This document shows, piece by piece, positions 1-64,000 of a stretch of DNA of 64,000 bases (positions within the stretch are counted from its first letter, which is position 1; each line of letters opens with the position of its first letter). The position numbers and the translations under genes were made by a program. A model generated the notes under the pieces. The model had not been told where the DNA came from, ran no database searches, and was given only the letters and a program-made list of their open reading frames with translations. The DNA is from a virus. Lineage: Duplodnaviria > Caudoviricetes. The stretch is taken from the IMG/VR virus record IMGVR_UViG_3300025437_000009; one strand, 5' to 3'.

Positions 1-307
1 CAGGACCACCAATAACAAATATGGTTTTATCTGAATGCTGGGATTCAATTTCTAATAGTTTATCTACAATGTTGCCACTAAATGGCATGGCGTATCTAAC
101 AGGTCGATGTGTGGCTACATATACTGTACGGTTGGGTAAGGGTTTGGGCATTTTACTATCTTCCCAAGTACGTCGTCCGCAGACAACTACATGTCCTGTA
201 GTTAAGTCTTTAAACTGCTGTAAGTCTTCAGAGTTATGAGGCCACGGCAATGAGCCGTTAAACCCCATACCGCCGTTGAAGTCAACGGCAAATATGGCAT
301 TAATCAT
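1..307 (-). CDS. folA: Dihydrofolate reductase, 5' part (runs off the window edge; absent from the ORF track)
   Basis: Manual translation from ATG at 307: MINAIFAVDFNGGMGFNGSLPWPHNSEDLQQFKDLTTGHVVVCGRRTWEDSKMPKPLPNRTVYV...IFVIGGP. This carries the DHFR motifs LPW, GRRTW, PLPNR and IGG. ATGA overlap with the upstream ORF. Confidence 0.95.
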   Translation of the reverse strand, partial: MINAIFAVDFNGGMGFNGSLPWPHNSEDLQQFKDLTTGHVVVCGRRTWEDSKMPKPLPNRTVYVATHRPVRYAMPFSGNIVDKLLEIESQHSDKTIFVIGGP

Positions 308-651
308 AAGTTTTTTAAAAGTTGATCTGTGAAAGGTTGTACTACTTTTGCTACGCTATCTACACTAATATGAAAATCTACATCTTCAATAACATCATCG
401 AGAGCATGTAATTTTTCATTGATCAGTTGTTCTACATAATCTGGATCAGCACCTTCATCAATCATTTCTTTAATGTTGACATCGACACTGGTTCCATCTT
501 TGAGATTAACTGTAATGTATAGTAACACACCAATGGGAACCTGCTCTTTGTTTACTTCTTTGAGCAACTTCTCCCATTGGTCTTTACGATTTAAATTAAG
601 CCGCTTGCTTTTTGGCTGTCGTGGCTTTTTTGGCTCTTGTTGTTTTGACAT
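304..651 (-). CDS. Hypothetical phage protein
   Basis: 115-aa ORF whose stop overlaps the folA start. Confidence 0.75.
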   Translation of the reverse strand: MSKQQEPKKPRQPKSKRLNLNRKDQWEKLLKEVNKEQVPIGVLLYITVNLKDGTSVDVNIKEMIDEGADPDYVEQLINEKLHALDDVIEDVDFHISVDSVAKVVQPFTDQLLKNL

Positions 652-1315
652 TTTTTGCAGGTGTTAGTGATTGTGCTTCTTCTGTCAATCGTTTAGCTTC
701 AGCTAACAATTGAGCGGCTTGTTTTTGCATTTGATCAGCTTGGTCTAAACGTTGCTGTGCTAAATCTGCATCACTTAATACACCTTCACTTGGAATGTTG
801 CCCTTTAAGTATGCCGCAGCACTTGCAGTAGCATCAACATCAATGTTAGTGCGACTTACGCTAGTGTTGTTTGGAGGCATACCAACTTCACGGCCTTCAC
901 GTACACGCTTTTTAGGAGCCATACCTGCTTGCTTGTCAATTTCGGCTAGACGGTCAACAGCTTCTTGACCTTTGTCCATTTCGTCGAGAATATTATTTAA
1001 TTCATCTAAACGAACTGACGATTTCATAGTTGGAGTGATTAAAACTTGGCTTGTTGGAACCTTCTTAATCATACCTTCTTTGTGTAATACTTCAAGAGCA
1101 TTACGGCCATCGGACATAGTAGTACGGAACAGCACGTCGGAGAACTCCTTGGCGTTTTGTCCAATCGGGCTTTCTAGAGCCTTCATCACTTCGTCGTGAA
1201 TCAAGCGTGGTAGTGTGTCACTGTATAACAATAGTGCCATATGATCTTCATTAGGCACTTTGCGCCACAATAACACAATCTTTTTACCATTGTGTTTACC
1301 AACGTGTTTAATCAT
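596..1315 (-). CDS. Hypothetical phage protein with coiled-coil and basic C-terminus
   Basis: 239-aa ORF with SD-like AAGGA upstream. Confidence 0.8.
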   Translation of the reverse strand: MIKHVGKHNGKKIVLLWRKVPNEDHMALLLYSDTLPRLIHDEVMKALESPIGQNAKEFSDVLFRTTMSDGRNALEVLHKEGMIKKVPTSQVLITPTMKSSVRLDELNNILDEMDKGQEAVDRLAEIDKQAGMAPKKRVREGREVGMPPNNTSVSRTNIDVDATASAAAYLKGNIPSEGVLSDADLAQQRLDQADQMQKQAAQLLAEAKRLTEEAQSLTPAKNVKTTRAKKATTAKKQAA

Positions 1316-1327
1316 TTTGATTTTTCC

Positions 1328-1585
1328 TTATTGTGCAGCTGGGGCATCTGTTGTGCCTGCTGTTTGATCAGCTGTGGAAGCTGGTTGTAGTGCTCCACTA
1401 GCTTGGAGGAAGGTCACTAGACGATTGTATAATCCGCCCACTGCTTCCATCTCTTCTGCTTTAATGGCACCGCGTTGACTGGCAAGTTGTACAACCTGCG
1501 CTGCGAGCATTAAGTCTTGTAATTGTAACTGTACAGCGGGAGCCGCTTCAGTTGCTGGTGTATCTACTGTTGTTTGTTCTGACAT
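1328..1585 (-). CDS. Small hypothetical protein under late-type control
   Basis: 85-aa ORF, SD GGAGA, TAAATA at 1612-1617. Confidence 0.8.
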   Translation of the reverse strand: MSEQTTVDTPATEAAPAVQLQLQDLMLAAQVVQLASQRGAIKAEEMEAVGGLYNRLVTFLQASGALQPASTADQTAGTTDAPAAQ

Positions 1586-1587
1586 AG

Positions 1588-1632
1588 TATCTCCGTAATA
1601 AACTATGCATATATTTACACTCTACGGAGATA
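1588..1632 (-). promoter_or_regulatory. 10-bp hairpin sequestering the SD, with a late promoter (TAAATA) in its loop
   Basis: TATCTCCGTA (1632-1623) pairs with TACGGAGATA (1597-1588), which contains the SD; TAAATA at 1617-1612. Confidence 0.75.
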
Positions 1633-1644
1633 CCGAAAATTTTT

Positions 1645-1938
1645 TTACCAACCAAAATCTTGCTTGTTGATTTGATCCAAAATTAGGGCAAACATACTGG
1701 CTTCACCTGGTAATTCAAAAGCGGCTCTTTTATTTAATTGTACAGTATTATCGGCAGGATTTTTGTAGTACCAATCACCAAACCAAAAACGACCACTGAG
1801 ATTAGTCCAAATCCAATCACTGACAACTTTTTGATTACATTTTAAATCAAAGTCTACTGGAGTAAAATGTGGTGGGCAATGTTCAAGCTCTCGGAGCCCA
1901 AACACCGCCAGGGGATTCGCTTCACCATGCTTCAGCAT
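1645..1938 (-). CDS. Hypothetical protein
   Basis: 97-aa ORF in a tightly packed operon. Confidence 0.7.
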   Translation of the reverse strand: MLKHGEANPLAVFGLRELEHCPPHFTPVDFDLKCNQKVVSDWIWTNLSGRFWFGDWYYKNPADNTVQLNKRAAFELPGEASMFALILDQINKQDFGW

Positions 1939-2255
1939 TAGATAGCCTGTTGCTTGCTTTTAATTTGATCAATTACTTCTTGGCTGAGTTCACCTTCGAT
2001 AATCTTAAACTTAGCATCACCCTGTTCAATTTCTGGCAAGGTCAAACGATCTTTAAGTAATTCTTCAGCGTCGCGAGTAAAAGCATTAGTTACATCATAC
2101 TGTCGAGTGAACTGTGCAATTTCTGCAGCACGACTGATATCATCTAAACAGTTTTCGACTTTGAGTAATCTAATCTGTAATTGTAAGGCCAGTTCACGTA
2201 CTGCCTTGGGCTTCATTTTTGTTGGGTCTTGAAATTCCATTATTCTTCCGTCCAT
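1938..2255 (-). CDS. Hypothetical protein
   Basis: ORF coupled to its neighbours; start may be 2240. Confidence 0.7.
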   Translation of the reverse strand: MDGRIMEFQDPTKMKPKAVRELALQLQIRLLKVENCLDDISRAAEIAQFTRQYDVTNAFTRDAEELLKDRLTLPEIEQGDAKFKIIEGELSQEVIDQIKSKQQAI

Positions 2256-2413
2256 TCTGTGTAAACAAGTTTATAAGTGCCAAGTAAGCCAAACAACCAA
2301 GTACCAGTCTTAACCATTTTAAGTTGACGATGTCTTACTGTAGGCTTCCACGTATCTAAATTATAACGTACTTTTAGAAATTCGTCATCCGGTAATCGAG
2401 GCAACGGTTTCAT
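2240..2413 (-). CDS. Small hypothetical protein (MKPLPRLP...)
   Basis: Internal ATG at 2413 overlaps the upstream stop. Confidence 0.55.
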   Translation of the reverse strand: MKPLPRLPDDEFLKVRYNLDTWKPTVRHRQLKMVKTGTWLFGLLGTYKLVYTEWTEE

Positions 2414-2649
2414 CGCTTTAAGGTTTCCCACATTAACGTAGGATCGTTTTTGGGTACAGTGGCTACACATTCAATATAACCTTTCGCCAATGCCTGTTGA
2501 ATAGCTGTGGCTAAATTTCTTGGACAATCAGGGGTAATCAAAATGCCTGCTCGATTGGCTATAGTGAAGTCACCTTGTAGTTGAAAACTTGGATCACCTG
2601 ACTTTAGCGTGACCCAAGGTGTTTCGCTAACAGTAAATGTTATGGACAT
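2410..2649 (-). CDS. Hypothetical protein
   Basis: 79-aa ORF coupled to its neighbours. Confidence 0.65.
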   Translation of the reverse strand: MSITFTVSETPWVTLKSGDPSFQLQGDFTIANRAGILITPDCPRNLATAIQQALAKGYIECVATVPKNDPTLMWETLKR

Positions 2650-2801
2650 AATTTTACAATCTCTTCAGTACTACGACCAGACTTGGCCAGTTCTAATCTA
2701 CATTCTTTAGAACTTTTCATTGCTAGTCCGCCGGCCACAATCATAGAAACAATAACAAAGCCTATGCCCAAGAATAACCATTTTTCAAACTGTGTAATCA
2801 T
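2640..2801 (-). CDS. Small membrane protein (53 aa, not in the ORF track)
   Basis: MITQFEKWLFLGIGFVIVSMIVAGGLAMKSSKECRLELAKSGRSTEEIVKLCP; fills the gap, one TM helix. Confidence 0.55.
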   Translation of the reverse strand: MITQFEKWLFLGIGFVIVSMIVAGGLAMKSSKECRLELAKSGRSTEEIVKLCP

Positions 2802-2901
2802 TTTTAATCCTCACCTATTAGTTTAAGAATATGAATAACTACTACACACAATACAAAAGCAATAGCTATTATACAAAGTGCTTCGGCTATCCATTTTTCT
2901 A

Positions 2902-4161
2902 TCATTTATCGGCATCCTCGTAGTGTGCATAGATACCAAACTCTGGCTCTGCTGATTTGTTGCCTTTGATAATCCAAACAGTATCACAGTACTGTTCAAC
3001 TTCATCTGGGCTCCAACCAAAGAAACAAAAGTCAGTAAACATAATCAACTTCTTGGGTTCAATGCCATTGTCAATCAAGTAATTCCAAACACAATGTGGG
3101 TCTGTACCACCACCGCCACCTGGTTCAAAACTAGCAATATCTTCTAAGTTGTCTGAAGTAAATGTAGCTATATTGTGTACTTCAGTATCCCAGCCCATTA
3201 CAGTAATCTTATACTCATCGTAGGATTCCATAATACCTTGGATTTCACTTAAGAAAATCTTAAGATCGTTGTCAGTAATTGAGCCAGAAGTATCAATACC
3301 AATAACTACATCAATCTGCTCGCCGGGTTTCATACCAGGCATAACAGCATCCATATGCCACGATCTACGGCTAGGACGTGCCCAAGTAAAGTCTGATTTA
3401 ACAGTAGACTCGATCTGTTGTTGCAATAACTCACGCCAGTTCATGACAGGTTCAGTCAAATCTTTGATTAGACGTTTGACGCCGCCTGGTAAATTACCAG
3501 CACCACTGGCCTGTGCAGCCGCTAGTACAGCTTCACGAACTTCGTCACGTATTTCTTTCTTTTCTTGCTCAGAAAGTTTAGGGCGCCCATTACCACCCTT
3601 TTTGTCTCCGTCACCATCAGCATCATCACCTTCACCATCATCGCCATCTAAGTGTTCGTCCAATAGACGCTTCATTAGATCATCGATATTGATCTTGTCT
3701 GCGTTTTCGTACAAGTCATCATAGACTTCTTCTGCACTCATACCTTTGTATTTAGAATCGTATAGTGCAACGGGAATCTTATCACCAACACGTTGTTCTA
3801 CCAAGTCCCAATTTACACAATAGTCATCGGCAATGTTCCACAGTTTAGGATCACGATTGCCACGACGTCCCATATGATCATATACAGCATGTAGGACTTC
3901 ATGTCCAACTAAGAATTCTAACTGCTTCAATGGCATGTTATTAACAAATTCACTATTGTAGTAAAAACGACGACCATCTGTTGCGGCAGTAGGACACCAG
4001 TCATCTGCATTAATCAAATTCATACGGGTAGCTAAGTTACCAAAGAATGGAGCACGAAGCAATAAACCGATACGTGCAGTAACTAATTTTTCTTTAGCTG
4101 ACGCATCGATTTTGGGATCTGTTTCTGTTACTTTTTTAGATTTTTCTGCCAATGTAGTCAT
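2902..4161 (-). CDS. Metallopeptidase-like (HExxH) plus VWA domain protein (DUF2201-type), MoxR partner
   Basis: TAATDG, HEVLH zincin motif, acidic linker, MIDAS-like DTSGS; likely start MTTLAEK at 4161 after SD AAGGAG. Confidence 0.85.
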   Translation of the reverse strand: MTTLAEKSKKVTETDPKIDASAKEKLVTARIGLLLRAPFFGNLATRMNLINADDWCPTAATDGRRFYYNSEFVNNMPLKQLEFLVGHEVLHAVYDHMGRRGNRDPKLWNIADDYCVNWDLVEQRVGDKIPVALYDSKYKGMSAEEVYDDLYENADKINIDDLMKRLLDEHLDGDDGEGDDADGDGDKKGGNGRPKLSEQEKKEIRDEVREAVLAAAQASGAGNLPGGVKRLIKDLTEPVMNWRELLQQQIESTVKSDFTWARPSRRSWHMDAVMPGMKPGEQIDVVIGIDTSGSITDNDLKIFLSEIQGIMESYDEYKITVMGWDTEVHNIATFTSDNLEDIASFEPGGGGGTDPHCVWNYLIDNGIEPKKLIMFTDFCFFGWSPDEVEQYCDTVWIIKGNKSAEPEFGIYAHYEDADK

Positions 4162-4185
4162 ATAGAGCTCCTTTATCATACTTAT

Positions 4186-4230
4186 ATTATAGCATTTCGG
4201 CAATTATGTGTCTGTGGCTTTTTTGCAACA
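4186..4230 (-). promoter_or_regulatory. Early promoter with non-canonical -35 (CAGACA-17-TATAAT) and an upstream TGTTGCA box
   Basis: The same architecture recurs at 7217-7261. Confidence 0.6.
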
Positions 4231-4233
4231 CTC

Positions 4234-4677
4234 TTAGAAATTCAGCGTTAATAAGCCGTTGCAAACGTCTAGCATAACAGCATAGCGGCGTCGTTTGTAG
4301 TAATCACCGTTGCCTAAACTATAATCGTTGGTAACCCTGTGATCACGGACAGCACCGGTTTTATTGCTACGAACCCGATACACGTCCCACCCCTGTGCTT
4401 GAAAGGTATAACTACCACCAGCTGTCTTAATACGCCAGCGACTGTTTAGATAGTACTCACCTCGATCACGCCCAACGTTCAAGAATGTAAACGAGCTTTC
4501 AACCAAACTCTTATTACGCTTATATTCAGCACTAGCTTTGATACGGTCTAACTTACCACCGATACTGACAAGGTCCTTACCATCCAACCCCATGAGTTGG
4601 GCATACGCAACCAATTGGCGGACTTGTTCCTGTTTTTCTGCAGGAAATCTTTTAAATAGTAATTCTTCTTCTTCCAT
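4234..4677 (-). CDS. Hypothetical protein
   Basis: ORF; likely start MEEEELL at 4677. Confidence 0.7.
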   Translation of the reverse strand: MEEEELLFKRFPAEKQEQVRQLVAYAQLMGLDGKDLVSIGGKLDRIKASAEYKRNKSLVESSFTFLNVGRDRGEYYLNSRWRIKTAGGSYTFQAQGWDVYRVRSNKTGAVRDHRVTNDYSLGNGDYYKRRRYAVMLDVCNGLLTLNF

Positions 4678-4678
4678 A

Positions 4679-4993
4679 TTACCCCCACTGTAACATAAAC
4701 GCACTTAGCGTTTCGTCATCTTTAAAATATAAACGCATTTCGTTGTACTCGGTATGCCAAGCCCAACGAGTTGTTGATTCCATACGACACTGACCTTCAT
4801 TGCCAGCTGGCTTTGCACGTATCACAATCCACTTGGTTTCGCAACCTGGCCCAAATGCGTCGTGACACCAATTACGCCATTCTTTAAACCGTTCTATCCT
4901 GGGCTCCTTGCCCCAAATATCAAACGTAACTTCTACATGATATTTCATAACAGTATAACAGGTATGACGCCGATCTAATTTAGTTACTTTCAT
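4679..4993 (-). CDS. Hypothetical protein
   Basis: 104-aa ORF. Confidence 0.65.
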   Translation of the reverse strand: MKVTKLDRRHTCYTVMKYHVEVTFDIWGKEPRIERFKEWRNWCHDAFGPGCETKWIVIRAKPAGNEGQCRMESTTRWAWHTEYNEMRLYFKDDETLSAFMLQWG

Positions 4994-5750
4994 GATTTTT
5001 TATCATTCCTCGATTAAACATTTCGGGTAACAATATTTCATCTGTCCATTTTTCGCTACATGTTGGGCCTGGATGAAATAAATCATCGTGAAGCAAATTA
5101 TTTTTAAATGCATATTCAAACATAAAATCCATGGGCCTGTTTGGTATCCAAGGAATAGCACGAAGTTGTGCCAGTGTATTCTTGTCTACATATCCTTCAA
5201 ATTCGTGAGTAGTATCTCTCTTGGGAATATATGGCGGAAACAGCAGATTGGAATAAAAAGAAAAAACATAAGGTATATTTTTATCTTCTAGATATTTTTT
5301 AACTTCAAAAATTTTATCTGCAGATTCTTGCGCAACAATACTCTTATCAAATTTGGCAAATTTATTAACATTACTAATGCGTTGGTATTCAACTCCTCCG
5401 ATCAATGGTTGTATATTGCTGTTAATTATTTTTTGTTCTTTTCGATCTATACCGCTCCACATTACAATAACTATGCATTTTTCACGTTCGGCATTGTTAA
5501 ATGCATCAATTTGATACATAATGCTGTCGCCAATGAATTCGTTGCCGGCACCTGGGTAACTCCAATCCACGCAGTATTCGAATCCACATCGATCCAACAC
5601 AAATCCTGGCCAACTTGCACAAAAATCAGTCTGTAAAGTGTTGGCAGTAAAACTGCATCCACTGGTCAATAGTATGCCACGATCCACTGAATAATGTTGG
5701 GGGATACTGGGTGTCCATTTTAGAATTTTTGGTACCGGTAAAAACTTCAT
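4980..5750 (-). CDS. SGNH/GDSL-like hydrolase family protein
   Basis: Block I-like SGCSFT, GAGN, VIVMWS, C-terminal DLFHP (DxxH). Confidence 0.6.
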   Translation of the reverse strand: MKFLPVPKILKWTPSIPQHYSVDRGILLTSGCSFTANTLQTDFCASWPGFVLDRCGFEYCVDWSYPGAGNEFIGDSIMYQIDAFNNAEREKCIVIVMWSGIDRKEQKIINSNIQPLIGGVEYQRISNVNKFAKFDKSIVAQESADKIFEVKKYLEDKNIPYVFSFYSNLLFPPYIPKRDTTHEFEGYVDKNTLAQLRAIPWIPNRPMDFMFEYAFKNNLLHDDLFHPGPTCSEKWTDEILLPEMFNRGMIKNHESN

Positions 5751-5751
5751 G

Positions 5752-6021
5752 TTATTTGTATTTTCCTTCAATGTCTGAAGTACTTGATGCTTTATATTTG
5801 GATTCGGTTACTACTATTTTTTGAGCTTCGTCTTGGCACATGTCTTTACCATCTAACGAACGAGATATTTTGCAGTCCTTTCCGTTTATAGTACTTACAA
5901 CATGATCAGACATAGTCTTGCCTGTTGATTCGTTTACTCCTACACTAGCTACACCTGCTATAAACATAGGAACAGCACAACCTGGTAATAGCATTATAAC
6001 AAGTATTAGTATGTATTTCAT
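5752..6021 (-). CDS. Putative lipoprotein
   Basis: MKYILILVIMLLPGC lipobox-like signal. Confidence 0.65.
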   Translation of the reverse strand: MKYILILVIMLLPGCAVPMFIAGVASVGVNESTGKTMSDHVVSTINGKDCKISRSLDGKDMCQDEAQKIVVTESKYKASSTSDIEGKYK

Positions 6022-6080
6022 GCTATAAAAAGGAGGACTTACGGGAAAGGAACCTGCCTCCATGACGCTAGCGAAACTGT

Positions 6081-7181
6081 TTACTTACCACCAGCAGCAA
6101 TAATATACTTGCCGTAACGCTTGTGGAACTCATCAAAGTTCTTCAGCTTACCTGGTACCAAGGGTAAGTTATAAGTAGTCAATGCAACACGAGCACCCAT
6201 AACAACCAACTCAGTGGTAAAATTATCCATCATAAAGCGGAAGAAGTTATCTGCCATACCATGCCATTCACCAATCTTGTCTTTACCAAGTTTAGCGTAT
6301 GCATCTTGTAATTCATAGCACATACTAACAGTCAAAGAATACATAGCTGATACTTCTTTGATCTTGAGTTCTTTGACCTTACCAGCCAATACTTCTGATG
6401 GGTTAGGCATTTGTCCAGCTACCTTGCGGTGTGCCATAAACTTAATACCAAGACCATCACCAATAGTACCTGAGATCAAGTCTGCCAATTCTGCATCTGT
6501 AGCATCTTCGTCATACAAGAATTCTGATACAAATGACCAAGAGCGTGGAGTAGCAAAACTACGGCTAGAGCTCTTGGGATTAAAGTCCATCAAGTCATTC
6601 TTAGCAAAGCCAATATAACCTACCACGTCCTTGTGGATACGATGCTTAACAGCCCACTCGTTCCAAGAGTCATAGTCAGAACGTACTTCTAAGTGTACGA
6701 AACGATTTGCTAAGGGCATTGGCATACGGAAACTTACACCTTTGTCTGACTCACGGTTACCAGCCGCAACAATCACAACATTCTTTGGCAAGTGATATTT
6801 GCCTAGTCTGCGATTGAGAACCAACTGATATGCAGCCGCTTGCACAGCAGGAGCTGCCACGTTCATTTCGTCTAAGAACAGGGTAATAACTGGGAATTCT
6901 TTAGCCATTTCTTCAGTTGGCAAATCCACTGGTTCGGCCCAGTCCATCTTACCAATGTCTTTGTTATAAAATGGAATACCACGTAAGTCTGTCGGCTCCA
7001 TTTGACCTAGACGTAAGTCAATCATAAGACCACCAAGTTCTTGGGTCAAATCTGCAACCAACTCACTCTTACCAACACCTGGAGGACCCCAGAGGAATAC
7101 AGGACGTTGAACTTTGAATGCACGTAGCAAACGACTACGAGCTTCTGATACTGTTACTGTACGATTTTCGCTAACTGCCAT
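6081..7181 (-). CDS. MoxR-like AAA+ ATPase
   Basis: Walker A GPPGVGKS, Walker B LFLDE, AAGN, PLANRF. Confidence 0.9.
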   Translation of the reverse strand: MAVSENRTVTVSEARSRLLRAFKVQRPVFLWGPPGVGKSELVADLTQELGGLMIDLRLGQMEPTDLRGIPFYNKDIGKMDWAEPVDLPTEEMAKEFPVITLFLDEMNVAAPAVQAAAYQLVLNRRLGKYHLPKNVVIVAAGNRESDKGVSFRMPMPLANRFVHLEVRSDYDSWNEWAVKHRIHKDVVGYIGFAKNDLMDFNPKSSSRSFATPRSWSFVSEFLYDEDATDAELADLISGTIGDGLGIKFMAHRKVAGQMPNPSEVLAGKVKELKIKEVSAMYSLTVSMCYELQDAYAKLGKDKIGEWHGMADNFFRFMMDNFTTELVVMGARVALTTYNLPLVPGKLKNFDEFHKRYGKYIIAAGGK

Positions 7182-7216
7182 TTTAGTTTCCTTTCAAAAT
7201 TAACTACTAAAAATAT

Positions 7217-7261
7217 ATTATACAATAATGACATTTATGTGTCTGTTGTTTATCTGCAACA
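7217..7261 (-). promoter_or_regulatory. Early promoter CAGACA-17-TATAAT with TGTTGCA box
   Basis: TTATGTGTCTGT and TGCAACA are shared with 4204-4230 at identical spacing. Confidence 0.6.
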
Positions 7262-7597
7262 TCAGGTGATTTTAATGCTATTTTCTGCCATACGATCACT
7301 ATAAATCTTACGACCACGTTCACGGATCAAGTCAGCCATGGCCTGAGGATTATGCTCAAACATCTCACATACATCTTCTTTGCTAATGCTAGATTCCATA
7401 GTTACAGTATAAACTTCATAATGACGCTGACCGTTTGCACGAGCTCGCATCATAACCGCATTAACAATGTGATTGAGTCTGGGGGTTTGCTGGTCCTGTA
7501 GTGTAGCCCAGGTTGCTTCTTTTTCAAGGTCGGTGACATTGATTATAGAATCTAATCCTAGCATATCCCAACTTAACAAGAAGACGTTGCCTTCCAT
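7262..7597 (-). CDS. Hypothetical protein
   Basis: 111-aa ORF. Confidence 0.7.
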   Translation of the reverse strand: MEGNVFLLSWDMLGLDSIINVTDLEKEATWATLQDQQTPRLNHIVNAVMMRARANGQRHYEVYTVTMESSISKEDVCEMFEHNPQAMADLIRERGRKIYSDRMAENSIKIT

Positions 7598-7794
7598 TAT
7601 ACTTCTGCGATTTCCCAGTTATTGATACGACGCTCAACTTCTTCGTTGAGTACATCTTTAATAAGTGCTTCTGTGGTGTTGACAGAAGTACACTCATTGA
7701 ATGTTTCGGCCAAACCCATCAACTCCTGAACGCCCATATTGCGAACAAGTTGTTGATACTGTTCTTTGGTTAAGGTTTTATTAAATGTTGACAT
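7597..7794 (-). CDS. Hypothetical protein
   Basis: 65-aa ORF, SD AAGGAG. Confidence 0.65.
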   Translation of the reverse strand: MSTFNKTLTKEQYQQLVRNMGVQELMGLAETFNECTSVNTTEALIKDVLNEEVERRINNWEIAEV

Positions 7795-7803
7795 ACCTAC
7801 TCC

Positions 7804-8073
7804 TTATCTTGACAAGTTGATAATACGACCTTGGTATTCCATAAAACTAACTTTCCAAGGAACAAAAACAATTTCACCAACACGGCAACCATTGCGACGC
7901 TCAGTAAACTCTTTACCATCAAACACATCGCGAACTACACGAACCTTGTATGCTTGATAACCATTACTAGTATCACAACGATCTAGAACACGACCTTCAA
8001 CAAAACAATCACTACGGCCGAACATTGGTTTGAAATCATATGCACGGATATAATCGTTTACTTGAACTTCCAT
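7804..8073 (-). CDS. Hypothetical protein
   Basis: Likely start MEVQVND at 8073 after SD AAGGAG. Confidence 0.7.
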   Translation of the reverse strand: MEVQVNDYIRAYDFKPMFGRSDCFVEGRVLDRCDTSNGYQAYKVRVVRDVFDGKEFTERRNGCRVGEIVFVPWKVSFMEYQGRIINLSR

Positions 8074-8150
8074 TGTCTGCTCCTTATTAATTACTATACC
8101 CATAGTATAGCATTTCGGCAATTTGGCTACAACCAAAATTTGAGCCGTAA

Positions 8151-8176
8151 AAAAACCCCAAAAAAATGGGGTTTTT
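8151..8176 (-). terminator. Rho-independent terminator (possibly bidirectional)
   Basis: AAAAACCCCA-N6-TGGGGTTTTT with T/A tracts on both sides. Confidence 0.7.
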
Positions 8177-8199
8177 GACCGTTGTTTTTTCGCAACAGA

Positions 8200-9192
8200 T
8201 TAGATTTCAGCTAAATTTTCCCGGAATATCCGCCAACATTCTTCCCAAGTCCAATGCTGGCTAGATAGTTTAACTTGTGCCCGATCTAGGGTTAAACATT
8301 CGCGTACAGCCTCTTCTAAATCCCAATCCATGTATCCGTTTACACTCTGTTCGATAATGTCTACGGGTCCTTGCACTGGGAAAGCCGCTACCGGAGTACC
8401 TTGTGCCATTGCTTCAATAATAACCAGGCCAAAAGTATCTGCTTGGCTAGGAAATACAAACACGTCTGCTTGATGATAGTAGTCTACTAATTCTTGCCCC
8501 GATTTATAACCAACAAATGTAGCCCACGGTAACAGTCGACGAGCTTCCTTCATATATGGACCATCACCTACTATAACTAACGTATATTCAGTTGGATCCA
8601 GTTCTGCCAAAATCGCCAGACCTTTTTCACTGCTGACACGTCCTACATTGAGTAGTAATGGTTTCGTACGTTCACAACGTTCTTGGCTAGGTTCAAGGTT
8701 TCTGTTGACTCCGCGTGTCCAAACAACCATGCGTTCAAAGCCATGTGACTCTAAATCCTTTTGTATAGTCTTTGTAGTAACTAGCACACGATGACTGTTC
8801 TTATGAAACCAACGTAGATACCAATAGGTCAGGCTCTTGGGTACCCGATACATTGTCTTTAAGAACTCGGGGAAATCAGTATGATAACTAGTATTATAAG
8901 GAATATGATTGCGCTCACACCACCACCTTGCAAATAGGCCTACAGGGCCTTCTGTAGCGATATGTATAAAATCCGGCTGTATCGCTTTAATTTTCTTACT
9001 GATACCTTGCGGCCAACAGAGACGAACTTCAGGATAGCCAGGGCAAGCAAAATTAGGGAACTGCCCGGGATCAAGATAAACAATGTTATACCCATCACTG
9101 CGAGCACAATCTTCCAAGTTTTTGAAAGTTGTGACCACGCCATTAACTTGATCACGTAAGTTATCCGTTATTACTAGTATTGTTTTTATCAC
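8200..9192 (-). CDS. Glycosyltransferase family 4 (GT-B)
   Basis: HIATEGPVG, GRVSSEKG, DTFGLVIIEAMAQGTPV. Confidence 0.92.
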   Translation of the reverse strand: MIKTILVITDNLRDQVNGVVTTFKNLEDCARSDGYNIVYLDPGQFPNFACPGYPEVRLCWPQGISKKIKAIQPDFIHIATEGPVGLFARWWCERNHIPYNTSYHTDFPEFLKTMYRVPKSLTYWYLRWFHKNSHRVLVTTKTIQKDLESHGFERMVVWTRGVNRNLEPSQERCERTKPLLLNVGRVSSEKGLAILAELDPTEYTLVIVGDGPYMKEARRLLPWATFVGYKSGQELVDYYHQADVFVFPSQADTFGLVIIEAMAQGTPVAAFPVQGPVDIIEQSVNGYMDWDLEEAVRECLTLDRAQVKLSSQHWTWEECWRIFRENLAEI

Positions 9193-9940
9193 TAGATTGC
9201 GTCCATGTTACTATTTCCCAACGGCCGTCCCAATGCTCTACTAACGCTGTCATTGATTCTACCCAGTCGCCATCGTTCATATAAACAACACCATCTATTG
9301 TTTTTATTTCGGCGTGATGTATGTGACCACAGATAACTCCATCAAAGCCACGCTTACGACAGTAACCAGCAAGATTAAGCTCAAACTGAAAAATGAAATC
9401 CACGGACGATTTAACTTTATGCTTAAGGTACTTAGATAGACTCCAATACCCAAAACCAAGACGGTGACGAATCCAATTAAAACGACTGTTAAGGCCAAGA
9501 ATAAAATCATACAATTTATCCCCAAGGAAATTTAACCAAGGTGCTAGTTTACTTATACCATCAAACAGGTCACCGTGTGTAACCAAGTAACGTAGGCCAT
9601 CTAGACCTACGTGCTCGCATTGATTTACTATTTCAACTTGACCAAAGCCCATACCATATGGTATTAGTGGACGGAGAAATTCGTCGTGGTTGCCAGCTAT
9701 ATAAACTACTCGAGTTCCACGTTTAGCGTGACCTAGTATTCGTCTGATAGCATTGGTATGGCTTTGTTTCCATCGCCACTTGTTTTGTTGAATTTTCCAA
9801 GCGTCAATAATGTCGCCTACTAAGTAGAGGGTGTTGCAAGTGTTGTGTTTGAGAAAGTTGTTGAGTTCTTCGGCTTTACAATCGCGAGTGCCGAAGTGTA
9901 TGTCTGAAATAAAAATTGAGCGATAAGTCTTGGCTTTCAT
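9161..9940 (-). CDS. Metallophosphoesterase, LpxH/COG2908-like (UDP-2,3-diacylglucosamine hydrolase family)
   Basis: SDIHFG, GDIID, GNHD, HGD, GHIH motifs; likely start MKAKT at 9940. Confidence 0.9.
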   Translation of the reverse strand: MKAKTYRSIFISDIHFGTRDCKAEELNNFLKHNTCNTLYLVGDIIDAWKIQQNKWRWKQSHTNAIRRILGHAKRGTRVVYIAGNHDEFLRPLIPYGMGFGQVEIVNQCEHVGLDGLRYLVTHGDLFDGISKLAPWLNFLGDKLYDFILGLNSRFNWIRHRLGFGYWSLSKYLKHKVKSSVDFIFQFELNLAGYCRKRGFDGVICGHIHHAEIKTIDGVVYMNDGDWVESMTALVEHWDGRWEIVTWTQSSDKNNTSNNG

Positions 9941-9985
9941 AACCATATTTATCGAAACACTCTATTGTATGATGTTACAGAATTA

Positions 9986-10639
9986 TTACTCAACAATACC
10001 TTTTTGATATTTTTGAATTCGCACTAGATCCAGTGGTGGGTTACAGCTAGGTATACGTTGATATTTTTTATAGTATTCTAACAGTAGATCTAGTTCAGCA
10101 GTCTTACAATAACTAGGATGCATGGGCAAATATGCTTGATACACATGATCAATTTGATGCTTACCAAAGTTTTCTTTGAATGCTGTCCCACACCCATATG
10201 GACTCAATCGGGGATTTCTTACAGTACCTTTAAAGTCTGTACGACGACCCAACATACCATTGCGACTGGTAGCTCGAGATTGTCCTATATAAAACACTCC
10301 TTGGTCTAAAAAGTCAGCAGAGTCTGATGGTGCACCATCTAAAAATAATCCATAGACATAACAACCGGGGTGTGCTTTATCAAATCCCCAAGACTTATCC
10401 CATTTCTCGTCAATTTGATGCCATTGAGTAAAGGATGTTAGTGCAGGTCGAGTAAGAGTCTGTGTTTGAGTGGTGAACGCTCCTTTACCGCTGATCTCGG
10501 AACACTTGTATAAACTATAGGCTAACTGATCAACATTTGAACAATGTTTAAATACTTCGTAGAGTTGATCTTCAGTCAGCCCGTGATTACCAGATCCGGA
10601 TCTAATATTTTGTGCTAGTGCTTTGGCTAAGTCGTTCAT
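9986..10639 (-). CDS. GIY-YIG-like nuclease domain protein
   Basis: GCYVYG...VFYIGQS bipartite motif, followed by conserved-looking R, E and N residues. Confidence 0.55.
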   Translation of the reverse strand: MNDLAKALAQNIRSGSGNHGLTEDQLYEVFKHCSNVDQLAYSLYKCSEISGKGAFTTQTQTLTRPALTSFTQWHQIDEKWDKSWGFDKAHPGCYVYGLFLDGAPSDSADFLDQGVFYIGQSRATSRNGMLGRRTDFKGTVRNPRLSPYGCGTAFKENFGKHQIDHVYQAYLPMHPSYCKTAELDLLLEYYKKYQRIPSCNPPLDLVRIQKYQKGIVE

Positions 10640-11688
10640 TTTTTACCAATATACTCGTGGCTGTAGCAAACACGATACGCATCACGAACAGTAGTGGTGC
10701 CACCATAGCCTGCCATCTTACGTGCAGTACCATCTTTGTTTAAGTAACTGCCTACTCTAGATTTCTTATTCATTGACGTAGGGCGCCATAACGGTGACTT
10801 TTCACGATGTTCACCAAATGATGGGTGTGCTGTTTTACTAAAGTAGCGTAGTCCGCGGCTTACATATATTTCAGCAATAGCATCACTAAATGCTGTGCCT
10901 ATACCCATACCTTGGAACTCGGGTAGTATTACTGTACGATGGCCACGCCAATAACTATGAATATCTCTATTAGTAGAATGTATGGCGGCATGGAAGCCGA
11001 TAGGCTTGTCACCTAACAGTAAGACATAGTAGTGAGCACTTTTGCTAATTGCAGTATCTAGATAGTGATACTTACTGAAATATCTCCAATAGTCGACACT
11101 TGTGCTTTTGATGGTGAGTGTAAGTTCTGGTCTTGTCCCCAGTCGAAGAAGTGACCTCCGATTTTCTAAGACACAGAGATCCGTGTCATATACGTAGTCT
11201 GGATCTAACCATTCTACTATGTCCCTGTGGCAACTTGCAATGTATAGTGGATCTGTTGTGCCACGGCGATCATAAAACTTACGAATACTTAATGCAAGAC
11301 TTTTAGCAGTATCTCGGTCAACAACCGACGTAAACTCATCTACTGTGGTTAGCCCTTGATCTAAACTAATAGCCATTTCAAAGCGATGGTACTCGCCATT
11401 GCTTAATGTATTGGGTGATCGGAACCAAGTAGGAATACTACGAAGTCCGCAAGCAAGCAGCAATTCTTCTCCACGCTCTGCGGTAGTAAAGTTATCAATT
11501 GTTATACGAGTATTATCTACAGTTGGTTGACGAAGTTCACCTAGGCTACGCAAGATAGTACTCTTACCACTACCACTGGTACCTACTATAAGCACAATAC
11601 CATCTGTGGGTAATTCGGGAATGGTAACAGCAGGCTCTTTATAGTCTTTGATATCGTATTTCTTTTTGATTTCTTCTAAGTAGCTCAT
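10636..11688 (-). CDS. ABC-type ATPase fused to a GNAT acetyltransferase
   Basis: Walker A GTSGSGKST, signature LSNGE, Walker B TTVDEF; GNAT motif A RTVILPEFQGMGIG. Confidence 0.85.
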   Translation of the reverse strand: MSYLEEIKKKYDIKDYKEPAVTIPELPTDGIVLIVGTSGSGKSTILRSLGELRQPTVDNTRITIDNFTTAERGEELLLACGLRSIPTWFRSPNTLSNGEYHRFEMAISLDQGLTTVDEFTSVVDRDTAKSLALSIRKFYDRRGTTDPLYIASCHRDIVEWLDPDYVYDTDLCVLENRRSLLRLGTRPELTLTIKSTSVDYWRYFSKYHYLDTAISKSAHYYVLLLGDKPIGFHAAIHSTNRDIHSYWRGHRTVILPEFQGMGIGTAFSDAIAEIYVSRGLRYFSKTAHPSFGEHREKSPLWRPTSMNKKSRVGSYLNKDGTARKMAGYGGTTTVRDAYRVCYSHEYIGKK

Positions 11689-12158
11689 TTTGTAAATACT
11701 CCAGAAAACTGTTCCAGCAACAAGGGCAATATCGCAGGAGCAGTATCATCAGTCAAATTACTCATCACACGATTTAAGATAGCAGGCAACACTTGAAAGT
11801 TACTGGGAACATCAGCGCCGCCCTTTGATCTAGGAACAATATGATCTAGTTGTGGTTGATGCCATTCGTCATCTACATGCTCCAGGGGAATACGATTTTC
11901 ACCCTTGCCCCAATCGTATAATCTATACACACCCTGACCATCAGTCCAACCATCGGGTGCTTTGGCATACATTTCTTCAGCTTCGGCATCAGTCCACCGA
12001 TACTTGTTTTTATAGTAACCAAAAATAGCCACACGCTTTAGATCGCGAGTCTCGCAAAACTCTCTAAAGATATCCATGGTGTAGTATGTGTTATCTTCAA
12101 AGCTAGTGCAAGGCTCACGTTTGGCTATGCTTTCGTTGATAGTTTGGTAGTTCTTCAT
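11685..12158 (-). CDS. HNH endonuclease domain protein
   Basis: LDHIVPRSKGGADVPSNFQVLPAILN; likely start MKNYQ at 12158, next to the upstream stop. Confidence 0.85.
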   Translation of the reverse strand: MKNYQTINESIAKREPCTSFEDNTYYTMDIFREFCETRDLKRVAIFGYYKNKYRWTDAEAEEMYAKAPDGWTDGQGVYRLYDWGKGENRIPLEHVDDEWHQPQLDHIVPRSKGGADVPSNFQVLPAILNRVMSNLTDDTAPAILPLLLEQFSGVFTK

Positions 12159-12159
12159 A

Positions 12160-13359
12160 TTAGACCAAAGGCAATGTGAACTTGTTATTACCACTTGGCC
12201 ATGCAGGTTCTGCCCATGCAATCTCTGGGGCATACTTCTTACATACTTGCCAAATACCATGAGCAATAATCATTTCCTCTGGAACACGACTGTTGCTGTA
12301 GCTAGCTGAAGTTTGATCTTTATACTCATCCTTGATGTTTTTATGCAATTGACCACCTGTGTTGGCTTTAGTCCAACGCTTTTTAAGTGCGTTCATAATA
12401 GCAAAGTCCACGGTCATGTCATCTTCTTTGAGATTTTGATATTTGAGGAATTCCATCAATCCCCATGAATTTGCAGTATGGAATTTGCTAGTACCAAACA
12501 ACTGTGCATTGATTGTGGTAGCACGAGTAAAGTAATCCTGGCCGTAGGTAATACGATACTTGATCATGTTACCAATACTAGTAAGTACTAGCGCACGACT
12601 ACCATCATCGACTTTTTCGGCTACTGTAATACCTAAATTGCCAAACAATTCGCTGAGTTCATAGCTGATTGCATCTTCTGGCTCACTAGGCATACCAGCA
12701 TCACGTGCGGCCTGTTCACGTTGTACACGAATGCGGTAACGGTCAAACTCACTGGCTACAAGGCTATGAATGTTCAGAGCCGCATACTGTGACACGTCCC
12801 AAAACTCATCGTCACTGGTAATGTAGTTGATAGGTACATCTTCAATGCCTAGAATGATACAGCCCAATGTTCGATGCTGTGCATCATTAACAAACAAGTA
12901 ACCTTTTGAGTTCATACGACCCACACCAGGCAAGACTAAACCTGGATTAAAGCGGAAGATAATATCTTCAAAAATATGACGCAGGAATACGTCACGTTGT
13001 TTTTCGGCATTCTTAACTAACTTGTCTAGTGGTTGCAAGTTATCTGCTGTGTAGTTTAGTGCTTGAGTATTAAGTTTAGTAGCCGCATCGTTAAGGCTAT
13101 CATACACTGGCAGGTCAATGCCTAGCAGTGGATTGTCTGTGCCCATTAGCACAATTTTATTTAAACAGTAGACAACAATGTCTACCAGTGTGGGCTGTTT
13201 GCCTAGTGAACGAGTATTAACATACTCTGGAATACGTTTGAGGCGGCTCTTTTGCTCGGCAAGTGAAAGGGAGTTCCAAGGTACTCGATTGGCCTTTGGG
13301 CCCAATACCTTGAATAAGTCAGCACCGAATTGTGCTGTAATTTTTGGATGATATGACAT
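12160..13359 (-). CDS. ParB/Srx-like (DGQHR-type) domain protein
   Basis: LFVNDAQHR matches the ParB-like DGxHR signature; SD AAGGA. Confidence 0.65.
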   Translation of the reverse strand: MSYHPKITAQFGADLFKVLGPKANRVPWNSLSLAEQKSRLKRIPEYVNTRSLGKQPTLVDIVVYCLNKIVLMGTDNPLLGIDLPVYDSLNDAATKLNTQALNYTADNLQPLDKLVKNAEKQRDVFLRHIFEDIIFRFNPGLVLPGVGRMNSKGYLFVNDAQHRTLGCIILGIEDVPINYITSDDEFWDVSQYAALNIHSLVASEFDRYRIRVQREQAARDAGMPSEPEDAISYELSELFGNLGITVAEKVDDGSRALVLTSIGNMIKYRITYGQDYFTRATTINAQLFGTSKFHTANSWGLMEFLKYQNLKEDDMTVDFAIMNALKKRWTKANTGGQLHKNIKDEYKDQTSASYSNSRVPEEMIIAHGIWQVCKKYAPEIAWAEPAWPSGNNKFTLPLV

Positions 13360-13379
13360 TACATTTCCTTTAAGTGTGT

Positions 13380-13439
13380 TTTATAACAAAGTAAACGATA
13401 ACACGTTTACCTAGTTGAATCTACTTGATAACACAAGTA
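13380..13439 (-). repeat. Reiterated inverted repeats with a shared GATAACAC/ATAACA core in the operon leader
   Basis: GTAAAC-GATAACAC-GTTTAC (13391-13410), TACTTG-ATAACA-CAAGTA (13422-13439), TTT-ATAAC-AAA (13380-13390). Confidence 0.7.
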
Positions 13440-13447
13440 TTAAAGTA

Positions 13448-13476
13448 ATTATAGCGTCAAAGGATTATTGTGTCAA
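13448..13476 (-). promoter_or_regulatory. Consensus sigma70 promoter of the ParB-HNH-ABC/GNAT-GIY-YIG operon
   Basis: TTGACA-17 bp-TATAAT. Confidence 0.85.
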
Positions 13477-13504
13477 CCAGGCCCTAAGTTAGTGCCCACT
13501 AACC

Positions 13505-13885
13505 CTACTGCGTTAGTTCTATTGAGTCTAAATAGGCCCGCAAGTTACCCGAATGTAGAGTAAGCATCATGGCTTCTTCCTCCTCAAAGACAATTATCTT
13601 TTGCCGTTTGAGTAGATAGTAGGGACCTTTGAGATAGCGTTCAAGTTGTAGTAGGCCATGGTTAGTTAGCTCTTCGGGTAATTGAAATTCATAACTCTGT
13701 AGCTTGAGAACGGCCTTGACCATTTGAAGGCCTGCAAGACTTAGTCTTAGACTGGTATCATCTGTAGGATTTTTGAACCAACGTTTTTGCATGTCGGTTG
13801 TTTGACCAACAGGAATATCAGCCTGCGTTACAAATATTTTTGTTAGCTGACGTTGGGTGTAACGCTTAGGGGAAGATTTGCTCAC
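13505..13885 (-). CDS. Hypothetical phage protein
   Basis: 126-aa ORF. Confidence 0.7.
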   Translation of the reverse strand: MSKSSPKRYTQRQLTKIFVTQADIPVGQTTDMQKRWFKNPTDDTSLRLSLAGLQMVKAVLKLQSYEFQLPEELTNHGLLQLERYLKGPYYLLKRQKIIVFEEEEAMMLTLHSGNLRAYLDSIELTQ

Positions 13886-14153
13886 CTTGCTTTAACAAGA
13901 CCACTGAGAACTTGTCTGTCTTGTATAGTGTGTTTAATTTTTTGCAAAGGTTAATTGCATGTCCAGAATTACTAAAACTTATTTTAGAATATTTTGGGCC
14001 TGGATAGCTAGTGAGGATATTGAATGACCTCATGTTGATAGGTTGGTTGTCATAAAAGACCGCCCAGATGCCTTCAGCAGCTAGGACCTGCTGACTTTTG
14101 TAAGTTGATTTATTAACGTGGTCTAATAAAACCGTTGGCTTTGGTCTTGACAT
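13866..14153 (-). CDS. Hypothetical phage protein (TAAATA upstream)
   Basis: 95-aa ORF, SD AAGGA. Confidence 0.75.
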   Translation of the reverse strand: MSRPKPTVLLDHVNKSTYKSQQVLAAEGIWAVFYDNQPINMRSFNILTSYPGPKYSKISFSNSGHAINLCKKLNTLYKTDKFSVVLLKQGEQIFP

Positions 14154-14201
14154 TTCACTAATCCTTGATATACTGTTTATTTATCTCATAATATACGTAT
14201 A

Positions 14202-14417
14202 TTATTTAAAACTGCCGCCATCCATGTTAATAACAACTACATCGTCTACAGTAGAATTTTTACTTAATTGGCTGATTGTGGCCATCAAATCGTAAATTTC
14301 GGCATGCAAACTGCGTGCTTCTTCAGCATTTAAGGTCAATAATTTACCGTTGCTTTGATTCATTGCACGTACCTTACTGTTGAAATTTTTGATCTGTAAG
14401 GGCAAATTATTGTCCAT
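14202..14417 (-). CDS. Hypothetical protein
   Basis: 71-aa ORF coupled to its neighbour. Confidence 0.65.
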   Translation of the reverse strand: MDNNLPLQIKNFNSKVRAMNQSNGKLLTLNAEEARSLHAEIYDLMATISQLSKNSTVDDVVVINMDGGSFK

Positions 14418-14883
14418 TGGCTTCTTTCATAGCTTCTATCATACGTTCTTGACTCTTGAACGGACCTTCATACTCATAACGATTCAGTGTAATAAGTTTT
14501 GGGCAATATGCACGAACCCAAGTTGAACTGAATTTGATAATATAGTAGCCAGCACAGAAAAAACTCTTTGACTTAGCACCCTTGGTATAGATTGGCAAGT
14601 AGCGTTGAACGTCGAGGATTTCGTTGTGTGGTTGTGCGTTGGTCGGGAATCCATAGACATCATAAACATCTTGTTTGACCCGCTTTGGTCGTTCTGCTTT
14701 GACAAACTCAATATTATATTTCTTACTTAATAATTTAATTGATGCAAACTGTTCACGTTGATCATCATGTAAGTAAACTACACCACCTTCGTCGACCATC
14801 ATGATGTTGCCAACCTTGGTACCTTCGGATTCTACAATCCACATTTTATTTTTTACTACGGGTTTTGCAATTAGTTCGGTCAT
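14407..14883 (-). CDS. Hypothetical phage protein
   Basis: 158-aa ORF. Confidence 0.75.
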   Translation of the reverse strand: MTELIAKPVVKNKMWIVESEGTKVGNIMMVDEGGVVYLHDDQREQFASIKLLSKKYNIEFVKAERPKRVKQDVYDVYGFPTNAQPHNEILDVQRYLPIYTKGAKSKSFFCAGYYIIKFSSTWVRAYCPKLITLNRYEYEGPFKSQERMIEAMKEANGQ

Positions 14884-15083
14884 TGTGACTCCTTCAATTT
14901 TTTCCTACACTCTTCTTTCATAGCTGGAGTAAAGTCTGGACTTATCTCGGCTATACGACAATCATATCTTGGTGCCGCCTCTGGTAACATTGAGTTAATT
15001 CCATATAACAAAGCAAATAAGGAACCGCCCAGAAAGGCAAGTGCGGGCCACATCAATAGGTGTTCTTTTAATCTAGTAGCCAT
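14880..15083 (-). CDS. Small membrane protein
   Basis: One TM helix and a Cys pair. Confidence 0.6.
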   Translation of the reverse strand: MATRLKEHLLMWPALAFLGGSLFALLYGINSMLPEAAPRYDCRIAEISPDFTPAMKEECRKKLKESQ

Positions 15084-15263
15084 TTAATTATTTTTATAGA
15101 AAATATAATTTAGCCATGCAAGGCCAATGTCCCAGGCCATACCGGACCAGTTACCTCGACTAAAATCATCTAATGCACACATAGCTAACCAGCCAATCAC
15201 AAACCAAGTGATTTGCGTATAGTTACTGCGATACCATCTAACAATACTATTCATAACTTCTCC

Positions 15264-15446
15264 TTATTTTGCCGCAGGACGCCGGCGTTCATAGTCGGTG
15301 CGTTGTAGTTCTGTCCAGACACGATTCTTACGTTCATGATACAAATCTATAAGACCTGCTATGAACATAGTAATAAAAAATCCAAAAAATAACAACAATG
15401 CTAAAGCAAGTCCCGCAACTGGCACCCAAAAAACATCATTTATCAT
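15264..15446 (-). CDS. Small membrane protein
   Basis: Long hydrophobic stretch. Confidence 0.55.
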   Translation of the reverse strand: MINDVFWVPVAGLALALLLFFGFFITMFIAGLIDLYHERKNRVWTELQRTDYERRRPAAK

Positions 15447-16431
15447 CAGGATAACTAGCTTCTAAAAATCTAACATAACTGTCGGACTGCTCCGACATCT
15501 TGATCAAATCGTACTTGCCACAGAACTTTAAGAACTGTGCGCCTACCATTGGGCGATTAAGCGGTACTGCACCCTCGGCAATAGTTTCTGCTATCTTAAC
15601 TTTAATATCATCTGGTTGTGCAGTTAAATCAACCAGTGTTACGTTGCGATTATAGTCATCTAAAACTCTGTGCTCATCTCCGTTATGATCGGTCCAGCGT
15701 TGTAGCATTAGGTTATTCCAAGCAAAGCCTTTCGCTGTTTTGTCGTTAAATGCCTCAAGGAGTCCCACTTTATTTTTACTTCCCACTTTACGCACCCCTG
15801 GGAATGCCGAGAAAACGTTATCTGTGGGGTCGCCCCGCATACATTTTTCGAAAAGAATCCACTTAGGATCCGGAATGACTTTTGGTTCCTTAGTCTTTTT
15901 ATCGATGACTGCTTTACCTTTTTTGTCGAAAATACCTTGTATAGTATGGAGCTCATCTGAAATTCCGTTATATTGATTTACGTTTTCTGCCAGTAGTTGA
16001 TAAAAGTCTGTATCGCTTGATACAATAGTATGATGATCTTGGGGATGGCTTTGAATCCAACCTGCGATTAGATCATCAGCTTCTAAGTTAGGATGTTGCA
16101 ATACTGTACAGTTTGTTCGATTAGCAAGAAACTCTTTAAGATTATCAAAGGTTTCCCAAAACAGTCGATCTTCTTCAGCTTCTGCTTCGGTTAGAGCAGC
16201 ACGGGCAACTGCACGATTCTTTTTATAGGGTTCGTAAAAGTCTTTGCGCCAGCTACGTCCTTCTAAACAGAAAATAACGTGATCAGCTTTTTGATCTCTA
16301 AAACTCTTACTAACACTATTTAGTGTCACATGAATAGCAAATCCTAGCTTATCCCAGGTATCTGCCTGACGGTGGGCGGCGTGGCGAGCACGGAAGAATG
16401 TATTAGCGGTGTCAACAAGTAGATATCTCAT
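15436..16431 (-). CDS. T4 RNase H-like 5'-3' exonuclease / flap endonuclease
   Basis: LLVDTAN, EADDLI, SSDTDF, GDPTDNV; likely start MRYLLVD at 16431. Confidence 0.92.
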   Translation of the reverse strand: MRYLLVDTANTFFRARHAAHRQADTWDKLGFAIHVTLNSVSKSFRDQKADHVIFCLEGRSWRKDFYEPYKKNRAVARAALTEAEAEEDRLFWETFDNLKEFLANRTNCTVLQHPNLEADDLIAGWIQSHPQDHHTIVSSDTDFYQLLAENVNQYNGISDELHTIQGIFDKKGKAVIDKKTKEPKVIPDPKWILFEKCMRGDPTDNVFSAFPGVRKVGSKNKVGLLEAFNDKTAKGFAWNNLMLQRWTDHNGDEHRVLDDYNRNVTLVDLTAQPDDIKVKIAETIAEGAVPLNRPMVGAQFLKFCGKYDLIKMSEQSDSYVRFLEASYPDDK

Positions 16432-16437
16432 AACATT

Positions 16438-16466
16438 ATAGTAGCATATAATGATTATTGTGTCAA
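16438..16466 (-). promoter_or_regulatory. sigma70 promoter, apparently leaderless
   Basis: TTGACA-17-TACTAT-6 nt-ATG. Confidence 0.65.
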
Positions 16467-17201
16467 GTTCTTTTGTATAAGAGTTTGATAAAGGAATTCG
16501 GCCCAAGCACAATGGGCGTCTGCACCAAAATGATAGCTGTTTGGATTAACTGTTTTGAATCCTTTTGCTAGTAACCATTCATAGTAGGTGCCACTTCGAT
16601 TGTAAGGATCGATATAACTGCCCTCCCAATCGTACTCTTGTGCTCCTAGATAGCCTAAGTTTTTAATGTGACTAAAGTCGCGGTAGGTATTAAAGAATAG
16701 ATGTGGTATTTTTCTACTGTTTAAATCTTCGTGTAGTTTCCAAATACGGTCGTGTACTTCAACTATCTTATTGTTTATTACTGAATGGTCACTTTGTTCA
16801 ATAACCCATTTTTTATAACGTTCTTTGAGTGAATTGGGCACAGTATCAGTTCCACTGGCAGTAACTTGATAGTAAGTACCTTCATAGGACCATTCTTCTC
16901 TTTCCCAGGTTGACCAACCAATTACTATATAGTCGGGTCTGTTCACGGGCATATTCTGTACACCCTGCAGATGATTCCATGTGGTCCTAAAAATACGATC
17001 GTTACTAGCAGCCGACTCTGCGTCACATTCTAAAATGGCACCCATAAGGTTAGCTAGTTCGCAACCGTAACTAGCACGTAGATTATCGGGGTGTGGTTGT
17101 CGTCCTAATGCCCAGTACAAGGGATCATCTTGGGCAAATGCATATTTGTTGACTGCCTCTGCTCCGGCAGAATGGCTATCGCCGTTTACATATAAGATCA
17201 A
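16455..17201 (-). CDS. SGNH/GDSL-like hydrolase family protein
   Basis: NGDSHSAG, ASN, IVIGWS, C-terminal YHF..DAH. Confidence 0.65.
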   Translation of the reverse strand: MILYVNGDSHSAGAEAVNKYAFAQDDPLYWALGRQPHPDNLRASYGCELANLMGAILECDAESAASNDRIFRTTWNHLQGVQNMPVNRPDYIVIGWSTWEREEWSYEGTYYQVTASGTDTVPNSLKERYKKWVIEQSDHSVINNKIVEVHDRIWKLHEDLNSRKIPHLFFNTYRDFSHIKNLGYLGAQEYDWEGSYIDPYNRSGTYYEWLLAKGFKTVNPNSYHFGADAHCAWAEFLYQTLIQKNLTQ

Positions 17202-17686
17202 GAAACTTCAGTCTTTCCGTTGCCTAGATCTGTACGGTTGATAACTCTGGGACGTTCATTATAGGGCTGATTAGCTTCCCATTGCTCAAAGTTTTCTTGA
17301 GCAATATTTCGACAGATTTCTTGAAACCAACGATCGACAATATCGGAATCTGGTTCGTTGGGTTTGGTCTGATACCCGGCACGTACTAGATTAGCAACAA
17401 ACTTGTCGTTCCAATCTAATTCAAATGCACCATTGCCGATATTTTCTGGATCCAGTTCCACACTAAGAATAGCCACATAAGGCTCGCCCTTGGCAGTAGC
17501 AATGTCCTTAGGACTTTTACTACGAACTTTTAAAGTTTCTTTGGGCTTGGGTGCGGCCACGGTAGGTTTTGCTTTAGTTGACGTAACCTTTTTTGCAGGC
17601 GCTTTTTTTGCTGTGGTCGCAGAGCTTGCGGGGTTCTTTTTAGCAACCGTTTTCTTAGGTGTTGGGGTTTTCTTTTTTGTTGCCAT
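17198..17686 (-). CDS. Hypothetical protein with Lys/Ala/Pro-rich histone H1-like N-terminal tail
   Basis: MATKKKTPTPKKTVAKK...KKAPAKK followed by a globular domain. Confidence 0.7.
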   Translation of the reverse strand: MATKKKTPTPKKTVAKKNPASSATTAKKAPAKKVTSTKAKPTVAAPKPKETLKVRSKSPKDIATAKGEPYVAILSVELDPENIGNGAFELDWNDKFVANLVRAGYQTKPNEPDSDIVDRWFQEICRNIAQENFEQWEANQPYNERPRVINRTDLGNGKTEVS

Positions 17687-17687
17687 A

Positions 17688-17951
17688 CTAATTTCCTTTT
17701 AATTTCCATATAATATGTTCTGTAGTTTCGTGATATCTGAACTCAACCACAGGTTCGCCTGGGCCTGTCCACATTGCTGTGCCTTCGTAGACAAACTGTA
17801 AAAATAACCAACGACCGGTTAAGGAACTACGTTTTGGTAACCATAAAAACTTTAATCGCCAATGGGCACGATTATAGAAAGCATCGTAAGTTTCATCCAT
17901 GCCTGTATATAAGCCTTGTGGAAACATTACTTGCCCCAGCCATTGCCCCAT
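17688..17951 (-). CDS. Hypothetical protein
   Basis: 87-aa ORF. Confidence 0.6.
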   Translation of the reverse strand: MGQWLGQVMFPQGLYTGMDETYDAFYNRAHWRLKFLWLPKRSSLTGRWLFLQFVYEGTAMWTGPGEPVVEFRYHETTEHIIWKLKGN

Positions 17952-18787
17952 AGGTCCACATGCAATCTGGGACTATAATTAAATCCACGTTCGCAACAGA
18001 TATTGGCAATGTTTAGTTTATTTGATTCGTATGGATCAACAACACCACCCTGCGGCATTAAGTATACGGTACCTTTAAATCCACCTGCACGGAAAGCATC
18101 CACAGCACGTGTAGCTTCATTAACATGATCTTCAGTTTCAACAACAAACTTAAGATATACATGTCCATATGTTTGATAGATATTAACAATTAGTGGCTTA
18201 ATAGCATCATCCCACGATTCGCCTGATGCTGATAGTTTAGCACTGACTGAGAATGTAACTTCACGACCTGAACCAGCATCGGCCCAGTCAATCAAGTAAT
18301 CGCGGAAGTCTTCATGTAATTCTTGAGTACCATTTGTTTCAAACGTAATGTTCTTTAAGTCTGCCATACGTGGATGACTTAACAAATCAGCATAAGCACG
18401 TTGCCAGCCTAAAAGTGGCTCACCGCCAGTAATAACTAAATGTACATCATTGCCATTGTTCTGTACCCAACTACCGTTGGGAGTTAGGGCTAACATCTTG
18501 TCTACAAGTTCATCTGTAGTGTATGTTGGAGACAAATGTTTGAACGCAGGATGCCATGACGCATATGAATCACAGCCTGTTTCTACTAAAGGAAGATCTA
18601 AAAAATCTTTATACAGTTCTACCTTTTTAGCAACTTCATCTGCACCTGTAGACTTTTCACCAGGCTTACACCCAAACCCTGAACAGGTAAAGTTACATCC
18701 ATAAGTTCTTAAGAATACACTAGGTACTCCCACAAAGCGACCTTCGCCTTGTAGACTGTAAAATATTTCACTGACTTTAATCTTCAT
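17927..18787 (-). CDS. queE: 7-carboxy-7-deazaguanine synthase (radical SAM)
   Basis: SEIFYSLQGEG, FLRTYGCNFTC...CDS, ITGGEP, ETNG. Confidence 0.92.
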   Translation of the reverse strand: MKIKVSEIFYSLQGEGRFVGVPSVFLRTYGCNFTCSGFGCKPGEKSTGADEVAKKVELYKDFLDLPLVETGCDSYASWHPAFKHLSPTYTTDELVDKMLALTPNGSWVQNNGNDVHLVITGGEPLLGWQRAYADLLSHPRMADLKNITFETNGTQELHEDFRDYLIDWADAGSGREVTFSVSAKLSASGESWDDAIKPLIVNIYQTYGHVYLKFVVETEDHVNEATRAVDAFRAGGFKGTVYLMPQGGVVDPYESNKLNIANICCERGFNYSPRLHVDLWGNGWGK

Positions 18788-19055
18788 ATATTTTTGACCA
18801 TTCAACTAATTTTTGACTCTTACGCAACTGCGCCGCACGCAATTCTGCATCTGTATATACCTGATGTGCTTTGAGCAATTCTATTAATAGTGTAACATCT
18901 CCTAGCTCTTGAGTCAAGTGTTCTCTTTGGGTACCACCGTCTTTGTACCGATTTTCCATACCAAAGCGGCGGCATTTACTAATAGCCTGTATAACCTCAG
19001 CACACTCCTCTTGGAGTATGTCTAAGATTTCATTAACCTTCGAAGAGGTCTTCAT
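18777..19055 (-). CDS. MazG-like NTP pyrophosphohydrolase
   Basis: LQEECAEVIQAISK...ELGDV acidic motif. Confidence 0.75.
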   Translation of the reverse strand: MKTSSKVNEILDILQEECAEVIQAISKCRRFGMENRYKDGGTQREHLTQELGDVTLLIELLKAHQVYTDAELRAAQLRKSQKLVEWSKIYED

Positions 19056-19539
19056 TCCACTCACGATGTCCTTCACGGAACGCCATATTGCTTTGTGTTT
19101 CACGTACTTCTACACGATAACACCAAAGTCGATCAGCTTCTGCTTGACCCCACATGTCGGGAATATAAACTCCGTTTACAAACTTGTATAGTTGATCGGC
19201 TAGACCTTCACAACCTAGTTTAGGTAGGACGGTTAGTTTAGCTAGATTCTTTTCTTGCAATAATTTGTATGTTTCAAGCTCAGGATCATCCTCGGCTACT
19301 AATAATGTATGATCAAATTGACTTTCAAGAATGCCTTTGAGTTCTTTAAGACCGCCGTAGTCGGCAGCCCAATTACGCACATCTAGGTCATCTGTACCAA
19401 AGTAAAATTTCATACTAAACGAATAGCCGTGAATTAAGTTACAGTGACTATCAGCTCGCCATTGGCGATATGCACAGGGAAATGCATCGTGATACTCTTT
19501 AGTACTTGTGTACTTGTACTGCCTAGATTGGTTTGCCAT
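19033..19539 (-). CDS. queD: 6-carboxy-5,6,7,8-tetrahydropterin synthase
   Basis: CNLIHGYSF, DYGGLK, FDHTLL, VRETQSN. Confidence 0.93.
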   Translation of the reverse strand: MANQSRQYKYTSTKEYHDAFPCAYRQWRADSHCNLIHGYSFSMKFYFGTDDLDVRNWAADYGGLKELKGILESQFDHTLLVAEDDPELETYKLLQEKNLAKLTVLPKLGCEGLADQLYKFVNGVYIPDMWGQAEADRLWCYRVEVRETQSNMAFREGHREWNEDLFEG

Positions 19540-19544
19540 TATAA

Positions 19545-19612
19545 ATCTCCTATGTTAATTATAGCATAGGCGGCAGAATTTGTAAAGCGGGATGACGCCG
19601 AAAGGCCGCTGA
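19545..19612 (-). ncRNA. Candidate cis-regulatory RNA (preQ1-I-like pseudoknot plus anti-SD hairpin) in the queD leader
   Basis: AGCGG/CCGCU stem; loop GGCG or CGGCG pairs with downstream UGCCGCC; CCUAUG/CAUAGG hairpin covers the SD AGGAG. Confidence 0.5.
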
Positions 19613-19626
19613 TTTTGGGAATATAA

Positions 19627-19806
19627 CTATTTATCTTGCGCAACTGGTGGTGAAACATTTGTGTCCACTTTAGTTGTATCAATTCCCATCTTTTTAGATA
19701 AGTATGGATCGATGTAAGGTTTATTAACAGTTTCATCTGCAACATTCCACCCCACGGCACTGACAAATCCTACTAATAACCAAGTTCCAATAAGTTCGAG
19801 TATCAA
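19627..19806 (-). CDS. Small membrane protein (59 aa, TTG start, not in the ORF track)
   Basis: MILELIGTWLLVGFVSAVGWNVADETVNKPYIDPYLSKKMG...; its stop overlaps TAAATA at 19628-19633. Confidence 0.5.
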   Translation of the reverse strand: MILELIGTWLLVGFVSAVGWNVADETVNKPYIDPYLSKKMGIDTTKVDTNVSPPVAQDK

Positions 19807-20364
19807 TTAACGCCACCACTCTTCCCAGGGGAACACAGCCCACTGTGGTTCTTCATTTTTGTTAATACTTAGACCCATGTAATCCACATCTTTGAATTCA
19901 CTAGCTTCATTATTGATTAGTACAGCAAAGCGTACATTATTACCAAATACATTTGCCCAACGTGAATTATCTGGCAGACAACTTGATTGCCAATCTTTTC
20001 GAATCCAGTTAAGGGTAGCACCCGTGTCGTTGATGTCATCTACTATGAGAATATTTTTAGCATGTAGGCTAAAATCAAACGCACCATCTCCGCCTAAGGC
20101 TTTATAACTTCCATCAATCCAGCCAAATGCATCTTCGGCCATCCACAAGTTAGATTCTGGCCCAGCAAGGTCGTCGCGGAAACTTACTTTAAGTGTTTCC
20201 ATTGGTACATCTAAGTATTGACTCAGCATGTTAGCAGGAACTAGACCGCCACGTGTAAGACCTACAACGTAATCGGGCTTCCAACCATCGGCATTCATTG
20301 CACGAATAATTTCGTGTATCCAACCTTTAACAGTTGATTCTTTATAAAATACTTTTCTAGACAT
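19807..20364 (-). CDS. Purine phosphoribosyltransferase (Gpt/Hpt-like, type I PRTase)
   Basis: VVGLTRGGLVPA, PRPP loop ILIVDDINDTGAT, VFPWE. Confidence 0.88.
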   Translation of the reverse strand: MSRKVFYKESTVKGWIHEIIRAMNADGWKPDYVVGLTRGGLVPANMLSQYLDVPMETLKVSFRDDLAGPESNLWMAEDAFGWIDGSYKALGGDGAFDFSLHAKNILIVDDINDTGATLNWIRKDWQSSCLPDNSRWANVFGNNVRFAVLINNEASEFKDVDYMGLSINKNEEPQWAVFPWEEWWR

Positions 20365-20680
20365 ATTGTTCTGCTTCTTTTAAATTATGTGATTGTACGT
20401 GATCTATAAACTTTAATAAAAACATGCTTGCTGTACTTGCATCGGCACCATCAAAACGGATTAGTGTTAGATTAGTCCCATCTTTAGTTACATAACTAGG
20501 CTTTGCTTTACCGTATTGTACTTGTTTTATAGTATGTTCGCGACCTCGCCAGTCATATTCTTTAAGCATTGTGGCTTTTCCGCCAATCATGTTAAACCAC
20601 TCGCCCATTTCATCGGAGAGTTCTTTTACATAAAACCGAATTTCATAAGCTACCCGACATCCTGGTGGTAATTGAATCAT
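20357..20680 (-). CDS. Hypothetical protein
   Basis: 107-aa ORF. Confidence 0.7.
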   Translation of the reverse strand: MIQLPPGCRVAYEIRFYVKELSDEMGEWFNMIGGKATMLKEYDWRGREHTIKQVQYGKAKPSYVTKDGTNLTLIRFDGADASTASMFLLKFIDHVQSHNLKEAEQYV

Positions 20681-21030
20681 TGTTCTTCTGTTAAAGTTAA
20701 TACCATTTTAAGTTGTTCTTGTGCTAGTTCATACTTGGCCAGTGCATCTGCTACAGTAGCATTTTTAGCCGCAAGTTCTTTGATCTTTGATTCTTCAGAC
20801 ATTTTCTTTTGGCACCAATCTAGGGCACTAATAGCTGCACCGCTTAGGCTAACTTCAGCACTGGTACCAAACTGAATCCAAGTGCTTCCATTAAACACTT
20901 CCATATTATTACCATTCATACGAATCATGCCAGTGGCTGGATTATTATGGTCAGGGTAAATGTACGGACTGTTATTAAATCCTGAGACATTTAAATATCC
21001 TGAAGTATTGGAATAGATGCTGTTAATCAT
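20677..21030 (-). CDS. Hypothetical protein
   Basis: 117-aa ORF with coiled-coil C-terminus. Confidence 0.7.
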   Translation of the reverse strand: MINSIYSNTSGYLNVSGFNNSPYIYPDHNNPATGMIRMNGNNMEVFNGSTWIQFGTSAEVSLSGAAISALDWCQKKMSEESKIKELAAKNATVADALAKYELAQEQLKMVLTLTEEQ

Positions 21031-21254
21031 TTTTCAATATCCCGCAAACGAATACTTAAATCGCGAACATCGGTAATAAGTTGATTTTCGATCTTACTTA
21101 CAAGTTTTTTTAGTCGAGCGAGTCTGACGTGAGCATACACGATCGCAACAACTACGGCAGTAAAGGTCAATCCCCACCCAGCAATAATACCAACAATCCA
21201 AGACCAAAGGCCATTTACTTCACCAACTAAAGTTTGTATAGTTTGTGCTATCAT
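21027..21254 (-). CDS. Small membrane protein
   Basis: TM helix plus coiled coil. Confidence 0.6.
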   Translation of the reverse strand: MIAQTIQTLVGEVNGLWSWIVGIIAGWGLTFTAVVVAIVYAHVRLARLKKLVSKIENQLITDVRDLSIRLRDIEK

Positions 21255-21580
21255 GATCGTAATTTGCTCATAGTAATAATTTTGCCTAGTTCTCTATCAA
21301 AGTCGCTACCATCTGGGATAATGTATAACTCGCCGTTGTTATAATCATTTGTTTGCATCTGTATAATAGTGCCACCATTGGCTGGGGTAATTTTAATAGT
21401 CATTGTTTGACTAGACTGCGGTGCTTGTGCAACCCCATATCCAGCTGGATTAATATTAATAGTTCCTGGTGTGCCACCTAAGGTGTATGACATTGGTTTT
21501 TTATCTTTCTCTATTATAATTCTACCTGCCGCTAACCAGTTTAGTATACTGATGCGGAAATTCTTGAACCATAGCGTCAT
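21251..21580 (-). CDS. Hypothetical protein, paralog of 21577-21849
   Basis: PANGGTIIQ...IIPDGSD...GKIITM.KLRS. Confidence 0.7.
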   Translation of the reverse strand: MTLWFKNFRISILNWLAAGRIIIEKDKKPMSYTLGGTPGTININPAGYGVAQAPQSSQTMTIKITPANGGTIIQMQTNDYNNGELYIIPDGSDFDRELGKIITMSKLRS

Positions 21581-21849
21581 GAACGCAATAATTCCATGCT
21601 AACAATCTGACCAATACGTTCGCTAATATCTTCGCCGTCGGGGATAACGTGTGTGATATGATTGTTGCGATCAGTCTTGCGATCGTAGCAACGAATCTGT
21701 ACTACAGTTCCACCCTGTGCTGGCATAACATTAAATGACAAGCCTTCTACATCAACAGATCTAGAACCTACTACTACATCTTGCACAGGTTGACAGCTAT
21801 TCCAATCGTCACGAACCCATTTAACTACAATTTTCTTTAGCCATTTCAT
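21577..21849 (-). CDS. Hypothetical protein, paralog of 21251-21580
   Basis: PAQGGTVVQ...VIPDGED...GQIVSMELLRS. Confidence 0.7.
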   Translation of the reverse strand: MKWLKKIVVKWVRDDWNSCQPVQDVVVGSRSVDVEGLSFNVMPAQGGTVVQIRCYDRKTDRNNHITHVIPDGEDISERIGQIVSMELLRS

Positions 21850-21947
21850 CTTGGAGCAAAGTCCTGTTGTAATTTGATATTGTCCATAAACTCTTTTTTG
21901 GTTCCTGGATCTGTGTTGAATGCACCTTTTAATACTGTGGTTTTCAT
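21846..21947 (-). pseudogene. Stranded duplicate of the folE 3' end (33 codons)
   Basis: MKTTVLKGAFNTDPGTKKEFMDNIKLQQDFAPR versus the folE end TQTTVLRGAFLKDPATKKEFFDNIALQSRNGK. Confidence 0.88.
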
Positions 21948-23200
21948 ATCAACTCCCAAAAATGTATTTCACACAGGCCGCGATGATAGCAAATCTCATC
22001 AAGCCCAAAGTCCAGGTATTAGTCCAGAACTTTACTCGTTCCGCAAATTCATACTGTTCAAGAATGTTCATTTTTCTTTGCCTCTCTTATTTAATATCCC
22101 AAATACCTTTTATGTGTTTAATAACTGTTTGACAGGATTTGACTAATTCTTTATTTGTTGGTGTGCATTGTTGTTCAAATTCAATAATGCCTTCCATTCG
22201 TTGAATAGCAAATTCATCCATAAAGTGTGTAAGGCTTGTATGTTTGTCGTAATGAATTGTTTTCATTTCTCTTGTGCCTTTCTTATAATTGGTCTAAGCA
22301 TAAACACCCATACAGCGTGACTAACCCACCCAACAATGATACCCCAAACGAATGCGTTCATTCTTCAACTCCGAAATGTTTAATACCACTGTTTTTACAG
22401 CAACCAATTTTAACTTTAATCATAAATAAATTATACAGCAATCCTATAGGAAAGTCAATGTTTTTAGATAACAAATATACTAAAGTTTATTACCAAATTA
22501 TTAATCGAGCATTAACACGACCATACAAAAAAGTAAAGAATGATGGATATCAAAAACATCATATTGTTCCAAAATGTATTGGAGGCACTGATTCTACTGA
22601 TAATCTTGTAATACTCAGTTATAAAGAACATAGAGTATGCCATTGTTTACTGATCAAAATGCAACTTACAAAATCAGCAGAAATCAAAATGCGACACGCC
22701 TACGGATTTTTTAATAAGAGTAGCAGATATAATGGGCCACGATATAAACGAGGGAAAGACAATATATTTTCTACTAAGGAAATCGTCGATCAAGTTCGTA
22801 AGCGTATGAAAGAAAACAATCCAATGAAGGATCCACTCTCTCAACAAAAAAGAGTCGATACCTGGAGAGCAAATAGAGCCGCACGAGATTACATTCCGCC
22901 GCGAGTCCTTAAGGACAAATTCATTACGCCAAGCGGCATTTTCAAAACCAAAAAAGAAATACAAAAAGTTGTAGGTATTCCAGAATGGACACTAAACACT
23001 ATCTACAACGATTTAGATGCTTACCCTGTTACAAACGGCAGGGCAAGCAAAAAAATCAATCACTTAAATATCGATCCAACAAAAACTTGGAGAGACAATG
23101 GGTTTGGATTACTTGCCGTTTCTTGATTGTAACGCAATATTGTCAAAGAATTCTTTTTTGGTAGCAGGATCTTTAAGGAATGCTCCGCGAAGAACAGTAG
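21948..23200. mobile_element. Insertion carrying an HNH endonuclease, four small ORFs and a replacement folE 3' end
   Basis: Bounded by the two copies of the folE C-terminal coding sequence. Small minus-strand ORFs at 21949-22071, 22087-22266, 22263-22361 and 22358-22423. The right boundary is approximate. Confidence 0.65.
22458..23126 (+). CDS. HNH homing endonuclease
   Basis: YQKHHIVPKCIGGTDSTDNLVILSYKEHRVCH; basic C-terminal DNA-binding region; TAAATA at 22423-22428; convergent overlap with folE. Confidence 0.88.
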   Translation: MFLDNKYTKVYYQIINRALTRPYKKVKNDGYQKHHIVPKCIGGTDSTDNLVILSYKEHRVCHCLLIKMQLTKSAEIKMRHAYGFFNKSSRYNGPRYKRGKDNIFSTKEIVDQVRKRMKENNPMKDPLSQQKRVDTWRANRAARDYIPPRVLKDKFITPSGIFKTKKEIQKVVGIPEWTLNTIYNDLDAYPVTNGRASKKINHLNIDPTKTWRDNGFGLLAVS

Positions 23201-23912
23201 TTTGAGTCAAAGAGCTGTGTGCCATTATGCCCCTATTGGTGCAACAACCATGTTCACATTCTATATATACACCAATGTTATCGGAATCAGTGGCCTTGCT
23301 TATTTCACGTGCTATATCGTTACATAGCTCTTCTTGTAAAGTACCACGGCGAGCACACCATTGAGCAATGCGAGTATACTTGCTAAGACCAATAAGTTTG
23401 TTTGCGGCAATGATCCCAATATAAGCCACTCCACTAACTGGCTGATGATGATGGCTACACATACTACGAAGTTCAGAGCGTACAACCAACATACCCTCGT
23501 ATCTATCTTCACTGTCGTTTGGAAACGCTGTGGCGTCTGGTCTTGGTGCATATCTACCTTCCATAATTTCATTAAAATACATCTTGGCCAAGCGACGTGC
23601 TGTGCCTTGGCTATTTGGATCAGTTTCTCGATCGATTAATAGGGTATCTAGCACTTGCTCAAACGCTTCTGTAGCTTCATTAATAAGAATTTCTTTATCG
23701 CTTTCGCTTACATAATCACTGATATTGTCTCCAGCCCAGAAACGTTTCTTGTCACGCTTCATATTGAAACGGATAGCATCAGCAAGATTTGCTTCTTCAT
23801 ATCCTTTGTCGCTCATATTCATTGCGGCATCTTCATATCCAGGATGATATGGTGCTTCTTGTACTAGTAAATCTGCTATTTTTTGTTCTTCTGGTGATGC
23901 GTAGTTAGGCAT
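23109..23912 (-). CDS. folE: GTP cyclohydrolase I
   Basis: SMCSHHHQP, IGLSKYTRI, LQEEL, HGCCTNRG; likely start MPNYASP at 23912. Confidence 0.95.
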   Translation of the reverse strand: MPNYASPEEQKIADLLVQEAPYHPGYEDAAMNMSDKGYEEANLADAIRFNMKRDKKRFWAGDNISDYVSESDKEILINEATEAFEQVLDTLLIDRETDPNSQGTARRLAKMYFNEIMEGRYAPRPDATAFPNDSEDRYEGMLVVRSELRSMCSHHHQPVSGVAYIGIIAANKLIGLSKYTRIAQWCARRGTLQEELCNDIAREISKATDSDNIGVYIECEHGCCTNRGIMAHSSLTQTTVLRGAFLKDPATKKEFFDNIALQSRNGK

Positions 23913-23952
23913 TCGTTTCTCCGAGTTAGTGTCGTGGATGACTTTATTGTAT

Positions 23953-23981
23953 ATTATAAGGTATTTAGATCTGTGTGTCAA
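23953..23981 (-). promoter_or_regulatory. Dual promoter: consensus sigma70 with TAAATA inside the spacer
   Basis: TTGACA(23981-23976)-17-TATAAT(23958-23953); TAAATA at 23967-23962. Confidence 0.8.
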
Positions 23982-24022
23982 ATATAATTAAATTTATTTG
24001 TCCATTAACGGTTAAATACAGA

Positions 24023-25102
24023 ATGAAACGAGCTGTACTCTGCGTACCCAATCCACAAGACTATATTGATCAATGCAACAATTATAGCATCATGATCATT
24101 AATCCTCAAGCACCTGTTGCTCGAAATCAATACCTATTGGCCAAAAGCGACTACAGTCTATTGATCACAGAACATGGTGTGGAAGAACGTGACGGGCAAG
24201 ACTACCCAAATGAACGTTTACTTTGGTATACTAGCGGAACTACAGGTGACAGTAAATTTTGCAGTTTTAGTCAGGAACAATTAGACATACTGGCACGTAA
24301 AATCTGCAACACTTATCAAATTACAGCCAATGATCGATATGTGAGTATTATGAGTCTATGGCACGCACACGGACAGGGCTTTTACTGGGCTACCCGACTA
24401 GCTGGTTGTGAAACTCATTTTTTATCAGTTGCAAATATTCGGCACATGCCAGAATTTGATCCCACATTTGTTACTGCTATACCCGATGTACTAAAGACTA
24501 TTGGACAGTTTGATTTTAAAAGCCTACGTTTCCTACGTGGTGCTAGTTCAGCTCTTCCTAATCAATTGTATCTTGATCTAAAACACAAATTTGGGGTTCC
24601 TGTAATAGAAGCATTTGGCATGACCGAAGCACTGAGTCACTGTTTTACTAACCCTTTAGATGGAGAACAGCGCATAGGTACTGTGGGACTACCAGATGGC
24701 ATAGAAGCTGATATAGTCGAAGGACGTTTATATATTAGTGGCGCTACTGTTTTTACTGATGGTTGGTACGATACCGGAGATCTAGCTGATAGAGATGAAC
24801 AAGGCTACTATCGTATACTAGGACGGCATCGTGATCAAATCAATGTTCGCGGGATTAAAGTAAATCCTATTAGTATTGAAAATCAATTAGTACACTCAAT
24901 TCCAACTATAGGTGACTGTGCAGTATTTGGCAGTGACAGTTTAAAGTGTATCTATACAGGAGATACTGATCCCGAGGTAGTTAGAAAATTTTTGATCAGT
25001 TTAGGACAACAATGCAAACCCATGCTACTACAACACGTGGCTCAAATACCAGTTAGTCCTTCGGGGAAGATTTCAAGGACTTGGCTCAATGGCCAATATT
25101 AA
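24023..25102 (+). CDS. AMP-dependent acyl-CoA synthetase/ligase (compact)
   Basis: YTSGTTGDSK, EAFGMTE, GWYDTGD, GRHRDQINVRG, SGKI; likely start 24023. Confidence 0.88.
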   Translation: MKRAVLCVPNPQDYIDQCNNYSIMIINPQAPVARNQYLLAKSDYSLLITEHGVEERDGQDYPNERLLWYTSGTTGDSKFCSFSQEQLDILARKICNTYQITANDRYVSIMSLWHAHGQGFYWATRLAGCETHFLSVANIRHMPEFDPTFVTAIPDVLKTIGQFDFKSLRFLRGASSALPNQLYLDLKHKFGVPVIEAFGMTEALSHCFTNPLDGEQRIGTVGLPDGIEADIVEGRLYISGATVFTDGWYDTGDLADRDEQGYYRILGRHRDQINVRGIKVNPISIENQLVHSIPTIGDCAVFGSDSLKCIYTGDTDPEVVRKFLISLGQQCKPMLLQHVAQIPVSPSGKISRTWLNGQY

Positions 25103-25667
25103 GTAGTCTTAGATCGGGATACGGGTAGGCTTTTGGCGATTCTGCTACCTGTGGTAGTCGTTCTAAACCTAGTTGACAAGTTTCTAAAGTAGGACAATAG
25201 TGGTAACCTTGACTGAATGTCTTTTGATCTTGCCAAGGAGTGATACGTAAATCTCTACCATCACTACGCATACGACTCAATGCTTCATACGCAGTCGAAT
25301 CATCTAATAGTATAGCACCAGCTTTGCCTAGCTCTAGAGGTTTACCGTGACCAAAGCTCAGACATTGCATAGCACCCGGCCGATACATACCACGTTCTAG
25401 TCTACGGGCACTATCCCAGATGTTGGTTTTATAAAATTCATATTCACCCGTCCATTCGTCATCTGTTAGGCGATAATGAATGTTTAATTGATTCAACAGT
25501 TGGGGAATACTAAGATATGTCTGTGCGGGGAATTGGCAGTATCTGACTCGACGGTATCTAAAACACAGTTCAAGAGCATGAGTGCAACCATCAGTTGCCA
25601 CTGCATAGGGAGCACCGGTATATTCAGCTAGTGCAGATTCAAAGTCGAATAGTGTTTGGAAACTCAT
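25086..25667 (-). CDS. Short DegT/DnrJ/EryC1-like PLP aminotransferase
   Basis: FESALAEYTGAPYAVATDGCTHAL, DSAR, SFGHGKPL. Confidence 0.7.
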   Translation of the reverse strand: MSFQTLFDFESALAEYTGAPYAVATDGCTHALELCFRYRRVRYCQFPAQTYLSIPQLLNQLNIHYRLTDDEWTGEYEFYKTNIWDSARRLERGMYRPGAMQCLSFGHGKPLELGKAGAILLDDSTAYEALSRMRSDGRDLRITPWQDQKTFSQGYHYCPTLETCQLGLERLPQVAESPKAYPYPDLRLLNIGH

Positions 25668-26023
25668 TCTGATAGGTGATCTTTTTTGATTTCACGTACT
25701 GAGCACCCTAGTTTTTCTGCTATTAGATTTTTAAGTGCCACACGACGATTATTATGATCACGGATACTAATAGCACGACGTCCAATTTCTTCTAGACTTA
25801 ATTCAGCTTCTCGACCAGTTTTAAGTTCTGCTTCTAAATCCCAAATCTCATGGTGTATTTGTTTGAGTTGCTCGTATTCATCTACGATAAGACTAATGTC
25901 AATACGTAAGGCTTGATTCATGTACCATAACAATTCTTCTTCATTGGCTTTAGTACGTTTAAATTTTACTTCTGCAATAGCTAGTCTATCAACTAGTTCG
26001 ATAATAGGAAATACGGGGGTCAT
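25664..26023 (-). CDS. Hypothetical helical protein
   Basis: 119-aa ORF. Confidence 0.7.
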   Translation of the reverse strand: MTPVFPIIELVDRLAIAEVKFKRTKANEEELLWYMNQALRIDISLIVDEYEQLKQIHHEIWDLEAELKTGREAELSLEEIGRRAISIRDHNNRRVALKNLIAEKLGCSVREIKKDHLSE

Positions 26024-26026
26024 TGG

Positions 26027-26236
26027 TTATTGATCGTTTTCTGGCTGTCCGCCTGTACAAGATCCGCCTTCAAACCAAAGCCCTTGGGCTTCTTTTTGAT
26101 ATTGTGCTAGATCATATTCGTCTTTTTTACGCTTATACTCATCTTCAGTGAGAGCATGCCACCCACAGCACTTACCTATTGGGCTACGGCCGCAACCACA
26201 GCCACCAAAATTATCGTTACTTGTTCTTACTTGCAT
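26027..26236 (-). CDS. CDGSH-like iron-sulfur domain protein
   Basis: CGCGRSPIGKCCGWH resembles the CDGSH 3Cys-1His motif. Confidence 0.6.
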   Translation of the reverse strand: MQVRTSNDNFGGCGCGRSPIGKCCGWHALTEDEYKRKKDEYDLAQYQKEAQGLWFEGGSCTGGQPENDQ

Positions 26237-26429
26237 TTTTTAATTTCCAAATGGTTTCTTTAGCTTCTTGCAAATCTGTAAAAAGACTATCGTTTAGATT
26301 TTTAGCAACAGCTAGTTCTTCTCGAAGTTTTTGTTCACTATCTGTAATTTTTGGAGTTTCATTTTTGTCACTAACTCTACCAGCAACAAACCCGCAAAAA
26401 AGTGCAACAACAAATAATAATACGCTCAT
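26217..26429 (-). CDS. Small membrane-anchored coiled-coil protein
   Basis: MSVLLFVVALFCGFVAG after SD GGAGA. Confidence 0.6.
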   Translation of the reverse strand: MSVLLFVVALFCGFVAGRVSDKNETPKITDSEQKLREELAVAKNLNDSLFTDLQEAKETIWKLKNASKNK

Positions 26430-26629
26430 TGAGGTTTCTCCTTTAATCCTCGCCATTTTTCAATTTTTATTACTGTTTCCCAGCCCTTTTTCTTGGACCA
26501 AGTTTCTCTGTGCGGCCAAGGCCAATGTGCAGTCATTACATCATACTCGCCTTCGTTGACTGGATCGACGTCGCCAGGAAACCAATCGGTTAATAAGGAT
26601 TCAAGATCTTCGGTGGTAAAGGTTGTCAC
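26426..26629 (-). CDS. Hypothetical protein
   Basis: 67-aa Trp-rich ORF. Confidence 0.6.
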   Translation of the reverse strand: MTTFTTEDLESLLTDWFPGDVDPVNEGEYDVMTAHWPWPHRETWSKKKGWETVIKIEKWRGLKEKPQ

Positions 26630-26630
26630 A

Positions 26631-27836
26631 TTAATCCTCTAACTGAATAAATTCTTGTCTAAGTTCTTCCAGTGCGGCATTCATACCAGCAATAAACTCT
26701 TGTTTTTCGGTCTGGGTAATACAATATTTCTCACGATTGGCCTGACCTTCTTTGGTGTCTGGATCGTAATCAATAAATGAGAACTCGGTGCCATCACAAT
26801 CAGGGCAATGATCGTTATAATCGTCATCGGTCCTGCGTTCCTCACTCATACCTGTCCACCCACACTTTTTGTTGTCGCAGATGAGATCTGGCGGCTCAGG
26901 TGGTTGGTTGGCCCAGTTGCTAGTGTCCCAGTTGTATCCAGACCAGCGATCCACACTGGTGATAGGGTTGAACTTGCCAAATTCCCATTCACCAAAGTTG
27001 TTGCCATCCCAGTATAGGCTACCATGGGTAGTACCAAAATGACTCCATACAGCATTGTAATATCCTGGATATACCGGCTTGTGTTTGGCAAACTTAAAGG
27101 TGACAGACCTTTCCCAACTGGCCGGACTGGTGCCGTATTCTGGATGTCCCCAATCCTTCTCTCCGGGTTCATAGCGTTCAAAGTTGCCTTCGTCGTCAAT
27201 CATCCGTACCATATTAAACTCACTGCTCTTGCCGTCGGTTGAGCCGCCCCAATTGTCGATGTCTTCGCCATCATAGCTGATACCATGTACAATCTCTTCG
27301 TCGTCAAAGTCGGAAATATGTAAGGTTAATTTTTCAATATCAAATGGTGCTGTAAGTTCTAGTTCAGCTTCAAAGAATGTACCTTTTTCGTTTGAACTTC
27401 CTACAAACACAACTTCGCCTTTTTTGCGACTTCCAATCCAAACTTCATCATCGGTGTCGAGCTGTGCGCTATCATCACAGCCATCAAACTCTTCCAGACT
27501 TTTCTCAAGTACTGTATCACCGTTCTCATCTTCAATCTGTAAGGTGCCAGCATCACGACTAACACCGTGAACATGACCCATGCTGTCGCATTCGTACCAC
27601 GATCCTGGGTAGAACGGCAACTGGTCAGGATCAAGACCCATGTTTTCAGCGGCATCACTATCCCAAGCCAAATCGCTGAGATCTACTTGATGTTCCATGC
27701 AGTAATCCCATACCTTGGGATCCACTGTGCCCATGACCTTTTCGCCACCGTAGCCCCACATAGAGATTTTATAAGTACGTGGTGTAAATTTAAGAACTTC
27801 AATTAGTTGTTCTGCTGTGATATCTTTAGTTGCCAT
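26631..27836 (-). CDS. Acidic hypothetical protein with C-terminal zinc finger
   Basis: 401 aa; CDNKKC...CPDC. Confidence 0.75.
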   Translation of the reverse strand: MATKDITAEQLIEVLKFTPRTYKISMWGYGGEKVMGTVDPKVWDYCMEHQVDLSDLAWDSDAAENMGLDPDQLPFYPGSWYECDSMGHVHGVSRDAGTLQIEDENGDTVLEKSLEEFDGCDDSAQLDTDDEVWIGSRKKGEVVFVGSSNEKGTFFEAELELTAPFDIEKLTLHISDFDDEEIVHGISYDGEDIDNWGGSTDGKSSEFNMVRMIDDEGNFERYEPGEKDWGHPEYGTSPASWERSVTFKFAKHKPVYPGYYNAVWSHFGTTHGSLYWDGNNFGEWEFGKFNPITSVDRWSGYNWDTSNWANQPPEPPDLICDNKKCGWTGMSEERRTDDDYNDHCPDCDGTEFSFIDYDPDTKEGQANREKYCITQTEKQEFIAGMNAALEELRQEFIQLED

Positions 27837-27841
27837 TTTTT

Positions 27842-28090
27842 TTACCTATTTAGAGTTGACCAAGTGAGCCATTCCTTAAAAGCATTATACACTTCTTTGA
27901 CTTCTTTGTCATCCTGTTCGAGTTTCACGCCACGTACATAAAAGCCATCTTCGGCTACACGTAGCATTTCGGTTTCTCCTGAACATAGAGTAATATCGTT
28001 TTTTGGAGAAGTGAATACAACAGGCTTGGTATTAACGGCATTAGCCTTAACCATATTTTGATACCAAACCGGGTCAGTATTTACGCTCAT
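27842..28090 (-). CDS. Hypothetical protein
   Basis: 82-aa ORF. Confidence 0.65.
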   Translation of the reverse strand: MSVNTDPVWYQNMVKANAVNTKPVVFTSPKNDITLCSGETEMLRVAEDGFYVRGVKLEQDDKEVKEVYNAFKEWLTWSTLNR

Positions 28091-28093
28091 ATG

Positions 28094-29191
28094 TTATTTT
28101 CCGAGATTAATTAATAACTTGTCGGCACTAAAGAACTCTTGAGTCAACATGTCTGTTTGTTTTTGTAAAATTGGTAGTAGCACATCGTATTCTTCCATAT
28201 ACTGTTTAATTTTATTGCAAAGGAAGGGTTTGTACACTTCATAAGAACTATAGCTGTCAGTCCATTCTGAAGGATATTTAAATGCATCAAGAGCCATTTC
28301 TTGATAGCTCAAACGATCAGGAACCAATGGAATAGCATCGACTAAACAGCCTTCATACCAACTAATACCTAGGGTTTCTTGAAGATTAGCTGAAAATACT
28401 ATTTTTGCTTGACCCAATAAGGTATGATATTGATCTTTGGTTAGCGTTTGGTCTTGACAAACAACAAATTCATATTGCGGTAAGTCACGTGCTAGGTCTC
28501 TAAAAATTTCTACTTGTTTTTCTGGAGCAATACGGTGTGGGAAAAGGATGAGATCTCGTTTGGCAATTCCCTTGTATGGAGCAAGCGTGTCCTGCATATA
28601 CTCCATAGGCCAGCCTGAACGCACAATCTTTTTGTTCATGAATAGTGATGCTTTATCTTCACTAGCCCAAGGATTTTCGCTTTTAACCCCATTCTCTAAC
28701 AGGTTATCAACAAACATATTGATGTGAAAGTCAGTAGCAAAATAGTTGTGATCAAACGAGTGAAAGAAACTCTTTTCAGCATGTCTAACCCAAGGTGCAT
28801 CGCCAATCAATCTACCTAAGAAATCTTGAGGATCATATGAGCCAGCATGCCATAGTCCGTGTGTAGTCACTAGAATGTTCAGCAACTCACTCATGTATTT
28901 TAAGTTGATGATACCAGGATGCCAAGCATCAGTAAAGATAAAATGATCGCCAGACTGAACTGCTCCGGCACAAAATAGACGACCCAACTGTTCCACTTGG
29001 TTAGCTTTGTATATATTAGTACCACCAAAGTTAAGGAAAGCACCAGGGGTAGTGGCACTGGGAATGTCTGTAGGTCCTGCAATAACTTGAACATCATGTC
29101 CTGCCTTTCGTAGAAGATCGGGTACATGGCTCTTCCACTGGCCAGTGTACCTAGTTTCAACACTTTCTAAATCAATTAAAAATACTGTCAT
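28094..29191 (-). CDS. GT-B fold glycosyltransferase within the deazaguanine gene region
   Basis: FPHRIAPEK, FSANLQETLGISWYEG (Ex7E of the GT4 type). Confidence 0.75.
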   Translation of the reverse strand: MTVFLIDLESVETRYTGQWKSHVPDLLRKAGHDVQVIAGPTDIPSATTPGAFLNFGGTNIYKANQVEQLGRLFCAGAVQSGDHFIFTDAWHPGIINLKYMSELLNILVTTHGLWHAGSYDPQDFLGRLIGDAPWVRHAEKSFFHSFDHNYFATDFHINMFVDNLLENGVKSENPWASEDKASLFMNKKIVRSGWPMEYMQDTLAPYKGIAKRDLILFPHRIAPEKQVEIFRDLARDLPQYEFVVCQDQTLTKDQYHTLLGQAKIVFSANLQETLGISWYEGCLVDAIPLVPDRLSYQEMALDAFKYPSEWTDSYSSYEVYKPFLCNKIKQYMEEYDVLLPILQKQTDMLTQEFFSADKLLINLGK

Positions 29192-29640
29192 TTTCCAATA
29201 GTAATAGTTGCTGGATTTAGTGTACTATCGTTTTCAACATCTGTCAAATTAAATGTAGTACTAGAGCTAGTGTATGGTCCAGATGGGATAGTGCCCCACG
29301 GACTACCTGGATTAGCATATGGGCTATAGGGACTGCCCGGACCTGGCATGTATGGATTTACTGTGGGAGGTATGTAAGAATTTCTCTGTCTAACTTCATT
29401 CTCCACATTTGCCAGTCTGGAACGAATGCTCTTTAAATCTTCCTGCATTTGACGTAGTGGACCGTGACTGGTTTCTACTGCCATACGTCCATCGTCTTGT
29501 GGGCGTGTTAGCTCAATAATAGTTAGCAATCCACGTAAGGCACTTTGTACACGTTCGTCCTTGCTGGTCATTGCTTCATCTAAATACGCAAACATGCGTT
29601 CTATTTCATAATCTGCTTGGGTTTTCTCTCGCATACTCAT
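29188..29640 (-). CDS. Hypothetical protein with Pro-rich C-terminus
   Basis: 150-aa ORF. Confidence 0.65.
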   Translation of the reverse strand: MSMREKTQADYEIERMFAYLDEAMTSKDERVQSALRGLLTIIELTRPQDDGRMAVETSHGPLRQMQEDLKSIRSRLANVENEVRQRNSYIPPTVNPYMPGPGSPYSPYANPGSPWGTIPSGPYTSSSTTFNLTDVENDSTLNPATITIGK

Positions 29641-29773
29641 GTGTTACTCTTTGTAAATTTGGAATAAACTTTGAAATGGAATACTGTAAACAGAAAATCT
29701 AATAGCACTGGTTAGTGTGCTAAAAGATTTTCTAATTTTGCGACCACTTGAAATGTAGTAGCTGACTGTATAA

Positions 29774-30037
29774 TTAGTCACGTGGTTTCCAACTAGTATC
29801 GCGAGGTTTAAAATCCTTGCGATCACGTTTAGGAGTACGCCATTGATCCCAAGGTTCACGACCACGAACCATTTTCATGTATTCGCTATAAGGGCCACGA
29901 TCCTTATAAAGATCACGTTCGTCATATGAATAACCATAATCTCGACAGAATTGATGATATACTTCTAAATCATCAAAGATCTGCTTGACTTCGGGTTTCA
30001 TACGAAGATACTTGGTGAGCCATTCTGGTTTGGCCAT
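29774..30037 (-). CDS. Hypothetical protein
   Basis: 87-aa ORF, SD AAGGAG. Confidence 0.7.
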   Translation of the reverse strand: MAKPEWLTKYLRMKPEVKQIFDDLEVYHQFCRDYGYSYDERDLYKDRGPYSEYMKMVRGREPWDQWRTPKRDRKDFKPRDTSWKPRD

Positions 30038-30049
30038 TTTACTACTCCT

Positions 30050-30493
30050 TTAAATTACGATTGATTGAGCAGGACGGGTGAGGTTATAATCAATTGAGCA
30101 TCCGTTTTCACCGTCCTCGGATACTTCAATTGTTACAGCACGATCAGGATAACGTGCAGCAATTTGTACATACAAGTCATCTGCCATCATCTCGCAGGAT
30201 TTCCAGTCGAGCGCCAGCACACCGTCTTGATACAGATTAACGAGCCAGCGTTTGAACTGGATGAATTCAATATCTCGGTCGTTGTGGAACACATCGATAG
30301 AAACACGGAAATGAAACATATGACGATGAGGGCTAGCCAAAAACGATACATCATATTCTCCTGCGGTATTCAAGTTGGGGTCTGTGGCTGCCGCTGGATA
30401 GCAGTGGATGCCTTCTTTTTCAAACGTGACCCAAATCTGTCGTTGGGCCGCGGCCATTATTCTATCTACTACTGCACGTTGTTCTTGATTCAT
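30050..30493 (-). CDS. QueD paralog (T-fold), DpdL-like putative CDG decarboxylase
   Basis: LASPHRHMF matches the LxxxHRHxF motif; RDIEFIQFK, SCEMMA, EVSEDGENG. Confidence 0.7.
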   Translation of the reverse strand: MNQEQRAVVDRIMAAAQRQIWVTFEKEGIHCYPAAATDPNLNTAGEYDVSFLASPHRHMFHFRVSIDVFHNDRDIEFIQFKRWLVNLYQDGVLALDWKSCEMMADDLYVQIAARYPDRAVTIEVSEDGENGCSIDYNLTRPAQSIVI

Positions 30494-30494
30494 G

Positions 30495-31073
30495 TTATTC
30501 AAAGTCAAAGAGTTTAAGAGAATCTCTCATAGAAGAGATGATGAGTATTTGCTTCATTGCTGTATTAGTGATACGATATCTGTAGGAGTTAGGATGATTA
30601 AACCCATCAAATACCGCCCACCTGTTACTACTAGTAATAGTTTTTGTACGCACACCTGCAACAAGTTGCCGGCGTAAATCTTCATAAGCATCTTTTAGTT
30701 TGCTTTGAATTTCTGGTAAGGCCATATCTACAATTTTTACATCGGCAACTTCTCTAAATACCGGATCCCATGTTACTTGATTTTGATTTTGTACCTTAGG
30801 ATAAAAACCGGTTTCTTCCCAAACAGGGGTAGCAATAATATCGGAAATGGTCATCGACCCAACGGTATGATTGGCATTACTGCCTTTCTTACGAGTCTTG
30901 TTATCAATGTTATATTCGGGCATGTCGACACGACCTTTGGAATCGATTGTGTGACCCTTACGCATCATTTCTGCGTCTACCCATTGTCCTACATCACAGT
31001 CATTACGTACTTCCGGTAATGGTGCAAGTTTTTCAATGTTATCTTTAATAACACTTACTCGGGCTTGTTTCAT
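30495..31073 (-). CDS. Hypothetical protein, possible PD-(D/E)xK nuclease
   Basis: GQWVD...VDMPEYNIDNKT pattern; weak. Confidence 0.5.
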   Translation of the reverse strand: MKQARVSVIKDNIEKLAPLPEVRNDCDVGQWVDAEMMRKGHTIDSKGRVDMPEYNIDNKTRKKGSNANHTVGSMTISDIIATPVWEETGFYPKVQNQNQVTWDPVFREVADVKIVDMALPEIQSKLKDAYEDLRRQLVAGVRTKTITSSNRWAVFDGFNHPNSYRYRITNTAMKQILIISSMRDSLKLFDFE

Positions 31074-31582
31074 TTGATTACTTCGTCTTTAGTGTACTTC
31101 GACCAATCCGTAAATACCTTACGGTCCCTTAATTCATGTAAACTGTGACACCAAATACCTGGGTTAGTAGCCGCATAGTCTTTGTCATCGAGCTTAATTG
31201 TAGCATTATATCCCAGCAGTTGTATATAGGGCAATTTCACCGAAATCATTGGGATAAAGTTATTGAATTCTGTCAATCGACCACTGGTTATCTGTTCTAC
31301 GTTAGCAACATCAAAGTCTAAGGTACATAACCAACCTGCTTCTAAGCAGTCAGTGATCATCATTTCCCAATCCTGCATTTCATCTGAGTCCATATCCGAC
31401 TGAGGAAAACTTTGATTAGCACCAAAATAAATGTGTGTGCAATTATTGTTTTTAGCTTCTTGCTGAATAATTTGACTGTCTTGAATACCAACCACAAACA
31501 GAGTTTGATGCCCAAATGCTGGTGAGTGTTCAACTTCTGTGCCAGTAAAAAATTCTATTTCATCGTGCCCAGGTCTATCCAT
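31070..31582 (-). CDS. Uncharacterised protein immediately downstream of the TGT/DpdA gene
   Basis: 170-aa ORF (GTEVEH, HIYFGANQSF, NPGIWCH). Confidence 0.75.
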   Translation of the reverse strand: MDRPGHDEIEFFTGTEVEHSPAFGHQTLFVVGIQDSQIIQQEAKNNNCTHIYFGANQSFPQSDMDSDEMQDWEMMITDCLEAGWLCTLDFDVANVEQITSGRLTEFNNFIPMISVKLPYIQLLGYNATIKLDDKDYAATNPGIWCHSLHELRDRKVFTDWSKYTKDEVIK

Positions 31583-31772
31583 TTGCTTTTTGCTCTCTAA
31601 ATTCTAATTCAGATTTAAGTTTAACAATATTATCTTTAATATGCAACCTTTGTTGTTTCAATTTATGTAGATGCTCGTCATTAAATTTGCCTGTAGATTC
31701 CATGCCATCAATCTTTTTATCGATCTCTGCGTGTTCTTTTTCTAAATGTGCAATACGTCCTAAGAGTGTCAT
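31575..31772 (-). CDS. DUF465/YdcH-like coiled-coil protein
   Basis: LEKEHAEIDKKI...LKQQRLHIKD. Confidence 0.65.
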   Translation of the reverse strand: MTLLGRIAHLEKEHAEIDKKIDGMESTGKFNDEHLHKLKQQRLHIKDNIVKLKSELEFREQKANG

Positions 31773-33400
31773 TCTTCCCCCAAATGATCAAGTTTAGTTT
31801 CATCAAATCCAGAATCATCAATATGATGTTCTTCTTCCTCGTCTACTTCGCCTTCTACTACAAATAACTGGTCAAACATAGCGGAACCATTAATGGCTTT
31901 TGTACCTTTATTTCCACGGGTACCAATGATTTCAGTCCAGTACTTACTGTAGCCATCAACAATCTCCATACTTTTTTCTTTAGTGGGTGCTGCAAAGATA
32001 CTTTCTACAATATCTTCAAAGTATTCGCCACCGGGACCTGAGCTACGCATCATAGCAGGATGTTCCCCAAGATCAAATCTACGATTAGCTTCTTGTACTG
32101 CGGTTAAGTGTTGATAAACATTATGTCCCATCAATAGTGCATAACTGAAACTATCCCAACTGGTCTTACCCCATTTGCCATTCTTATTCATGTCAGGCAG
32201 TACATCATACATGTCAGGGTCTTTAAAGTTTTCTTCGGTGAGTGTAACACCTGCTTTAGGAACACCTGGTTTATAGATACAGATGTCTTTCATAGTTAAT
32301 AAATCACTAACAGGTGATTCTTGCCAAACATCATAGATTTTGTCTTGTATTACCCCATCTGACCATTTACGTGTGTCTGTAGCATACTTTTTATCATCTG
32401 CTGATGGTGCCATGCGATACGACCATTTGCCGTTGTTAGGGAATGTATTTTCGTGATAAACCTGTCCGTTAGCAGTTGCTAAGAAAGGACTAGCACAGTC
32501 AAAACTAATTGTAAAATTAGGATTGACATGACGGCGCACAGCACGTTGAATAACAGTAAGTAGTACTGCCCACTCTAATTTACTTGTACCTAGGAAGTGC
32601 ATCCAATCGTGAACGCCTTCTTGTAGTAAGTTATCATAACGTAGGGACACTAAACGACGCAGGACCAAGTGTACATCACACATGTTCTGACCACCCATGG
32701 CCCAACCATCAAAGTGCGTATCTGGATATTTCACAGGATCGCAGTAGTCCTTCATAATGTCATACCAGCGATCAGCGTCGGGATGATTACTGCCCTGTAG
32801 AACATTTAAGAATCTTGTACCGCCATTCTTAACACCCTTACGATGTTTCATAAAGTATTCGTTATTGTATTTGGTAGCTTCAACTGCTTGCGTTAGTGTG
32901 CGAATACCACACTTAGCACTGGCTTCTTTATCGTGGATTACCCAACTTGGGATATCCAAAATCATTCCATAGTCAGCAACACCATCTAACCATTTGAGTA
33001 CAGCATCGCGCTTGGCCTGTGCTTTGGGACAACCTGAGTTGGCTTTCCAATCACCTTCCCATAGGCCTTTACCAATTTGGAACCCACCAGAGTCACCTAA
33101 GATCAGTGTGTTAGGATCTCGATTACGAACCATGTCTTCGCACCAATCTTGTTTATTCAGGTCGAGGTTTGCGTGGCCACCGGAGTAAAGCGACCACTTA
33201 TAAGGAAACAAACCTTTATTAGCATCAAGCCAATTAAGTTGTTCCATATCTGTTAAGCCCTGCGGGAAACGTGCAGGATCTACATAAGGACCATTTATAG
33301 GGTCACGTTGCTTACCTATAAATGTAGCATAGAAACCACTAATAGCCGGAAGAAACACAGCATAGTCGTTTTGTTTAGCGGTTAAGTTGTCTTGCGTCAT
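31769..33400 (-). CDS. Large TGT-fold guanine transglycosylase (DpdA-like)
   Basis: DSGGFQ, LDIP, LQG, MGG, HFLG, FDCASP; no CxCxxC zinc site. Confidence 0.82.
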   Translation of the reverse strand: MTQDNLTAKQNDYAVFLPAISGFYATFIGKQRDPINGPYVDPARFPQGLTDMEQLNWLDANKGLFPYKWSLYSGGHANLDLNKQDWCEDMVRNRDPNTLILGDSGGFQIGKGLWEGDWKANSGCPKAQAKRDAVLKWLDGVADYGMILDIPSWVIHDKEASAKCGIRTLTQAVEATKYNNEYFMKHRKGVKNGGTRFLNVLQGSNHPDADRWYDIMKDYCDPVKYPDTHFDGWAMGGQNMCDVHLVLRRLVSLRYDNLLQEGVHDWMHFLGTSKLEWAVLLTVIQRAVRRHVNPNFTISFDCASPFLATANGQVYHENTFPNNGKWSYRMAPSADDKKYATDTRKWSDGVIQDKIYDVWQESPVSDLLTMKDICIYKPGVPKAGVTLTEENFKDPDMYDVLPDMNKNGKWGKTSWDSFSYALLMGHNVYQHLTAVQEANRRFDLGEHPAMMRSSGPGGEYFEDIVESIFAAPTKEKSMEIVDGYSKYWTEIIGTRGNKGTKAINGSAMFDQLFVVEGEVDEEEEHHIDDSGFDETKLDHLGEE

Positions 33401-33410
33401 ATTAATAATG

Positions 33411-34043
33411 TTATCCAGCAAAGAAGTTTACTGACTCAATAAGATCATAATCTTTAGTGTAATGCTGTTTGATCTTATTGAGGTATTTAGGGTTGTCTAA
33501 TAATGTAGAAAATATTTTTTTAAATGTTGCACGTCGGGTATCGCCATCTTCTCGATTTTCTGTAGTGTGCTGGTAATTATAACTGGCATATTTGTTTGGT
33601 ATTCCTTGATTTCTAAGGAACTGTTGAAAATATAATCTATAATCCAAATTACAGTAGAAAAAAGTTGTGCGAGTTGGATCAAGTCCTTCTATAAAATATA
33701 TCTGTTTTTCTGTATGGTCATCGAATGTCACTTGATCCATTATTAAATCAAAAAATGCTTGATTAAATTGCGTTGTGTCGATATCTCTATGATACAATGT
33801 AAAATATTCACATACGCCACTTAACCAACGTTCCACGGGATCTCGTAGCACCACCATGGCATGTTTATGATATAAATGATCCCAGTGGTAGTTGTAAAAC
33901 TCCCAGCCGAGATCTTTTAAGTTGGGCTTAGTCCATGAGCTAGCGCATTTGGGAATGTTAACATACATAAGGTCACTATCTGGCTTGCTCATGCAAGTAC
34001 CAAACGTATGACCTTTAGGTTCCCAATGTTGATGAAATAGCAT
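33411..34043 (-). CDS. Sulfotransferase family protein
   Basis: YVNIPKCASSW (5'-PSB), LRDPVERWLSG (3'-PB), Y..DY.L C-terminus. Confidence 0.8.
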   Translation of the reverse strand: MLFHQHWEPKGHTFGTCMSKPDSDLMYVNIPKCASSWTKPNLKDLGWEFYNYHWDHLYHKHAMVVLRDPVERWLSGVCEYFTLYHRDIDTTQFNQAFFDLIMDQVTFDDHTEKQIYFIEGLDPTRTTFFYCNLDYRLYFQQFLRNQGIPNKYASYNYQHTTENREDGDTRRATFKKIFSTLLDNPKYLNKIKQHYTKDYDLIESVNFFAG

Positions 34044-34777
34044 TACTTAGTTTGTGCTGGTAACATATAGTGATATACAGCTAGACCAGAGTCTACAGTA
34101 ATACAAGCAACACCTTCATCACTGATCTTAAATGTTTTATCTCCAGGTAAACTCAAAATGCTGTTAACAACTGACACAGGCCAATTTAACTGTTTAGTCA
34201 GTGTACCTGAAGTTGTGGCAAATGTAAATGATCCTGCATGTGACGAATGATCACCAAAGAAAAACTTTAGTTCGCCGTTTTCTGTGCGGCTAGAAAATAC
34301 AGTAGCATCTGAGTGTGCTTGGCTTTGGAATTTAAGTTTTTGAATACTTAGTGCAGTTGGCACTACTTCAACAGCCCACTTAACCTGTTTCATTTTAACA
34401 TTCTTAAGTTGGTCATTGATAACAGCAGTACTCATAAAACGATAATCGTTTTTAAAGTCACCAGATTCGTTTACAAAACTAATACCACTTGGCACATCTG
34501 TACCATCGCTGTCTTTTTGTGTGCTAACAGTAATTTTAGCATTATCCTTATACACTGGCAAGTTAAGAATTGTATTCAAACGATCTAAATTTGGCATACC
34601 AAATACACCGACAAATTCAGCAACAGGTGCTTTAAAGTCAGCATTTAGTACTACGGTTTTAGTAGCTTGGTCAAAGGCATTGATCGAAGTACTGGTTTTA
34701 TCGCCAGTGATCTTGATCATATTAATAACACCCAAGCCATAGGTGTGTTGTACAATATCTTTTAAATAGTCAATCAT
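34043..34777 (-). CDS. Sliding clamp (gp45/PCNA-like)
   Basis: 244 aa, beta-rich two-domain pattern, lies next to DNA polB. Confidence 0.65.
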   Translation of the reverse strand: MIDYLKDIVQHTYGLGVINMIKITGDKTSTSINAFDQATKTVVLNADFKAPVAEFVGVFGMPNLDRLNTILNLPVYKDNAKITVSTQKDSDGTDVPSGISFVNESGDFKNDYRFMSTAVINDQLKNVKMKQVKWAVEVVPTALSIQKLKFQSQAHSDATVFSSRTENGELKFFFGDHSSHAGSFTFATTSGTLTKQLNWPVSVVNSILSLPGDKTFKISDEGVACITVDSGLAVYHYMLPAQTK

Positions 34778-34800
34778 TTATATTCTCCATAAGTGTAGTA

Positions 34801-34829
34801 AGTTTAAAGTAATATTTAGAAAAAGTCAA
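34801..34829 (-). promoter_or_regulatory. Dual promoter: sigma70 plus TAAATA in the spacer
   Basis: TTGACT-17-TAAACT; TAAATA at 34818-34813. Confidence 0.6.
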
Positions 34830-35761
34830 ACGGTAATTCTTTTTATTTCGCCCAATACCTGATGGGCTTTAACTGTTTCAAGTGTGCCGGGTTTGGCAAT
34901 CTCAATCCAGGTAATAGTTTCAAAATCAAATTCTTTAGTGATATTGTAGCCCAGACTTTCGCACAGGGGAATCAATAAAGATTTTGGCATATAGCTTTGA
35001 GCAAAGTTTTCGGCCATACCTGCACCAACGGGCGTATCACCATCATTATAGCTGAACATAAATGTACCACCCGGTCTCAATAGATCAAATACTTGACGCA
35101 GATACAATTTCATAGTATCAAGACTTACATAGTTAAAATAACCCCAACTAAAAATAAAAGCCATTTGACCCTGGGGAAGTGCTGATAGAATATGATTATT
35201 CAGGGGATACTTGCGTAAACGATTTTGATAAGATTCAGGAAATCTATTATTGGTACTGTCTAAAAACTCTGCGTGACGATCTACAATATATAGTGGATCA
35301 GCAGCAACCATGTGTTGTGTCCATTCACCGTCACGGCATCCGATTTCTAATGCAGGATATTTCCAATTGCTGTATAAAAGAATACGTTGCTTGACAATTT
35401 CTTCTACATCGGAACGCACAAAAATTCTGCGACTATTTCTCACATAATCAACAGTACCATAGCGTTCTTCTAGTTCGTAATTGTTAGCAAAAAGAGTGCG
35501 TGTTATACTAGTGATCTCTTGATCGATATCAGCTAGTCGAGCTGTTGCATCATCCACTGGTGCATTGACTTGATCAATTAACTGATCATAAGTGTCTACT
35601 AAACTATCAATATAGTTACTATATTCTTCGCTTAGGACAGGAACCTGAAGTTTGATGTTAGATAGTCGAGATCTTAGGCTAAACAGTTCGTTGACAACTG
35701 AATCTGTTGTTAGATTCTGTTTTAGTGCTTTTCGAAGTAGTACAAGATCGTGTAGATGCAT
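34826..35761 (-). CDS. Class I SAM-dependent methyltransferase with N-terminal coiled coil
   Basis: ALEIGCRDG, YIVD, LLRPGGTFMF. Confidence 0.8.
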   Translation of the reverse strand: MHLHDLVLLRKALKQNLTTDSVVNELFSLRSRLSNIKLQVPVLSEEYSNYIDSLVDTYDQLIDQVNAPVDDATARLADIDQEITSITRTLFANNYELEERYGTVDYVRNSRRIFVRSDVEEIVKQRILLYSNWKYPALEIGCRDGEWTQHMVAADPLYIVDRHAEFLDSTNNRFPESYQNRLRKYPLNNHILSALPQGQMAFIFSWGYFNYVSLDTMKLYLRQVFDLLRPGGTFMFSYNDGDTPVGAGMAENFAQSYMPKSLLIPLCESLGYNITKEFDFETITWIEIAKPGTLETVKAHQVLGEIKRITV

Positions 35762-35762
35762 T

Positions 35763-38423
35763 TTATTCGAACGTAAACAAATCGTCAAAGGTTGTTTTAA
35801 TATCTGTACTTTCAGCAATACGCCACTCTAGTACACCCAACAAGTTTTCTACCTTTTGATCTACAATAGTTGATTCCATAGTTGAATCATCAAATGGTAA
35901 CTCTTTAAACCACGCAGGAATATGTGTTTCATCTGTGGGATAGCCTACACTAGTAAGTCCCAGTGGATTATCCTTTAGCTTACATACAATAGTTTTCATA
36001 CCATCAACAATGGCAGTACTATAGTTGTCGCCATGCATCTTTTTAAGACGATTCCAGTTCATTGCAGCACGAACGTGTCCTGGCATGTTAGCTTTGCCTA
36101 GACGTTCTTCTTCTGCCGTATATTTTGTTAAGTTATTAACACGTTTAGGTGTGCCTTTTTCCCAAGCTGGTCGATCAGCAAATTTAAGTTTAAACTCGCG
36201 AACCTTTTCAATAACACTTTCCTGCGTTGCGCCGGTTAATACGTCCATTAACAAATCACTTAAGAAGTCCTGCACTACCTTAGGAGTATCTGAACGCTTA
36301 AGGTCTAAGCCCATGGCCTTCATCTTACCTGGCTTGCCGTGTGTGTCTAAGCGCACACCTTCCATGTCGTAGATTAGTACACCATAGCGTTTCTTCTTGA
36401 TGAATAGTCCCTTTGATGCAACCATTTCACGACCGCCTTTGATGATTGAACCCATCTCTCTAGGGCAATGGCAAGCACGTTCCATAAACCCTGGGAAGCT
36501 ATCATTTACTGAATCGGCAATGGTATCATATAACTGTACACAGATTTCTCTGTTCCACTCCATGCGTCCTGATTCTACTTCCTCTTTGATTTGCGGCCAG
36601 GCTGAGAAATAGACCGAGTCCGTGTCTCCGTATATGACCGCTTTACCCACGTGGTCGTACTCACCGGTGATAGCTTCGTTGACATGCGAGTCCATGTGTT
36701 TGGCAATGATACGACCCGTAAGTGTCGTACTTTGGCCAATGCGCTGGTCAAAGAAGCGACAGCCCGGATTGAGGATCGCCCCGTAAAGCGAGTTGAGGTT
36801 AATTTTTTTGACAAGTTGCCTTTTGTCCCAGAACGCTGTGTCTTCCGGAGTTTCTGCGGCTTTCTTTTTAGCTTGCATTTCTTTTCGTTCAGCATACCAT
36901 CTCTCCAATAATCCAGGAATAATACCTTTCATATCATATTTAAATATTGTTCCGTTAGCACTGAATGTCCAAGGTTGATTACTATCAAATACCAATCGCC
37001 ACACATCTGCGGCTGACATTACATCACTGGAACCATCTTCCCAGTCTATGGTAATCTCTGTGCCTTGGTCCATGTTCATCACTGCTTGATACTCTAAGCT
37101 ACCAAACATGTTTTCCCAAGCATCAGCAAAACTACTACCACTGGCCATCTTTTCCTTGATGTAGTGATCAGTCATTACCGGACGTAACTGTCCTACGATT
37201 GTTTCTGGACCCATGTTAAGAGCACGGATCGCTGATGGGTAGAGCGAGTTGATGTCAATGGCGCCGATGTATTCGTGCATACCTTTTTTGGGATAAGCAA
37301 CATAGGCACCTGCGGCTTGCGTGTTTCCTTGGTCATCTCTAGATCTCCTGTTAGGCACAACCATGTTACGGCTGTGTGCTTCATTAATAATAGCTTGTTC
37401 GGTTACGGCTACAGCACCCATAGTTGTTTGTAGCAATACTGTATTATCATGTGCAAGTTCATTGGCCAAGTCTAAGAAACGTAATTTCTTATCTAGTTTG
37501 GCCAACAACATAGTATCTTGACGATTATAGTCAATGAACTTAGGAAAATCTCGATTGTATAGTTGATCTAGGGTACCATCGTATGCAACCTTAGATCCAA
37601 CTTCTTCATATTCGCCAATAGCGTCTAATGAATAGCTATGGCGTTCTTCATAGGTATACTTACGATACAGTTGCATGTAATCTAAGTGTACCCGACCCAA
37701 CAAATCAAATGTTAAGTTTTCTGCTCCAAAACGTTCGAATGTACGTTGCTTGGGCATCTGTCCCCATAGGCATAGTCTACGTGTGTCATCTTTTGATAGC
37801 ACACGAGTAATACGCATAACGGTATATGGGATATCAAAACCTTCACTATTCCAACCTGACAAAATATCTGCGTCTTGGATTAAGTCTAGGAACGTGTTGA
37901 GCATGTCTTCTTCACGTTCAAACAAGTAACAGTCTGTGAACTGATTGCAAATTTCTTGTGCGGTTTCCCATGAATAGCTCTTAGGCGGAACTACTAAGGT
38001 AACTAACTTATCCATCCAGTCTAGATAAACTGATATGCTAGTAATAGGATTAAATGGATCTTCAGGTTTAGAGTAGCCACGTACTGGATCAAAGTCGACC
38101 TCAATGTCGAAAAAGGCTGTTTGTAGTTTGGGGGAATCTACACCTAAGTAATTTTCTTCTAGACAACGGAAAATGGGATTAATATCTGATTCCCAAAGGC
38201 CTTTACCAGAATTAATACGTAGTTCTTTGTGGAATTCTTTTGAGTTGCGTGTAGCAAAACGTGTTACAGGCGTGTCAAAAATAGTGCGGAACTTACCGCG
38301 AGGGTCATCGTAATAGAATACATAGTTAGCTGGATATTCGCGATATACACGTTCTCCATTTACACGTTCTACTACATGAATGCGATCTTTGTCGCGATCA
38401 AATAATGCGTCAATATAACTCAT
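35763..38423 (-). CDS. polB: Family B DNA polymerase with 3'-5' exonuclease
   Basis: FDIEV, WNSEGFD, YNRQD, DINSLYPS, KINLNSLYG, YGDTDS, KKRY; no intein. Confidence 0.97.
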   Translation of the reverse strand: MSYIDALFDRDKDRIHVVERVNGERVYREYPANYVFYYDDPRGKFRTIFDTPVTRFATRNSKEFHKELRINSGKGLWESDINPIFRCLEENYLGVDSPKLQTAFFDIEVDFDPVRGYSKPEDPFNPITSISVYLDWMDKLVTLVVPPKSYSWETAQEICNQFTDCYLFEREEDMLNTFLDLIQDADILSGWNSEGFDIPYTVMRITRVLSKDDTRRLCLWGQMPKQRTFERFGAENLTFDLLGRVHLDYMQLYRKYTYEERHSYSLDAIGEYEEVGSKVAYDGTLDQLYNRDFPKFIDYNRQDTMLLAKLDKKLRFLDLANELAHDNTVLLQTTMGAVAVTEQAIINEAHSRNMVVPNRRSRDDQGNTQAAGAYVAYPKKGMHEYIGAIDINSLYPSAIRALNMGPETIVGQLRPVMTDHYIKEKMASGSSFADAWENMFGSLEYQAVMNMDQGTEITIDWEDGSSDVMSAADVWRLVFDSNQPWTFSANGTIFKYDMKGIIPGLLERWYAERKEMQAKKKAAETPEDTAFWDKRQLVKKINLNSLYGAILNPGCRFFDQRIGQSTTLTGRIIAKHMDSHVNEAITGEYDHVGKAVIYGDTDSVYFSAWPQIKEEVESGRMEWNREICVQLYDTIADSVNDSFPGFMERACHCPREMGSIIKGGREMVASKGLFIKKKRYGVLIYDMEGVRLDTHGKPGKMKAMGLDLKRSDTPKVVQDFLSDLLMDVLTGATQESVIEKVREFKLKFADRPAWEKGTPKRVNNLTKYTAEEERLGKANMPGHVRAAMNWNRLKKMHGDNYSTAIVDGMKTIVCKLKDNPLGLTSVGYPTDETHIPAWFKELPFDDSTMESTIVDQKVENLLGVLEWRIAESTDIKTTFDDLFTFE

Positions 38424-38427
38424 AAAT

Positions 38428-38497
38428 CTCCAATGTGTAATTTCGAGCTTACACTCACTCTACATGCTGATTAAGTCAGCGACTCTATTAATATTTA
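38428..38497 (-). promoter_or_regulatory. polB leader: TAAATA, two hairpins, SD
   Basis: GCTGA-N5-TCAGC and GTGTAA-N8-TTACAC, the latter 3 nt before SD GGAG. Confidence 0.55.
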
Positions 38498-38527
38498 CTC
38501 CTAACAGTATAGCAGTTAAATATTAGT

Positions 38528-39184
38528 ATGTCAAACATTTCACGACTCATTTCTTTTGGTTCTAGTCCTATAGCTGGCTTTGATCTTCCTGTGGCAAATT
38601 CATCATTTGCAAATATTATAGCACAACGATTGGGTTTAAGCTACCTTTGTCTTGCTAAAGCAATAGCATCAAATACCAAAATTGTTCGCAAGATTGTAAC
38701 CTATGATGGCTATGCCAACGATGCTGTAATAGTCATGTGGACCAGCGTAAATCGATATGAGTTTAAAACCATGCAAGGCTGGCGCAACTATGCACAAATG
38801 GACGCTGACAAGTCTGGGTCAAATTTTATAAAAGAATGGTTTGCGGGACCAGCTAGTTTAGAATACACAGAACTGTTTACTAGTCTTAAAGAGATTCTGT
38901 TGGCACAACAATTTTTAGAATCTCGATCGATACCTTATGTATTTTTAATTGACAATGATCAAATACCTGCGAGTCGTACTTTTAATTCCGATGATTTGTA
39001 CATCAATAATTTAAAAGGTATGATTAACTGGGATAAGTTTTTGACCTTCGACAATCAAGGATTCATGCCCTGGGCGAGATCTAAAGGATTTGAATTTACA
39101 TCAACCTCAAGTCCCCACCCAAGCACAGATGCACATCAGGCCGCGGCTGAATATGTTCTTGCTAGTGGGAAAGTAACATTCTAG
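38528..39184 (+). CDS. SGNH/GDSL-like hydrolase family protein
   Basis: FGSSPIAG, ASN, VIVMWT, C-terminal HP...AH; TAAATA-N5-ATG. Confidence 0.6.
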   Translation: MSNISRLISFGSSPIAGFDLPVANSSFANIIAQRLGLSYLCLAKAIASNTKIVRKIVTYDGYANDAVIVMWTSVNRYEFKTMQGWRNYAQMDADKSGSNFIKEWFAGPASLEYTELFTSLKEILLAQQFLESRSIPYVFLIDNDQIPASRTFNSDDLYINNLKGMINWDKFLTFDNQGFMPWARSKGFEFTSTSSPHPSTDAHQAAAEYVLASGKVTF

Positions 39185-39455
39185 CTAGGCCCACGCTGTC
39201 TATAGTTACTAAGAAAGCATAGTTAGCCAGTAGGCCAAAGCTACCGCGTGTATAACAGGTCCAGGCCGCGGCACAACACCCACTGATAAAAATTGAGTAT
39301 AACGGAATAACTGGAACTGTGGGAACAGTAGCAGCAAAAATAATAGCACTGATAACGCTACAGGCCCAGCTGAATAACTCAGCGCAGAAACGCAGGGGAT
39401 ATTCCCGAAAGTCTCTGCGTATATATTCAATAGTTCCGTTAAAGATTTCTATCAA
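39162..39455 (-). CDS. Small multi-pass membrane protein
   Basis: Three hydrophobic segments. Confidence 0.7.
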   Translation of the reverse strand: MIEIFNGTIEYIRRDFREYPLRFCAELFSWACSVISAIIFAATVPTVPVIPLYSIFISGCCAAAWTCYTRGSFGLLANYAFLVTIDSVGLARMLLSH

Positions 39456-39712
39456 AGTGTTTTACCTACTGTTTCGAGAATTGTATTCAATTCATCGTGG
39501 TCTTGATTAGTTTCACCTAGCTTAGATTTTTGTGCAATCTTAATAGCTTTTTTAAGAATAGCTGGTTTGATTTCCATTTCTTCAGCAATGGCTTTTACTG
39601 TATCGTTAAGTCCTGCATTAAGGTCTTCAATTTCTTGAAGTACTGCCATACCTTCGTTGATAATTTGAGTTAGTTTTAGTTTTTGCTCATTGCTAAACAT
39701 ACGTGCTGACAT
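39452..39712 (-). CDS. T4 DsbA/GapR-like dsDNA-binding protein
   Basis: IEDLNAGLNDTVKAIAEEMEIKPAILKKAIK pattern. Confidence 0.65.
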   Translation of the reverse strand: MSARMFSNEQKLKLTQIINEGMAVLQEIEDLNAGLNDTVKAIAEEMEIKPAILKKAIKIAQKSKLGETNQDHDELNTILETVGKTL

Positions 39713-39736
39713 TGGAATCTCCTTGTTAATTGAATT

Positions 39737-39765
39737 ATTATACAGTATTTAATTGTGTAGAGCAA
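39737..39765 (-). promoter_or_regulatory. Dual promoter: sigma70 plus TAAATA in the spacer
   Basis: TTGCTC-17-TATAAT; TAAATA at 39751-39746. Confidence 0.65.
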
Positions 39766-39782
39766 GAGACTTTTAGAAAAAT

Positions 39783-39877
39783 TGCTCACTTTAGAAAGTT
39801 TCGGGCACGACTCCGAAATGGTTCCAGGCCAGCAGCCGGCCACACCGCCGTTACAAGTAACGGGTCCTAAGGGTGTT
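39783..39877 (-). ncRNA. Candidate structured RNA (four-way junction)
   Basis: GC-rich intergenic segment with three hairpins (39848-39863, 39827-39841, 39799-39818) enclosed by CAC..TTAG/CTAA..GTG; strand inferred from the local transcription direction. Confidence 0.55.
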
Positions 39878-39882
39878 TGGTT

Positions 39883-40845
39883 TTATTTTGGTCTTCTTTG
39901 TGTGTAGTCATCCAATGACGAATAAAATTGTGGATCTTTTGCTGTTTGCGGCCAGGTGTTGGTTTTTTGTAAATTACGGTGAGCTGCGTATGAATAAACA
40001 TCCTTTGCAATATTGACATACTGTTGTAAAGTTAAATTGCTTTTTCCTTTGTTAATAATCCAAAGAACCCAAACAACATTTCCTGGTTTATATCCGCCGC
40101 CTGGGTTGATTTGATCAGGACTAGGGCTAGTCCACTCGCCGGCAGCTTTCAAAAACCCTTTTCCTATACTGGCACCAAACGGCAAACCACTGTAAGCACA
40201 ACGTTCCTGCTGTAAGTCGTGAAAAATATACCAGGCTTGCTCGATATCAAATTCTATTCCAGCTTTTTGACGTCCTAACATTCCTTGAATACTTTGTGCC
40301 CAATACTGATGCACGGTACTGTTTGGGTTAAACCCTTTACTTACAATTGATGTAATTTGCTGGTCCCATACCTGTGATGTTGGAATCCTAACAGGTTCCG
40401 TTGCTCCAGGTAACAAACTAGCTACATTTGAAGGGGGCACTTTAGTTGACGCCAACAAAACTTTTTTTAATGTTGAAATATTTCCTAAGACATGTTCGCA
40501 AAGACTTATAAAACTTGCCTGCGGCATATTCATTTTTACTGAATTTACACACCAACGAACAAACTGCACATTGTTGGCGGTATATCCAGCTGCAGGATTG
40601 ATTTGATCGGCACTGATCATGTCCCAGTTGCCGGCTCTCTCAAAACTAAATGGTTTACCTGTTAGAGCACACACTTGGCCTTGTCTTTGGAATATTGCCC
40701 AGGCTTCTTCTAACGACATTTGTGCTTTTTTGCGAAGGGTTGATCGCCAGAAATTTACAAACTGCACGTGTATAGGGTTGTTTGCATCGTACCCAGCAGT
40801 TCTGGCGGTATATGGATTGGCTTCGACAATTTCAAACGTTTTCAT
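39883..40845 (-). CDS. Tandem HNH-like domain protein with capsid-targeting-like N-terminus
   Basis: Two repeats: CALTG..SADQINP..GY..NVQFVRWCVN..K and CAYSG..SPDQINP..GY..NVVWVLWIIN..K; N-terminus MKTFEIVE. Confidence 0.7.
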   Translation of the reverse strand: MKTFEIVEANPYTARTAGYDANNPIHVQFVNFWRSTLRKKAQMSLEEAWAIFQRQGQVCALTGKPFSFERAGNWDMISADQINPAAGYTANNVQFVRWCVNSVKMNMPQASFISLCEHVLGNISTLKKVLLASTKVPPSNVASLLPGATEPVRIPTSQVWDQQITSIVSKGFNPNSTVHQYWAQSIQGMLGRQKAGIEFDIEQAWYIFHDLQQERCAYSGLPFGASIGKGFLKAAGEWTSPSPDQINPGGGYKPGNVVWVLWIINKGKSNLTLQQYVNIAKDVYSYAAHRNLQKTNTWPQTAKDPQFYSSLDDYTQRRPK

Positions 40846-40976
40846 ACTGGTTTCTTATAAATACCTAGTGCGGTAACAGTACAGCGTGATGCATCAAAGA
40901 ACCCGAGGATTTCCTGTACTTCCCCTCTGGGCAACAACGAATTGGCAGACGAGCTTTGTAGTGCATCGCCGCACAC

Positions 40977-41720
40977 TTATTTTTTTTTACGCCCTTGGCA
41001 ATGGGCACGTTGACTAAATCCTTTTGGGTGTGAACAATCAATACTGCGTTTGTATTTTTTAGACCATTTTTCATCTAAGACTGATTCATTTTTAGAACGA
41101 CCAGATTTCATATTAGCACACCAATGATACATCTTGGCACGTTCGCCTGAGGCACGTTTGGCTTTGGCACGTAGACTGGTCACACTACCTTTACAGCTGG
41201 CGCCTGCACGTTTGACACGCCCTGGACGACTTTTGCCTTTGACCTTGCCGTCGTGAAAGTTTTCTTTTAAGAATGTATCAGCTAGTCGTTTGCACAATTC
41301 TCGTAGTTTTGCGTTGTCTGTTTCTATGCTATCGTCGTGATCTTGTGTAGGATCTTTATATCCGCAATAGACGTGCTCTATGCCTGCATCAGCAATTATA
41401 TCTTCACAACTTTCGCCAGACCGGTCATTCATTGGACGATTACAAGGACTTAAGGTAGTAACAATTATACATTCTGGAGTAATATCACCGTAAGCATCAA
41501 TGGCTGCACGTTCAGCATGTACATATTTGTCATCAATTTTATAACTAGTACGGCAAACTTTTTGACCTTCGGGACCTAATACACAAGCACCAACCATGCC
41601 ATAATGGTCATTGTCTTTTTCTTGATTGTCAAGAACTAACTCGCATAATTCAGCAAGTATAGCATCTAATTCTTCTCGGGGATCACTAGACGGGGCTGTA
41701 AGGATTTCTTGGATAATCAC
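40977..41720 (-). CDS. Zn-dependent deaminase (CDA/RibD-like) fused to basic Cys-containing modules
   Basis: HAE...SPC...C, then modules following LKE and LDE. Confidence 0.75.
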   Translation of the reverse strand: MIIQEILTAPSSDPREELDAILAELCELVLDNQEKDNDHYGMVGACVLGPEGQKVCRTSYKIDDKYVHAERAAIDAYGDITPECIIVTTLSPCNRPMNDRSGESCEDIIADAGIEHVYCGYKDPTQDHDDSIETDNAKLRELCKRLADTFLKENFHDGKVKGKSRPGRVKRAGASCKGSVTSLRAKAKRASGERAKMYHWCANMKSGRSKNESVLDEKWSKKYKRSIDCSHPKGFSQRAHCQGRKKK

Positions 41721-41762
41721 TATTGTCGCCCTCGGCTTGTTCGGGATAAACTGGATATTCGT

Positions 41763-42125
41763 TCATTCTGGATTTTCTTCGCTGTAGTTACGCATGATAA
41801 CACCAGCAGTAGCATTAGCATCATTTTCTTCGTCACTGCCAGTGACTCCAGAATCTGGACCTAATTTGTTTTCTTGATCTTGTTTATAGTGTACTAGTTC
41901 GTGTGCTAGTGTACGGAATACATCTTTTGGGTGACGACCTTTTGACACTAGATAAATTGTTTTTTCTTCTGGTTTGTAAGCACCAAATGTTAGGCCTTCT
42001 GCATCAGGAACCTTAGTAACTACATCAATACGTGGGTGCTCGTCAATACCCAAATGGTCACAGGCAAACTTAACAAAGTTTGGCAATTGACTGTGTATTG
42101 GATCAACTACTTCGAAGATTTTCAT
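41763..42125 (-). CDS. Small HExxH zincin-like protein
   Basis: RTLAHELVH; N-terminus MKIFEVVD. Confidence 0.7.
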   Translation of the reverse strand: MKIFEVVDPIHSQLPNFVKFACDHLGIDEHPRIDVVTKVPDAEGLTFGAYKPEEKTIYLVSKGRHPKDVFRTLAHELVHYKQDQENKLGPDSGVTGSDEENDANATAGVIMRNYSEENPE

Positions 42126-42526
42126 TTTTTCGTTTTAAGTTGTATAGCACCAACTCGACGTGTTGGACTTGTTTTGTTTACTGTGTCTACTTCATCTGAG
42201 CCGTCTGGTGTAAGTTGTGTGTGATTAGCTTCCCAACCAAATGCTTTAGCAGCTTGATCTAAAATCTTACGCTCGCCTTCACTGTAGGCCACAGCAACAA
42301 GACTTTGTCCATTTGGACCATCTTTTTTTGGCTCGTGTTCATATTTGCCATCTGGTGCACCAGCACCACCTAAGAAGTAAGCAGCAAAACGCCAGGGGTG
42401 ATATGGACTAGAGTTATCTAGCTTATGGTGACTACGCATACCCGGTGTAGCACTTTGATGGCTATCTGGAATACCGTCGTTGTCCTGATCCTTTATATCT
42501 TCGGTGATAATTTCGTTTATTTTCAT
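42122..42526 (-). CDS. Hypothetical putative internal protein
   Basis: Start MKINEIITE at 42526. Confidence 0.7.
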   Translation of the reverse strand: MKINEIITEDIKDQDNDGIPDSHQSATPGMRSHHKLDNSSPYHPWRFAAYFLGGAGAPDGKYEHEPKKDGPNGQSLVAVAYSEGERKILDQAAKAFGWEANHTQLTPDGSDEVDTVNKTSPTRRVGAIQLKTKK

Positions 42527-42957
42527 TTTGTAGTAGCCCTTAACATCCATGCATGTTTTTGGAACGCATCCATACGTTCTGCTAGGAAGTTTGAGAAGCC
42601 ATGCTGTCCTTCTGCTTCAGCTAGATCATAAACACGTTTAAGAATTTTAACCATGTTTTCTGCATCTGCTAGCAATTCATCAACCATTGCTATGCCAGGC
42701 ATAACTTCAGTTTCATCTTCAATACGTGTTAGTACACTAAAGCGACTATTGCTACCGGGAGCATAACCGCCTAAGCTACGAATCTTTTCTGCAAATTCAT
42801 CTACTGTACCGTAAACTTCTGAATAGATAGTTTCAAATAGACTATGTAGTTCTTGGAAGTTGATGCCTTCTACGTTCCAATGAAAGAAATGTGCTTTCAA
42901 ATAGAAAGTATATTGACTAGCAAATCCAATCTTAGCGGCTTTGATTAACTGTTCCAT
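42523..42957 (-). CDS. dps: Dps / ferritin-like DNA protection protein
   Basis: HFFHWNVEG.NF.ELH.LFE...DEFAEKIR..G, KHAWML. Confidence 0.92.
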   Translation of the reverse strand: MEQLIKAAKIGFASQYTFYLKAHFFHWNVEGINFQELHSLFETIYSEVYGTVDEFAEKIRSLGGYAPGSNSRFSVLTRIEDETEVMPGIAMVDELLADAENMVKILKRVYDLAEAEGQHGFSNFLAERMDAFQKHAWMLRATTK

Positions 42958-42958
42958 G

Positions 42959-43444
42959 TTATTCCTTGTTTGGTACGCAGTTATTTACACGCACTCCACC
43001 TTTGACTTTGGTCTTAGGTGTGCCAATGTGTTTGCCTGACCAGCACTTAGGATCTAATCGTGTTTTAGTTGCTTTCGCTTCAGTTAATACTTGATTGTAC
43101 CATGTCATGGCATTTTCTAACATAACCATTAGATCCTGCACCGATTCGCAATGCCACTTGCGTAGAGCTTTGTTGATACGGCTGTTTGGATCACGTTTAG
43201 TTTTTGCACCAGCACGATGTTTCTTCATGCCCTTCATTCGAGCACAAAAACTCTTACGACGCTTAGAGGCTTTTGACCCCTTCTTTAACTTGCTAGGTTT
43301 TGTAGTAACGGCAGTCTGTAGTTTAGAGCCAGGATGACTACGGCGATAAGACGCAACACCCTTTTTATTTAGGCCGCCATTTTTGTTTTTGCCTTTACTG
43401 GTTTGCCAGGCTTCAGCTTCTACAACAAAATCTGAACTTTTCAT
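42959..43444 (-). CDS. Highly basic modular protein (putative head-packaged DNA-binding polyprotein)
   Basis: MKSSDFVVE, then K/R-rich modules ...RRKSFCARM...KWHC and ...KCWSG...NNCVP. Confidence 0.75.
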   Translation of the reverse strand: MKSSDFVVEAEAWQTSKGKNKNGGLNKKGVASYRRSHPGSKLQTAVTTKPSKLKKGSKASKRRKSFCARMKGMKKHRAGAKTKRDPNSRINKALRKWHCESVQDLMVMLENAMTWYNQVLTEAKATKTRLDPKCWSGKHIGTPKTKVKGGVRVNNCVPNKE

Positions 43445-43445
43445 A

Positions 43446-45500
43446 TTACTTGATGCTTTCTTTTAATTCGTCAACTAAACTATTTAGTTTTTTGCTTTTT
43501 TCGTTCTGTAGCTTAGTCCAGTAGTCGGTGGATTCATCTACATGTTTAGGTTTCTTATGTGCCTTCTTCATAGCAATAGCAATAGCGGCCTGCTGTGCTG
43601 GGCTACCAGCTTCTTTCATAATAGGCATAAGTGTAATTTTATCCGCTTTGGTTTTGTCGCCCTGATTATATAACTTCTTCTTCCAGTTATCGTGGAATTG
43701 ACGAGCTTGTTCATAGTAGTCAAATTGTTTAACAGGTTTACCAGCTAGACAAACAGCATATGGTTCTACTTTTTTAAAGTCTTGATATCCCTCTGCTACA
43801 CCCTGTTTTAATTTGCGTTCATAATCAGCTATAATCTCATTGCGATATTGTGGACTTTGTGCAATAGCACGATTGATATGATCAGGATATACAGGAGTCT
43901 TGGCTTGTCGGTTTACTACTGCATGGTGACGTGGATCTGGATCATCTTCCCATTCGCCATCATCAAAATCATTTTCAAATTTCATATTACCACCAATTGG
44001 ACTTGCGCTATCGTTAGCCATAAAGTCATTACTGTCTTCATCAACACCTGTTAATGCTATCACAGGATCTGCACTTTCTTTAGCCCATTGATCGTGCTCG
44101 CTTGACCAGTCGTTTGTACCATCATACCAACTGTCTTCTTCAAGTCCAACCATTGTATACTTGTTAGCAGGATCTCTAACACCAATCTGCATGCCAGGAT
44201 ATTTGTTTTTGATAGCCTGTGCGTGACGCTGTGCCAACTCTTGTGACTCATGCGACTTAATAGGTACCCAATCTGCTCCTACACGTTTGCATACAGTATG
44301 ATACCCTGCCGCATTAGGTACTGTAAGTCCTCGAATAGCTAGGTCTTTCATGCCGCCTTCTTCTAATTCACCTTGATTGGGATCGGATACAGGTTTAACA
44401 TAAGCGCCTTTGTTGGTAAGATATTCGTGAATAAACTGTAACAAATAACTAGGATTACCAAATAGATTTAACACTAGAGTCTTTTTAGTTTCTGAATCAG
44501 GCATTGCAGATAGGATGTCCATGACACCTTTAATCTGTTTGCGTTTGATTTTGATTGGAATCAAACTGCCCGGAGCTTCAATATCTACTGTATCGTGATT
44601 CGCTACATACGCATTGACAAATTTTTGTAAATTATCATCTGCTACTTGTTTAACAAAAGGAGTTGGGTTAACAGCTTCTGCTACCTTTTGTCCACCCACT
44701 AGACTTAATAAACTAGCCGCTTTTTGTTGTCTTGCTGTACCTAGGTCTTTTACTTTACCTGCACCAGTAGTGGGCTTTGGTTGAACAGTGGGTTGATTAG
44801 CAGCCCAATTAGTAGCTGGTTGTGTTTGATACTGAGCCAATTGTTGTTTTGGACTTACTACTCGTCCTGGTGTTTGTGTCAATTGACTAGCCATCTGACC
44901 TAGTGCAGGACTTGCAGTAGGTTCTTGAGTTGTTTGAGCAGTAGGCTCTTGTGCCGTTTGTTGAGTCTGTTGAGGCTCGGCGGCAGTTGATGATGTTCTT
45001 GGAACAATAAATGTAGGAGCTGTTCTTGTTTGTGCAGGCTTAGTTGAAGCCTTAGGAGTTCCAGTAACTGGATTAAATAAGTCTTTGGGTTTTTGTGTTA
45101 CCTTAGGTTCTTCTCCACGCTCAATATCCTGTGCAGCACGTGCTTGCTCGGGCGGTGTAAGATCCATACCGGCAACTTTTTGTGTAAAGTCTTGGAAACG
45201 ACGTTCTTTGTCTTGTACAAACTTGTTAGTAGAATCGATCTGTTTATATAAATCTTTTTCTTGTTTTTGCAGTTGATCAATTTGTTGTTGCTGTTGTTGA
45301 TTTAACTGATCAGTTTTCCAACTGTGCGCCGCCAGGGCTTCTACATCATTAGCACCGGGATATTCTTTACGTGCAGCATCAATGGCCTTGCGAGTATCTG
45401 CATACTTAGTAGTTTTATAAAGATCTTTATCCTGAGATTTCTTTGCGCTAGCTTTTGCTTCTGCAAAGGTCAATGGATTAACTAAGTCGTACAAATTCAT
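43446..45500 (-). CDS. Large modular putative internal head protein
   Basis: 684 aa; segments separated by FAE, VAE, LEE, MKE and VDE sites; Q/T/P-rich linkers. Confidence 0.75.
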   Translation of the reverse strand: MNLYDLVNPLTFAEAKASAKKSQDKDLYKTTKYADTRKAIDAARKEYPGANDVEALAAHSWKTDQLNQQQQQQIDQLQKQEKDLYKQIDSTNKFVQDKERRFQDFTQKVAGMDLTPPEQARAAQDIERGEEPKVTQKPKDLFNPVTGTPKASTKPAQTRTAPTFIVPRTSSTAAEPQQTQQTAQEPTAQTTQEPTASPALGQMASQLTQTPGRVVSPKQQLAQYQTQPATNWAANQPTVQPKPTTGAGKVKDLGTARQQKAASLLSLVGGQKVAEAVNPTPFVKQVADDNLQKFVNAYVANHDTVDIEAPGSLIPIKIKRKQIKGVMDILSAMPDSETKKTLVLNLFGNPSYLLQFIHEYLTNKGAYVKPVSDPNQGELEEGGMKDLAIRGLTVPNAAGYHTVCKRVGADWVPIKSHESQELAQRHAQAIKNKYPGMQIGVRDPANKYTMVGLEEDSWYDGTNDWSSEHDQWAKESADPVIALTGVDEDSNDFMANDSASPIGGNMKFENDFDDGEWEDDPDPRHHAVVNRQAKTPVYPDHINRAIAQSPQYRNEIIADYERKLKQGVAEGYQDFKKVEPYAVCLAGKPVKQFDYYEQARQFHDNWKKKLYNQGDKTKADKITLMPIMKEAGSPAQQAAIAIAMKKAHKKPKHVDESTDYWTKLQNEKSKKLNSLVDELKESIK

Positions 45501-46258
45501 TATAGTGTTCCTGCTGATTTCTGTTTAATTTGTTGTAGGTTTTGAATTAACTTGTTAGCATCGGCTGGATTGGCATTTACTAGAGCATCTTCAACACCCT
45601 TGCCAAGAGCACCAACAATCTTCTTACCAGTCTGATCCATACCAGCTCCAGTAGTTGGGTTGACATTAGGATTCTGTGCGTTAGCTACAGCAGTCTTGGC
45701 AGCTTGACTTGCACCAACTCCAGTTTTAATTCCAACTAAATTTTGTAACTTTTGGAATGCTTGACCAGTCTGTGCTGTTTGCTGAGCCAGTTGTCTTTGT
45801 TTAATAGGGTCTTGACCCTGAGGAGGATTATTTGCACCAGCTTCTTTTACTGTTTCTTGTTCTTTTACAAATTGTTCCCATGCGGCCATTAGTTCTTCTT
45901 CTAAGTCACCGTTTATTGGACTGCGACTATCATCAGGACCTGCACCCTGTACATAGTTCATCTCTAGGCCACTTTCTTCCATACCGCCTACACCCATACC
46001 TGGCTTAGGTGGGTTAGGATCAGTACCTTTCCAATAGCCACCAAACTTTGCACCCGATGGATGCTTTTCAGCATCAGCCATAGAACCTTCATCCATGTCG
46101 CCCATGATGTTGTCCCAAAATTCTGCGTGCTCATGTCCCCATTTTTCACAGAACTGATCACGTGTCATGCGCTCGGCATCACGCCACATGGCTTCTTTGG
46201 TCATGCCTTCATCTAAGCGTTTGAATGTCTGCAGAATGTTGTAAAAATTATTATCCAT
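45500..46258 (-). CDS. Modular putative internal head protein
   Basis: LDE/G, MDE/G, MEE/S, VKE/A sites. Confidence 0.72.
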   Translation of the reverse strand: MDNNFYNILQTFKRLDEGMTKEAMWRDAERMTRDQFCEKWGHEHAEFWDNIMGDMDEGSMADAEKHPSGAKFGGYWKGTDPNPPKPGMGVGGMEESGLEMNYVQGAGPDDSRSPINGDLEEELMAAWEQFVKEQETVKEAGANNPPQGQDPIKQRQLAQQTAQTGQAFQKLQNLVGIKTGVGASQAAKTAVANAQNPNVNPTTGAGMDQTGKKIVGALGKGVEDALVNANPADANKLIQNLQQIKQKSAGTL

Positions 46259-46713
46259 TACTTAGGAGCCTTAATTTTAACAGGACCGCCTTTGGTCATT
46301 TGATTAGTATAGGTCTTTTGACGCTTGATCATTTCGGTAGGCATATTACCCTGCTGAGAAAAACTTACGGCAACACTAGGGCTACCAGTAGCACCAGCAG
46401 TGGCATTTTCATTCAGACTTTCAGTGAACATACGTTCTGCATCTCTAGCATCAAATCCTGGAACTTCTGGTTGATGTCCCATTTCGTGCTGACTTTTTAA
46501 ATAATCAGTAACAGCATCAATCATACCTTTGGCAACAGCAATTTTTTCCTGGCACCATTCTGGGATATCTTCGTTATTTTTTAAACTTTTGGCTAGTTCA
46601 ACTGCATCGCGAACCATAGTATGTAGGTTATTTTTGACCATACCCACTTCGTCACTATACTCGTACTTTTCTGCTGATTCTGCGTATTTGTTAATAAAGT
46701 CTGTAGTTTTCAT
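46258..46713 (-). CDS. Modular putative internal head protein
   Basis: MKTTDF..YAE, LNE/NA; TAAATA at 46740-46735. Confidence 0.72.
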   Translation of the reverse strand: MKTTDFINKYAESAEKYEYSDEVGMVKNNLHTMVRDAVELAKSLKNNEDIPEWCQEKIAVAKGMIDAVTDYLKSQHEMGHQPEVPGFDARDAERMFTESLNENATAGATGSPSVAVSFSQQGNMPTEMIKRQKTYTNQMTKGGPVKIKAPK

Positions 46714-46737
46714 AATATAATTCCGTTGTTAGTGTAT

Positions 46738-47010
46738 TTATTCTGTTGTTGTAAACTCGTTTGCGGAAACAACATCATCTACTGTTATGTTCTTAGTCTG
46801 TATGCTTCCGCTTGAATTTATCTGCTCTACTCGTAACACATGTGATCCGGGCAGTAAATTTACTATAATATTTTCACGCACAAATACTTCGTGAGCTGAC
46901 CAAATAAAATCTCGTTCAGTTAATAAATCACGGTCTACATATATGCGATATGTGGGATTAGATTCTCCTCGACGTGCATATACATCTACGGTGATTTTAT
47001 GTTCGGTCAT
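46738..47010 (-). CDS. Hypothetical beta-rich protein
   Basis: 90-aa ORF. Confidence 0.65.
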   Translation of the reverse strand: MTEHKITVDVYARRGESNPTYRIYVDRDLLTERDFIWSAHEVFVRENIIVNLLPGSHVLRVEQINSSGSIQTKNITVDDVVSANEFTTTE

Positions 47011-48014
47011 GGGTTAAATGCTAACTTAGCACGTTCTGCTTTAAGTTGCTCAATTCGTTGTTTGAGCTTTTCTTTATATTCTGCAGGTAATTGTTCTGTA
47101 GTAATACGTTGTTTAATTTCGTCAATTAAATTTCCTAAATGCTCGATCTCTCGCATAGTTAAACGATCAACAGCACTGGGCTCTGTTTCTGCTAAATCAA
47201 ATGCTTTAAGGCTTTTTTTAATCTGTCCGGGACGCACATCTTTAGTCAAACTCATTGAATAGCGTGGATCATTGGCCTGTGCTTTACTAGCAACAACACC
47301 TACACCCGCGGCTTCACCAACTGGTTCGGGTTTTCCTACCTTTTGTAGCTGGGCTTTATTTTTTAACTGTGGTGGTTCTACAGATTTTGCTGGCAACAGT
47401 TTATTATCCATAATCTGTTGAGCTTCGTGAGTATAACGTCCGTACAAATCTTTGATTATTTGTTGACGTTGAGCATTATCGGCTTTTGCGTATAAATTTC
47501 TAATGCTAGTAGCACCAGTAATTTTTTGTCCTAGTATTTCAAATTCTTGTACTTTGACAGTTTGAACGTATGCGTGTTTATCTGCACTTTCAACTGAGGT
47601 TTGATCATTGGGTAAGGGTTGTAATTTTTTTGGAGTACCGTCTGATTTTGTTCCGCCATTGAATAAGCCTGGTTTTTCATCTACGTCTTTTTGGCTTACA
47701 GGGAAGATCATAACAGTATGGCTAAGATCATTGATTCCCAGTGCTTTGGCAGCAACATCGGGGTTATAGTTGTTTGATAACTGTAGTATGCGATCAGATG
47801 GAATTCCCAACAAGTTCATGAAATAAACTCGTTCGGAAAGTGTAAAAGGACTGTCTGGGAGTTCTACTTTACCGCTGGTGCCAATATAGACATTTTCACG
47901 TCCGTATGTACCAACTAGGTTGTTGTAGACTGCAGCATGTCCGCGATGGAAGGGCTGGAATCTACCACAAAAAATAACAACAACACGCCGTTCGGCTAAT
48001 TCATTAATAAACAT
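47007..48014 (-). CDS. Cytidylyltransferase-like (HxGH) nucleotidyltransferase domain protein
   Basis: GRFQPFHRGH, SATxIR-like GATSIR; N-terminus MFINELAE. Confidence 0.75.
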   Translation of the reverse strand: MFINELAERRVVVIFCGRFQPFHRGHAAVYNNLVGTYGRENVYIGTSGKVELPDSPFTLSERVYFMNLLGIPSDRILQLSNNYNPDVAAKALGINDLSHTVMIFPVSQKDVDEKPGLFNGGTKSDGTPKKLQPLPNDQTSVESADKHAYVQTVKVQEFEILGQKITGATSIRNLYAKADNAQRQQIIKDLYGRYTHEAQQIMDNKLLPAKSVEPPQLKNKAQLQKVGKPEPVGEAAGVGVVASKAQANDPRYSMSLTKDVRPGQIKKSLKAFDLAETEPSAVDRLTMREIEHLGNLIDEIKQRITTEQLPAEYKEKLKQRIEQLKAERAKLAFNP

Positions 48015-48044
48015 AGTAACAGTTCTCTATTACTATATTTATCT

Positions 48045-48500
48045 TTAAATGTTTTCAAGCAACCATATGTAAAAGGGTGATTCGACCGGTAAGGTCCACG
48101 AGCCGTTCCATCCTAGATCTACACAGTTATCAAGCACAGGCCTGGAGGGATCGTCCCCAACAAATGTGCTTTTTCTCCACGTTAATTCACCTATATCAAT
48201 ATCGTCAATCTCAACGCTATCAATATGTAATAACATGTCTTTGACAATCACAAAATCTTCTTTGGTTTCGTCATCTTTGACCACTTGATCATTGGTTTTA
48301 TTTTCAAATCGAATCGTAAGTTTACAGGGACCTTCATCAACTGAAACATCAAATTCAACAAATTCAACTATGCCCGACTCTTGGGAGATAATACCTTCGG
48401 AGTATTTTGTGTCATTTACTAAGACAGTATACTGGGGTTTTTTATCCCAGTATACGCCCGAAAGACCAATTTTAAAATGAAGATTTTCTGTACTAGACAT
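48045..48500 (-). CDS. Hypothetical acidic protein
   Basis: 151-aa ORF. Confidence 0.7.
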   Translation of the reverse strand: MSSTENLHFKIGLSGVYWDKKPQYTVLVNDTKYSEGIISQESGIVEFVEFDVSVDEGPCKLTIRFENKTNDQVVKDDETKEDFVIVKDMLLHIDSVEIDDIDIGELTWRKSTFVGDDPSRPVLDNCVDLGWNGSWTLPVESPFYIWLLENI

Positions 48501-48502
48501 TG

Positions 48503-49387
48503 TTATGGTGTTGGTGTTGCTTGTAGTGCTTTTTCCATTTGAGCACCCTGTGCTTTTAGTGTATCTTCAATGATACCCATGCTACCACGCTGACCGATAG
48601 CAATCTTATCTAAGTCACCAGCATATTCGTAATGTCCAACGTGGTTCAACAATACTTTACTGTGTGCCCAAATTTCGCCACCTAGTTCTTGCCAACGACG
48701 GCAGAATAGCCAATCTTCTGACAAATAGTGACCACGTTCGTCGATCTTGCAATCGAAGATTGAGTACATCATTGGCTCGTACTGCTTACCTAGACCTACA
48801 TCGTCTACATATTTGCACTCTGGATGTGCAGCAATTAACTTTTCATATACTGAACGTTTGAATAGTAAGAAGCCTGTGCCCATTGTATCTACTGTAAAGA
48901 TATCGCCTTGAATCTTAGTCTGTGGCATCAAGTTAATAACATAACTTACAGGTAGGGCCTTCTTAGGATACAAGCCACCGATGACTTCTTTATCGTAAGC
49001 CAACATACTTAGAATTGATTCTGGTTGGAAACGAATATCAGCATCAATAAACATGAAGTGAGTGGCCTGTGTGTTAGTCATCATCTTAGCCATTAAATTG
49101 TTACGAGCACGTGTTACTAATGATTCGTTAACCATTGTGTCTAATGACCAATTTAGACCAGCTTGTGCGGCTAGTAATGTAAACCGTAGGAAGCTGGTCA
49201 TTGTTGGTTCTGAAACCATACCACCATAGCATGGGATACCAATGTGCAAGTGAATTTTGCTAAAGTCAAACGGTTGACCTTGACCTTGTGGTTGTGCCAC
49301 TGGAGCAGCGGCTGCTTGTTTTTGTTTTGCGGCTGCTGCTTTGATTAAATTCACAGCATCGGCTTGACTGATTTTCTTATCGCTCAT
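48503..49387 (-). CDS. GT-A fold glycosyltransferase-like protein
   Basis: IGIPCYGG, SLVTRARN, FIDAD, SEDWLFC, H.G. Confidence 0.8.
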   Translation of the reverse strand: MSDKKISQADAVNLIKAAAAKQKQAAAAPVAQPQGQGQPFDFSKIHLHIGIPCYGGMVSEPTMTSFLRFTLLAAQAGLNWSLDTMVNESLVTRARNNLMAKMMTNTQATHFMFIDADIRFQPESILSMLAYDKEVIGGLYPKKALPVSYVINLMPQTKIQGDIFTVDTMGTGFLLFKRSVYEKLIAAHPECKYVDDVGLGKQYEPMMYSIFDCKIDERGHYLSEDWLFCRRWQELGGEIWAHSKVLLNHVGHYEYAGDLDKIAIGQRGSMGIIEDTLKAQGAQMEKALQATPTP

Positions 49388-49411
49388 TGATATCTCTCTT
49401 TAGTTAATTGA

Positions 49412-49576
49412 TTAGGCTGATGTTACTTCAACAAGTGTGCCTGCACCTGCTAATTCTTGTACTACTGCTTCTAAACTAGTAATTAGGTCTTCATTTACGG
49501 CTGTACCAGCGGTGTCTGAATCTTTAATTAATTTACTGATTTTAATAACCAGCACATCTTCTTGTAATTTTGCCAT
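49412..49576 (-). CDS. Small hypothetical protein (54 aa, not in the ORF track)
   Basis: MAKLQEDVLVIKISKLIKD...; SD AAGGAG and TAAATA upstream. Confidence 0.6.
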   Translation of the reverse strand: MAKLQEDVLVIKISKLIKDSDTAGTAVNEDLITSLEAVVQELAGAGTLVEVTSA

Positions 49577-49601
49577 CACAGGCTCCTTGAATAATATGCT
49601 A

Positions 49602-50336
49602 TTATTTATCGGCCACTACAACCAGCTCGTGAATATTTGAAACCAAACCTGGAGAAATTAATGCAATAAAAGTAGTGACACTAGGATCATTTGTGTAAAA
49701 ATATCCATTCCACATGTAGCTACTAGATTTGGTTAGCATGGTCAAAAATCCATTGGGTATTTTAACCATTTCTGGCCCAAGAGAATTAAGATAGTTTAGT
49801 ATGCTGTCCTTAACGTCTTTCGAATACTTACCATCACGGAGCACAACTTTATGGCTATAGCCAAGATTCTTTTTGCGTATAATAGCACCAGAATCTAATA
49901 AATTCTTTGAAGTATCATCTTCTGGGCCAGTGATATTTTCAATATAGACGTGGTCTTTGGGACTAAAATATGTATCAATTATAGTTGTTAATTCTTCTTC
50001 GGAATTAGCGTATAGTTGTAGTCGAGGCTCTTCAATTCGCATTTTAATATTAGGTAATCGCTGATGCCTTAAGGCTTTCATACGCTCAAGGAATTCAGGA
50101 TCAGCCTTGTCTATATTTTTTGCTAGTCTTTCTCCCCACCATCCTTTGATATTTACGGATAAGACTCTGCGATGTTCTAATTCATCAACCACTGACCTTT
50201 TACTGTCTACAGCACGACCAGCTGGACAAAATACGATTAATCTATATAGATACCGCCCATAAAACTTTTTAGAAGTATGATCCCGTACAATCTTAGGATT
50301 GTACAGAATCCATTTTGATATATCCATTAGCATCAA
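49602..50336 (-). CDS. Hypothetical protein
   Basis: 244-aa ORF; start uncertain. Confidence 0.7.
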   Translation of the reverse strand: MMLMDISKWILYNPKIVRDHTSKKFYGRYLYRLIVFCPAGRAVDSKRSVVDELEHRRVLSVNIKGWWGERLAKNIDKADPEFLERMKALRHQRLPNIKMRIEEPRLQLYANSEEELTTIIDTYFSPKDHVYIENITGPEDDTSKNLLDSGAIIRKKNLGYSHKVVLRDGKYSKDVKDSILNYLNSLGPEMVKIPNGFLTMLTKSSSYMWNGYFYTNDPSVTTFIALISPGLVSNIHELVVVADK

Positions 50337-52581
50337 TCATAGGAGTTGCTGGGATAAATTGACCCAGAGCAGTAAATTCAAAAGCATCATCCCGCCAATC
50401 GACTTCAATTACGGTGTGTGCAGGAATAGTGTCGAACAAAATCTTTTTACTTAGTGGTACTTTAATCAAATCGTTAATCTTACGACCTAAAGGACGAGCA
50501 CCCATTTTACTATCGTAGCCAACTTCAGCTAAATGATCTGTTGCTGCTTCAGTTAACCGAATCTTCAGTGATTTTTCACTTAGTAGATCATTCATTTCGT
50601 TAATAAACTTAGCAACAATCTTCTTAATACTGATAGTATCTAACTTATTAAACTTACAAACACCATCTAAACGATTGCGGAACTCTGGTTTAAAGAAGTC
50701 TTTAACTGCTTTGTCATCTTCACCAGACTTTTGTAATTCACGACCAAAGCCAATGTTATTACGTTCGTTATCTGCAGCACCAAGGTTACTGGTAAGAATA
50801 ATAATGGCGTTACGTGCATCTGCTTTTTTACCGTTACTACTTGTAATAGTACCTTCGTCCATTAACTGTAGTAAGATATTCATTACATCCGGGTGTGCTT
50901 TTTCGACTTCGTCAAATAGAACAACACAGTTAGGATTCTTTTCAATGTCGCTGATTAATAATCCGCCACCAAGATTTGAGTCATCATATCCAACATAACC
51001 TGGAGGAGCACCAATTAATTTAGCGGCTGCATGCTTTTCTTGATATTCACTCATATCGTAACGTAGCATCTTCATGCCCATACCTTCGGCCAACAATTTA
51101 GCAAGTTCTGTTTTACCAGTACCAGTTGGTCCCAGGAATAAGAAATTACCAATTGGTTTGTTCATTGATTTTAGTCCAGCACGTGCTACATAAATTTTAT
51201 CCAGGACTGTATCTACTACAGAATCTTGTCCGTATAGTTTAGTTTTGATTGTTTCTTCCAGCCCCACAAGACTTTTAGTTGATTCAGATCCAATTTGTTC
51301 TGCGGGAATCTTAGTAAACTTACTGATAATGTCAACGATATGACTCTTACGCACAGTCCATGCTATGGCATTAATTTTTAATTTAGCTGCGGCTGTGTCA
51401 ATTAAGTCAATGGCTTTGTCTGGTAACTTCTTGTCTGGTTGATAACGAACACTCAAATCAACAGCGGCATCAATAGCTTCATCACTGATTGACCCTTCGT
51501 GGAATGCTTCAAAATATTCTTTAAGGCCATGTAAGATTTCTTTAGCTACTGCGGGAGTTGGTTCCTCGATGGTCATACGTACAAAGCGACGCATAAGGGC
51601 ACGATCTTTTTCAAATGATTGTGTGTATTCTTCCCAAGTGGTTGATGCAATAACTTTAATTTGTCCTTTGGCCAGTGCAGGTTTAATCATATTAGCAAAG
51701 TCTACTGAACTGTTACTAGCTGAACCAGCTCCACGCATTTGATGTGCTTCATCAATAAACAAGATGCACTTGCCTTTGGCCTGTAGTGCACCAATGACAT
51801 CTTTAAACTTTTCTTCAAACTCACCACGATATTTAGATCCAGCAAGCAATGACCCAATATCTAAATTCCATACTGTGTAGTCGCGTAAGTATTCGGGAAC
51901 ACTACCCTCAACAATATTGCGGGCAAGTCCTTCGGCAATAGCTGTTTTACCCACACCGGCATCACCAACCATTAAGATATTACACTTGTTACGTTTGGCC
52001 AAGACCTGTGCTATTTCATCTAGTTCAAATTCACGTCCGACTACTGGATCAATTTTACCGTCTTTGGCCTGCACATTTAAATTTTCACAGTATTCACGTA
52101 GAATATCATCGGCACGTGCATTGGCCGGCAAACGTTTGGCTTTACTTTCTACATAATTTTGATTATAGAATTCAACCAATTGACTGCGTTCTAATCCATA
52201 TTTGATAAAGAAATAACTTGCGTGGCTATTTGCTTCGCTGGCTATACTTAAAAAGATATCAATGACTTGTACATGATTACGTCCACTAAACAGGACCTGT
52301 GTAAATGCACGATTAAAAATTCTTTCAAGACTGTGAGTTTTCTTTGGAATATGATCTGCGTCAGGGGAAACTAGATATGTTTGTTTATTTAAATAATCCT
52401 CGAGGTCTTTAACTAGAGCATCAGCATCTATACCATAGGCCACAAGTAAATCATTAAATGGTTTAAATGTTACAAGTCCGTGTGTTAAGTGTTCTATGGT
52501 AACATATTCGTGGTTATAATTTTTTGCTAGATCAGTTGCACTAGCAATAATAACTTCAATTTCTGGATTGTGTTGGATCAT
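50293..52581 (-). CDS. clpA: ClpA-like Hsp100 ATPase
   Basis: Clp N domain, two AAA modules (GDAGVGKT, GPTGTGKT), KYRGEF and PPGYVG pore loops, IGF loop, no ClpB M domain. Confidence 0.9.
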   Translation of the reverse strand: MIQHNPEIEVIIASATDLAKNYNHEYVTIEHLTHGLVTFKPFNDLLVAYGIDADALVKDLEDYLNKQTYLVSPDADHIPKKTHSLERIFNRAFTQVLFSGRNHVQVIDIFLSIASEANSHASYFFIKYGLERSQLVEFYNQNYVESKAKRLPANARADDILREYCENLNVQAKDGKIDPVVGREFELDEIAQVLAKRNKCNILMVGDAGVGKTAIAEGLARNIVEGSVPEYLRDYTVWNLDIGSLLAGSKYRGEFEEKFKDVIGALQAKGKCILFIDEAHQMRGAGSASNSSVDFANMIKPALAKGQIKVIASTTWEEYTQSFEKDRALMRRFVRMTIEEPTPAVAKEILHGLKEYFEAFHEGSISDEAIDAAVDLSVRYQPDKKLPDKAIDLIDTAAAKLKINAIAWTVRKSHIVDIISKFTKIPAEQIGSESTKSLVGLEETIKTKLYGQDSVVDTVLDKIYVARAGLKSMNKPIGNFLFLGPTGTGKTELAKLLAEGMGMKMLRYDMSEYQEKHAAAKLIGAPPGYVGYDDSNLGGGLLISDIEKNPNCVVLFDEVEKAHPDVMNILLQLMDEGTITSSNGKKADARNAIIILTSNLGAADNERNNIGFGRELQKSGEDDKAVKDFFKPEFRNRLDGVCKFNKLDTISIKKIVAKFINEMNDLLSEKSLKIRLTEAATDHLAEVGYDSKMGARPLGRKINDLIKVPLSKKILFDTIPAHTVIEVDWRDDAFEFTALGQFIPATPMIDANGYIKMDSVQS

Positions 52582-52589
52582 AAAAATAT

Positions 52590-53450
52590 TTATTGTGGAT
52601 TAGTTAATGAACGAACTATTTCTAATTGTTCTGTAGTAAGGTTTTGTGGTACAGTCAATGCTACTTCAACGTATAAATCTCCTCGACGATCTGAATTTAA
52701 TTCGTATAAACCTTGTTCTGGTAATCTAAATTTTATACCAGGTTGAGTTCCGGCAGGTAAAGTTAATATAAATGTTTTGCTATCTAATCCCACTATGGTA
52801 ATATCACCACCTGCTGTTGCTAGTAAACAGTTTACACTAGCTCGGTGGTATAAGTCAATGCCATTGGTAATAAATCCGTCGGCATTATGTACTTTAAAAT
52901 GAACATAAAGGTCACCTCGAGGTAAAGTATTGAATAAATTATCTCCAAGTCCGGAATATTTAATTTGTGTACCATTGGTCACACCCCTTGGTATTTTAAC
53001 TTCTACTGTTTCACGATGACCGTTAGTAGTCTGTACACTGATAGTTTTTGATTGTTCTTCTAAGGTTGTAACTAGGGGTAATGCAATTTCAATACGCAGG
53101 TCTTTGTTGCGTCTTTGTTGTTGTCTAGCTTGTGCAAAAGGATCTCCGCCAAACCCAAAACCAAAATTTCTAAATATTTCGTCAATGTTGGGATGATTCA
53201 CGCCACCACTGTGCCAACGGAATATCACATTCTCATCACCGACACCACCACCAAAGCCATTACGTTGCATGTCATAGTGTTGACGTTTATTTGGGTCACT
53301 GAGTGTGTCGTATGCTTGTTGTATTTCTTGAAACTTGGCCTTGTCTCCACCCTTGTCAGGATGATGCTGACTAGCTAGTTTTCGATAAGCTCGTTTGATT
53401 TCGTCGGGAGAAGATTTGTCCCCAACCCCTAAAATTTCGTAATAATTCAT
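52590..53450 (-). CDS. DnaJ/CbpA-type co-chaperone
   Basis: J domain with HPD, G/F region, C-terminal domain, no zinc finger. Confidence 0.92.
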   Translation of the reverse strand: MNYYEILGVGDKSSPDEIKRAYRKLASQHHPDKGGDKAKFQEIQQAYDTLSDPNKRQHYDMQRNGFGGGVGDENVIFRWHSGGVNHPNIDEIFRNFGFGFGGDPFAQARQQQRRNKDLRIEIALPLVTTLEEQSKTISVQTTNGHRETVEVKIPRGVTNGTQIKYSGLGDNLFNTLPRGDLYVHFKVHNADGFITNGIDLYHRASVNCLLATAGGDITIVGLDSKTFILTLPAGTQPGIKFRLPEQGLYELNSDRRGDLYVEVALTVPQNLTTEQLEIVRSLTNPQ

Positions 53451-53456
53451 AGTGCT

Positions 53457-53485
53457 ATTATAAATGAAAAAGCCGGCAGAGTCAA
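53457..53485 (-). promoter_or_regulatory. sigma70 promoter (leaderless dnaJ), overlapping a terminator-like hairpin
   Basis: TTGACT-17-TATAAT-6 nt-ATG; AGCCGG..CCGGCT followed by a T tract. Confidence 0.65.
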
Positions 53486-53515
53486 CTTACCGGCTATCAA
53501 ATTGTAGAAAATGGA

Positions 53516-53671
53516 TTATTTCTTTTTCTTGGCAGGTGCAGTTGGTTTATCGTCTGCAACCTTGATTGATGCTTCTGCTTTTTTATGCTTTTTAATTTCT
53601 TTTTTTGGAGTAGCGGCAACTGCTGTAGTAGCGATCATCGCCATGATTAAGATTGATAATAGTTTTTTCAT
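53516..53671 (-). CDS. Small secreted basic protein (51 aa, not in the ORF track)
   Basis: MKKLLSILIMAMIATTAVAA signal peptide, then a K-rich tail. Confidence 0.6.
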   Translation of the reverse strand: MKKLLSILIMAMIATTAVAATPKKEIKKHKKAEASIKVADDKPTAPAKKKK

Positions 53672-53682
53672 TTTTAAATTCC

Positions 53683-54357
53683 TTACATTAAAGGTTGTGT
53701 TGTTTGAGGTACAACTTTTTGTCCGCTTGCGTTTAAAGTTGGGGTTGTTGGTGTGGTTGAACCGAAGCCACCTGTAGTCGGTGTAGTTGCGGTACTACCA
53801 AATCCACCTGCACTAGCGCCGCCAAATGAACCTGTGGCTGGTGTTGAACCAAAACCACCTGCGGATGCGCCACCAAAACCACCACTGCTTGCTCCGCCAA
53901 AGCTACCTGAGCTTGCGCCGCCGAAGCCCCCGGTTGATTGGCCGCCAAATCCACCACCCATACCTGAGTTCATACCTCCGCCAAATCCACCACCCATACC
54001 GCCACCCATACCACCACCCATACCACCGGCCATGCCAGCTGGTACACCACTCATGTTAGTAGTGTTAACAGAAATTTGTTCTGTAGCTGTTGGATTAGCT
54101 GCTGTGCCTGCTAGTTTTTCTTGTGTTCGACCAAATGCTGAAATACCTAATACAGCACCCATAGCAATGTGAAATAAGCCAGCACCTTGAAGTGTTAACG
54201 GGTTCCACTGTGTAATAGGTACATGGTTCATACCTTGCCATAAGGCCCATAGTACTGGAAACACCATCATGTCTGCGACGCATATTAACATATACATCCA
54301 GCCCATCATTGGACGCCATAGAGTCTGCATCCAATCTTCTCTTTTATTCTTTGACAT
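53683..54357 (-). CDS. Holin-like membrane protein (3TM holin type) with Gly/Phe-rich low-complexity tail
   Basis: WRPMMGW...HIAMGAVLGISAFGRTQEK, then GGFGG/GGFGS repeats. Confidence 0.65.
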   Translation of the reverse strand: MSKNKREDWMQTLWRPMMGWMYMLICVADMMVFPVLWALWQGMNHVPITQWNPLTLQGAGLFHIAMGAVLGISAFGRTQEKLAGTAANPTATEQISVNTTNMSGVPAGMAGGMGGGMGGGMGGGFGGGMNSGMGGGFGGQSTGGFGGASSGSFGGASSGGFGGASAGGFGSTPATGSFGGASAGGFGSTATTPTTGGFGSTTPTTPTLNASGQKVVPQTTQPLM

Positions 54358-54391
54358 ACCTAGCTCCTTATAATTGATTTTATAAGTGTAT

Positions 54392-54589
54392 TTATGCGTA
54401 AGTGTTAGTATTTTGTGGGGTTAGCTCGTGTGTTACTTGATCTTGGGCATTGTATACTTTAACAGAATGTGCATCAGTTTGATCTTTAGCAAATCCTAAT
54501 GCTTCTTCAAGTTCCTCAAATAAATGATCTGTAAAATGTAGGATGCCATTGATCCAACTGTGTTTTCTTACTTTGTGTGACATACTCAA
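54392..54589 (-). CDS. Small protein, tandem paralog A
   Basis: HKVRKHSWINGIL...IKVY-like segment...NTYA. Confidence 0.65.
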   Translation of the reverse strand: MSMSHKVRKHSWINGILHFTDHLFEELEEALGFAKDQTDAHSVKVYNAQDQVTHELTPQNTNTYA

Positions 54590-54592
54590 TCC

Positions 54593-54790
54593 TTAAGCGT
54601 ATGTGTCAGGCGTTTGTCCTGATAAATTGTGTGTAATATTATGTTCGTGATCAAAAACTTTAATACTATCTGCCATTTCGACGCTGTTGGCAAATGTCAG
54701 TGCTTCGGCTTCTGAACCAAAAAATGCATCTTTGACTTCTAAACGACCATTGCGCCAGTGATGTGTTCTCACTCTGTGTACTCGGCTCAT
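54593..54790 (-). CDS. Small protein, tandem paralog B
   Basis: HRVRTHHWRNGRL...SIKVF...DTYA. Confidence 0.65.
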   Translation of the reverse strand: MSRVHRVRTHHWRNGRLEVKDAFFGSEAEALTFANSVEMADSIKVFDHEHNITHNLSGQTPDTYA

Positions 54791-54791
54791 A

Positions 54792-55850
54792 TTATTTTTC
54801 CTTAAATTGCGTAGTCCATATACGCTTTGTTTTATCTGTGTATTTAGTTAAATTACGCTGATTAAACCATACGTTAGTTTGTGGACGTCGATAAGTTCTT
54901 AGTAGGACGTTGGCTATTTGACTGCTTTCTGTGGGGTCGGCCCAACAAAAACGTGTTGCCCAAGGAATTTCATTGCAACCTACAATAGGTACACCTTGAC
55001 TAATCAAATCTGCTGACACAATGTTAAACGTTTCTGAAAAATTACATTGCATACCGATATCCATACTAGCACAGGTTTTTAAGAATTCTTCACGTGGAGC
55101 CCATTCGTGCCCAATTAGCTGATGTCCAGTGTCGGCCAATTGCTGGAAAAATCCACGTAGATTATGTAGCACAGGACTGCCCTGCATTTCAACACGGCCC
55201 GCATTGATATGAAAACGCAACTGTTTACCAATTTTGTTAGCAAACTTTAGTGCCGCTACTGCTTGCACCATATGATTTTTTAAGGGACGTACTGCACCAA
55301 AGCACGCAATGTCTACCCAATACTTGTTGCGATCAAATTCTTTAGTTACATAGTCTTGTGGATAGTAATTTGGAAGATAGAAAATACGACTATCGGTTTC
55401 TGTTTGACCCCATCCTTTTTTAGTACTCAGGTATGTTCTAACTTCGTCAAGCATACGTGGAGCATTTACACCAATATCAATCTGTGGGAAATTGATATAA
55501 TCCCCTAACCAGTCCATGGCCATACCTTCACCAGCCATAAAGGGCATTTCTGAATGCAGTCGAATGATCCATCGAACACCAGGATGTAGTTTGGTTAAGA
55601 CACTAAACTTACTAGGAACTACCCATAGTGCTTCAACAATAACATGTGTTGGTTGATGCTTGGTTACTAGCCTATCAATACAGTTATTATCAATAGCAAC
55701 TTCAATAGTAGTGTCAATACCTAGGTCATTCAACATTTCAACCATAAAGTTGGCAGAATTAAATAGGCCAGTTGACAGGCCTAGGGGAGAATGTTTGACA
55801 GGATTGAAGTCTTCTCGTCTCTTGAGAATAAACAGTATTTTTGTTTTCAT
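54792..55850 (-). CDS. Putative GT-B glycosyltransferase
   Basis: CFGAVRPLKN, FSETFNIVSADLISQGVPIV; assignment tentative. Confidence 0.6.
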   Translation of the reverse strand: MKTKILFILKRREDFNPVKHSPLGLSTGLFNSANFMVEMLNDLGIDTTIEVAIDNNCIDRLVTKHQPTHVIVEALWVVPSKFSVLTKLHPGVRWIIRLHSEMPFMAGEGMAMDWLGDYINFPQIDIGVNAPRMLDEVRTYLSTKKGWGQTETDSRIFYLPNYYPQDYVTKEFDRNKYWVDIACFGAVRPLKNHMVQAVAALKFANKIGKQLRFHINAGRVEMQGSPVLHNLRGFFQQLADTGHQLIGHEWAPREEFLKTCASMDIGMQCNFSETFNIVSADLISQGVPIVGCNEIPWATRFCWADPTESSQIANVLLRTYRRPQTNVWFNQRNLTKYTDKTKRIWTTQFKEK

Positions 55851-55914
55851 TGAAAATCCACAGTATAACACTATTTATGTTTTACTGTGGATTTAAATGT
55901 TACAGATTGATTTA

Positions 55915-56304
55915 TTATTGTGCTGGAGCGTCAACTACTGGAGCTGGTGCTGGAGAAACAATTTGACTCTGTTGTGTAGCTAAGTCAGCGGCATGAGCAG
56001 CAGCTAATGTCTTATATTTCTCAACGTCAGCTTCGGCAGCGGCACGTGCGGCATTGGCGGCATCAACTGCCGTTTGATGCAGTTCAGCGGCCTTGGTCAA
56101 TGCGTCTTGCAAATCTGCTTTTAGTTTGTTGACTAAATCGTTTGCGGCTAGCGCATCTTCGCGAGCTTGATCAAAAACTGTTTTGACTTCACCCAAAATT
56201 GCGTGTTCGATTTTTTGTACTTCGTTGATAACTGCCGTCTCAACAGTCTTGGCTTTGCTAAATGCTCCTAATAGTGCATCTGCAATTTTCTTTTCAATAC
56301 TCAT
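55915..56304 (-). CDS. Ala-rich coiled-coil protein
   Basis: 129-aa ORF, SD AAGGAG. Confidence 0.7.
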   Translation of the reverse strand: MSIEKKIADALLGAFSKAKTVETAVINEVQKIEHAILGEVKTVFDQAREDALAANDLVNKLKADLQDALTKAAELHQTAVDAANAARAAAEADVEKYKTLAAAHAADLATQQSQIVSPAPAPVVDAPAQ

Positions 56305-56314
56305 TTGATTCTCC

Positions 56315-56572
56315 TTAGATTGCTCCAGCGATCAGTAACAGACCGTTGATGCAAGTATTTAATGTTTCTTTAAACTGCAACTGGCTCATATCCTGGATAA
56401 TTTCCAATTGTCGTTGCACGTCTTTTAGCGTTTCCGCTAGCTCTTGTGGACTTAACTGTCCAGATTGTGCTGCTTGTGTTGCTTGTGCTACATAATTTGC
56501 GGCATTGGCAAAGGTAGGATCACCTGAGTTTACCAGTGCTGCTAATTGGTTGTTGATATCATCTAATGTCAT
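56315..56572 (-). CDS. Hypothetical protein
   Basis: 85-aa ORF. Confidence 0.65.
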   Translation of the reverse strand: MTLDDINNQLAALVNSGDPTFANAANYVAQATQAAQSGQLSPQELAETLKDVQRQLEIIQDMSQLQFKETLNTCINGLLLIAGAI

Positions 56573-56973
56573 CTTGGTCTATTCCCTAGAACGTGTTGTA
56601 TTGTATCGGCACTATGCTCGATTCCTTCAAACTTCAATTTGCAAAAAAATGGGCTGACTGGCGTACCTGTGTTGTATTGTGTAACTAACCCCTGAGCTAT
56701 TTCGTTTAAGGCTTTAGCAGCTTTAGTACCATCGCCGTTACTAGGTAAGTTTTCACTGTAGGCTTCGAATAACTCAGTCTTTTGTGCCATAGCTACAGCA
56801 TTAGGTTGGCTCATAACAGGATTACCGCATGCTTGAGCATAGTGTCGAGCATCAACACGTATTTCAGATATTAGCAGATATTCGTTAGGATCATACTTGG
56901 TCATAGTCACTGCATCATATACAGCACAACCAGATAAATTCAATACAAATAGGGCTAATATGAGTCTGCGCAT
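56569..56973 (-). CDS. Lipoprotein
   Basis: MRRLILALFVLNLSGC lipobox. Confidence 0.75.
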   Translation of the reverse strand: MRRLILALFVLNLSGCAVYDAVTMTKYDPNEYLLISEIRVDARHYAQACGNPVMSQPNAVAMAQKTELFEAYSENLPSNGDGTKAAKALNEIAQGLVTQYNTGTPVSPFFCKLKFEGIEHSADTIQHVLGNRPR

Positions 56974-56974
56974 A

Positions 56975-57532
56975 TCAAAACCAAAGCCAGAGGCCTTGAC
57001 TCATTAATAGTAGGCCTGTGCCGGCAACTAAGAAGCTGGCCCAGAACAGTTCCATACGTACTGCCAAGATACTGGCAGATAGTAGCACGATTGCTAACTG
57101 ATATGCAGTTGACGCATAGCCAATCCAGGGTGATTTCTTTTTAGCTAGGTCGCGTTCTGCTTCTAGTCGTTTAGCGTGTGCATACAAGGCCTTCTTGCCT
57201 TCTTCACCTTCTTCGTAGCTAGCGGCTTTGTCACTAAACTTTTTAGCCAACACAGGATCTTTAACTGTTAATGCAGTTAGTTCATATTGTGTTTGCTTGA
57301 TCGATTTAGCTTGATAAAAGTTCCAAAGATCGTTTGCTTTAATAGTGTTGTTCATTACTGTTGAACTAAGACCGCCACCGATAACTGTGTTGAATGCCAA
57401 CAATGCGGCAAACACGTTGATGACCATACCTGCTTTGTCTTTGATCTTTGCTTCACGTTCTGAACGTGAGCCTGTTAAAGGTTCTTTGCGACCTTTACTA
57501 ATCATGTTTAATACTGAATCAATTAATGCCAT
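56975..57532 (-). CDS. DUF4337-like membrane protein
   Basis: FAALLA, ANDLWNFYQAKSIKQ, QLAIVLLSASIL. Confidence 0.7.
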   Translation of the reverse strand: MALIDSVLNMISKGRKEPLTGSRSEREAKIKDKAGMVINVFAALLAFNTVIGGGLSSTVMNNTIKANDLWNFYQAKSIKQTQYELTALTVKDPVLAKKFSDKAASYEEGEEGKKALYAHAKRLEAERDLAKKKSPWIGYASTAYQLAIVLLSASILAVRMELFWASFLVAGTGLLLMSQGLWLWF

Positions 57533-57546
57533 CTTCCGCTCCTTTA

Positions 57547-57819
57547 TTATTGTAGGCCTTGCCAAATTTTTTGTTGGGTATTATACCAGTTTTGCCAACC
57601 TTCATACTTTTCTTTGAGTATGTAGTATTGTGTATAGTTTTCGTTTGAATTTTCAATCAAATCGCTTAGGTTTCTCTGCTCAGGCGCTAAGGGAGTTAGC
57701 TCCGGTGCTGGTTGTTGTAAATCTGTAGGTGCTGTAGGCCACTTTGGAATAATCTGTGCTTGATTACTAGCACAGGCCGTGAGTGCAAACATTATACATA
57801 CCAAAATTAATCTTTTCAT
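57547..57819 (-). CDS. Outer-membrane spanin (Rz1-like lipoprotein)
   Basis: LTAC lipobox, Pro-rich WPTAP segment, downstream of i-spanin and endolysin. Confidence 0.75.
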   Translation of the reverse strand: MKRLILVCIMFALTACASNQAQIIPKWPTAPTDLQQPAPELTPLAPEQRNLSDLIENSNENYTQYYILKEKYEGWQNWYNTQQKIWQGLQ

Positions 57820-58289
57820 TTCTTAGTATCCAATATTTTGCTGCCCGAATTTTTTACAGCACGGTTATAATCTTCCCATGCATCGTCGTTAAGTTTTGCA
57901 CAGTCACGATCAATCTTAGCCTTATCTTTTGTGATAATCTGCTTAACACCATATGCTCGTCCGTTCACCAGATGTTCATTTGCAGCTAATGCATCTGCTA
58001 GTTGTTTGCTAGCATCTGCACTTGCTTGTTCGGCTAGCTGAGTTTTCTGTTGAGCTTCTTGCAGGGCCTGCTGTTGAACAGCAATTACTCCAGCACCGCC
58101 ATAAAAGAACACACCCAGAACAAATACTATAAAAGCAACGGGACGTGCTATTAAGGCATACAGTCTAACAGGTGGAATATGGCTAGCAATACCAGCAATG
58201 ATGTAGGTAGCTACACCACCACCGGCCATAACGGGAAATACCCAGGTGGGTATGTTACCTAAGAAGTGATTGACTATTAGTTCAAACAT
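57816..58289 (-). CDS. Inner-membrane spanin (Rz-like)
   Basis: N-terminal TM helices, coiled coil, C-terminal Cys. Confidence 0.7.
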   Translation of the reverse strand: MFELIVNHFLGNIPTWVFPVMAGGGVATYIIAGIASHIPPVRLYALIARPVAFIVFVLGVFFYGGAGVIAVQQQALQEAQQKTQLAEQASADASKQLADALAANEHLVNGRAYGVKQIITKDKAKIDRDCAKLNDDAWEDYNRAVKNSGSKILDTKK

Positions 58290-58924
58290 TATGATTGTAG
58301 TATCTGTAGGGCTCGTTGGTAGTGAGCAATACGCTCATCTAATCCAAGGAATCCACCGTTAATTTTGTGTGTCATGGTTTTCATGTCACCGGCATCAGCA
58401 ACATCATTTAAACTGTTTGCTTCCCAGAACCAACAAGCTGACTGTACACAACCTTCAAAGGTCAACAAAAACTCGCTGACCTGTTCTGGTGTACTATCGA
58501 TACTTTGTCCAAATGCTGTATAGTTGGCACGACCAGTGAGCTGAATCAAGCCACGACCACAAAAGCGCCATCCGTCTCCACTAGCTTCGTCACCGTTACC
58601 CATGCGATTAGCGTAGATGCGATTAGCAATAGCTTCTTGTTTGTTAGGTTGCGAACAGTATTGTTGAATTTCATCCATACCGCTAAAATGATGACCAAAT
58701 AACTTCATTAGAGTCTCTGGACGATAGTTTAGATTTTCTTGGATTGCTGTATAGCCAGCAGATTCTACTGCTGTCTGACCTAAAAAGGCCGCAACACGTG
58801 CTACAGTACTGATGTCATAGTCAGGTAATACTTTGCATAATGCCTCGTACCAATGAGGTACGTGCTGATTTTGTGGCAAAAATTGCTGTAACTGGTCCTG
58901 AGTAAAATTGAATTGAAACGCCAT
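58289..58924 (-). CDS. GH19 endolysin
   Basis: AAFLGQTAVES, ENLNY, YANRMGNG, GRGLIQLTGRANY, INGG. Confidence 0.92.
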   Translation of the reverse strand: MAFQFNFTQDQLQQFLPQNQHVPHWYEALCKVLPDYDISTVARVAAFLGQTAVESAGYTAIQENLNYRPETLMKLFGHHFSGMDEIQQYCSQPNKQEAIANRIYANRMGNGDEASGDGWRFCGRGLIQLTGRANYTAFGQSIDSTPEQVSEFLLTFEGCVQSACWFWEANSLNDVADAGDMKTMTHKINGGFLGLDERIAHYQRALQILQS

Positions 58925-58925
58925 A

Positions 58926-58956
58926 GCTAACTCCTTACTTGATGTAAGTATTTAGC
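58926..58956 (-). promoter_or_regulatory. SD-sequestering hairpin overlapping the late promoter of the endolysin gene
   Basis: GCTAA-ATA-CTTAC-ATCAA-GTAAG-GAG-TTAGC-T-ATG; TAAATA at 58954-58949. Confidence 0.7.
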
Positions 58957-58987
58957 AATTTATACTATTTGAGATATTACAACTGTG

Positions 58988-59536
58988 TTAGCGTATGATT
59001 CCAGCCAGATTTCTTAGAGATTCTGTGTAATCATTTTTGGGTGCTTTGGTAGTAACTTCTACACCTGCTACAGCTTTTAGTTTGTCAATGGCTTCTTGAC
59101 CGTATTCTCTCTCGTAGGCTTCTGGAGTTAGGGGAATTAAGTCTTGTAGGGATTCTAGGCTTAAAGCAGTTTCTTTGTGAGCTTTATAGTAACGTACACG
59201 CCAATCTTCAATTTGTTGATCAGTTACATTCATTAGGTCATTCATCAAGCTCATGATATTTTCGGGAGCAGATTTGTCACGATCAAGTTCAACAAACACG
59301 ATATAACTACCGTCTTCCATTTCACCTGAACTGAGGTCGGCATCTAAAACCCAGTCGTAGCCTTTTTCAACAAAACTAACCAGATCAGCAGCTGATTCTT
59401 TGGCACTGAGTTTAAAACTTAGTACAATAACGTCTGAGTCGTCGCCCAGTTTGCTTTTAAATTCATCAACGTGTAATTCAGGGTGAACCAAACGCTTTAG
59501 ATCGCCTAGTTCTAGGCCTTCAAATAACTTATGCAT
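58988..59536 (-). CDS. Hypothetical phage protein
   Basis: Likely start MHKLFEG at 59536. Confidence 0.7.
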   Translation of the reverse strand: MHKLFEGLELGDLKRLVHPELHVDEFKSKLGDDSDVIVLSFKLSAKESAADLVSFVEKGYDWVLDADLSSGEMEDGSYIVFVELDRDKSAPENIMSLMNDLMNVTDQQIEDWRVRYYKAHKETALSLESLQDLIPLTPEAYEREYGQEAIDKLKAVAGVEVTTKAPKNDYTESLRNLAGIIR

Positions 59537-60056
59537 TTTGAACATTTTCCTCAGGACCTGACACGTTAGAATTTTCATCTTCACCAGTTTCATATGCTTG
59601 GTCAATATCTTCTAGGTCAACTGTACCACTAGCTAATTCTAAAGCACCCTGCTCAATGTCTTTCATCAGCTTTTTAGGCATAACAATAGTAACTAACCAA
59701 ACTGGTGTTTGAACCATTTTAGGTACTTTAGTTCCTGGTTTAAAATCCTTGGGATCTTTTACTTTTTTTGTGTGCTCAAAAAAGTCTTGTTTGTACTCAA
59801 CATTACAGTCGTATTCGGCTAATCGTGCTGCACCCTTGGGGTTTGGCATTTTTTTGTAGGGCCACATAAATGTGCAGGTCACAAAGTATTTTTCGTAGAT
59901 AGGACCCTCTACAAGTTCACCTTGCTTCCAATGTTCAAAAGCATAAAGATCGAGTTCATCTAAGACACGTTCAAAATCCAGCAGGGTTGAGACTGCTGAA
60001 TCCGTCATGAATATTTCTTTTGTATTGTTTAGTAGGTCTCTAATATTAGCCGGCAT
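59529..60056 (-). CDS. Hypothetical phage protein (late)
   Basis: 175-aa ORF, TAAATA at 60070-60065. Confidence 0.75.
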   Translation of the reverse strand: MPANIRDLLNNTKEIFMTDSAVSTLLDFERVLDELDLYAFEHWKQGELVEGPIYEKYFVTCTFMWPYKKMPNPKGAARLAEYDCNVEYKQDFFEHTKKVKDPKDFKPGTKVPKMVQTPVWLVTIVMPKKLMKDIEQGALELASGTVDLEDIDQAYETGEDENSNVSGPEENVQNA

Positions 60057-60077
60057 AGTACAGTTATTTATCTGATA

Positions 60078-61262
60078 TTAGAACTTATAGAATTCGTTAG
60101 CACCGGTACTTTGGTAATTTGCTGTGCCAATTTTATAAAATGGACTTAAAAACCCTACAAATCCCACAGGTTTTCCTAATTCCTTGTTGAAATATTTAAG
60201 GTCTATGTTATCAACTAAGAACGCAAGTCCTGCCTTCCATACATTGTATGCATGGGTATCTTGAAAGTTTGTATAGAACCAGTAGTCCATTTCGTTGTAA
60301 AAACTATTGGTAGGTTTGCTAGTCTGAAATGTAGTATGATCGTAGTCAGGGTATATCAAGGGTTTAATAATTTGTTCAAATGTAGTGCGCTGACTAAAAC
60401 TGTAATTTGGCCAACGTACTAGATGTTGAAGATATTGATTAGACTGTAAATTAAACCAATTTTTAATTAAATGTGCTTGTTTAGCCAGTAGCTCGGGCAG
60501 ATCTGGACTCCAATAAAAATATTCATTGGTAACATTGGTATAATCTCCTACATTGGGATTGGCACTATTGGCCTGTATATCCATGAAATACAAATACCAA
60601 TGGCCATCCTTGATACATATCTTGGGTTTATCAATGCCCCATAATAGACAAATACTTTTGCCTTGATTTAATGTTTCTTTGTGATCGTCTACAGCATCAA
60701 CTGTAAATTTAAAAGGATGTCCGGGCTGGAAATAATCTCTAGTATCATACACCCAACTTTCATCGTGTTTACTATTGAGCATGTCAATGCTGTAATCATG
60801 TACTGTTATTTTTGTACTTGGACTGTGTACAGCAATCCAGTCTAACAAGGGTTTGGCAGCATAGCGCCATTCGCTTAGTGTATTTTCGGGTTTGGTATTA
60901 AAGGGATCATCAGTGACATTCTTTTCACCAGCCTTGGGATAACGAAATACAACTTCATCGAGATGTATGTTGTTCTTGATAAAACTATAAACTACAGTAC
61001 TGCTATCACCACCGCCACTGACCTCGAGACGGATATAATCGTAACGTTCTCTAATCTGTTGAGCACGTATTCGATATAATTCTTGTAGCGGGGTAGACGG
61101 TTCAACAAGCCAGTCGACCTGATCAAACTCTTCTTTATTATAATTCCACTCAGGGAAGATATTTTGTTTAGTAGCTTCAATAAGTGCATCTACTTTATTA
61201 AAATATCTCTGTTCCCCTACTTGATAAAAACCTAACCTGGGATTTTGTTCACGTATAGCCAT
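60078..61262 (-). CDS. PP-loop (adenine nucleotide alpha hydrolase) superfamily protein
   Basis: VSGGGDS motif. Confidence 0.7.
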   Translation of the reverse strand: MAIREQNPRLGFYQVGEQRYFNKVDALIEATKQNIFPEWNYNKEEFDQVDWLVEPSTPLQELYRIRAQQIRERYDYIRLEVSGGGDSSTVVYSFIKNNIHLDEVVFRYPKAGEKNVTDDPFNTKPENTLSEWRYAAKPLLDWIAVHSPSTKITVHDYSIDMLNSKHDESWVYDTRDYFQPGHPFKFTVDAVDDHKETLNQGKSICLLWGIDKPKICIKDGHWYLYFMDIQANSANPNVGDYTNVTNEYFYWSPDLPELLAKQAHLIKNWFNLQSNQYLQHLVRWPNYSFSQRTTFEQIIKPLIYPDYDHTTFQTSKPTNSFYNEMDYWFYTNFQDTHAYNVWKAGLAFLVDNIDLKYFNKELGKPVGFVGFLSPFYKIGTANYQSTGANEFYKF

Positions 61263-62173
61263 TACTTGACTGATATCCCGTCGGTCATCTTTTTCCAGAA
61301 ATACTTTGATTCGTTGTAGTATGCAACTGGATTTTCATTTAGCATTTCTCTTGTAGGACTACAAAAATCATCTGCTATAGCTTTTTTAACTAAAGGAGTT
61401 TTTGCGGCTTCCACTAATACTTTGCGCCAGGCTGAATATTTTTCTTCTGATACATTGGTAGGGACAATTAACTGTGCTGGACTTCCCATACGGGCCATAG
61501 CCGGCCCAAACCCTTGATCAAGCAGTAGTGGTTTGTTGTTGATAGAAACAGAACCACCTATGCCTAACACATACATGCGTGACTTGGTACTATTTTCTTT
61601 TTCGTACTGTGTGGTATCGCCAAGAAGGTTAACTGCAAAATCAGTTTGCCCACTCAGTGCAGACATAACTGCTTCACTGGTACTCTTAAATGCAAGAATA
61701 TCTAAATTGGGATATCGTTTGGCAATTTGAATAGCAGTCAAGTGTGTAGTTGTGCCCATACCACTCATACCAATGGTCAATCTTTTGTCGGTGGGTACTT
61801 CTTTCCAGGACTTGTATTTGGATGAACTAATACCGAATGGTCCAAAACACACAGGCATAAGTTCTTGGAAGTTGTCTTGATTGTAACCTGACTCTGGATA
61901 CAAGTTAGAACGAATAAAGAAAGCCGAACTGGTTGCTAAAATAGTATTAGGGGTTTTTGCCACATGAGCTGCTGCAATAGCACCTCCAGCCCCAGGCTTG
62001 TAATCAACAATAAAGTTGTATTTTGACTGTAGCTTGTTAGCCGATTCGGCCAAAGCACGATAGTAGTTAGCGGCAGTATCGCCTGCGGTCCAAGAATAAA
62101 TGATTGTTACGTTTTCAGCCGATGCCGCAGTCAGTGCAAAGGTAGATAGCAAAATTGCTATAATTTTTTTCAT
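61262..62173 (-). CDS. Bug/TctC-like tripartite tricarboxylate transporter solute-binding protein
   Basis: Signal peptide, KPGAGGAIA, GMGTTTHL, ALSGQTD. Confidence 0.8.
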   Translation of the reverse strand: MKKIIAILLSTFALTAASAENVTIIYSWTAGDTAANYYRALAESANKLQSKYNFIVDYKPGAGGAIAAAHVAKTPNTILATSSAFFIRSNLYPESGYNQDNFQELMPVCFGPFGISSSKYKSWKEVPTDKRLTIGMSGMGTTTHLTAIQIAKRYPNLDILAFKSTSEAVMSALSGQTDFAVNLLGDTTQYEKENSTKSRMYVLGIGGSVSINNKPLLLDQGFGPAMARMGSPAQLIVPTNVSEEKYSAWRKVLVEAAKTPLVKKAIADDFCSPTREMLNENPVAYYNESKYFWKKMTDGISVK

Positions 62174-62198
62174 AAAGATTCCTAATTTAGATTATGTA

Positions 62199-62227
62199 AT
62201 TGTATAAGAAATGTAAGTGTATGTCAA
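62199..62227 (-). promoter_or_regulatory. sigma70 promoter
   Basis: TTGACA-17-TACAAT, overlapped by the inverted repeat TGTAAGTGT..ACACTTACA. Confidence 0.7.
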
Positions 62228-62245
62228 CCACACACTTACATCAAT

Positions 62246-63197
62246 TTAACTACGTTTGATTTGGTCAATCAAGCCTGGGGTAAAAGTCGGCTCAAACTTT
62301 TCATACACTGACTGGGTTTTGGCTTTCCAATCTGCTCGTTCTTCGGGGGTTAGGTCATGGATATTAACGCCCTCGGCTAATAAACGTTCGCGAGCTTCTT
62401 CACCATCGGCAATAGTTGCTTCGCGTTCTTTACGTCCGGCTTTGATAGCAGCATCTTTGATTACAGCACGTACTTCTGGGCTTAACTGTTGCCAAAAGTC
62501 ATTACGCATAATCATAGTGGTTAAGAATAAACTATGCTTGCTATCAATTACACTTTTAGTAACTTCGTTTTGTCCCAACGGGTAAACACGGCTGTATACA
62601 CCTTCGCCTGCATCACAATCACCTGCTTTGATATGTTCAGCTAGGTCTTCGATTTCACAAACATAAGGTTCATCAACACCCAATGCTTTAAATGTTTCTT
62701 GTGCTACAGGATTACGGTTAGTTCTGATCTTCATCAGTTAACCCTTTTAGTGTACTTACTTGTTTGTTGCTCAACACATTGCGGAAACCGCCCGAGTATG
62801 TAAATGCCATGCCACGTACATTTGATTTTTCTGTAATCTTGTCTAACAAGAATTCGCCAACTTCGCCTTCTAACACACGAGTAGCGTGATCATGATCTTC
62901 AAAAATAAATGGCATTTCTAATGCCAACATATCTTGTTCATACTTTTCAGCTAACCAAGTTGTGTACATTTGGCTCATTTCAATCTTACCTTGTTCCATT
63001 AGGTCAAGTAAGTCATGTTTAGTAACTACAACACCATCATTATACTTTTGTGAATACTCAGCCAATGTCATAACTTCTACTTCAATCTTTTCAGCTGTTT
63101 GAGCGGCATTAACAAAGTCTTGGAAATCTTTGGCAGCACGCACAAATAGACTCAATGGTTCGTGAGCAATAACCCAACGAATTTTAGTTGTTTTCAT
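62246..63197 (-). pseudogene. TRAP DctP-like solute-binding protein, split by a frameshift near 62730
   Basis: N part 63197-62718 (...YSGGFRNV...) and C part 62734-62246 (MKIRT...) are consecutive halves of one fold in different frames. Confidence 0.7.
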
Positions 63198-63353
63198 TTT
63201 TAATTCCTTTATGTATATGTATTTTGGCTGGCGTTCTACGTGTATCACAGTAGTAAAAGGGTACTTACCCCAGGCGTCTGACGTCAACAAGAGTGTCGGC
63301 GTTGCTACTATTATTTATCCGTGATTAAAATCTATTGTGGATATTGATCCGAC

Positions 63354-63686
63354 TTGCAGTTAAGTCTCGAAGACTATGCCAAACAAAACAATGTCATTAG
63401 ATTCGATGCGGCCTTTTGTCTAGGATCAATCAACTTTGGATCTGTAGAAGATATCGAACATCAAATTGGTCTAGTGGTGCAATTACTAAAAACAAAAAAT
63501 TCGAGAATTTATTGGCGTTGTAATCCCGGCCGTAAAGATCATAAAAATCCAGACTGTGAATCAATTGACTTTTATCCGTGGTCGTTTGACGATCACCATA
63601 GGCTCGCTGAAAAATTTGGTTTTACTGTTAATGAACTTGATTGGGACTCTAATAATAGGATTTATGCAGAATGGGTAAAGAAATAA
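63354..63686 (+). pseudogene. Probable 5'-truncated class I methyltransferase-like ORF
   Basis: FDAAFCLGSINF...RCNPG resembles the C-terminal half; no motif I; an IDP-coding remnant lies upstream in another frame. Confidence 0.4.
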
Positions 63687-63805
63687 CAACTCAGCATAAT
63701 ATTTAATCCAAATGAGTTGTATATAAACACGCTGTTTATCATCAGGAAACCAGAGCCTAAATACTTGTGTAGGTAGCACGACACTACTACTTCAAGGAGA
63801 CAAGA

Positions 63806-64000
63806 TTGTCTAGACGTCAAAAGAGAGCTTCCGCTCTATTAGTAAACGATAGCAGTATCAGCAGTTTCAGCAGTAACAATACAGTAAGAATGGACTTGTA
63901 TCAAAAAAATTCAAAACCTCAACAACGTCCAATAACACTTCTACCAAAAAGCCTAACACAAGAAACATATATTGATCTATTAACTGATCCTAGCCGCCTG
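63806..64000 (+). CDS. phoH: PhoH-family ATPase, N-terminal part (runs off the window; not in the ORF track)
   Basis: SD AAGGAG, TTG start, MSRRQKR...ITLLPKSLTQETYIDLLTDPSRL, the segment that precedes the PhoH Walker A; TAAATA upstream. Confidence 0.65.
   Translation, partial: MSRRQKRASALLVNDSSISSFSSNNTVRMDLYQKNSKPQQRPITLLPKSLTQETYIDLLTDPSRL

What the first reader, a model, noticed from the sequence alone, without database searches (positions are those of the whole stretch)
9986..13476. Self-contained four-gene operon: ParB-like, HNH, ABC-ATPase-GNAT and GIY-YIG; candidate modification/restriction or anti-defence system
Seen: four translationally coupled genes behind their own consensus sigma70 promoter (13476-13448), sitting between unrelated late-type genes. 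Motifs are DAQHR, an HNH core, Walker A/B fused to GNAT motif A, and Y-V-Y..YIG. Known: DGQHR/ParB-like domains partner DNA-modification systems (Dnd/Ssp families), and phage GNATs such as Mu Mom acylate DNA bases. Inference: this is an early-expressed module in which the ATPase-GNAT acylates DNA or a partner protein while two nucleases attack unmodified DNA (host or competing phage). Alternatively it is a toxin-antitoxin-like addiction or exclusion island. I do not recognise this four-gene combination as a named system.
Basis: partly seen in the sequence, partly recalled or inferred. Interest (0 to 1): 0.75.

Follow-up and report, generated by a model that had tools for sequence, protein, structure and literature searches.

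The report
Composite phage nuclease and acyltransferase cluster
The four overlapping genes are real, but they are not one fixed system: a swappable ParB-like/HNH nuclease pair that resembles the GmrS/GmrD restriction enzyme and an optional, mobile GIY-YIG nuclease gene sit on either side of a highly conserved ATPase-acetyltransferase of untested function.

Summary
Observation confirmed.

Interpretation only partly supported.

- **ParB-like + HNH.** This pair recurs as a precisely bounded two-gene cassette in 21 other phage contigs, without the other two genes. It carries the QR, DGQHR and FxxxN motifs of DGQHR/GmrS domains and a (D/E)H..N..N nuclease partner. Distant family members pair with HNH or GIY-YIG-type nucleases.
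- **ABC-ATPase-GNAT.** This is a core gene (>80% identical in >120 clusters). In syntenic relatives its upstream slot holds divergent ParB-like/nuclease sets, DNA methyltransferases or unknown genes.
- **GIY-YIG gene.** Its closest solved fold is T4 EndoII (Z 9.0). It is exactly absent from about 95%-identical phages in two other studies, and its homologues sit in unrelated contexts, as a free-standing homing-type endonuclease would.

Best reading: a variable conflict or selfish-nuclease hotspot next to a conserved, untested acyltransferase.

This scan had already noted ParB/ABC-GNAT modules in at least 134 genomes and similar cassettes in relatives of this phage. No step has experimental support.

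The parts
13448..13476 (-). Consensus sigma70-type promoter (TTGACA, 17 nt spacer, TATAAT) heading the operon
   Evidence: 12 of 12 match; sequence read. It lies directly after the stop codon (13505) of the conserved upstream ORF.
13360..13447 (-). Leader with two short hairpins sharing a TGTTAT loop and a Shine-Dalgarno sequence (AAAGGA) before the ATG
   Evidence: Sequence read. DNA homology with one cassette copy (L012) extends through the leader to 13453, and with the others to about 13372.
12160..13359 (-). ParB/Srx-fold protein of the DGQHR type (399 aa). Its N-terminal region 1-100 has no assigned fold, the ParB/Srx domain spans about 105-200, and the C-terminal half is helical. It is the proposed NTP-binding DNA sensor or clamp partner of the nuclease.
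   Evidence: AlphaFold2 model, pLDDT 83.5. Matches: Foldseek AFDB ParB/Sulfiredoxin proteins down to E 8e-8; BFVD E 3e-9; VIA top four all ParB/Srx superfamily, Z 5.0-5.7. QR, D[GA]QH[RT] and [FY]xxxN motifs are conserved in 40 diverse relatives. The family has 742 clusters and no Pfam or NCBIfam model.
11685..12158 (-). Small HNH (His-Me finger) nuclease, 157 aa, the obligate neighbour of the ParB-like gene
   Evidence: Weak Pfam HNH/HNH_5 and PHROG HNH/EndoVII hits. H100, Q103, D105, H106, N120 and N129 are invariant in 11 homologues. It is adjacent to the ParB-like gene in all 20 loci that have room for it.
10636..11688 (-). Soluble ABC-ATPase fused to a GNAT acyltransferase (350 aa), a conserved core gene of this phage lineage and a member of a very wide phage family
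   Evidence: phrog_11143 at E 9e-80; Pfam ABC_tran and Acetyltransf_1 above their cut-offs. It has 3218 homologues at E<1e-5, and the best 120 clusters are all 81-94% identical. The motifs are conserved down to 31% identity.
9986..10639 (-). Free-standing GIY-YIG nuclease (217 aa) with an N-terminal helical domain 1-56 and a GIY-YIG domain at about 62-203. It is an optional insertion between the ATPase-GNAT and PlcP genes.
   Evidence: AlphaFold2 model, pLDDT 93.7. VIA matches: T4 EndoII Z 9.0, I-TevI 7.6, Eco29kI 7.6, UvrC 6.7. Catalytic residues are invariant. Contigs from two other studies join 9990 to 10640 and skip exactly this ORF.

Best explanation
The stretch is a composite of three separable units that share one promoter. 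It is not one four-gene machine.

1. The ParB-like protein and the HNH protein form a two-gene cassette that moves between phages as a unit. By fold and motifs it resembles a split GmrS/GmrD enzyme: a ParB/Srx-fold NTP-binding subunit of the DGQHR type, plus a His-Me finger nuclease. Inferred mechanism: the ParB-like subunit binds DNA and a nucleotide and licenses its partner nuclease to cut DNA of the host or of a competing phage. The alternative purpose is to promote the cassette's own spread.

2. The ABC-ATPase-GNAT is a conserved core gene of this jumbo-phage lineage. It belongs to the wide phage family that often sits beside ParB-like, methyltransferase, formyltransferase or ASCH genes. 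Inferred role: an ATP-driven acyl transfer to nucleic acid or to a protein.

3. The last gene is a free-standing GIY-YIG endonuclease of the EndoII/Seg kind, an optional insertion that behaves like a homing endonuclease gene.

Shown: the gene content, the folds, the motifs, the cassette boundaries and the presence/absence polymorphism. Inferred: all activities and targets.
For: **Cassette boundaries**
- DNA homology to 21 other viral contigs is confined to 11685-13372, which is the ParB-like and HNH genes. One copy extends through the leader to 13453. The flanks are unrelated.

**The pairing is general**
- Distant family members (E 1e-13 to 1e-26) are followed directly by an HNH gene (L128, Pfam 25 bits against a 21.4 cut-off), by a MUG113/T5orf172-type GIY-YIG gene (L126, 22.5 bits against 22.3; L040 weak), or by a gene with GIY..YVG motifs (L127).
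- ParB-HNH fusions appear among the fold matches (rows 24-25) and are reported in PMC12704722.

**Likeness to GmrS/GmrD**
- The QR, DGQH[R/T] and [F/Y]xxxN motifs are 80-100% conserved in 40 diverse relatives.
- The partner carries (D/E)H..P...N...N. These are the motifs that PMC4619093 lists for DGQHR/GmrS and GmrD.

**Variable slot**
- Syntenic relatives keep the upstream ORFs (72-92% identity) and the ATPase-GNAT (76-95%). Between them they carry ParB-like proteins only 24-30% identical to this one with other small nucleases, or Eco57I/N6_Mtase-like genes (L048, L056), or unknown genes.

**Optional GIY-YIG gene**
- Contigs of runs X6 and X8 (two studies) join 9990 to 10640 with 5 other letters between, skipping the ORF. 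X8 contigs otherwise tile 9076-14497.
- L049 has the ATPase-GNAT followed directly by PlcP.
- Homologues lie next to radical-SAM, halogenase or ligase genes elsewhere.
Against: - No HMM of DUF262, DUF1524, DndB or a PADLOC GmrSD-type model matches either protein, so the GmrSD likeness rests on fold and short motifs.
- In 13 of about 18 variants of this lineage a ParB-like gene does sit upstream of the ATPase-GNAT in one operon. Unrelated phages pair a small ParB with this ATPase-GNAT. A functional link between those two therefore cannot be excluded.
- The contigs that carry the pair alone are fragments, 27-40% complete.
- EndoII-like host-DNA degradation, rather than homing, would also fit the GIY-YIG fold.
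- There are no expression or biochemical data.
Confidence: 0.55

Rival explanations
1. One reading: one integrated four-gene modification-plus-restriction system. The ATPase-GNAT acylates phage DNA (or a partner protein), and the two nucleases, guided by the ParB-like protein, destroy non-acylated DNA.
For: There is a single promoter and all four genes are translationally coupled. A ParB-like gene, nucleases and the ATPase-GNAT share an operon in most relatives of this lineage. In two relatives DNA methyltransferases occupy the same slot, which keeps a DNA-modification theme.
Against: - The pair occurs without the ATPase-GNAT in 21 loci and in L126-L130.
- Nearly identical ATPase-GNATs (88-93%) work without any ParB-like or recognisable nuclease neighbour (L038, L048, L050, L052, L056).
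- The GIY-YIG gene is dispensable in about 95%-identical phages.
Confidence: 0.1
2. The ParB-like protein is mainly an activator or loader for the ATPase-GNAT on double-stranded DNA, as phage ParB is for its cognate thymine dioxygenase. The small nucleases are selfish genes that have settled between the two.
For: - Experimental precedent: a phage ParB activates its cognate 5mYOX on dsDNA (PMC13229309).
- Small ParB genes overlap the ATPase-GNAT gene in Leptospira phage LE4, Streptococcus phage phiNIH1.1 and Gordonia phage Axumite.
- A ParB-like gene lies upstream of the ATPase-GNAT in 13 of about 18 lineage variants.
Against: - The partner that is always adjacent to this ParB-like family is a nuclease, not the ATPase-GNAT, even at E 1e-13 divergence and in contigs without an ATPase-GNAT.
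- ParB_N was found in only 3 of 46 sampled neighbours of 37-45% identical ATPase-GNATs.
- The ParB-like protein diverges to 24% identity while the ATPase-GNAT stays at 92%. That is unexpected for a cognate pair.
Confidence: 0.15
3. The ParB-like/HNH pair is purely a selfish homing cassette, a two-subunit homing endonuclease that copies itself into cassette-free alleles. It gives the phage no role in defence, host takeover or competition.
For: The cassette has sharp boundaries and unrelated flanks. Several non-homologous variants occupy one conserved slot. It sits in the same operon as a GIY-YIG gene that is itself optional.
Against: The ParB-like gene is large (about 400 aa), and the family has 742 clusters with strongly conserved NTP-pocket motifs. 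That is more than a homing nuclease usually needs. No empty-site allele for the pair was recovered here.
Confidence: 0.17
4. A toxin-antitoxin-like addiction or exclusion island.
For: Nucleases and GNAT enzymes are common toxins, and the genes are tightly coupled.
Against: There is no small antitoxin-like partner, no match to TA or defence models and no plasmid or prophage context. The ATPase-GNAT is a conserved core gene of lytic-type jumbo phage contigs.
Confidence: 0.03

Closest known systems
GmrS/GmrD (GmrSD, DUF262 + DUF1524) Type IV restriction endonucleases and their relatives BrxU and SspE
   Same: A ParB/Srx-fold subunit with QR, DGQ[QH]R and FxxxN motifs plus a His-Me finger nuclease with (D/E)H..N..N. 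In the original E. coli CT596 system these are two separate genes. The element is mobile and its variants change quickly (PMC4619093).
   Different: No DUF262, DUF1524 or PADLOC model matches. This pair is carried by lytic-type jumbo phage contigs rather than by defence islands. The nuclease partner can be of GIY-YIG type. The last motif residue is T or G in most relatives. No modified-DNA specificity is known.
DndB / DpdB (DGQHR-domain ParB-like proteins of phosphorothioate and 7-deazaguanine DNA modification systems)
   Same: The same signature motifs and fold. A DndB-like protein binds ATP and GTP (PMC12704722). The window also carries a queD-type gene.
   Different: No PF14072 or TIGR03187 match. 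There are no dnd or dpd partners beside it. The 550-aa candidate DpdA of the window matched no Pfam family at E 0.001 or better and no solved chain at E 1 or better.
Phage ParB plus ABC-ATPase-GNAT module (phrog_11143), usually beside the terminase or replication genes; untested experimentally
   Same: The ATPase-GNAT here is a full-length member (E 9e-80) with every ABC and GNAT motif. A ParB-fold gene lies in the same operon.
   Different: Here a nuclease gene separates the two. The ParB-like protein is a 400-aa DGQHR-type protein, not the 170-200-aa ParB_N protein of LE4, phiNIH1.1 or Axumite. The locus is not next to a terminase.
ParB-dependent phage thymine dioxygenases (5mYOX with cognate ParB; O'Toole et al. 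2026, PMC13229309)
   Same: A phage ParB-fold protein encoded next to a DNA-acting enzyme and needed for its action on dsDNA.
   Different: The partner enzyme class differs, and dependence is not shown here.
T4 endonuclease II (DenA) and free-standing GIY-YIG homing endonucleases (Seg proteins, I-TevI)
   Same: The GIY-YIG fold has its best match to T4 EndoII (Z 9.0, rmsd 2.9 over 105 residues). The catalytic Tyr/Tyr/Gly/Arg/Glu/Asn set is present. The gene is an optional intergenic insertion overlapping the stop of the upstream gene.
   Different: No Pfam GIY-YIG hit. The extra domain is N-terminal, whereas Seg and I-TevI carry a C-terminal DNA-binding domain. The target site is unknown.
Mu Mom and TmcA (GNAT-fold enzymes that acylate DNA adenine or tRNA cytidine, the latter with a fused ATPase)
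   Same: A GNAT with an acyl-CoA-binding motif A, fused to an NTPase, in a DNA-metabolism context.
   Different: The ATPase is of ABC type, not helicase type. Neither a substrate nor a product is known. The likeness is by logic only (my own knowledge, not tested here).

Membership tests
GmrSD (DUF262 + DUF1524) Type IV restriction enzymes | N-terminal subunit or domain with the ParB/Srx fold | tested here: met
   Foldseek PDB top hits are Noc, ParB, KorB and Srx. AFDB clusters give ParB/Sulfiredoxin at E 8e-8. VIA top four are Srx, PadC, Srx and serine kinase, Z 5.0-5.7 over residues 105-200.
GmrSD (DUF262 + DUF1524) Type IV restriction enzymes | QR pair, DGQ[QH]R pentapeptide and FxxxN motif (as listed in PMC4619093) | tested here: met
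   In 40 diverse relatives: Q121 38/40, R122 40/40, D159 35/40, G160 35/40, Q161 36/40, H162 33/40, F/Y192 38/40, N196 37/40. The fifth position is R in the window clade and T or G in most others.
GmrSD (DUF262 + DUF1524) Type IV restriction enzymes | His-Me finger nuclease partner with (D/E)-H...N...N | tested here: met
   D105, H106, N120 and N129 are invariant in 11 homologues. The second partner family in relatives carries FEH[LV]IPA...N.
GmrSD (DUF262 + DUF1524) Type IV restriction enzymes | Sequence-profile membership (PF03235, PF07510, or the GmrSD-type models that I assume PADLOC-DB holds) | tested here: not met
   The ParB-like protein has no Pfam family at E up to 1 and only a weak unrelated PADLOC hit. 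Of 40 relatives, none hit DUF262 or DndB.
GmrSD (DUF262 + DUF1524) Type IV restriction enzymes | NTP-dependent cleavage of modified DNA | not testable with these tools
   Needs purified proteins and modified DNA substrates.
DndB / DpdB DGQHR-domain proteins | Match to the DGQHR-domain models (PF14072 / TIGR03187) and adjacency to dnd or dpd genes | tested here: not met
   No Pfam or NCBIfam hit. The neighbours are HNH and ATPase-GNAT genes. The candidate DpdA-like ORF at 31769-33421 matched no Pfam family at E 0.001 or better and no solved chain at E 1 or better.
Canonical ParB (CTP-dependent partition clamp) | ParB_N profile match | tested here: not met
   No PF02195 hit. The small ParB of phage LE4 does hit it. 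The nucleotide-pocket motif here is DAQHR.
Phage ABC-ATPase-GNAT family (phrog_11143) | One chain with Walker A, ABC signature, Walker B, H-loop and GNAT motif A; full-length profile match | tested here: met
   phrog_11143 at E 8.8e-80 over residues 3-349. ABC_tran 27.5 bits (cut-off 25) and Acetyltransf_1 26.2 bits (cut-off 20.7). The motifs are invariant in 9 sequences down to 31% identity.
Phage ABC-ATPase-GNAT family (phrog_11143) | Cognate ParB-fold gene directly upstream, beside the terminase | tested here: inconclusive
   A ParB-fold gene is in the operon but is separated by the HNH gene, and in close relatives it is replaced by methyltransferases or unknown genes. No terminase is nearby.
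GIY-YIG nucleases (EndoII / Seg-type free-standing endonucleases) | GIY-YIG fold with the catalytic Tyr, Tyr, Gly, Arg, Glu and Asn | tested here: met
   VIA matches: 2wsh Z 9.0, 1ln0 7.6, 3mx4 7.6, 1ycz 6.7. Foldseek top hits are all Eco29kI or UvrC. The residues are invariant in 26 sequences.
GIY-YIG nucleases (EndoII / Seg-type free-standing endonucleases) | Pfam GIY-YIG profile match | tested here: not met
   No GIY-YIG clan hit at E up to 1.
GIY-YIG nucleases (EndoII / Seg-type free-standing endonucleases) | Presence/absence polymorphism with ORF-exact boundaries between closely related genomes (hallmark of a homing gene) | tested here: met
   The joint 9990 to 10640 appears in contigs of X6 and X8, with 255 and 182 nt on the shorter side. 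L049 lacks the gene between the ATPase-GNAT and PlcP.
GIY-YIG nucleases (EndoII / Seg-type free-standing endonucleases) | Cleavage of the gene-less allele and biased inheritance | not testable with these tools
   Needs in vitro cleavage mapping and co-infection crosses.

The most novel reading that the evidence does not exclude
The variable slot and the conserved ATPase-GNAT together form a phage-borne self/non-self system based on an undescribed DNA acylation. The ATPase-GNAT marks phage DNA. The interchangeable ParB-like/nuclease sets, or methyltransferases in other strains, read or complement that mark to destroy host or rival-phage DNA.
Probability: 0.08. Interest if true: 0.85.

Novelty: new variant of a known kind. 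Interest (0 to 1): 0.45.

Why it matters
- **A large unmodelled family.** The ParB-like/nuclease pair defines a family of 742 clusters at 50% identity that no Pfam, NCBIfam, PHROG or PADLOC model recognised (Pfam on 40 relatives, the other libraries on the window protein and three divergent relatives). It is found in large phages and follows the GmrS/GmrD design, but with interchangeable HNH or GIY-YIG partners. If it cuts DNA in a nucleotide-gated or modification-sensitive way, it would be a phage-side counterpart of Type IV restriction, and possibly a source of new modification-sensing nucleases.
- **A variable hotspot beside a target enzyme.** The data mark a hypervariable slot next to a very conserved ATPase-acyltransferase whose substrate is still unknown, although the enzyme occurs in thousands of viruses.
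- **An annotation warning.** Four tightly coupled genes behind one promoter need not be one system. Here one gene is an optional mobile insertion and two form a swappable cassette.

Tried and rejected
- Megablast of 9900-13600 against cultured phage genomes: no match.
- tblastn of the ParB-like protein and of distant relative P0350 against cultured phages: no match.
- Sequence and profile searches of PDB for the ParB-like protein: nothing useful except a weak SbnI hit, E 0.06, with the broad profile. For the GIY-YIG protein: nothing.
- The exact-word scan of viral contigs missed the GIY-YIG gene, but the protein search found more than 130 clusters.
- Complex prediction of the ParB-like and HNH proteins: no verdict, score 0.00. 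This counts neither for nor against binding.
- The look-up of sequencing runs: no RNA holder listed, so there is nothing on expression. Uncovered bins in read laying were not interpreted.
- Searches for the ATPase-GNAT and for TGT in five contigs that carry the pair were empty, but those records are only 27-40% complete.
- No whole genome is held for the window.
- Iyer et al. 2013 (NAR) and Krishnan et al. 2020 (NAR) are not held, and 'COG2401' appears in no paper. The earlier notes' claim that the ABC-GNAT system is already in print could not be checked.
- The two 218-222-aa ORFs downstream in L038 and L039 were first taken for GIY-YIG relatives. They are unrelated (17-18% identity) and were dropped.
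- A 7-deazaguanine link for the ParB-like protein (a DpdB-like role) was considered. Only a QueD/PTPS gene was confirmed in the window, and the candidate transglycosylase matched nothing.

Full report
**1. What is there**

The minus strand of 9986-13476 carries four ORFs:
- a 399-aa protein at 12160-13359;
- a 157-aa protein at 11685-12158, counted from its ATG;
- a 350-aa protein at 10636-11688;
- a 217-aa protein at 9986-10639.

The first stop codon ends at 12160 and the second ATG begins at 12158. The next two junctions are 4-nt ATGA overlaps.

A perfect TTGACA-17-TATAAT promoter lies at 13476-13448. It sits directly after the stop of a conserved upstream ORF and is followed by a leader with two hairpins that share a TGTTAT loop.

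No terminator-like site follows the last gene on this strand, and the PlcP gene starts 39 nt downstream.

**2. The four proteins**

*ParB-like protein*
- It has no Pfam, PHROG or NCBIfam match.
- An AlphaFold2 model built from 17 homologues has pLDDT 83.5.
- Residues 105-200 match only ParB/Srx-superfamily structures at the top of every search:
  - Noc, ParB, KorB and Srx by Foldseek;
  - ParB/Sulfiredoxin proteins down to E 8e-8 in AFDB clusters, including two ParB-HNH fusion proteins;
  - E 3e-9 in BFVD;
  - Srx, PadC, Srx and serine kinase at Z 5.0-5.7 by VIA.
- A profile search finds 742 clusters at 50% identity. Across 40 diverse members the QR pair, D-G-Q-H-[T/R/G] and [F/Y]xxxN are 80-100% conserved. 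These are the three signature motifs that Machnicka et al. list for DGQHR domains and GmrS (PMC4619093).

*HNH protein*
- It has weak HNH hits.
- H100, Q103, D105, H106, N120 and N129 are invariant in 11 homologues. This is the (D/E)-H-N-N pattern of GmrD.

*ATPase-GNAT*
- It matches phrog_11143 over its full length (E 9e-80), and ABC_tran and Acetyltransf_1 above their cut-offs.
- Every ABC motif and GNAT motif A is conserved down to 31% identity.

*GIY-YIG protein*
- It has no Pfam match, but it models at pLDDT 93.7.
- Residues 62-203 match T4 EndoII (Z 9.0, rmsd 2.9, 105 residues), then I-TevI, Eco29kI and UvrC.
- Foldseek and the language-model search agree.
- The catalytic residues are invariant in 26 homologues.

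**3. Do the four genes travel together? No.**

*(a) The ParB-like/HNH pair is a cassette of its own.*
- Twenty-one IMG/VR loci encode the ParB-like protein at 50-90% identity. All 20 with room have the HNH gene directly behind it. None has the ATPase-GNAT, the GIY-YIG gene or any flanking gene of the window within 6 kb.
- DNA homology stops at 11685 and at about 13372, and at 13453 in one copy.
- There the pair sits among ClpX, ClpP, chaperonin, exonuclease and phosphoesterase genes.
- Five of these contigs (94-141 kb) contain no ATPase-GNAT, but they are only 27-40% complete.

*(b) The pairing with a small nuclease holds for distant members.*
- P0350 is followed by a Pfam-significant HNH gene.
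- P0269 is followed by a MUG113-type (GIY-YIG clan) gene.
- P0308 is followed by a gene with GIY..YVG motifs.

*(c) The ATPase-GNAT is a core gene with a variable slot in front of it.*
- It has 3218 homologues at E<1e-5, and the 120 best clusters are all 81-94% identical. They come from freshwater contigs of up to 367 kb.
- In syntenic relatives the upstream ORFs (72-92% identity) and the ATPase-GNAT (76-95%) are kept, while the 1.7-2.9 kb between them varies.
- The slot can hold:
  - ParB-like proteins only 24-30% identical to this one, with one or two other small proteins. One such family carries FEH[LV]IPA, another is T5orf172-like.
  - Eco57I/N6_Mtase-like genes (L048, L056).
  - Unknown genes (L038, L050, L052).
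- More distant ATPase-GNATs (37-45% identity) sit among replication genes. ParB_N appears in 3 of 46 sampled neighbours.
- In cultured phages the gene follows a small ParB next to the terminase (LE4, phiNIH1.1, Axumite). In phiE255 it precedes a formyltransferase.

*(d) The GIY-YIG gene is optional.*
- Contigs from two other studies, about 93-96% identical to the window, join position 9990 to 10640 with five other letters between. This removes exactly the ORF. One of these runs otherwise tiles 9076-14497.
- L049 has the ATPase-GNAT followed directly by PlcP-Agt.
- Homologues (more than 130 clusters at 56-81% identity) lie beside radical-SAM, halogenase, GNAT, ligase or transport genes elsewhere.

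**4. Most likely working**

*Shown:*
- three separable units under one promoter;
- a ParB/Srx DGQHR-type protein always paired with a small nuclease;
- a conserved ABC-GNAT;
- an optional GIY-YIG gene.

*Inferred:*
- The pair works like split GmrS/GmrD. The nucleotide-binding ParB-fold subunit senses or clamps DNA and licenses the His-Me nuclease.
- Its rapid replacement by non-homologous variants at one slot points to conflict with hosts or rival phages, or to selfish spread.
- The GIY-YIG gene behaves like a free-standing homing endonuclease. An EndoII-like role in degrading host DNA is the alternative.
- The ATPase-GNAT probably carries out an ATP-coupled acyl transfer on DNA, RNA or a protein. 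Its neighbours elsewhere (ParB, methyltransferase, formyltransferase, ASCH) favour a nucleic acid, but nothing here tests that.

*Literature context:*
- Phage ParB proteins can activate a cognate DNA-modifying enzyme (PMC13229309).
- ParB folds bind varied NTPs and are fused to HNH, methyltransferase and acetyltransferase domains (PMC12704722).
- Both papers keep open the rival reading that the ParB-like protein also serves the ATPase-GNAT.

**5. Comparison and novelty**

- **The pair.** It shares fold, motifs and split architecture with GmrS/GmrD, but it fails every profile test for DUF262, DUF1524 and DndB. I describe it as working like GmrSD, not as a member. No library tested recognised the family.
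- **The ATPase-GNAT.** It belongs to a family that this scan has noted with ParB in at least 134 genomes. Similar cassettes were noted in relatives of this phage. One earlier check marks the ParB/ABC-GNAT module as already in print. I could not read the cited paper.
- **The GIY-YIG gene.** It is a new member of a known kind.
- **Overall.** This is a new variant of a known kind, of moderate interest. The four-gene "system" as framed is not supported.

**6. Limits**

- There are no expression data.
- The complex prediction gave no verdict.
- No whole genome is held for the window.
- The phage's DNA-modification status was not verified beyond a QueD gene.
- Most comparison contigs are fragments.

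Noticed in passing
window 13380-13439 (minus strand leader): There are two short hairpins with different stems but the same TGTTAT loop (ACTTG-TGTTAT-CAAGT and AAACG-TGTTAT-CGTTT), plus a third TGTTAT copy before the Shine-Dalgarno sequence. The leader travels with the cassette in one other contig (L012, homology up to 13453).
   Followed up: partly
L048:2163-3999 and L056:2796-4004: In two close relatives of this phage, Eco57I/N6_Mtase-like DNA methyltransferase genes occupy the slot directly upstream of the conserved ATPase-GNAT, in place of the ParB-like/nuclease set.
   Followed up: partly
L035:3363-5095 (Burkholderia phage phiE255 gp29-gp30): The ATPase-GNAT homologue overlaps a formyltransferase gene at the end of the tail-fibre operon of a Mu-like phage. 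This is roughly where Mu carries mom. No ParB gene is annotated there.
   Followed up: no
L036:2863-4867 (Streptococcus phage phiNIH1.1): Gene order is ParB-like gene, then the ATPase-GNAT homologue (matched in two pieces; only the ABC part is annotated), then an ASCH-domain gene, just upstream of the terminase.
   Followed up: no
L026-L029:5001-9953: The marine and freshwater GIY-YIG homologue P0116 is seen in 150 blocks of the collection. It sits in a conserved run of unknown genes followed by two radical-SAM/SPASM genes.
   Followed up: no
window 31769-33421: The 550-aa ORF that earlier notes call a DpdA-like transglycosylase matched no Pfam family at E 0.001 or better and no solved chain at E 1 or better. 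The QueD/PTPS gene at 19033-19539 is confirmed.
   Followed up: partly
window 15278-15460: One contig of run X6 replaces 181 nt of the window with 182 other letters, in the small membrane-protein genes upstream of the 5'-3' exonuclease. This is another local variable spot.
   Followed up: no

Follow-up and report, generated by a model that had tools for sequence, protein, structure and literature searches.

DpdL was defined as a paralogue of QueD with LxxxHRHxF in place of CxxxHGH, and was proposed, without proof, to be a decarboxylase of 7-carboxy-7-deazaguanine (CDG) (Cui et al. 2023, PMC10516641). Cellulophaga phage phiST has DpdL but lacks QueC; in its DNA 100% of G is replaced by dDG, and HHpred relates the phiST DpdL to a QueD-like fold at 99.9%; E. 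coli provided with dpdL plus dpdA of either phiST or Acidovorax phage ACP17 gave no dDG (PMC10516641). Among DpdL phages, plain dDG is known from phiST alone. The locus described here is like that of phiST (PMC10516641) in having FolE, QueD and QueE, no QueC, and a DpdL with LxxxHRHxF. In both, the TGT-derived enzyme is recognisable only by profile or structure methods, and both clusters adjoin DNA polymerase genes. By contrast, the phiST cluster contains MazG and a small ATPase, and lacks a homologue of the GT4-type glycosyltransferase found here.

ACP17 (ASD50402-ASD50406) has contiguous genes for DpdA, GT4, DpdL, QueE and a protein like the 170-aa conserved protein (o170) of our locus, with identities of 57% for DpdL, 34% for GT4 (ASD50404) and 27% for o170. 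However, ACP17 is not a jumbo phage but a T4-like one of 156 kb, and its enzyme is of the DpdA2 type, grouping with those of Vibrio phages VH7D, nt-1 and KVP40. Pseudomonas phage PA5oct (Wroclawvirus; EST35_0316-0322) shares the DpdA-like family itself (39% identity, E 8e-79), together with GT4 (45%, EST35_0317), DpdL (53%), QueE, o170 and the PolB neighbourhood, and has neither QueC nor QueF. Its module genes are deposited as hypothetical proteins, and its DpdL motif has HFH where ours has HRH. PA5oct DNA withstands cleavage at restriction sites containing G, and a modified-G-specific nuclease targets it (PMC12191111). In phage 9g (Queuovirinae, DpdA1) the order polymerase, clamp, dpdA, folE, queD, queE is similar to that described here, and in the Queuovirinae base exchange is post-replicative, as we propose for this locus; 9g differs in encoding Gat-QueC, and the Queuovirinae DpdA1 systems make dG+ or dPreQ0. 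The alpha- and beta-glucosyltransferases of T4, GT-B enzymes likewise encoded by a phage, decorate a base that was modified beforehand (hmC DNA), whereas no hydroxymethyl acceptor is predicted for the glycosyltransferase of our locus.

The window, i.e. the whole stretch of 64,000 nucleotides that was analysed (IMGVR_UViG_3300025437_000009), comes from an uncultured giant (jumbo) phage (~350 kb) related to PA5oct, one of many uncultured jumbo phages that form a large PA5oct-like clade. Megablast of positions 17000-34000 against the phage collection gave no match, PA5oct included. From 17927 to 33421 the minus strand carries the genes for QueE, QueD, FolE, a DpdL homologue and a TGT-fold protein of ~543 aa (Table 1). 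All five genes named in the preliminary description (queE, queD, folE, a second QueD-like gene and a TGT-fold gene without the zinc site) are thus present on one strand, and their spread, put there at ~15 kb, is ~15.5 kb, with the same order in relatives. The order conserved in related loci is PolB, DpdA-like, DpdL, GT, FolE, QueD, QueE, and in all 33 related loci with enough flanking sequence DpdL and the glycosyltransferase are both no more than 4.1 kb away from the DpdA-like gene. Synteny of the context genes upstream is kept in 71-80 of 81 loci.

Table 1. Features of the module and its surroundings, in window coordinates.
Feature	Position	Strand	Length	Evidence or remark
QueE-like radical-SAM CDG synthase	17927-18805	-	292 aa	PHROG 2076 'QueE-like radical SAM' E 7e-55
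QueD (6-carboxytetrahydropterin synthase) homologue	19033-19539	-	168 aa	PF01242 E 2e-13; PHROG 2389 E 2e-35
Purine-type phosphoribosyltransferase (PRTase)	19807-20364	-	185 aa	PF00156 E 7e-16; weak XPRT/HGPRT NCBIfam matches
GTP cyclohydrolase I (FolE)	23109-23981	-	290 aa	PF01227 E 9e-39; NCBIfam FolE E 2e-38
ANL adenylate-forming enzyme	23975-25102			Flanks FolE
GT-B / GT4-type glycosyltransferase	28094-29191	-	365 aa	AlphaFold pLDDT 79; EX7E motif
DpdL homologue	30050-30508	-	152-aa ORF	LASPHRHMF, exact LxxxHRHxF; PHROG 17812 E 2e-34
Conserved protein (o170)	31070-31582	-	170 aa	Directly downstream of DpdA-like gene
TGT-fold zinc-less DpdA-like transglycosylase (putative)	31769-33421	-	550 aa from TTG; 543 aa from ATG at 33400	Fold and residues described in the text
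Conserved context	33411-38423	-		Upstream block next to DpdA-like gene
Sulfotransferase-like ORF	33411-34043	-		PF03567 E 3e-5; overlaps DpdA-like start
Conserved ORF	within 33411-38423	-	244 aa	Conserved context
Class I methyltransferase	34826-35818	-		Methyltransf_12 E 5e-8
Family B DNA polymerase	35763-38423	-		DNA_pol_B E 3e-36

By homology to the characterised enzymes, FolE, QueD and QueE would convert GTP into CDG. FolE covers positions 3-178 of the 179 of the PF01227 profile, preceded by an N-terminal extension of ~100 aa. QueD carries CNLIHGY, which aligns with the QueD of ACP17 and phiST. The N-terminus of QueE is matched by the QueE NCBIfam models (E ~1e-11); its cluster cysteines are C37-x3-C41 and C78 in GCDSY, with a 36-residue insert between them. 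The preliminary description had no QueC in view and proposed a search for queC and queF. Neither was found in the window, in three relatives of ~350 kb that are 97-100% complete, or in PA5oct, absence outside the window being read from relatives with ~75% protein identity. The only weak QueC matches in these searches were to NAD synthase, and none of the window ORFs that are at least 142 aa long matched the Pfam models for QueC, QueF or TGT. Since QueC and QueF are missing, the phage pathway is not expected to go on to preQ0 or preQ1, and the gene content is consistent with one ending at CDG, short of preQ0, preQ1 and archaeosine, in keeping with the earlier suggestion that the base is neither preQ0 nor archaeosine. 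Note that CDG made by the phage could still be converted to preQ0 by a host QueC.

The likely start of the DpdL homologue is M6 of its ORF. Among 50,697 phage records searched by tblastn it matched the founding DpdL proteins of ACP17 (57%, E 1e-38) and phiST (CGPG_00067; 33%, E 4e-9), with further matches in PA5oct (53%) and phage Phosso (65%). The phiST match is gp040, which lies between the MazG and ATPase genes. The segment LASPHRHMF aligns with LGSPHRHLF of ACP17 and LSLNHRHLF of phiST, and each of the 74 orthologues encoded in related loci has L...H[R/F]H.F. A second QueD-like protein with LxxxHRHxF had been noticed in the sequence, and it is indeed a homologue of the ACP17 and phiST DpdL proteins; the accompanying account of the motif, and of CDG decarboxylation as its proposed activity, agrees with Cui et al. 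2023 (PMC10516641). Pfam PTPS gave no match to the window protein even at E 10, and the DpdL and QueD alignments, compared by hhalign, matched weakly over 39 C-terminal columns (E 0.001; 20% probability). The nearest Pfam-bearing Atlas cluster is PTPS (score 0.93), which we regard as a lead only. DpdL is encoded here together with the DpdA-like protein, FolE, QueD and QueE, without QueC, and would act on CDG; decarboxylation to 7-deazaguanine is what has been proposed in print, without proof.

The TGT-fold protein was undetected by Pfam, PHROGs and NCBIfam, with no Pfam family (TGT included) matching up to E 10. In its AlphaFold model (pLDDT 89.4, pTM 0.90) a TIM barrel forms the core, the C-terminal extension is helical and the tail is acidic. 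The best Foldseek match is TGT (probability 1.0, E 6e-6). The model superimposes on bacterial, archaeal and eukaryotic TGT with Z 18-19 over ~305 residues, and in VIA-align it gives Z 18.8 to 2ash over 308 residues, the best 50 entries all being TGTs. The protein contains GDSGGFQ, and 75 diverse members of the family share D110, S111, G113, H275 and D308 without exception. In an HMM alignment with the Z. mobilis TGT, D110 corresponds to D102, D156 to D156, Q209 to Q203 and G243/244 to G229/230, while D308 falls on the nucleophile motif S-x-D-S of DpdA from ACP17 and 9g. The PUA domain and the zinc subdomain are absent; there is no CxCxxC motif in the protein or in 81 orthologues, and none of the cysteines is conserved across the alignment of 75 sequences. 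The TGT fold and the lack of the zinc site of the tRNA enzymes, both noticed earlier from the sequence, are confirmed.

We compared this protein with each of the known types. It lacks the marks of a tRNA-guanine transglycosylase proper (bacterial Tgt, archaeal ArcTGT), both the CxCxxC...H site and a PF01702 match being missing. DpdA1 was rejected on an hhalign probability of only 1.5% to the 9g DpdA, and DpdA4 (the archaeal virus type, DUF6610, PF20314) on the lack of any Pfam match up to E 10. Nor is it DpdA2 by BLAST: tblastn with the ACP17 DpdA returned 71 records, including Vibrio, Stenotrophomonas and Xanthomonas phages, pf16 and BUCT-ZZ01, and none of the PA5oct type. Profile comparison by hhalign gave 95.8% probability to the ACP17 DpdA (E 7e-9, 182 columns) and 87% to gp042 of phiST (CGPG_00065), a DpdA3 of the phiST / Campylobacter phage type (E 4e-6), over only 83 columns, the phiST protein being 259 aa compared with ~540 aa here. 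On these alignments the putative transglycosylase appears to be a separate branch of DpdA, remotely related to the ACP17 DpdA2-type enzyme and to phiST DpdA3. Encoded beside replisome genes, it would exchange guanine in the phage DNA for a deazapurine after replication; we assign it this step because of its fold, its retained catalytic and base-binding residues, and the analogy to DpdA.

The glycosyltransferase has the two-Rossmann GT-B fold, the EX7E motif (E272-x7-E280) and the basic phosphate-binding pair; E280, R220 and K225 are invariant in 39 sequences. Its model is closest to GT4 enzymes, i.e. sucrose-phosphate synthase (6kih, Z 22.6), BshA (6n1x, Z 20.9) and PimA (2gej, Z 20.8), over ~300 residues, and the T4 AGT (1y6f) lies below this range (Z 20-22.6) at Z 17.8. 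PF00534 is found in 29% of the members of a related Atlas cluster. The gene is present in all 33 informative related loci and in 5/5 genomes, and is adjacent to DpdL also in ACP17, Xanthomonas phage X1 and Phosso. GT4 accompanies DpdL and the DpdA-like gene as a core partner. The window encodes further glycosyltransferases, e.g. at 8200-9192.

The likeliest role of the module is DpdL-type guanine DNA modification. Overall we favour, with a probability of about 0.7, a pathway in which the CDG genes would supply DpdL, the TGT-fold enzyme would insert the product by base exchange, and GT4 would take part. GT4 most likely belongs to this pathway, where it would decorate the product or be required for its formation. 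The end product may be dDG or some further derivative, possibly one that bears a sugar; that the preliminary description allowed for both dDG and a further derivative is apt because GT4 is an invariant neighbour of DpdL in the clade. The modified guanine of this phage may thus be something not yet described. There is nonetheless a considerable chance, somewhat short of even, that GT4 stands outside the deazaguanine pathway and acts on another DNA base, a protein or the host envelope, its link to DpdL reflecting shared expression in an early or replication module. 7-Deazaguanine has no hydroxyl or other obvious sugar acceptor group, so the enzyme may act elsewhere; its structural neighbours are generic GT4 enzymes, other glycosyltransferases are encoded in the window, and phiST makes dDG without one. 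Against this, GT and DpdL are adjacent in five or more phage lineages, whose DpdA enzymes are of two widely differing types, and also in the 33/33 metagenomic loci.

It is also conceivable, if unlikely, that CDG itself or a derivative of its carboxyl group (amide or ester) is inserted, so that DpdL is no decarboxylase and GT4 or the ANL enzyme elaborates the carboxylate. The DpdL activity is unproven and dDG formation failed in the heterologous host (PMC10516641), dCDG occurs in the DNA of another virus, the ANL enzyme and a DegT-like protein flank FolE, and GT4 is invariant; yet phiST has DpdL and contains dDG, not dCDG, the ANL gene is shared by just a few relatives and hence lies outside the core, and neither ANL nor DegT homologues are present in the PA5oct or ACP17 clusters. 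PRTase steps are known in toyocamycin and tubercidin biosynthesis, and the window encodes a purine-type PRTase two genes away from QueD, with a weakly matching PRT-like ORF between DpdL and QueE in PA5oct. A pre-replicative route, in which the PRTase makes a deazapurine nucleotide that is then polymerised and the TGT-fold enzyme is otherwise employed, nevertheless seems improbable: the PRTase is present in one of four large relatives and missing in the other three (G001, G002 and G004), of which two are 97-98% complete, the TGT-fold gene occurs throughout and its product keeps the base-exchange residues, and all deazaguanine phages studied to date encode DpdA (PMC10516641). We give very little weight to the view that the TGT-fold enzyme and the CDG genes serve tRNA or host queuosine metabolism and do not act on the phage DNA. 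The enzyme does share its fold with the tRNA-guanine transglycosylases, and some phages carry queuosine genes as auxiliary metabolic genes (a PHROG category), but the zinc subdomain, the PUA domain and any Pfam TGT match are missing, the gene is next to a DNA polymerase like dpdA in 9g, PA5oct DNA is modified at G (PMC12191111), and without QueC a tRNA TGT has no preQ0 or preQ1 substrate.

Relative to PA5oct, the window has as extras the sulfotransferase-like ORF, the PRTase, the ANL enzyme and the DegT-like protein. The DegT-like aminotransferase is of half size. The PRTase is a possible accessory outside the core, e.g. for salvage of the released guanine. Searches of Pfam and PHROGs with o170 gave no match, and its homologues among GenBank phages are confined to the PA5oct group and ACP17, where the gene abuts dpdA. 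It is kept in 78 of 81 related loci, and is a candidate accessory factor.

The module occupies 17927-33421, within a block of genes that lie nearly all on the minus strand. Family searches, motif comparison and a structural model bore out every gene noted in the preliminary description, including the DpdL motif and a tRNA-guanine transglycosylase (TGT) fold without its zinc site. They also support its interpretation as a DpdL-type 7-deazaguanine DNA modification without QueC, the chemistry being predicted from sequence.

Features of the module and its neighbors in the window
Feature	Position	Strand	Remarks
QueE-like radical-SAM enzyme	17927-18805	-	PHROG 2076, E 7e-55
QueD	19033-19539	-	PF01242, E 2e-13
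Purine-type phosphoribosyltransferase	19807-20364	-	PF00156, E 7e-16
FolE	23109-23981	-	PF01227, E 9e-39
Short ANL adenylating (adenylate-forming) enzyme	23975-25102	+	375 aa
Half-size DegT-like protein	25086-25667		193 aa, keeps SFGHGK lysine motif
GT4 glycosyltransferase (GT)	28094-29191	-	365 aa
DpdL (QueD paralogue)	30050-30508	-	152 aa
o170	31070-31582	-	170 aa
DpdA-like TGT-fold enzyme	31769-33421	-	550 aa from TTG, 543 aa from ATG
Family B DNA polymerase	35763-38423	-

The TGT-fold enzyme carries the sequence GDSGGFQ, and gave no match in Pfam, PHROGs or NCBIfam, nor to PDB sequences using phmmer. Because the Pfam, PHROGs and NCBIfam models fail to detect this transglycosylase, surveys built on them overlook it. 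The family comprises more than 7,500 close clusters at 90% identity in metagenomes, and 929 clusters or representatives at 50% identity; none of these relatives has a precomputed Pfam domain. The AlphaFold2 model (pLDDT 89.4, pTM 0.90) retrieved only tRNA-guanine transglycosylases in the top ranks of a Foldseek search (E 6e-6, probability 1.0), and VIA-align gave Z values of 18-19 over about 305 aligned residues against bacterial, archaeal and eukaryotic TGTs. The match of the family profile to PDB sequences was weak (E about 1.3 to the Z. mobilis TGT), but in the correct register, i.e. with DSGG on D102, LD on D156, LQG on Q203 and GG on G229/230. In an alignment of 75 sequences P25, S80, D110, S111, G113, H275 and D308 are invariant and there is no conserved cysteine. 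The CxCxxC zinc motif was found in none of 81 orthologues.

The family profile matched the DpdA of phage ACP17 with 95.8% probability (E 7e-9, 182 columns) and the DpdA3 of phiST with 87% (E 4e-6, 83 columns), and gave no match to the DpdA1 of phage 9g (1.5%). ACP17 DpdA groups with the Vibrio phages VH7D, nt-1 and KVP40, i.e. with DpdA2, and as a tblastn query it did not retrieve the PA5oct type. These comparisons with the ACP17, phiST and 9g enzymes indicate that the enzyme in the window is a separate, longer branch of DpdA.

In GenBank the DpdA-like protein is best matched by proteins of PA5oct, a Pseudomonas jumbo phage, and of its relatives (39%, E 8e-79), then by those of Sinorhizobium phage Phosso and of a Vibrio phage, all of them annotated as hypothetical. 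Matching stretches in IMG/VR number 511, some of them in records of 349-357 kb that are estimated to be 97-100% complete. The conserved gene order is PolB, methyltransferase, a 244-aa ORF, (a sulfotransferase-like ORF), DpdA-like, o170, DpdL, GT, DegT-like, FolE, QueD and QueE. The window thus derives from an uncultured jumbo phage of the PA5oct type, and megablast of the region found no nucleotide match in GenBank phages. Overall the sequences point to a DpdL-type system, very common among uncultured jumbo phages, whose DpdA branch was previously unrecognized and whose GT4 partner is invariant. The DpdL-type pathway is widespread and is the norm throughout a very large clade of these phages.

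None of the window ORFs of at least 142 aa matched the QueC, QueF or TGT Pfam models. QueC and QueF were also sought in related records, as a stand-in for the complete genome behind the window. No QueC above the cut-off was found in four large relatives or in PA5oct, and QueF was absent as well. Weak QueC-like matches in the relatives were rejected as NAD synthase (NadE). A weak QueF match in PA5oct scored 14 bits, below the cut-off, and was rejected for that reason. The lack of both enzymes suggests that the phage-encoded pathway stops at 7-carboxy-7-deazaguanine (CDG), as in phiST. In the deazaguanine cluster of Xanthomonas phage X1, folE is directly followed by a gene (locus L090, 5332-5865) whose product is annotated as PAPS-reductase family (PP-loop ATPase superfamily); this protein might take the place of QueC-type chemistry in that phage.

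DpdL contains LASPHRHMF, an exact match to LxxxHRHxF. The preliminary description was correct in that a QueD paralogue with this motif is the proposed CDG decarboxylase (PMC10516641). In that study (Cui et al. 2023, PMC10516641) DpdL is a QueD paralogue in which CxxxHGH is changed to LxxxHRHxF; it occurs in phages with DpdA, FolE, QueD and QueE and without QueC, and decarboxylation of CDG was proposed to underlie the complete replacement by 7-deazaguanine deoxynucleoside (dDG) in phiST. Activity could not be shown in E. coli carrying dpdL and dpdA from phiST or ACP17 (PMC10516641). DpdL of the window is 57% identical to that of ACP17 (E 1e-38) and 33% identical to that of phiST (E 4e-9). The phiST match is gp040, flanked by the MazG and ATPase genes in agreement with PMC10516641. 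The pattern L...H[R/F]H.F is kept in all 74 DpdL orthologues of the related loci. An Atlas lead from DpdL to PTPS had a score of 0.93, and no PDB relatives of the DpdL profile were found. Since profile-profile comparison of DpdL with QueD was weak (hhalign 20% probability), the predicted QueD-like fold is based on homology with phiST DpdL.

The GT is 45% identical to EST35_0317 of PA5oct and 34% identical to ASD50404 of ACP17, and in both phages the gene lies between dpdA and dpdL. Its model (pLDDT 79) is that of a GT-B/GT4 enzyme, most similar to sucrose-phosphate synthase (Z 22.6), BshA (20.9) and PimA (20.8), with a pterin glucosyltransferase (18.5) and T4 alpha-glucosyltransferase (17.8) ranked lower; it has an EX7E motif, and R220 and K225 are invariant. 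The GT-family profile found exactly one copy in PA5oct and in every one of the four large relatives, and in all five genomes it is only a few kb away from the DpdA-like gene. Amongst metagenomic loci that extend 6 kb or more downstream from the DpdA-like gene, both DpdL and GT are present in 33 out of 33, at a median distance of 2.1 kb. The GT is part of the core of the module. It adjoins DpdL in Phosso and, alongside a DpdA2-type enzyme, in the Xanthomonas phages X1 and BUDD; in Burkholderia phage BCSR5 the two are no more than 4 kb apart. The pair thus accompanies two very different types of DpdA, which argues for a shared function. No homologue of the GT was found in phiST, the phage with proven plain dDG (PMC10516641).

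By homology FolE, QueD and QueE convert GTP to CDG. DpdL would then process CDG, by decarboxylation according to the published proposal, and the TGT-fold enzyme would exchange guanine in DNA for the DpdL product after replication. We consider it possible, with a probability of around one in four, that DpdL and the invariant GT4 act together, giving a 7-deazaguanine-derived base in DNA that bears a sugar or is otherwise further elaborated, and thus an undescribed class of guanine hypermodification. This reading covers the PA5oct-like jumbo phages together with phages resembling ACP17, X1 and Phosso; no published glycosylated deazaguanine turned up in a literature search. If it is true, the missing GT (and perhaps o170) would also account for the lack of product in E. 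coli with only DpdL and DpdA. Reconstitution of the DpdL reaction has not yet succeeded, and the GT, always found with DpdL here, is a concrete and testable candidate for the missing component.

The DNA of PA5oct resists restriction at G-containing sites, and a nuclease specific for phages with modified guanine also targets this phage (PMC12191111). The authors did not identify the base and, apart from QueE, mentioned only a PTPS homologue (PMC12191111). PA5oct is cultivable and used in phage-therapy studies, and as it has the same genes and modified guanine the prediction for the GT can be tested directly. Deazaguanine modifications shield phage DNA from restriction enzymes and CRISPR nucleases, and are in turn targeted by newer defense systems.

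In many relatives the GT position is occupied by a 400-434-aa variant (e.g. related loci L018, 12713-14017, and L014, 13246-14460). A single-sequence search aligns only its N-terminal ~140 residues, while the catalytic motifs still align in the profile; in these variants the acceptor domain may be conserved and the donor domain diverging. The PA5oct counterpart of the window GT is a 353-aa gene. Two ORFs, of 170 and 192 aa, separate the DpdA-like gene from DpdL, and the idea that they represent a split copy of this PA5oct gene was rejected. The 170-aa ORF, o170, comes directly after the DpdA-like gene in 78 of 81 loci and matched neither Pfam nor PHROGs. Its homologues in GenBank phages are confined to the PA5oct group and ACP17, where it abuts dpdA; it differs from the Phosso protein annotated 'glycosylase', and that identification was rejected.

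The phosphoribosyltransferase is present in only some relatives and is therefore not core; salvage of guanine freed by base exchange could reasonably be its role. It is two genes from queD, and PA5oct has a weak PRT-like ORF between dpdL and queE. The plus-strand ANL gene converges with the DegT-like gene. The latter is a neighbor of folE in 35 related loci; ANL occurs in only five. The QueE cluster cysteines are C37-x3-C41, with the third 36 residues on in GCDSY, and a long QueE insert is common to relatives including PA5oct, compared with seven residues at the same place in phiST. The QueD motif is CxxxHGY rather than the textbook CxxxHGH, as in ACP17, phiST and all 20 orthologues examined. 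An Rfam scan of 17000-36000 found no RNA family (E up to 1), and the queD leader is therefore without a known preQ1 riboswitch.

The last ~26 codons of folE occur a second time at 21867-21944 (73% identity with FolE residues 260-285), ~1.2 kb past the intact gene, and an HNH-like ORF on the opposite strand (22236-23126) separates the two; this looks like a homing-endonuclease cassette that entered at the 3' end of folE. Within 33411-35818, the sulfotransferase-like ORF shares 11 bases with the start of the DpdA-like gene and is kept in 30 of 81 loci, and a class I SAM methyltransferase adjoining the polymerase is conserved in 71 of 81. At 62246-63290 a DctP-family TRAP-type solute-binding protein is split over two overlapping ORFs beside a TctC-like ORF, and genes for ClpB, DnaJ, a ferritin-like protein and dCMP deaminase lie farther upstream; these are auxiliary genes typical of jumbo phages.

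Follow-up and report, generated by a model that had tools for sequence, protein, structure and literature searches.

QueD is the first committed step of 7-deazaguanine synthesis. Translational riboswitches of the ON type, such as adenine add and guanidine-II/III, work through a ligand-folded aptamer that withdraws a strand pairing with the Shine-Dalgarno sequence (SD) or the start codon. Leader pseudoknots can also be operators, as in the T4 gene 32 mRNA and in E. coli rpsO/S15, where the pseudoknot is bound by the encoded protein and translation is repressed. To our knowledge, riboswitches are rare in phages and none controls a DNA-hypermodification pathway; nor do we know of a translational ON sequestor riboswitch that precedes a que gene or serves a DNA-modification pathway of phages. 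The riboswitches closest to the element described here are those of the preQ1-I family, in which a conserved C located 5' of the P1 3' strand pairs with preQ1 (PMC10622847). The known preQ1 riboswitches are OFF switches (PMC10622847).

Here we analyzed the leader of a queD gene in a stretch of viral DNA of 64,000 nucleotides (IMG/VR record IMGVR_UViG_3300025437_000009), which is referred to in its full length as the window. The leader is a preQ1-I-like pseudoknot that is not a member of preQ1-I and that probably acts as an ON switch. If this is true, DNA hypermodification in freshwater jumbo phages would be gated at its first committed enzyme.

The queD locus and the parts of its leader

The queD leader is a gap of 87 nt on the minus strand, located between the stop codon of a 59-aa ORF (TAG, 19629-19627) and the ATG at 19539. 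The gene downstream had been called queD, and this assignment was confirmed by a match to PF01242 with an E value of 2e-13. Two genes lie 3' of queD, encoding a MazG-like NTP pyrophosphohydrolase and a QueE-like radical SAM enzyme (17927..19103, minus strand), and their co-transcription with queD is probable. A phosphoribosyltransferase gene was found upstream of the leader in the window, and a GTP cyclohydrolase I gene was found farther upstream, at 23109-23981. The gene order QueD>(MazG)>(PRT)>QueE was repeated in related loci. The gene 5' of the motif differed between leaders, being FolE in about 45 of them and a PRTase, orf59 or others elsewhere. DpdA and QueC had no recognisable match in the complete related phage genomes, and given these relatives the pathway under control may itself be unconventional. 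The phages with the motif were from freshwater metagenomes, and the source of the window is a freshwater jumbo phage.

The original prediction had named a TAAATA box, P1, a GGCG loop, UGCCGCC, P3, the SD and the AUG, and all of these elements lie on the minus strand at the positions given below. The AUG, the SD and the UGCCGCC tail were placed by reading the sequence.

19628..19633, minus strand: TAAATA promoter-like motif upstream of the aptamer, overlapping the TAG of the 59-aa ORF
19606..19610, minus strand: P1 5' strand AGCGG, partner of 19590-19586
19600..19605, minus strand: L1 CCUUUC, variable in length among leaders and starting nCU
19596..19599, minus strand: P2 5' strand GGCG, inside the P1 loop, partner of CGCC 19572-19569
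19591..19595, minus strand: L2 UCAUC, with an invariant last C that adjoins P1
19586..19590, minus strand: P1 3' strand CCGCU, placed by the P1 pairing in the alignment
19578..19585, minus strand: L3 UUACAAAU, 8 nt, A-rich, defined by its length and A positions in the leaders
19573..19577, minus strand: UCUGC block separating L3 from P2, invariant in both alignments and also part of the detection pattern
19569..19575, minus strand: UGCCGCC, the downstream tail with the P2 3' strand
19569..19572, minus strand: P2 3' strand CGCC, placed by covariation, its final two C also opening P3
19558..19586, minus strand: sigma70-type promoter TTTACA-N17-TATAAT with a TGn extended -10, 11/12 matches
19549..19570, minus strand: P3 hairpin CCUAUG (19570-19565)/CAUAGG (19554-19549), over the first SD bases, with the -10 hexamer in its loop
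19547..19551, minus strand: SD AGGAG
19537..19539, minus strand: AUG of queD
19033..19539, minus strand: queD (6-carboxytetrahydropterin/PTPS family), the candidate regulated gene
18777..19103, minus strand: MazG-like NTP pyrophosphohydrolase gene (PF03819, phrog_4856)
17927..18805, minus strand: QueE-like radical SAM enzyme gene (phrog_2076, E 7e-55)

Positions 19610-19569 of the minus strand form an H-type pseudoknot of about 42 nt, which consists of P1 (AGCGG/CCGCU) and P2 (GGCG/CGCC). Folded as a single sequence, the window leader was no better than its shuffles (MFE z = -0.53). Since the fold of this leader alone is at chance level, the case for function must rest on comparison.

Conservation and covariation of the pseudoknot

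More than 588 relatives of the window's QueD were found in IMG/VR. Leaders were gathered from QueD relatives, from an exact-word scan and from a degenerate-pattern scan, giving 208 motif instances, 147 of which were distinct. The detection pattern consisted of GG, nC, TCA, CC and TCTGC at fixed spacing, and the variable helix positions were left free of any demand for complementarity.

P1 was 99.1% paired in an alignment of 139 distinct rows. Its second pair was GC in 123 rows, CG in 9 and UA in 5, and its third pair was CG in 98, AU in 23 and UA in 18. The form AGCGG/CCGCU was present in 86 leaders and AGAGG/CCUCU, the second most common, in 22; AGUGG/CCACU, ACCGG/CCGGU and AUCGG/CCGAU were present in 17, 10 and 5 leaders, respectively. 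P2 follows a simple rule, in which the base preceding L2 pairs with the base following UCUGC and the pairing continues outward. In the same alignment P2 was 80.6% paired, and all five pairs changed on both sides. All six pairs tested in an ungapped alignment varied on both sides as well, the innermost one being UA in 36, CG in 21, AU in 17 and GC in 16, and 76% of the P2 cells were paired in this alignment compared to 51% in shuffles. The covariation score was 0.67 for P2, compared to 0.25 in shuffles (0/500) and 0.2 or less in every slid register, and 0.48 for P1 and P2 overall, compared to 0.16 in shuffles (0/500) and 0.11 or less in the slid controls; since the leaders are mutually related, these shuffle counts overstate independence. 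By the anchor rule, the mean contiguous length of P2 was 3.47, whereas it was 1.30 with shuffled partners (maximum 1.86 of 2000). The predicted H-type pseudoknot with a 5-bp P1 and an A-containing L3 was thus borne out, both helices covarying in the 147 distinct leaders, and the proposed check across homologous queD leaders placed both helices far above the shuffled and slid controls.

The P2 cells contained about 75 G-U and 22 A-C or C-A combinations, and because of this excess of G-U over A-C the pairing must be specific to the queD sense strand, as RNA. P2 is 4 bp long in the window and 4-7 bp long in the relatives. Two registers had been suggested for it. The register GGCG/CGCC was supported by the family, whereas CGGCG/UGCCG, shifted by -3, is possible only in the subset of leaders with a UGCyGCC repeat.

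Bases two and three of L1 were CU in all 147 leaders. The first loop base after P1, which had been described as a conserved U replaced by C in the window, was U in 60, C in 53 and A in 34 of the 147 leaders (41%, 36% and 23%), and that description had to be dropped. L2 was UCAUC in 106, UCACC in 22 and UCAAC in 9 of the 147, with C as its last base in every leader, and L3 was 8 nt long in 146 of the 147 with A fixed at positions 3, 5 and 7; the invariance of GG, CC, TCA and TCTGC was partly built in by the detection pattern. The distance from UCUGC to the start codon was 21-42 nt. Judged from these sequence comparisons, the leader is a conserved cis-acting RNA pseudoknot of preQ1-I topology.

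A search with the core covariance model gave a single hit of 60.4 bits in the window, with 12 bits for the second best, and five related phage genomes, including three complete ones (236-360 kb), had one strong hit apiece. With no second copy in the window or in these genomes, a general repeated phage promoter or regulatory box was ruled out, and the element is a queD-specific leader. The first ORF after the motif was QueD-like in 142 of 146 distinct leaders, with 28-98% identity to the window's QueD. Of the four other leaders, three had a further ORF placed before QueD, for a cupin, a methyltransferase or an unknown product, and one lay at the end of its contig. A conserved core, several downstream platform forms and a functionally coherent gene fit the general architecture of riboswitches.

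Among the 80 closest QueD loci the motif was absent from seven, and queD abuts the preceding gene there. Megablast and blastn searches of the locus against cultured phages gave no DNA-level match, and blastn of two leader variants gave chance matches only (E>=2). The best cultured QueD was 54% identical (Acidovorax phage ACP17). The core covariance model found nothing at queD in the closest cultured phages, ACP17, R5C and X1, whose QueD genes overlap or abut the gene upstream. Almost all matches of a pattern scan in bacterial and archaeal genomes were chance. Three were true copies on MAG contigs; all three precede a QueD-like start, one of the MAGs is labelled Rickettsiales, and these copies are probably binned phage contigs. 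Nearly all copies of the motif found were in uncultured phages. Literature searches found no phage queD leader RNA.

No catalogued family in Rfam 15 matched the motif. The cmscan check that had been proposed gave only chance-level matches when the window and varied leaders were searched, namely YenS, GlsR5, isrJ and miRNAs. At E<=10 the preQ1-I model RF00522 matched neither positions 19000-20200 of the window nor any of 17 loci that differ in their leaders, and its best scores in the five related phage genomes were 13-16 bits, away from the motif and compared to a gathering threshold of 39 bits; the B. subtilis control was found. Since the model never scored the motif, membership in preQ1-I (RF00522) was rejected.

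A bona fide preQ1-I riboswitch of a variant type, binding preQ1 or preQ0 and repressing queD, would account for the H-type topology, the 5-bp P1, the invariant C, the 8-nt A-rich L3 and the que-gene context. In addition, the second most common P1, AGAGG/CCUCU, is identical to what we take to be the P1 of B. subtilis queC. However, this explanation is very unlikely: RF00522 misses the motif, L1 has no conserved U, L3 and P2 are set apart by UCUGC, P2 does not include the SD, and P2 formation should free the ribosome-binding site (RBS) rather than hide it. Hence, the topology and the tie to queD remain from the variant preQ1-I-like aptamer of the original prediction, and the RF00522 membership and the L1 U do not.

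Since the loops are near-invariant, a specific ligand is suggested, and since the invariant C adjoins P1, this ligand may be guanine-faced. We propose that the sensor would be the H-type pseudoknot with P1, P2, L2, L3 and UCUGC, and that a specific ligand would stabilise it. The most likely ligand would be a guanine-faced small molecule read by the invariant C, e.g., a 7-deazaguanine intermediate, guanine or a pterin.

The ribosome-binding site and the promoters of the leader

P2 and P3 share the residues C19570 and C19569, and the predicted competition of a P2 register with the SD hairpin was therefore confirmed. In the unconstrained fold of the window, UGCC (19575-19572) pairs with GGCA (19537-19534, the G of AUG plus GCA), and CC (19570-19569) pairs with the GG of the SD via P3. 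In the sequestered fold of the window, the UCU of UCUGC is also able to pair with the AGA after the SD. One group of leaders has a perfect pairing of AAGUCAUC with GAUGACUU that spans the start codon, with the loop strand GACUU as a competitor for AAGUC. In another group, AUGUCU pairs with AGACAU adjoining the SD. The downstream parts take several forms, and every form pairs the P2 3' region with the SD or the AUG.

When the P2 3' region was matched to the leader's own RBS, the longest stretch of complementarity averaged 6.13, compared to 5.17 with the RBSs of leaders that have a different P2 strand (0/200). This control was used in place of a swapped-RBS folding control, which was not clean and gave high values (5.1 vs 6.4 pairs); the complementarity is partly generic, because many leaders share AUGGCA starts. 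When the pseudoknot strands of the window were withheld, the probability of the SD being unpaired rose from 0.28 in the free ensemble to 0.70, whereas the AUG region did not open (0.37 to 0.21) in this crude model. P3 was examined in 75 distinct class A leaders, of which 67 had perfect pairing, six had only G-U wobble changes and two had a terminal mismatch. No double compensatory changes were found in P3 among these 75 leaders, the changes being wobble-compatible only. A palindromic DNA operator at P3 was considered less likely, since six of the eight variant arms keep pairing only through G-U.

These results suggest that pseudoknot formation should free the RBS, so that the logic is probably ligand-ON. 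The original prediction had implied tuning of the pathway by feedback to OFF, and the complementarity between the P2 3' strand and the RBS points in the opposite direction. In the proposed mechanism, the P2 3' strand and its neighbours would have the ribosome-binding region as a second partner; when the pseudoknot forms, the sequestor bases would be withdrawn, the SD would be exposed and translation of queD would be turned on, probably along with the co-transcribed mazG-like and queE-like genes. We lean slightly towards the view that the queD leader is a cis-acting ligand-responsive RNA switch of a new preQ1-I-like class, in which the pseudoknot exposes the SD and turns queD ON. As a counterpoint to this model, ON logic is unusual for a biosynthetic operon.

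The structural evidence would be identical if the pseudoknot were a translational operator for a phage or host protein, e.g., QueD or another enzyme of the pathway, with the RBS freed or trapped. Invariant loops and UCUGC could belong to a protein-binding site just as to a ligand pocket, and since the rpsO pseudoknot is the repressed form despite its exposed RBS, the ON logic would no longer be odd. However, the core was almost unchanged beside QueD proteins down to 28% identity, which is easier to explain with a chemically fixed ligand. The compact preQ1-I-like size and the invariant C by P1 are typical of purine-type aptamers, and no candidate RNA-binding protein was conserved next to the motif. 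A protein operator is therefore considered unlikely.

The sequence itself allows two folds that exclude each other, and these would also serve an element that needs no ligand, such as a co-transcriptional folding timer, an RNA thermometer or a transcript-stabilising 5' structure. As a timer, the pseudoknot would form first and leave the RBS open, and refolding to the sequestered form would then stop translation. The position of the aptamer at the predicted 5' end of the transcript and the freshwater source, where temperature varies, are in line with such an element. Thermometers and timers, however, need pairing strength rather than near-invariant unpaired nucleotides, and L2, the three A positions of L3 and UCUGC were fixed while the helices drifted. 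We regard a ligand-free element as quite unlikely, and the ligand-responsive switch was retained as the preferred explanation.

Two promoter-like elements were observed at the leader. In the window's subclass a near-consensus sigma70 promoter lies inside the candidate switch, with a TAAATA-type motif upstream, and this arrangement is a new observation. The embedded promoter, an 11/12 match with an extended -10, had been missed by the original prediction. It spans L3, the P2 3' strand and the P3 loop, and it is the best site within 2.5 kb. The embedded promoter was kept in 72 of 144 distinct leaders, with a spacer of 17-18 and a -10 that was always TAnnnT; at the sequence level, variation restricted to TAnnnT is the signature of a working -10. 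In some of the 72 remaining leaders a candidate -10 abuts the SD, and 20 of these 72 have a sigma70 promoter that ends a few bases before P1, nine of these being 12/12. Elsewhere in the window there are two perfect 12/12 sigma70 promoters, both intergenic and on the gene strand, one of which stands directly before folE.

Of the 144 distinct leaders, 101 (70%) have TAA[AG]TA in the 45 nt that precede P1, mostly at a distance of 5-23 nt, compared to 3.2% of random 45-mers. The gene strand of the window has 11 copies of ATAAATA, of which 10 are intergenic, at 25-40 nt from the start codon that follows. TAAATA resembles what we take to be the T4 late promoter, TATAAATA, and by this analogy it may function as a promoter. 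In most leaders a promoter-like element stops 5-23 nt short of P1, which locates the aptamer at the predicted 5' end of the mRNA. Metatranscriptome libraries of relatives contain contigs that extend from queD across the aptamer; DNA carry-over is possible, and the contigs do not show the starts and ends of transcripts.

The presence of the embedded promoter raises the question of whether the element is punctuation at the DNA level, i.e., a weak terminator-like hairpin behind the 59-aa ORF and then the sigma70 promoter of queD, with the RNA structure being incidental. The 11/12 extended -10 promoter, its retention in 72 leaders with a TAnnnT -10 and a spacer of 17-18, and the clear use of consensus sigma70 promoters in the window (the two 12/12 sites) would be expected in that case. 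However, half of the leaders are without the embedded promoter and still keep P1, P2 and the loops. Under a promoter model there is no need for the hairpin loop and the promoter spacer to be linked as they are by the covariation of P2, and the G-U excess reflects strand-specific RNA pairing. In addition, P1 has no U-tract, and a terminator scan called none at P1. DNA punctuation is therefore highly improbable as the whole explanation of the element. Part of the conservation in the window's subclass may nevertheless serve transcription initiation rather than RNA structure.

The embedded promoter probably coexists with the switch rather than replacing it, and two types of transcript are likely in the window's subclass. 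Transcripts from the embedded sigma70-type promoter would start near 19551 and escape control by the switch, whereas those from the upstream TAAATA-type promoter, or from read-through, would carry the switch. A host-type promoter within the switch would thus let early transcripts bypass it, and control would be limited to the transcripts of the upstream phage-type promoter. The fuller proposal, in which a new phage riboswitch class has a preQ1-I-like pseudoknot rewired to ON, a guanine-faced ligand that is free guanine or a metabolite of the 7-deazaguanine route, and a bypass promoter in one subclass, is considered slightly less likely than not.

Comparison with known systems

With about 150 variants, two covarying helices and a strict gene association, the comparative support for the queD leader rivals that of many accepted riboswitch candidates. 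If a ligand is bound, the leader would add a fourth structure to those that sense 7-deazapurine-like compounds, the first of them to be wired for activation, and it would provide a handle on when and why jumbo phages turn on deazaguanine synthesis.

The queD leader shares several features with preQ1-I riboswitches of types I-III, such as those of B. subtilis queC, T. tengcongensis and E. coli yhhQ. They have in common a small H-type pseudoknot with a 5-bp P1, a conserved C directly before the P1 3' strand, an L3 that is A-rich and about 8 nt long, and a position before 7-deazaguanine (que) genes (PMC10622847). The P1 pattern AGnGG/CCnCU of the queD leader also recalls preQ1-I. However, L1 of the queD leader is longer (8-14 nt when the P2 5' strand is counted in) and opens with a variable base instead of a conserved U. 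UCUGC separates the A-rich L3 from P2, whereas L3 of preQ1-I continues straight into the P2 3' strand, and P2 has more base pairs (4-7) and an unconstrained sequence. In preQ1-I the SD or a terminator strand belongs to the P2 3' strand or adjoins it, and ligand binding is repressive. The SD of the queD leader lies outside P2, and the P2 3' strand is instead an anti-SD/anti-AUG strand, which predicts ON.

As in T4 gene 32 and rpsO, the leader pseudoknot alternates with another fold and sets the access of the ribosome, and in the case of T4 gene 32 the phage context matches as well. In contrast to both operators, no protein partner is indicated for the queD leader, and its core stays constant while QueD diverges to 28% identity. 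In the withdrawal of a sequestor strand the queD leader is like adenine add and guanidine-II/III, although the folds and the ligands differ.

Pathway genes in related phages and around folE

The three jumbo-phage relatives with complete genomes, G001 (344 kb with terminal repeats), G003 (236 kb) and G004 (360 kb), all encode FolE, QueD, QueE, a phosphoribosyltransferase and MazG. No Pfam match to TGT/DpdA was found in these three genomes, and across them QueC was represented by a single weak partial match only. The deazaguanine product may be derived from CDG and may enter DNA via the nucleotide pool, through a ToyH-like phosphoribosyltransferase step, rather than by transglycosylation.

In the window, folE is separated from the run of small ORFs leading to queD by an HNH homing-endonuclease ORF (phrog_655; 22236-23126, plus strand), which has the opposite orientation. 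An AMP-binding, adenylate-forming enzyme (23975-25102, plus strand) and a fragment of a DegT-type aminotransferase (25086-25667, minus strand) are encoded beside folE. It is pure speculation that the adenylating enzyme could replace the absent QueC chemistry by acting on the carboxylate of CDG.

Further copies of the motif and a mini-ORF in P3

At locus L110, a second, diverged copy of the pseudoknot motif was observed at 8-53 on the plus strand (26.8 bits), with ACCAG/CUGGU as P1 and UUCGC where the canonical motif has UCUGC. The canonical motif-queD unit is directly downstream of this copy, which precedes a 309-aa SAM-methyltransferase-like ORF (68-997). The second copy could be a duplicate undergoing decay, or else a variant form controlling a methyltransferase.

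True motif copies also precede QueD-like starts on three contigs of bacterial MAGs: L281 (MAG labeled Rickettsiales, MED657), L322 and L330. These are most probably phage contigs that were placed in bacterial bins, or fragments of prophages.

In the window, the 5' arm and loop of P3, the hairpin over the queD SD, read AUG-CUA-UAA (19558-19566, minus strand), a mini-ORF of two codons that has no SD of its own. Its conservation in the window's subclass of leaders is due solely to its overlap with the P3 arm and the -10 hexamer.

Host-type promoters and a possible phage promoter type

Two perfect (12/12) sigma70 consensus promoters, TTGACA-17-TATAAT, were found in the window:

23953-23981, minus strand: intergenic, on the gene strand
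13448-13476, minus strand: intergenic, on the gene strand

The former precedes the probable actual start of folE by about 40 nt. Since only about 0.1 such sites would be expected by chance in 64 kb, the phage evidently uses host-type promoters.

A second element, nTAAATA, is nearly restricted to intergenic DNA, with 10 of the 11 ATAAATA matches on the minus strand of the window being intergenic, and start codons follow its copies by 25-40 nt. Examples are:

58954, minus strand: nTAAATA
54394, minus strand: nTAAATA
48041, minus strand: nTAAATA
46740, minus strand: nTAAATA
39751, minus strand: nTAAATA
34818, minus strand: nTAAATA

The element is similar to the T4 late promoter TATAAATA and may represent the phage's own promoter type.
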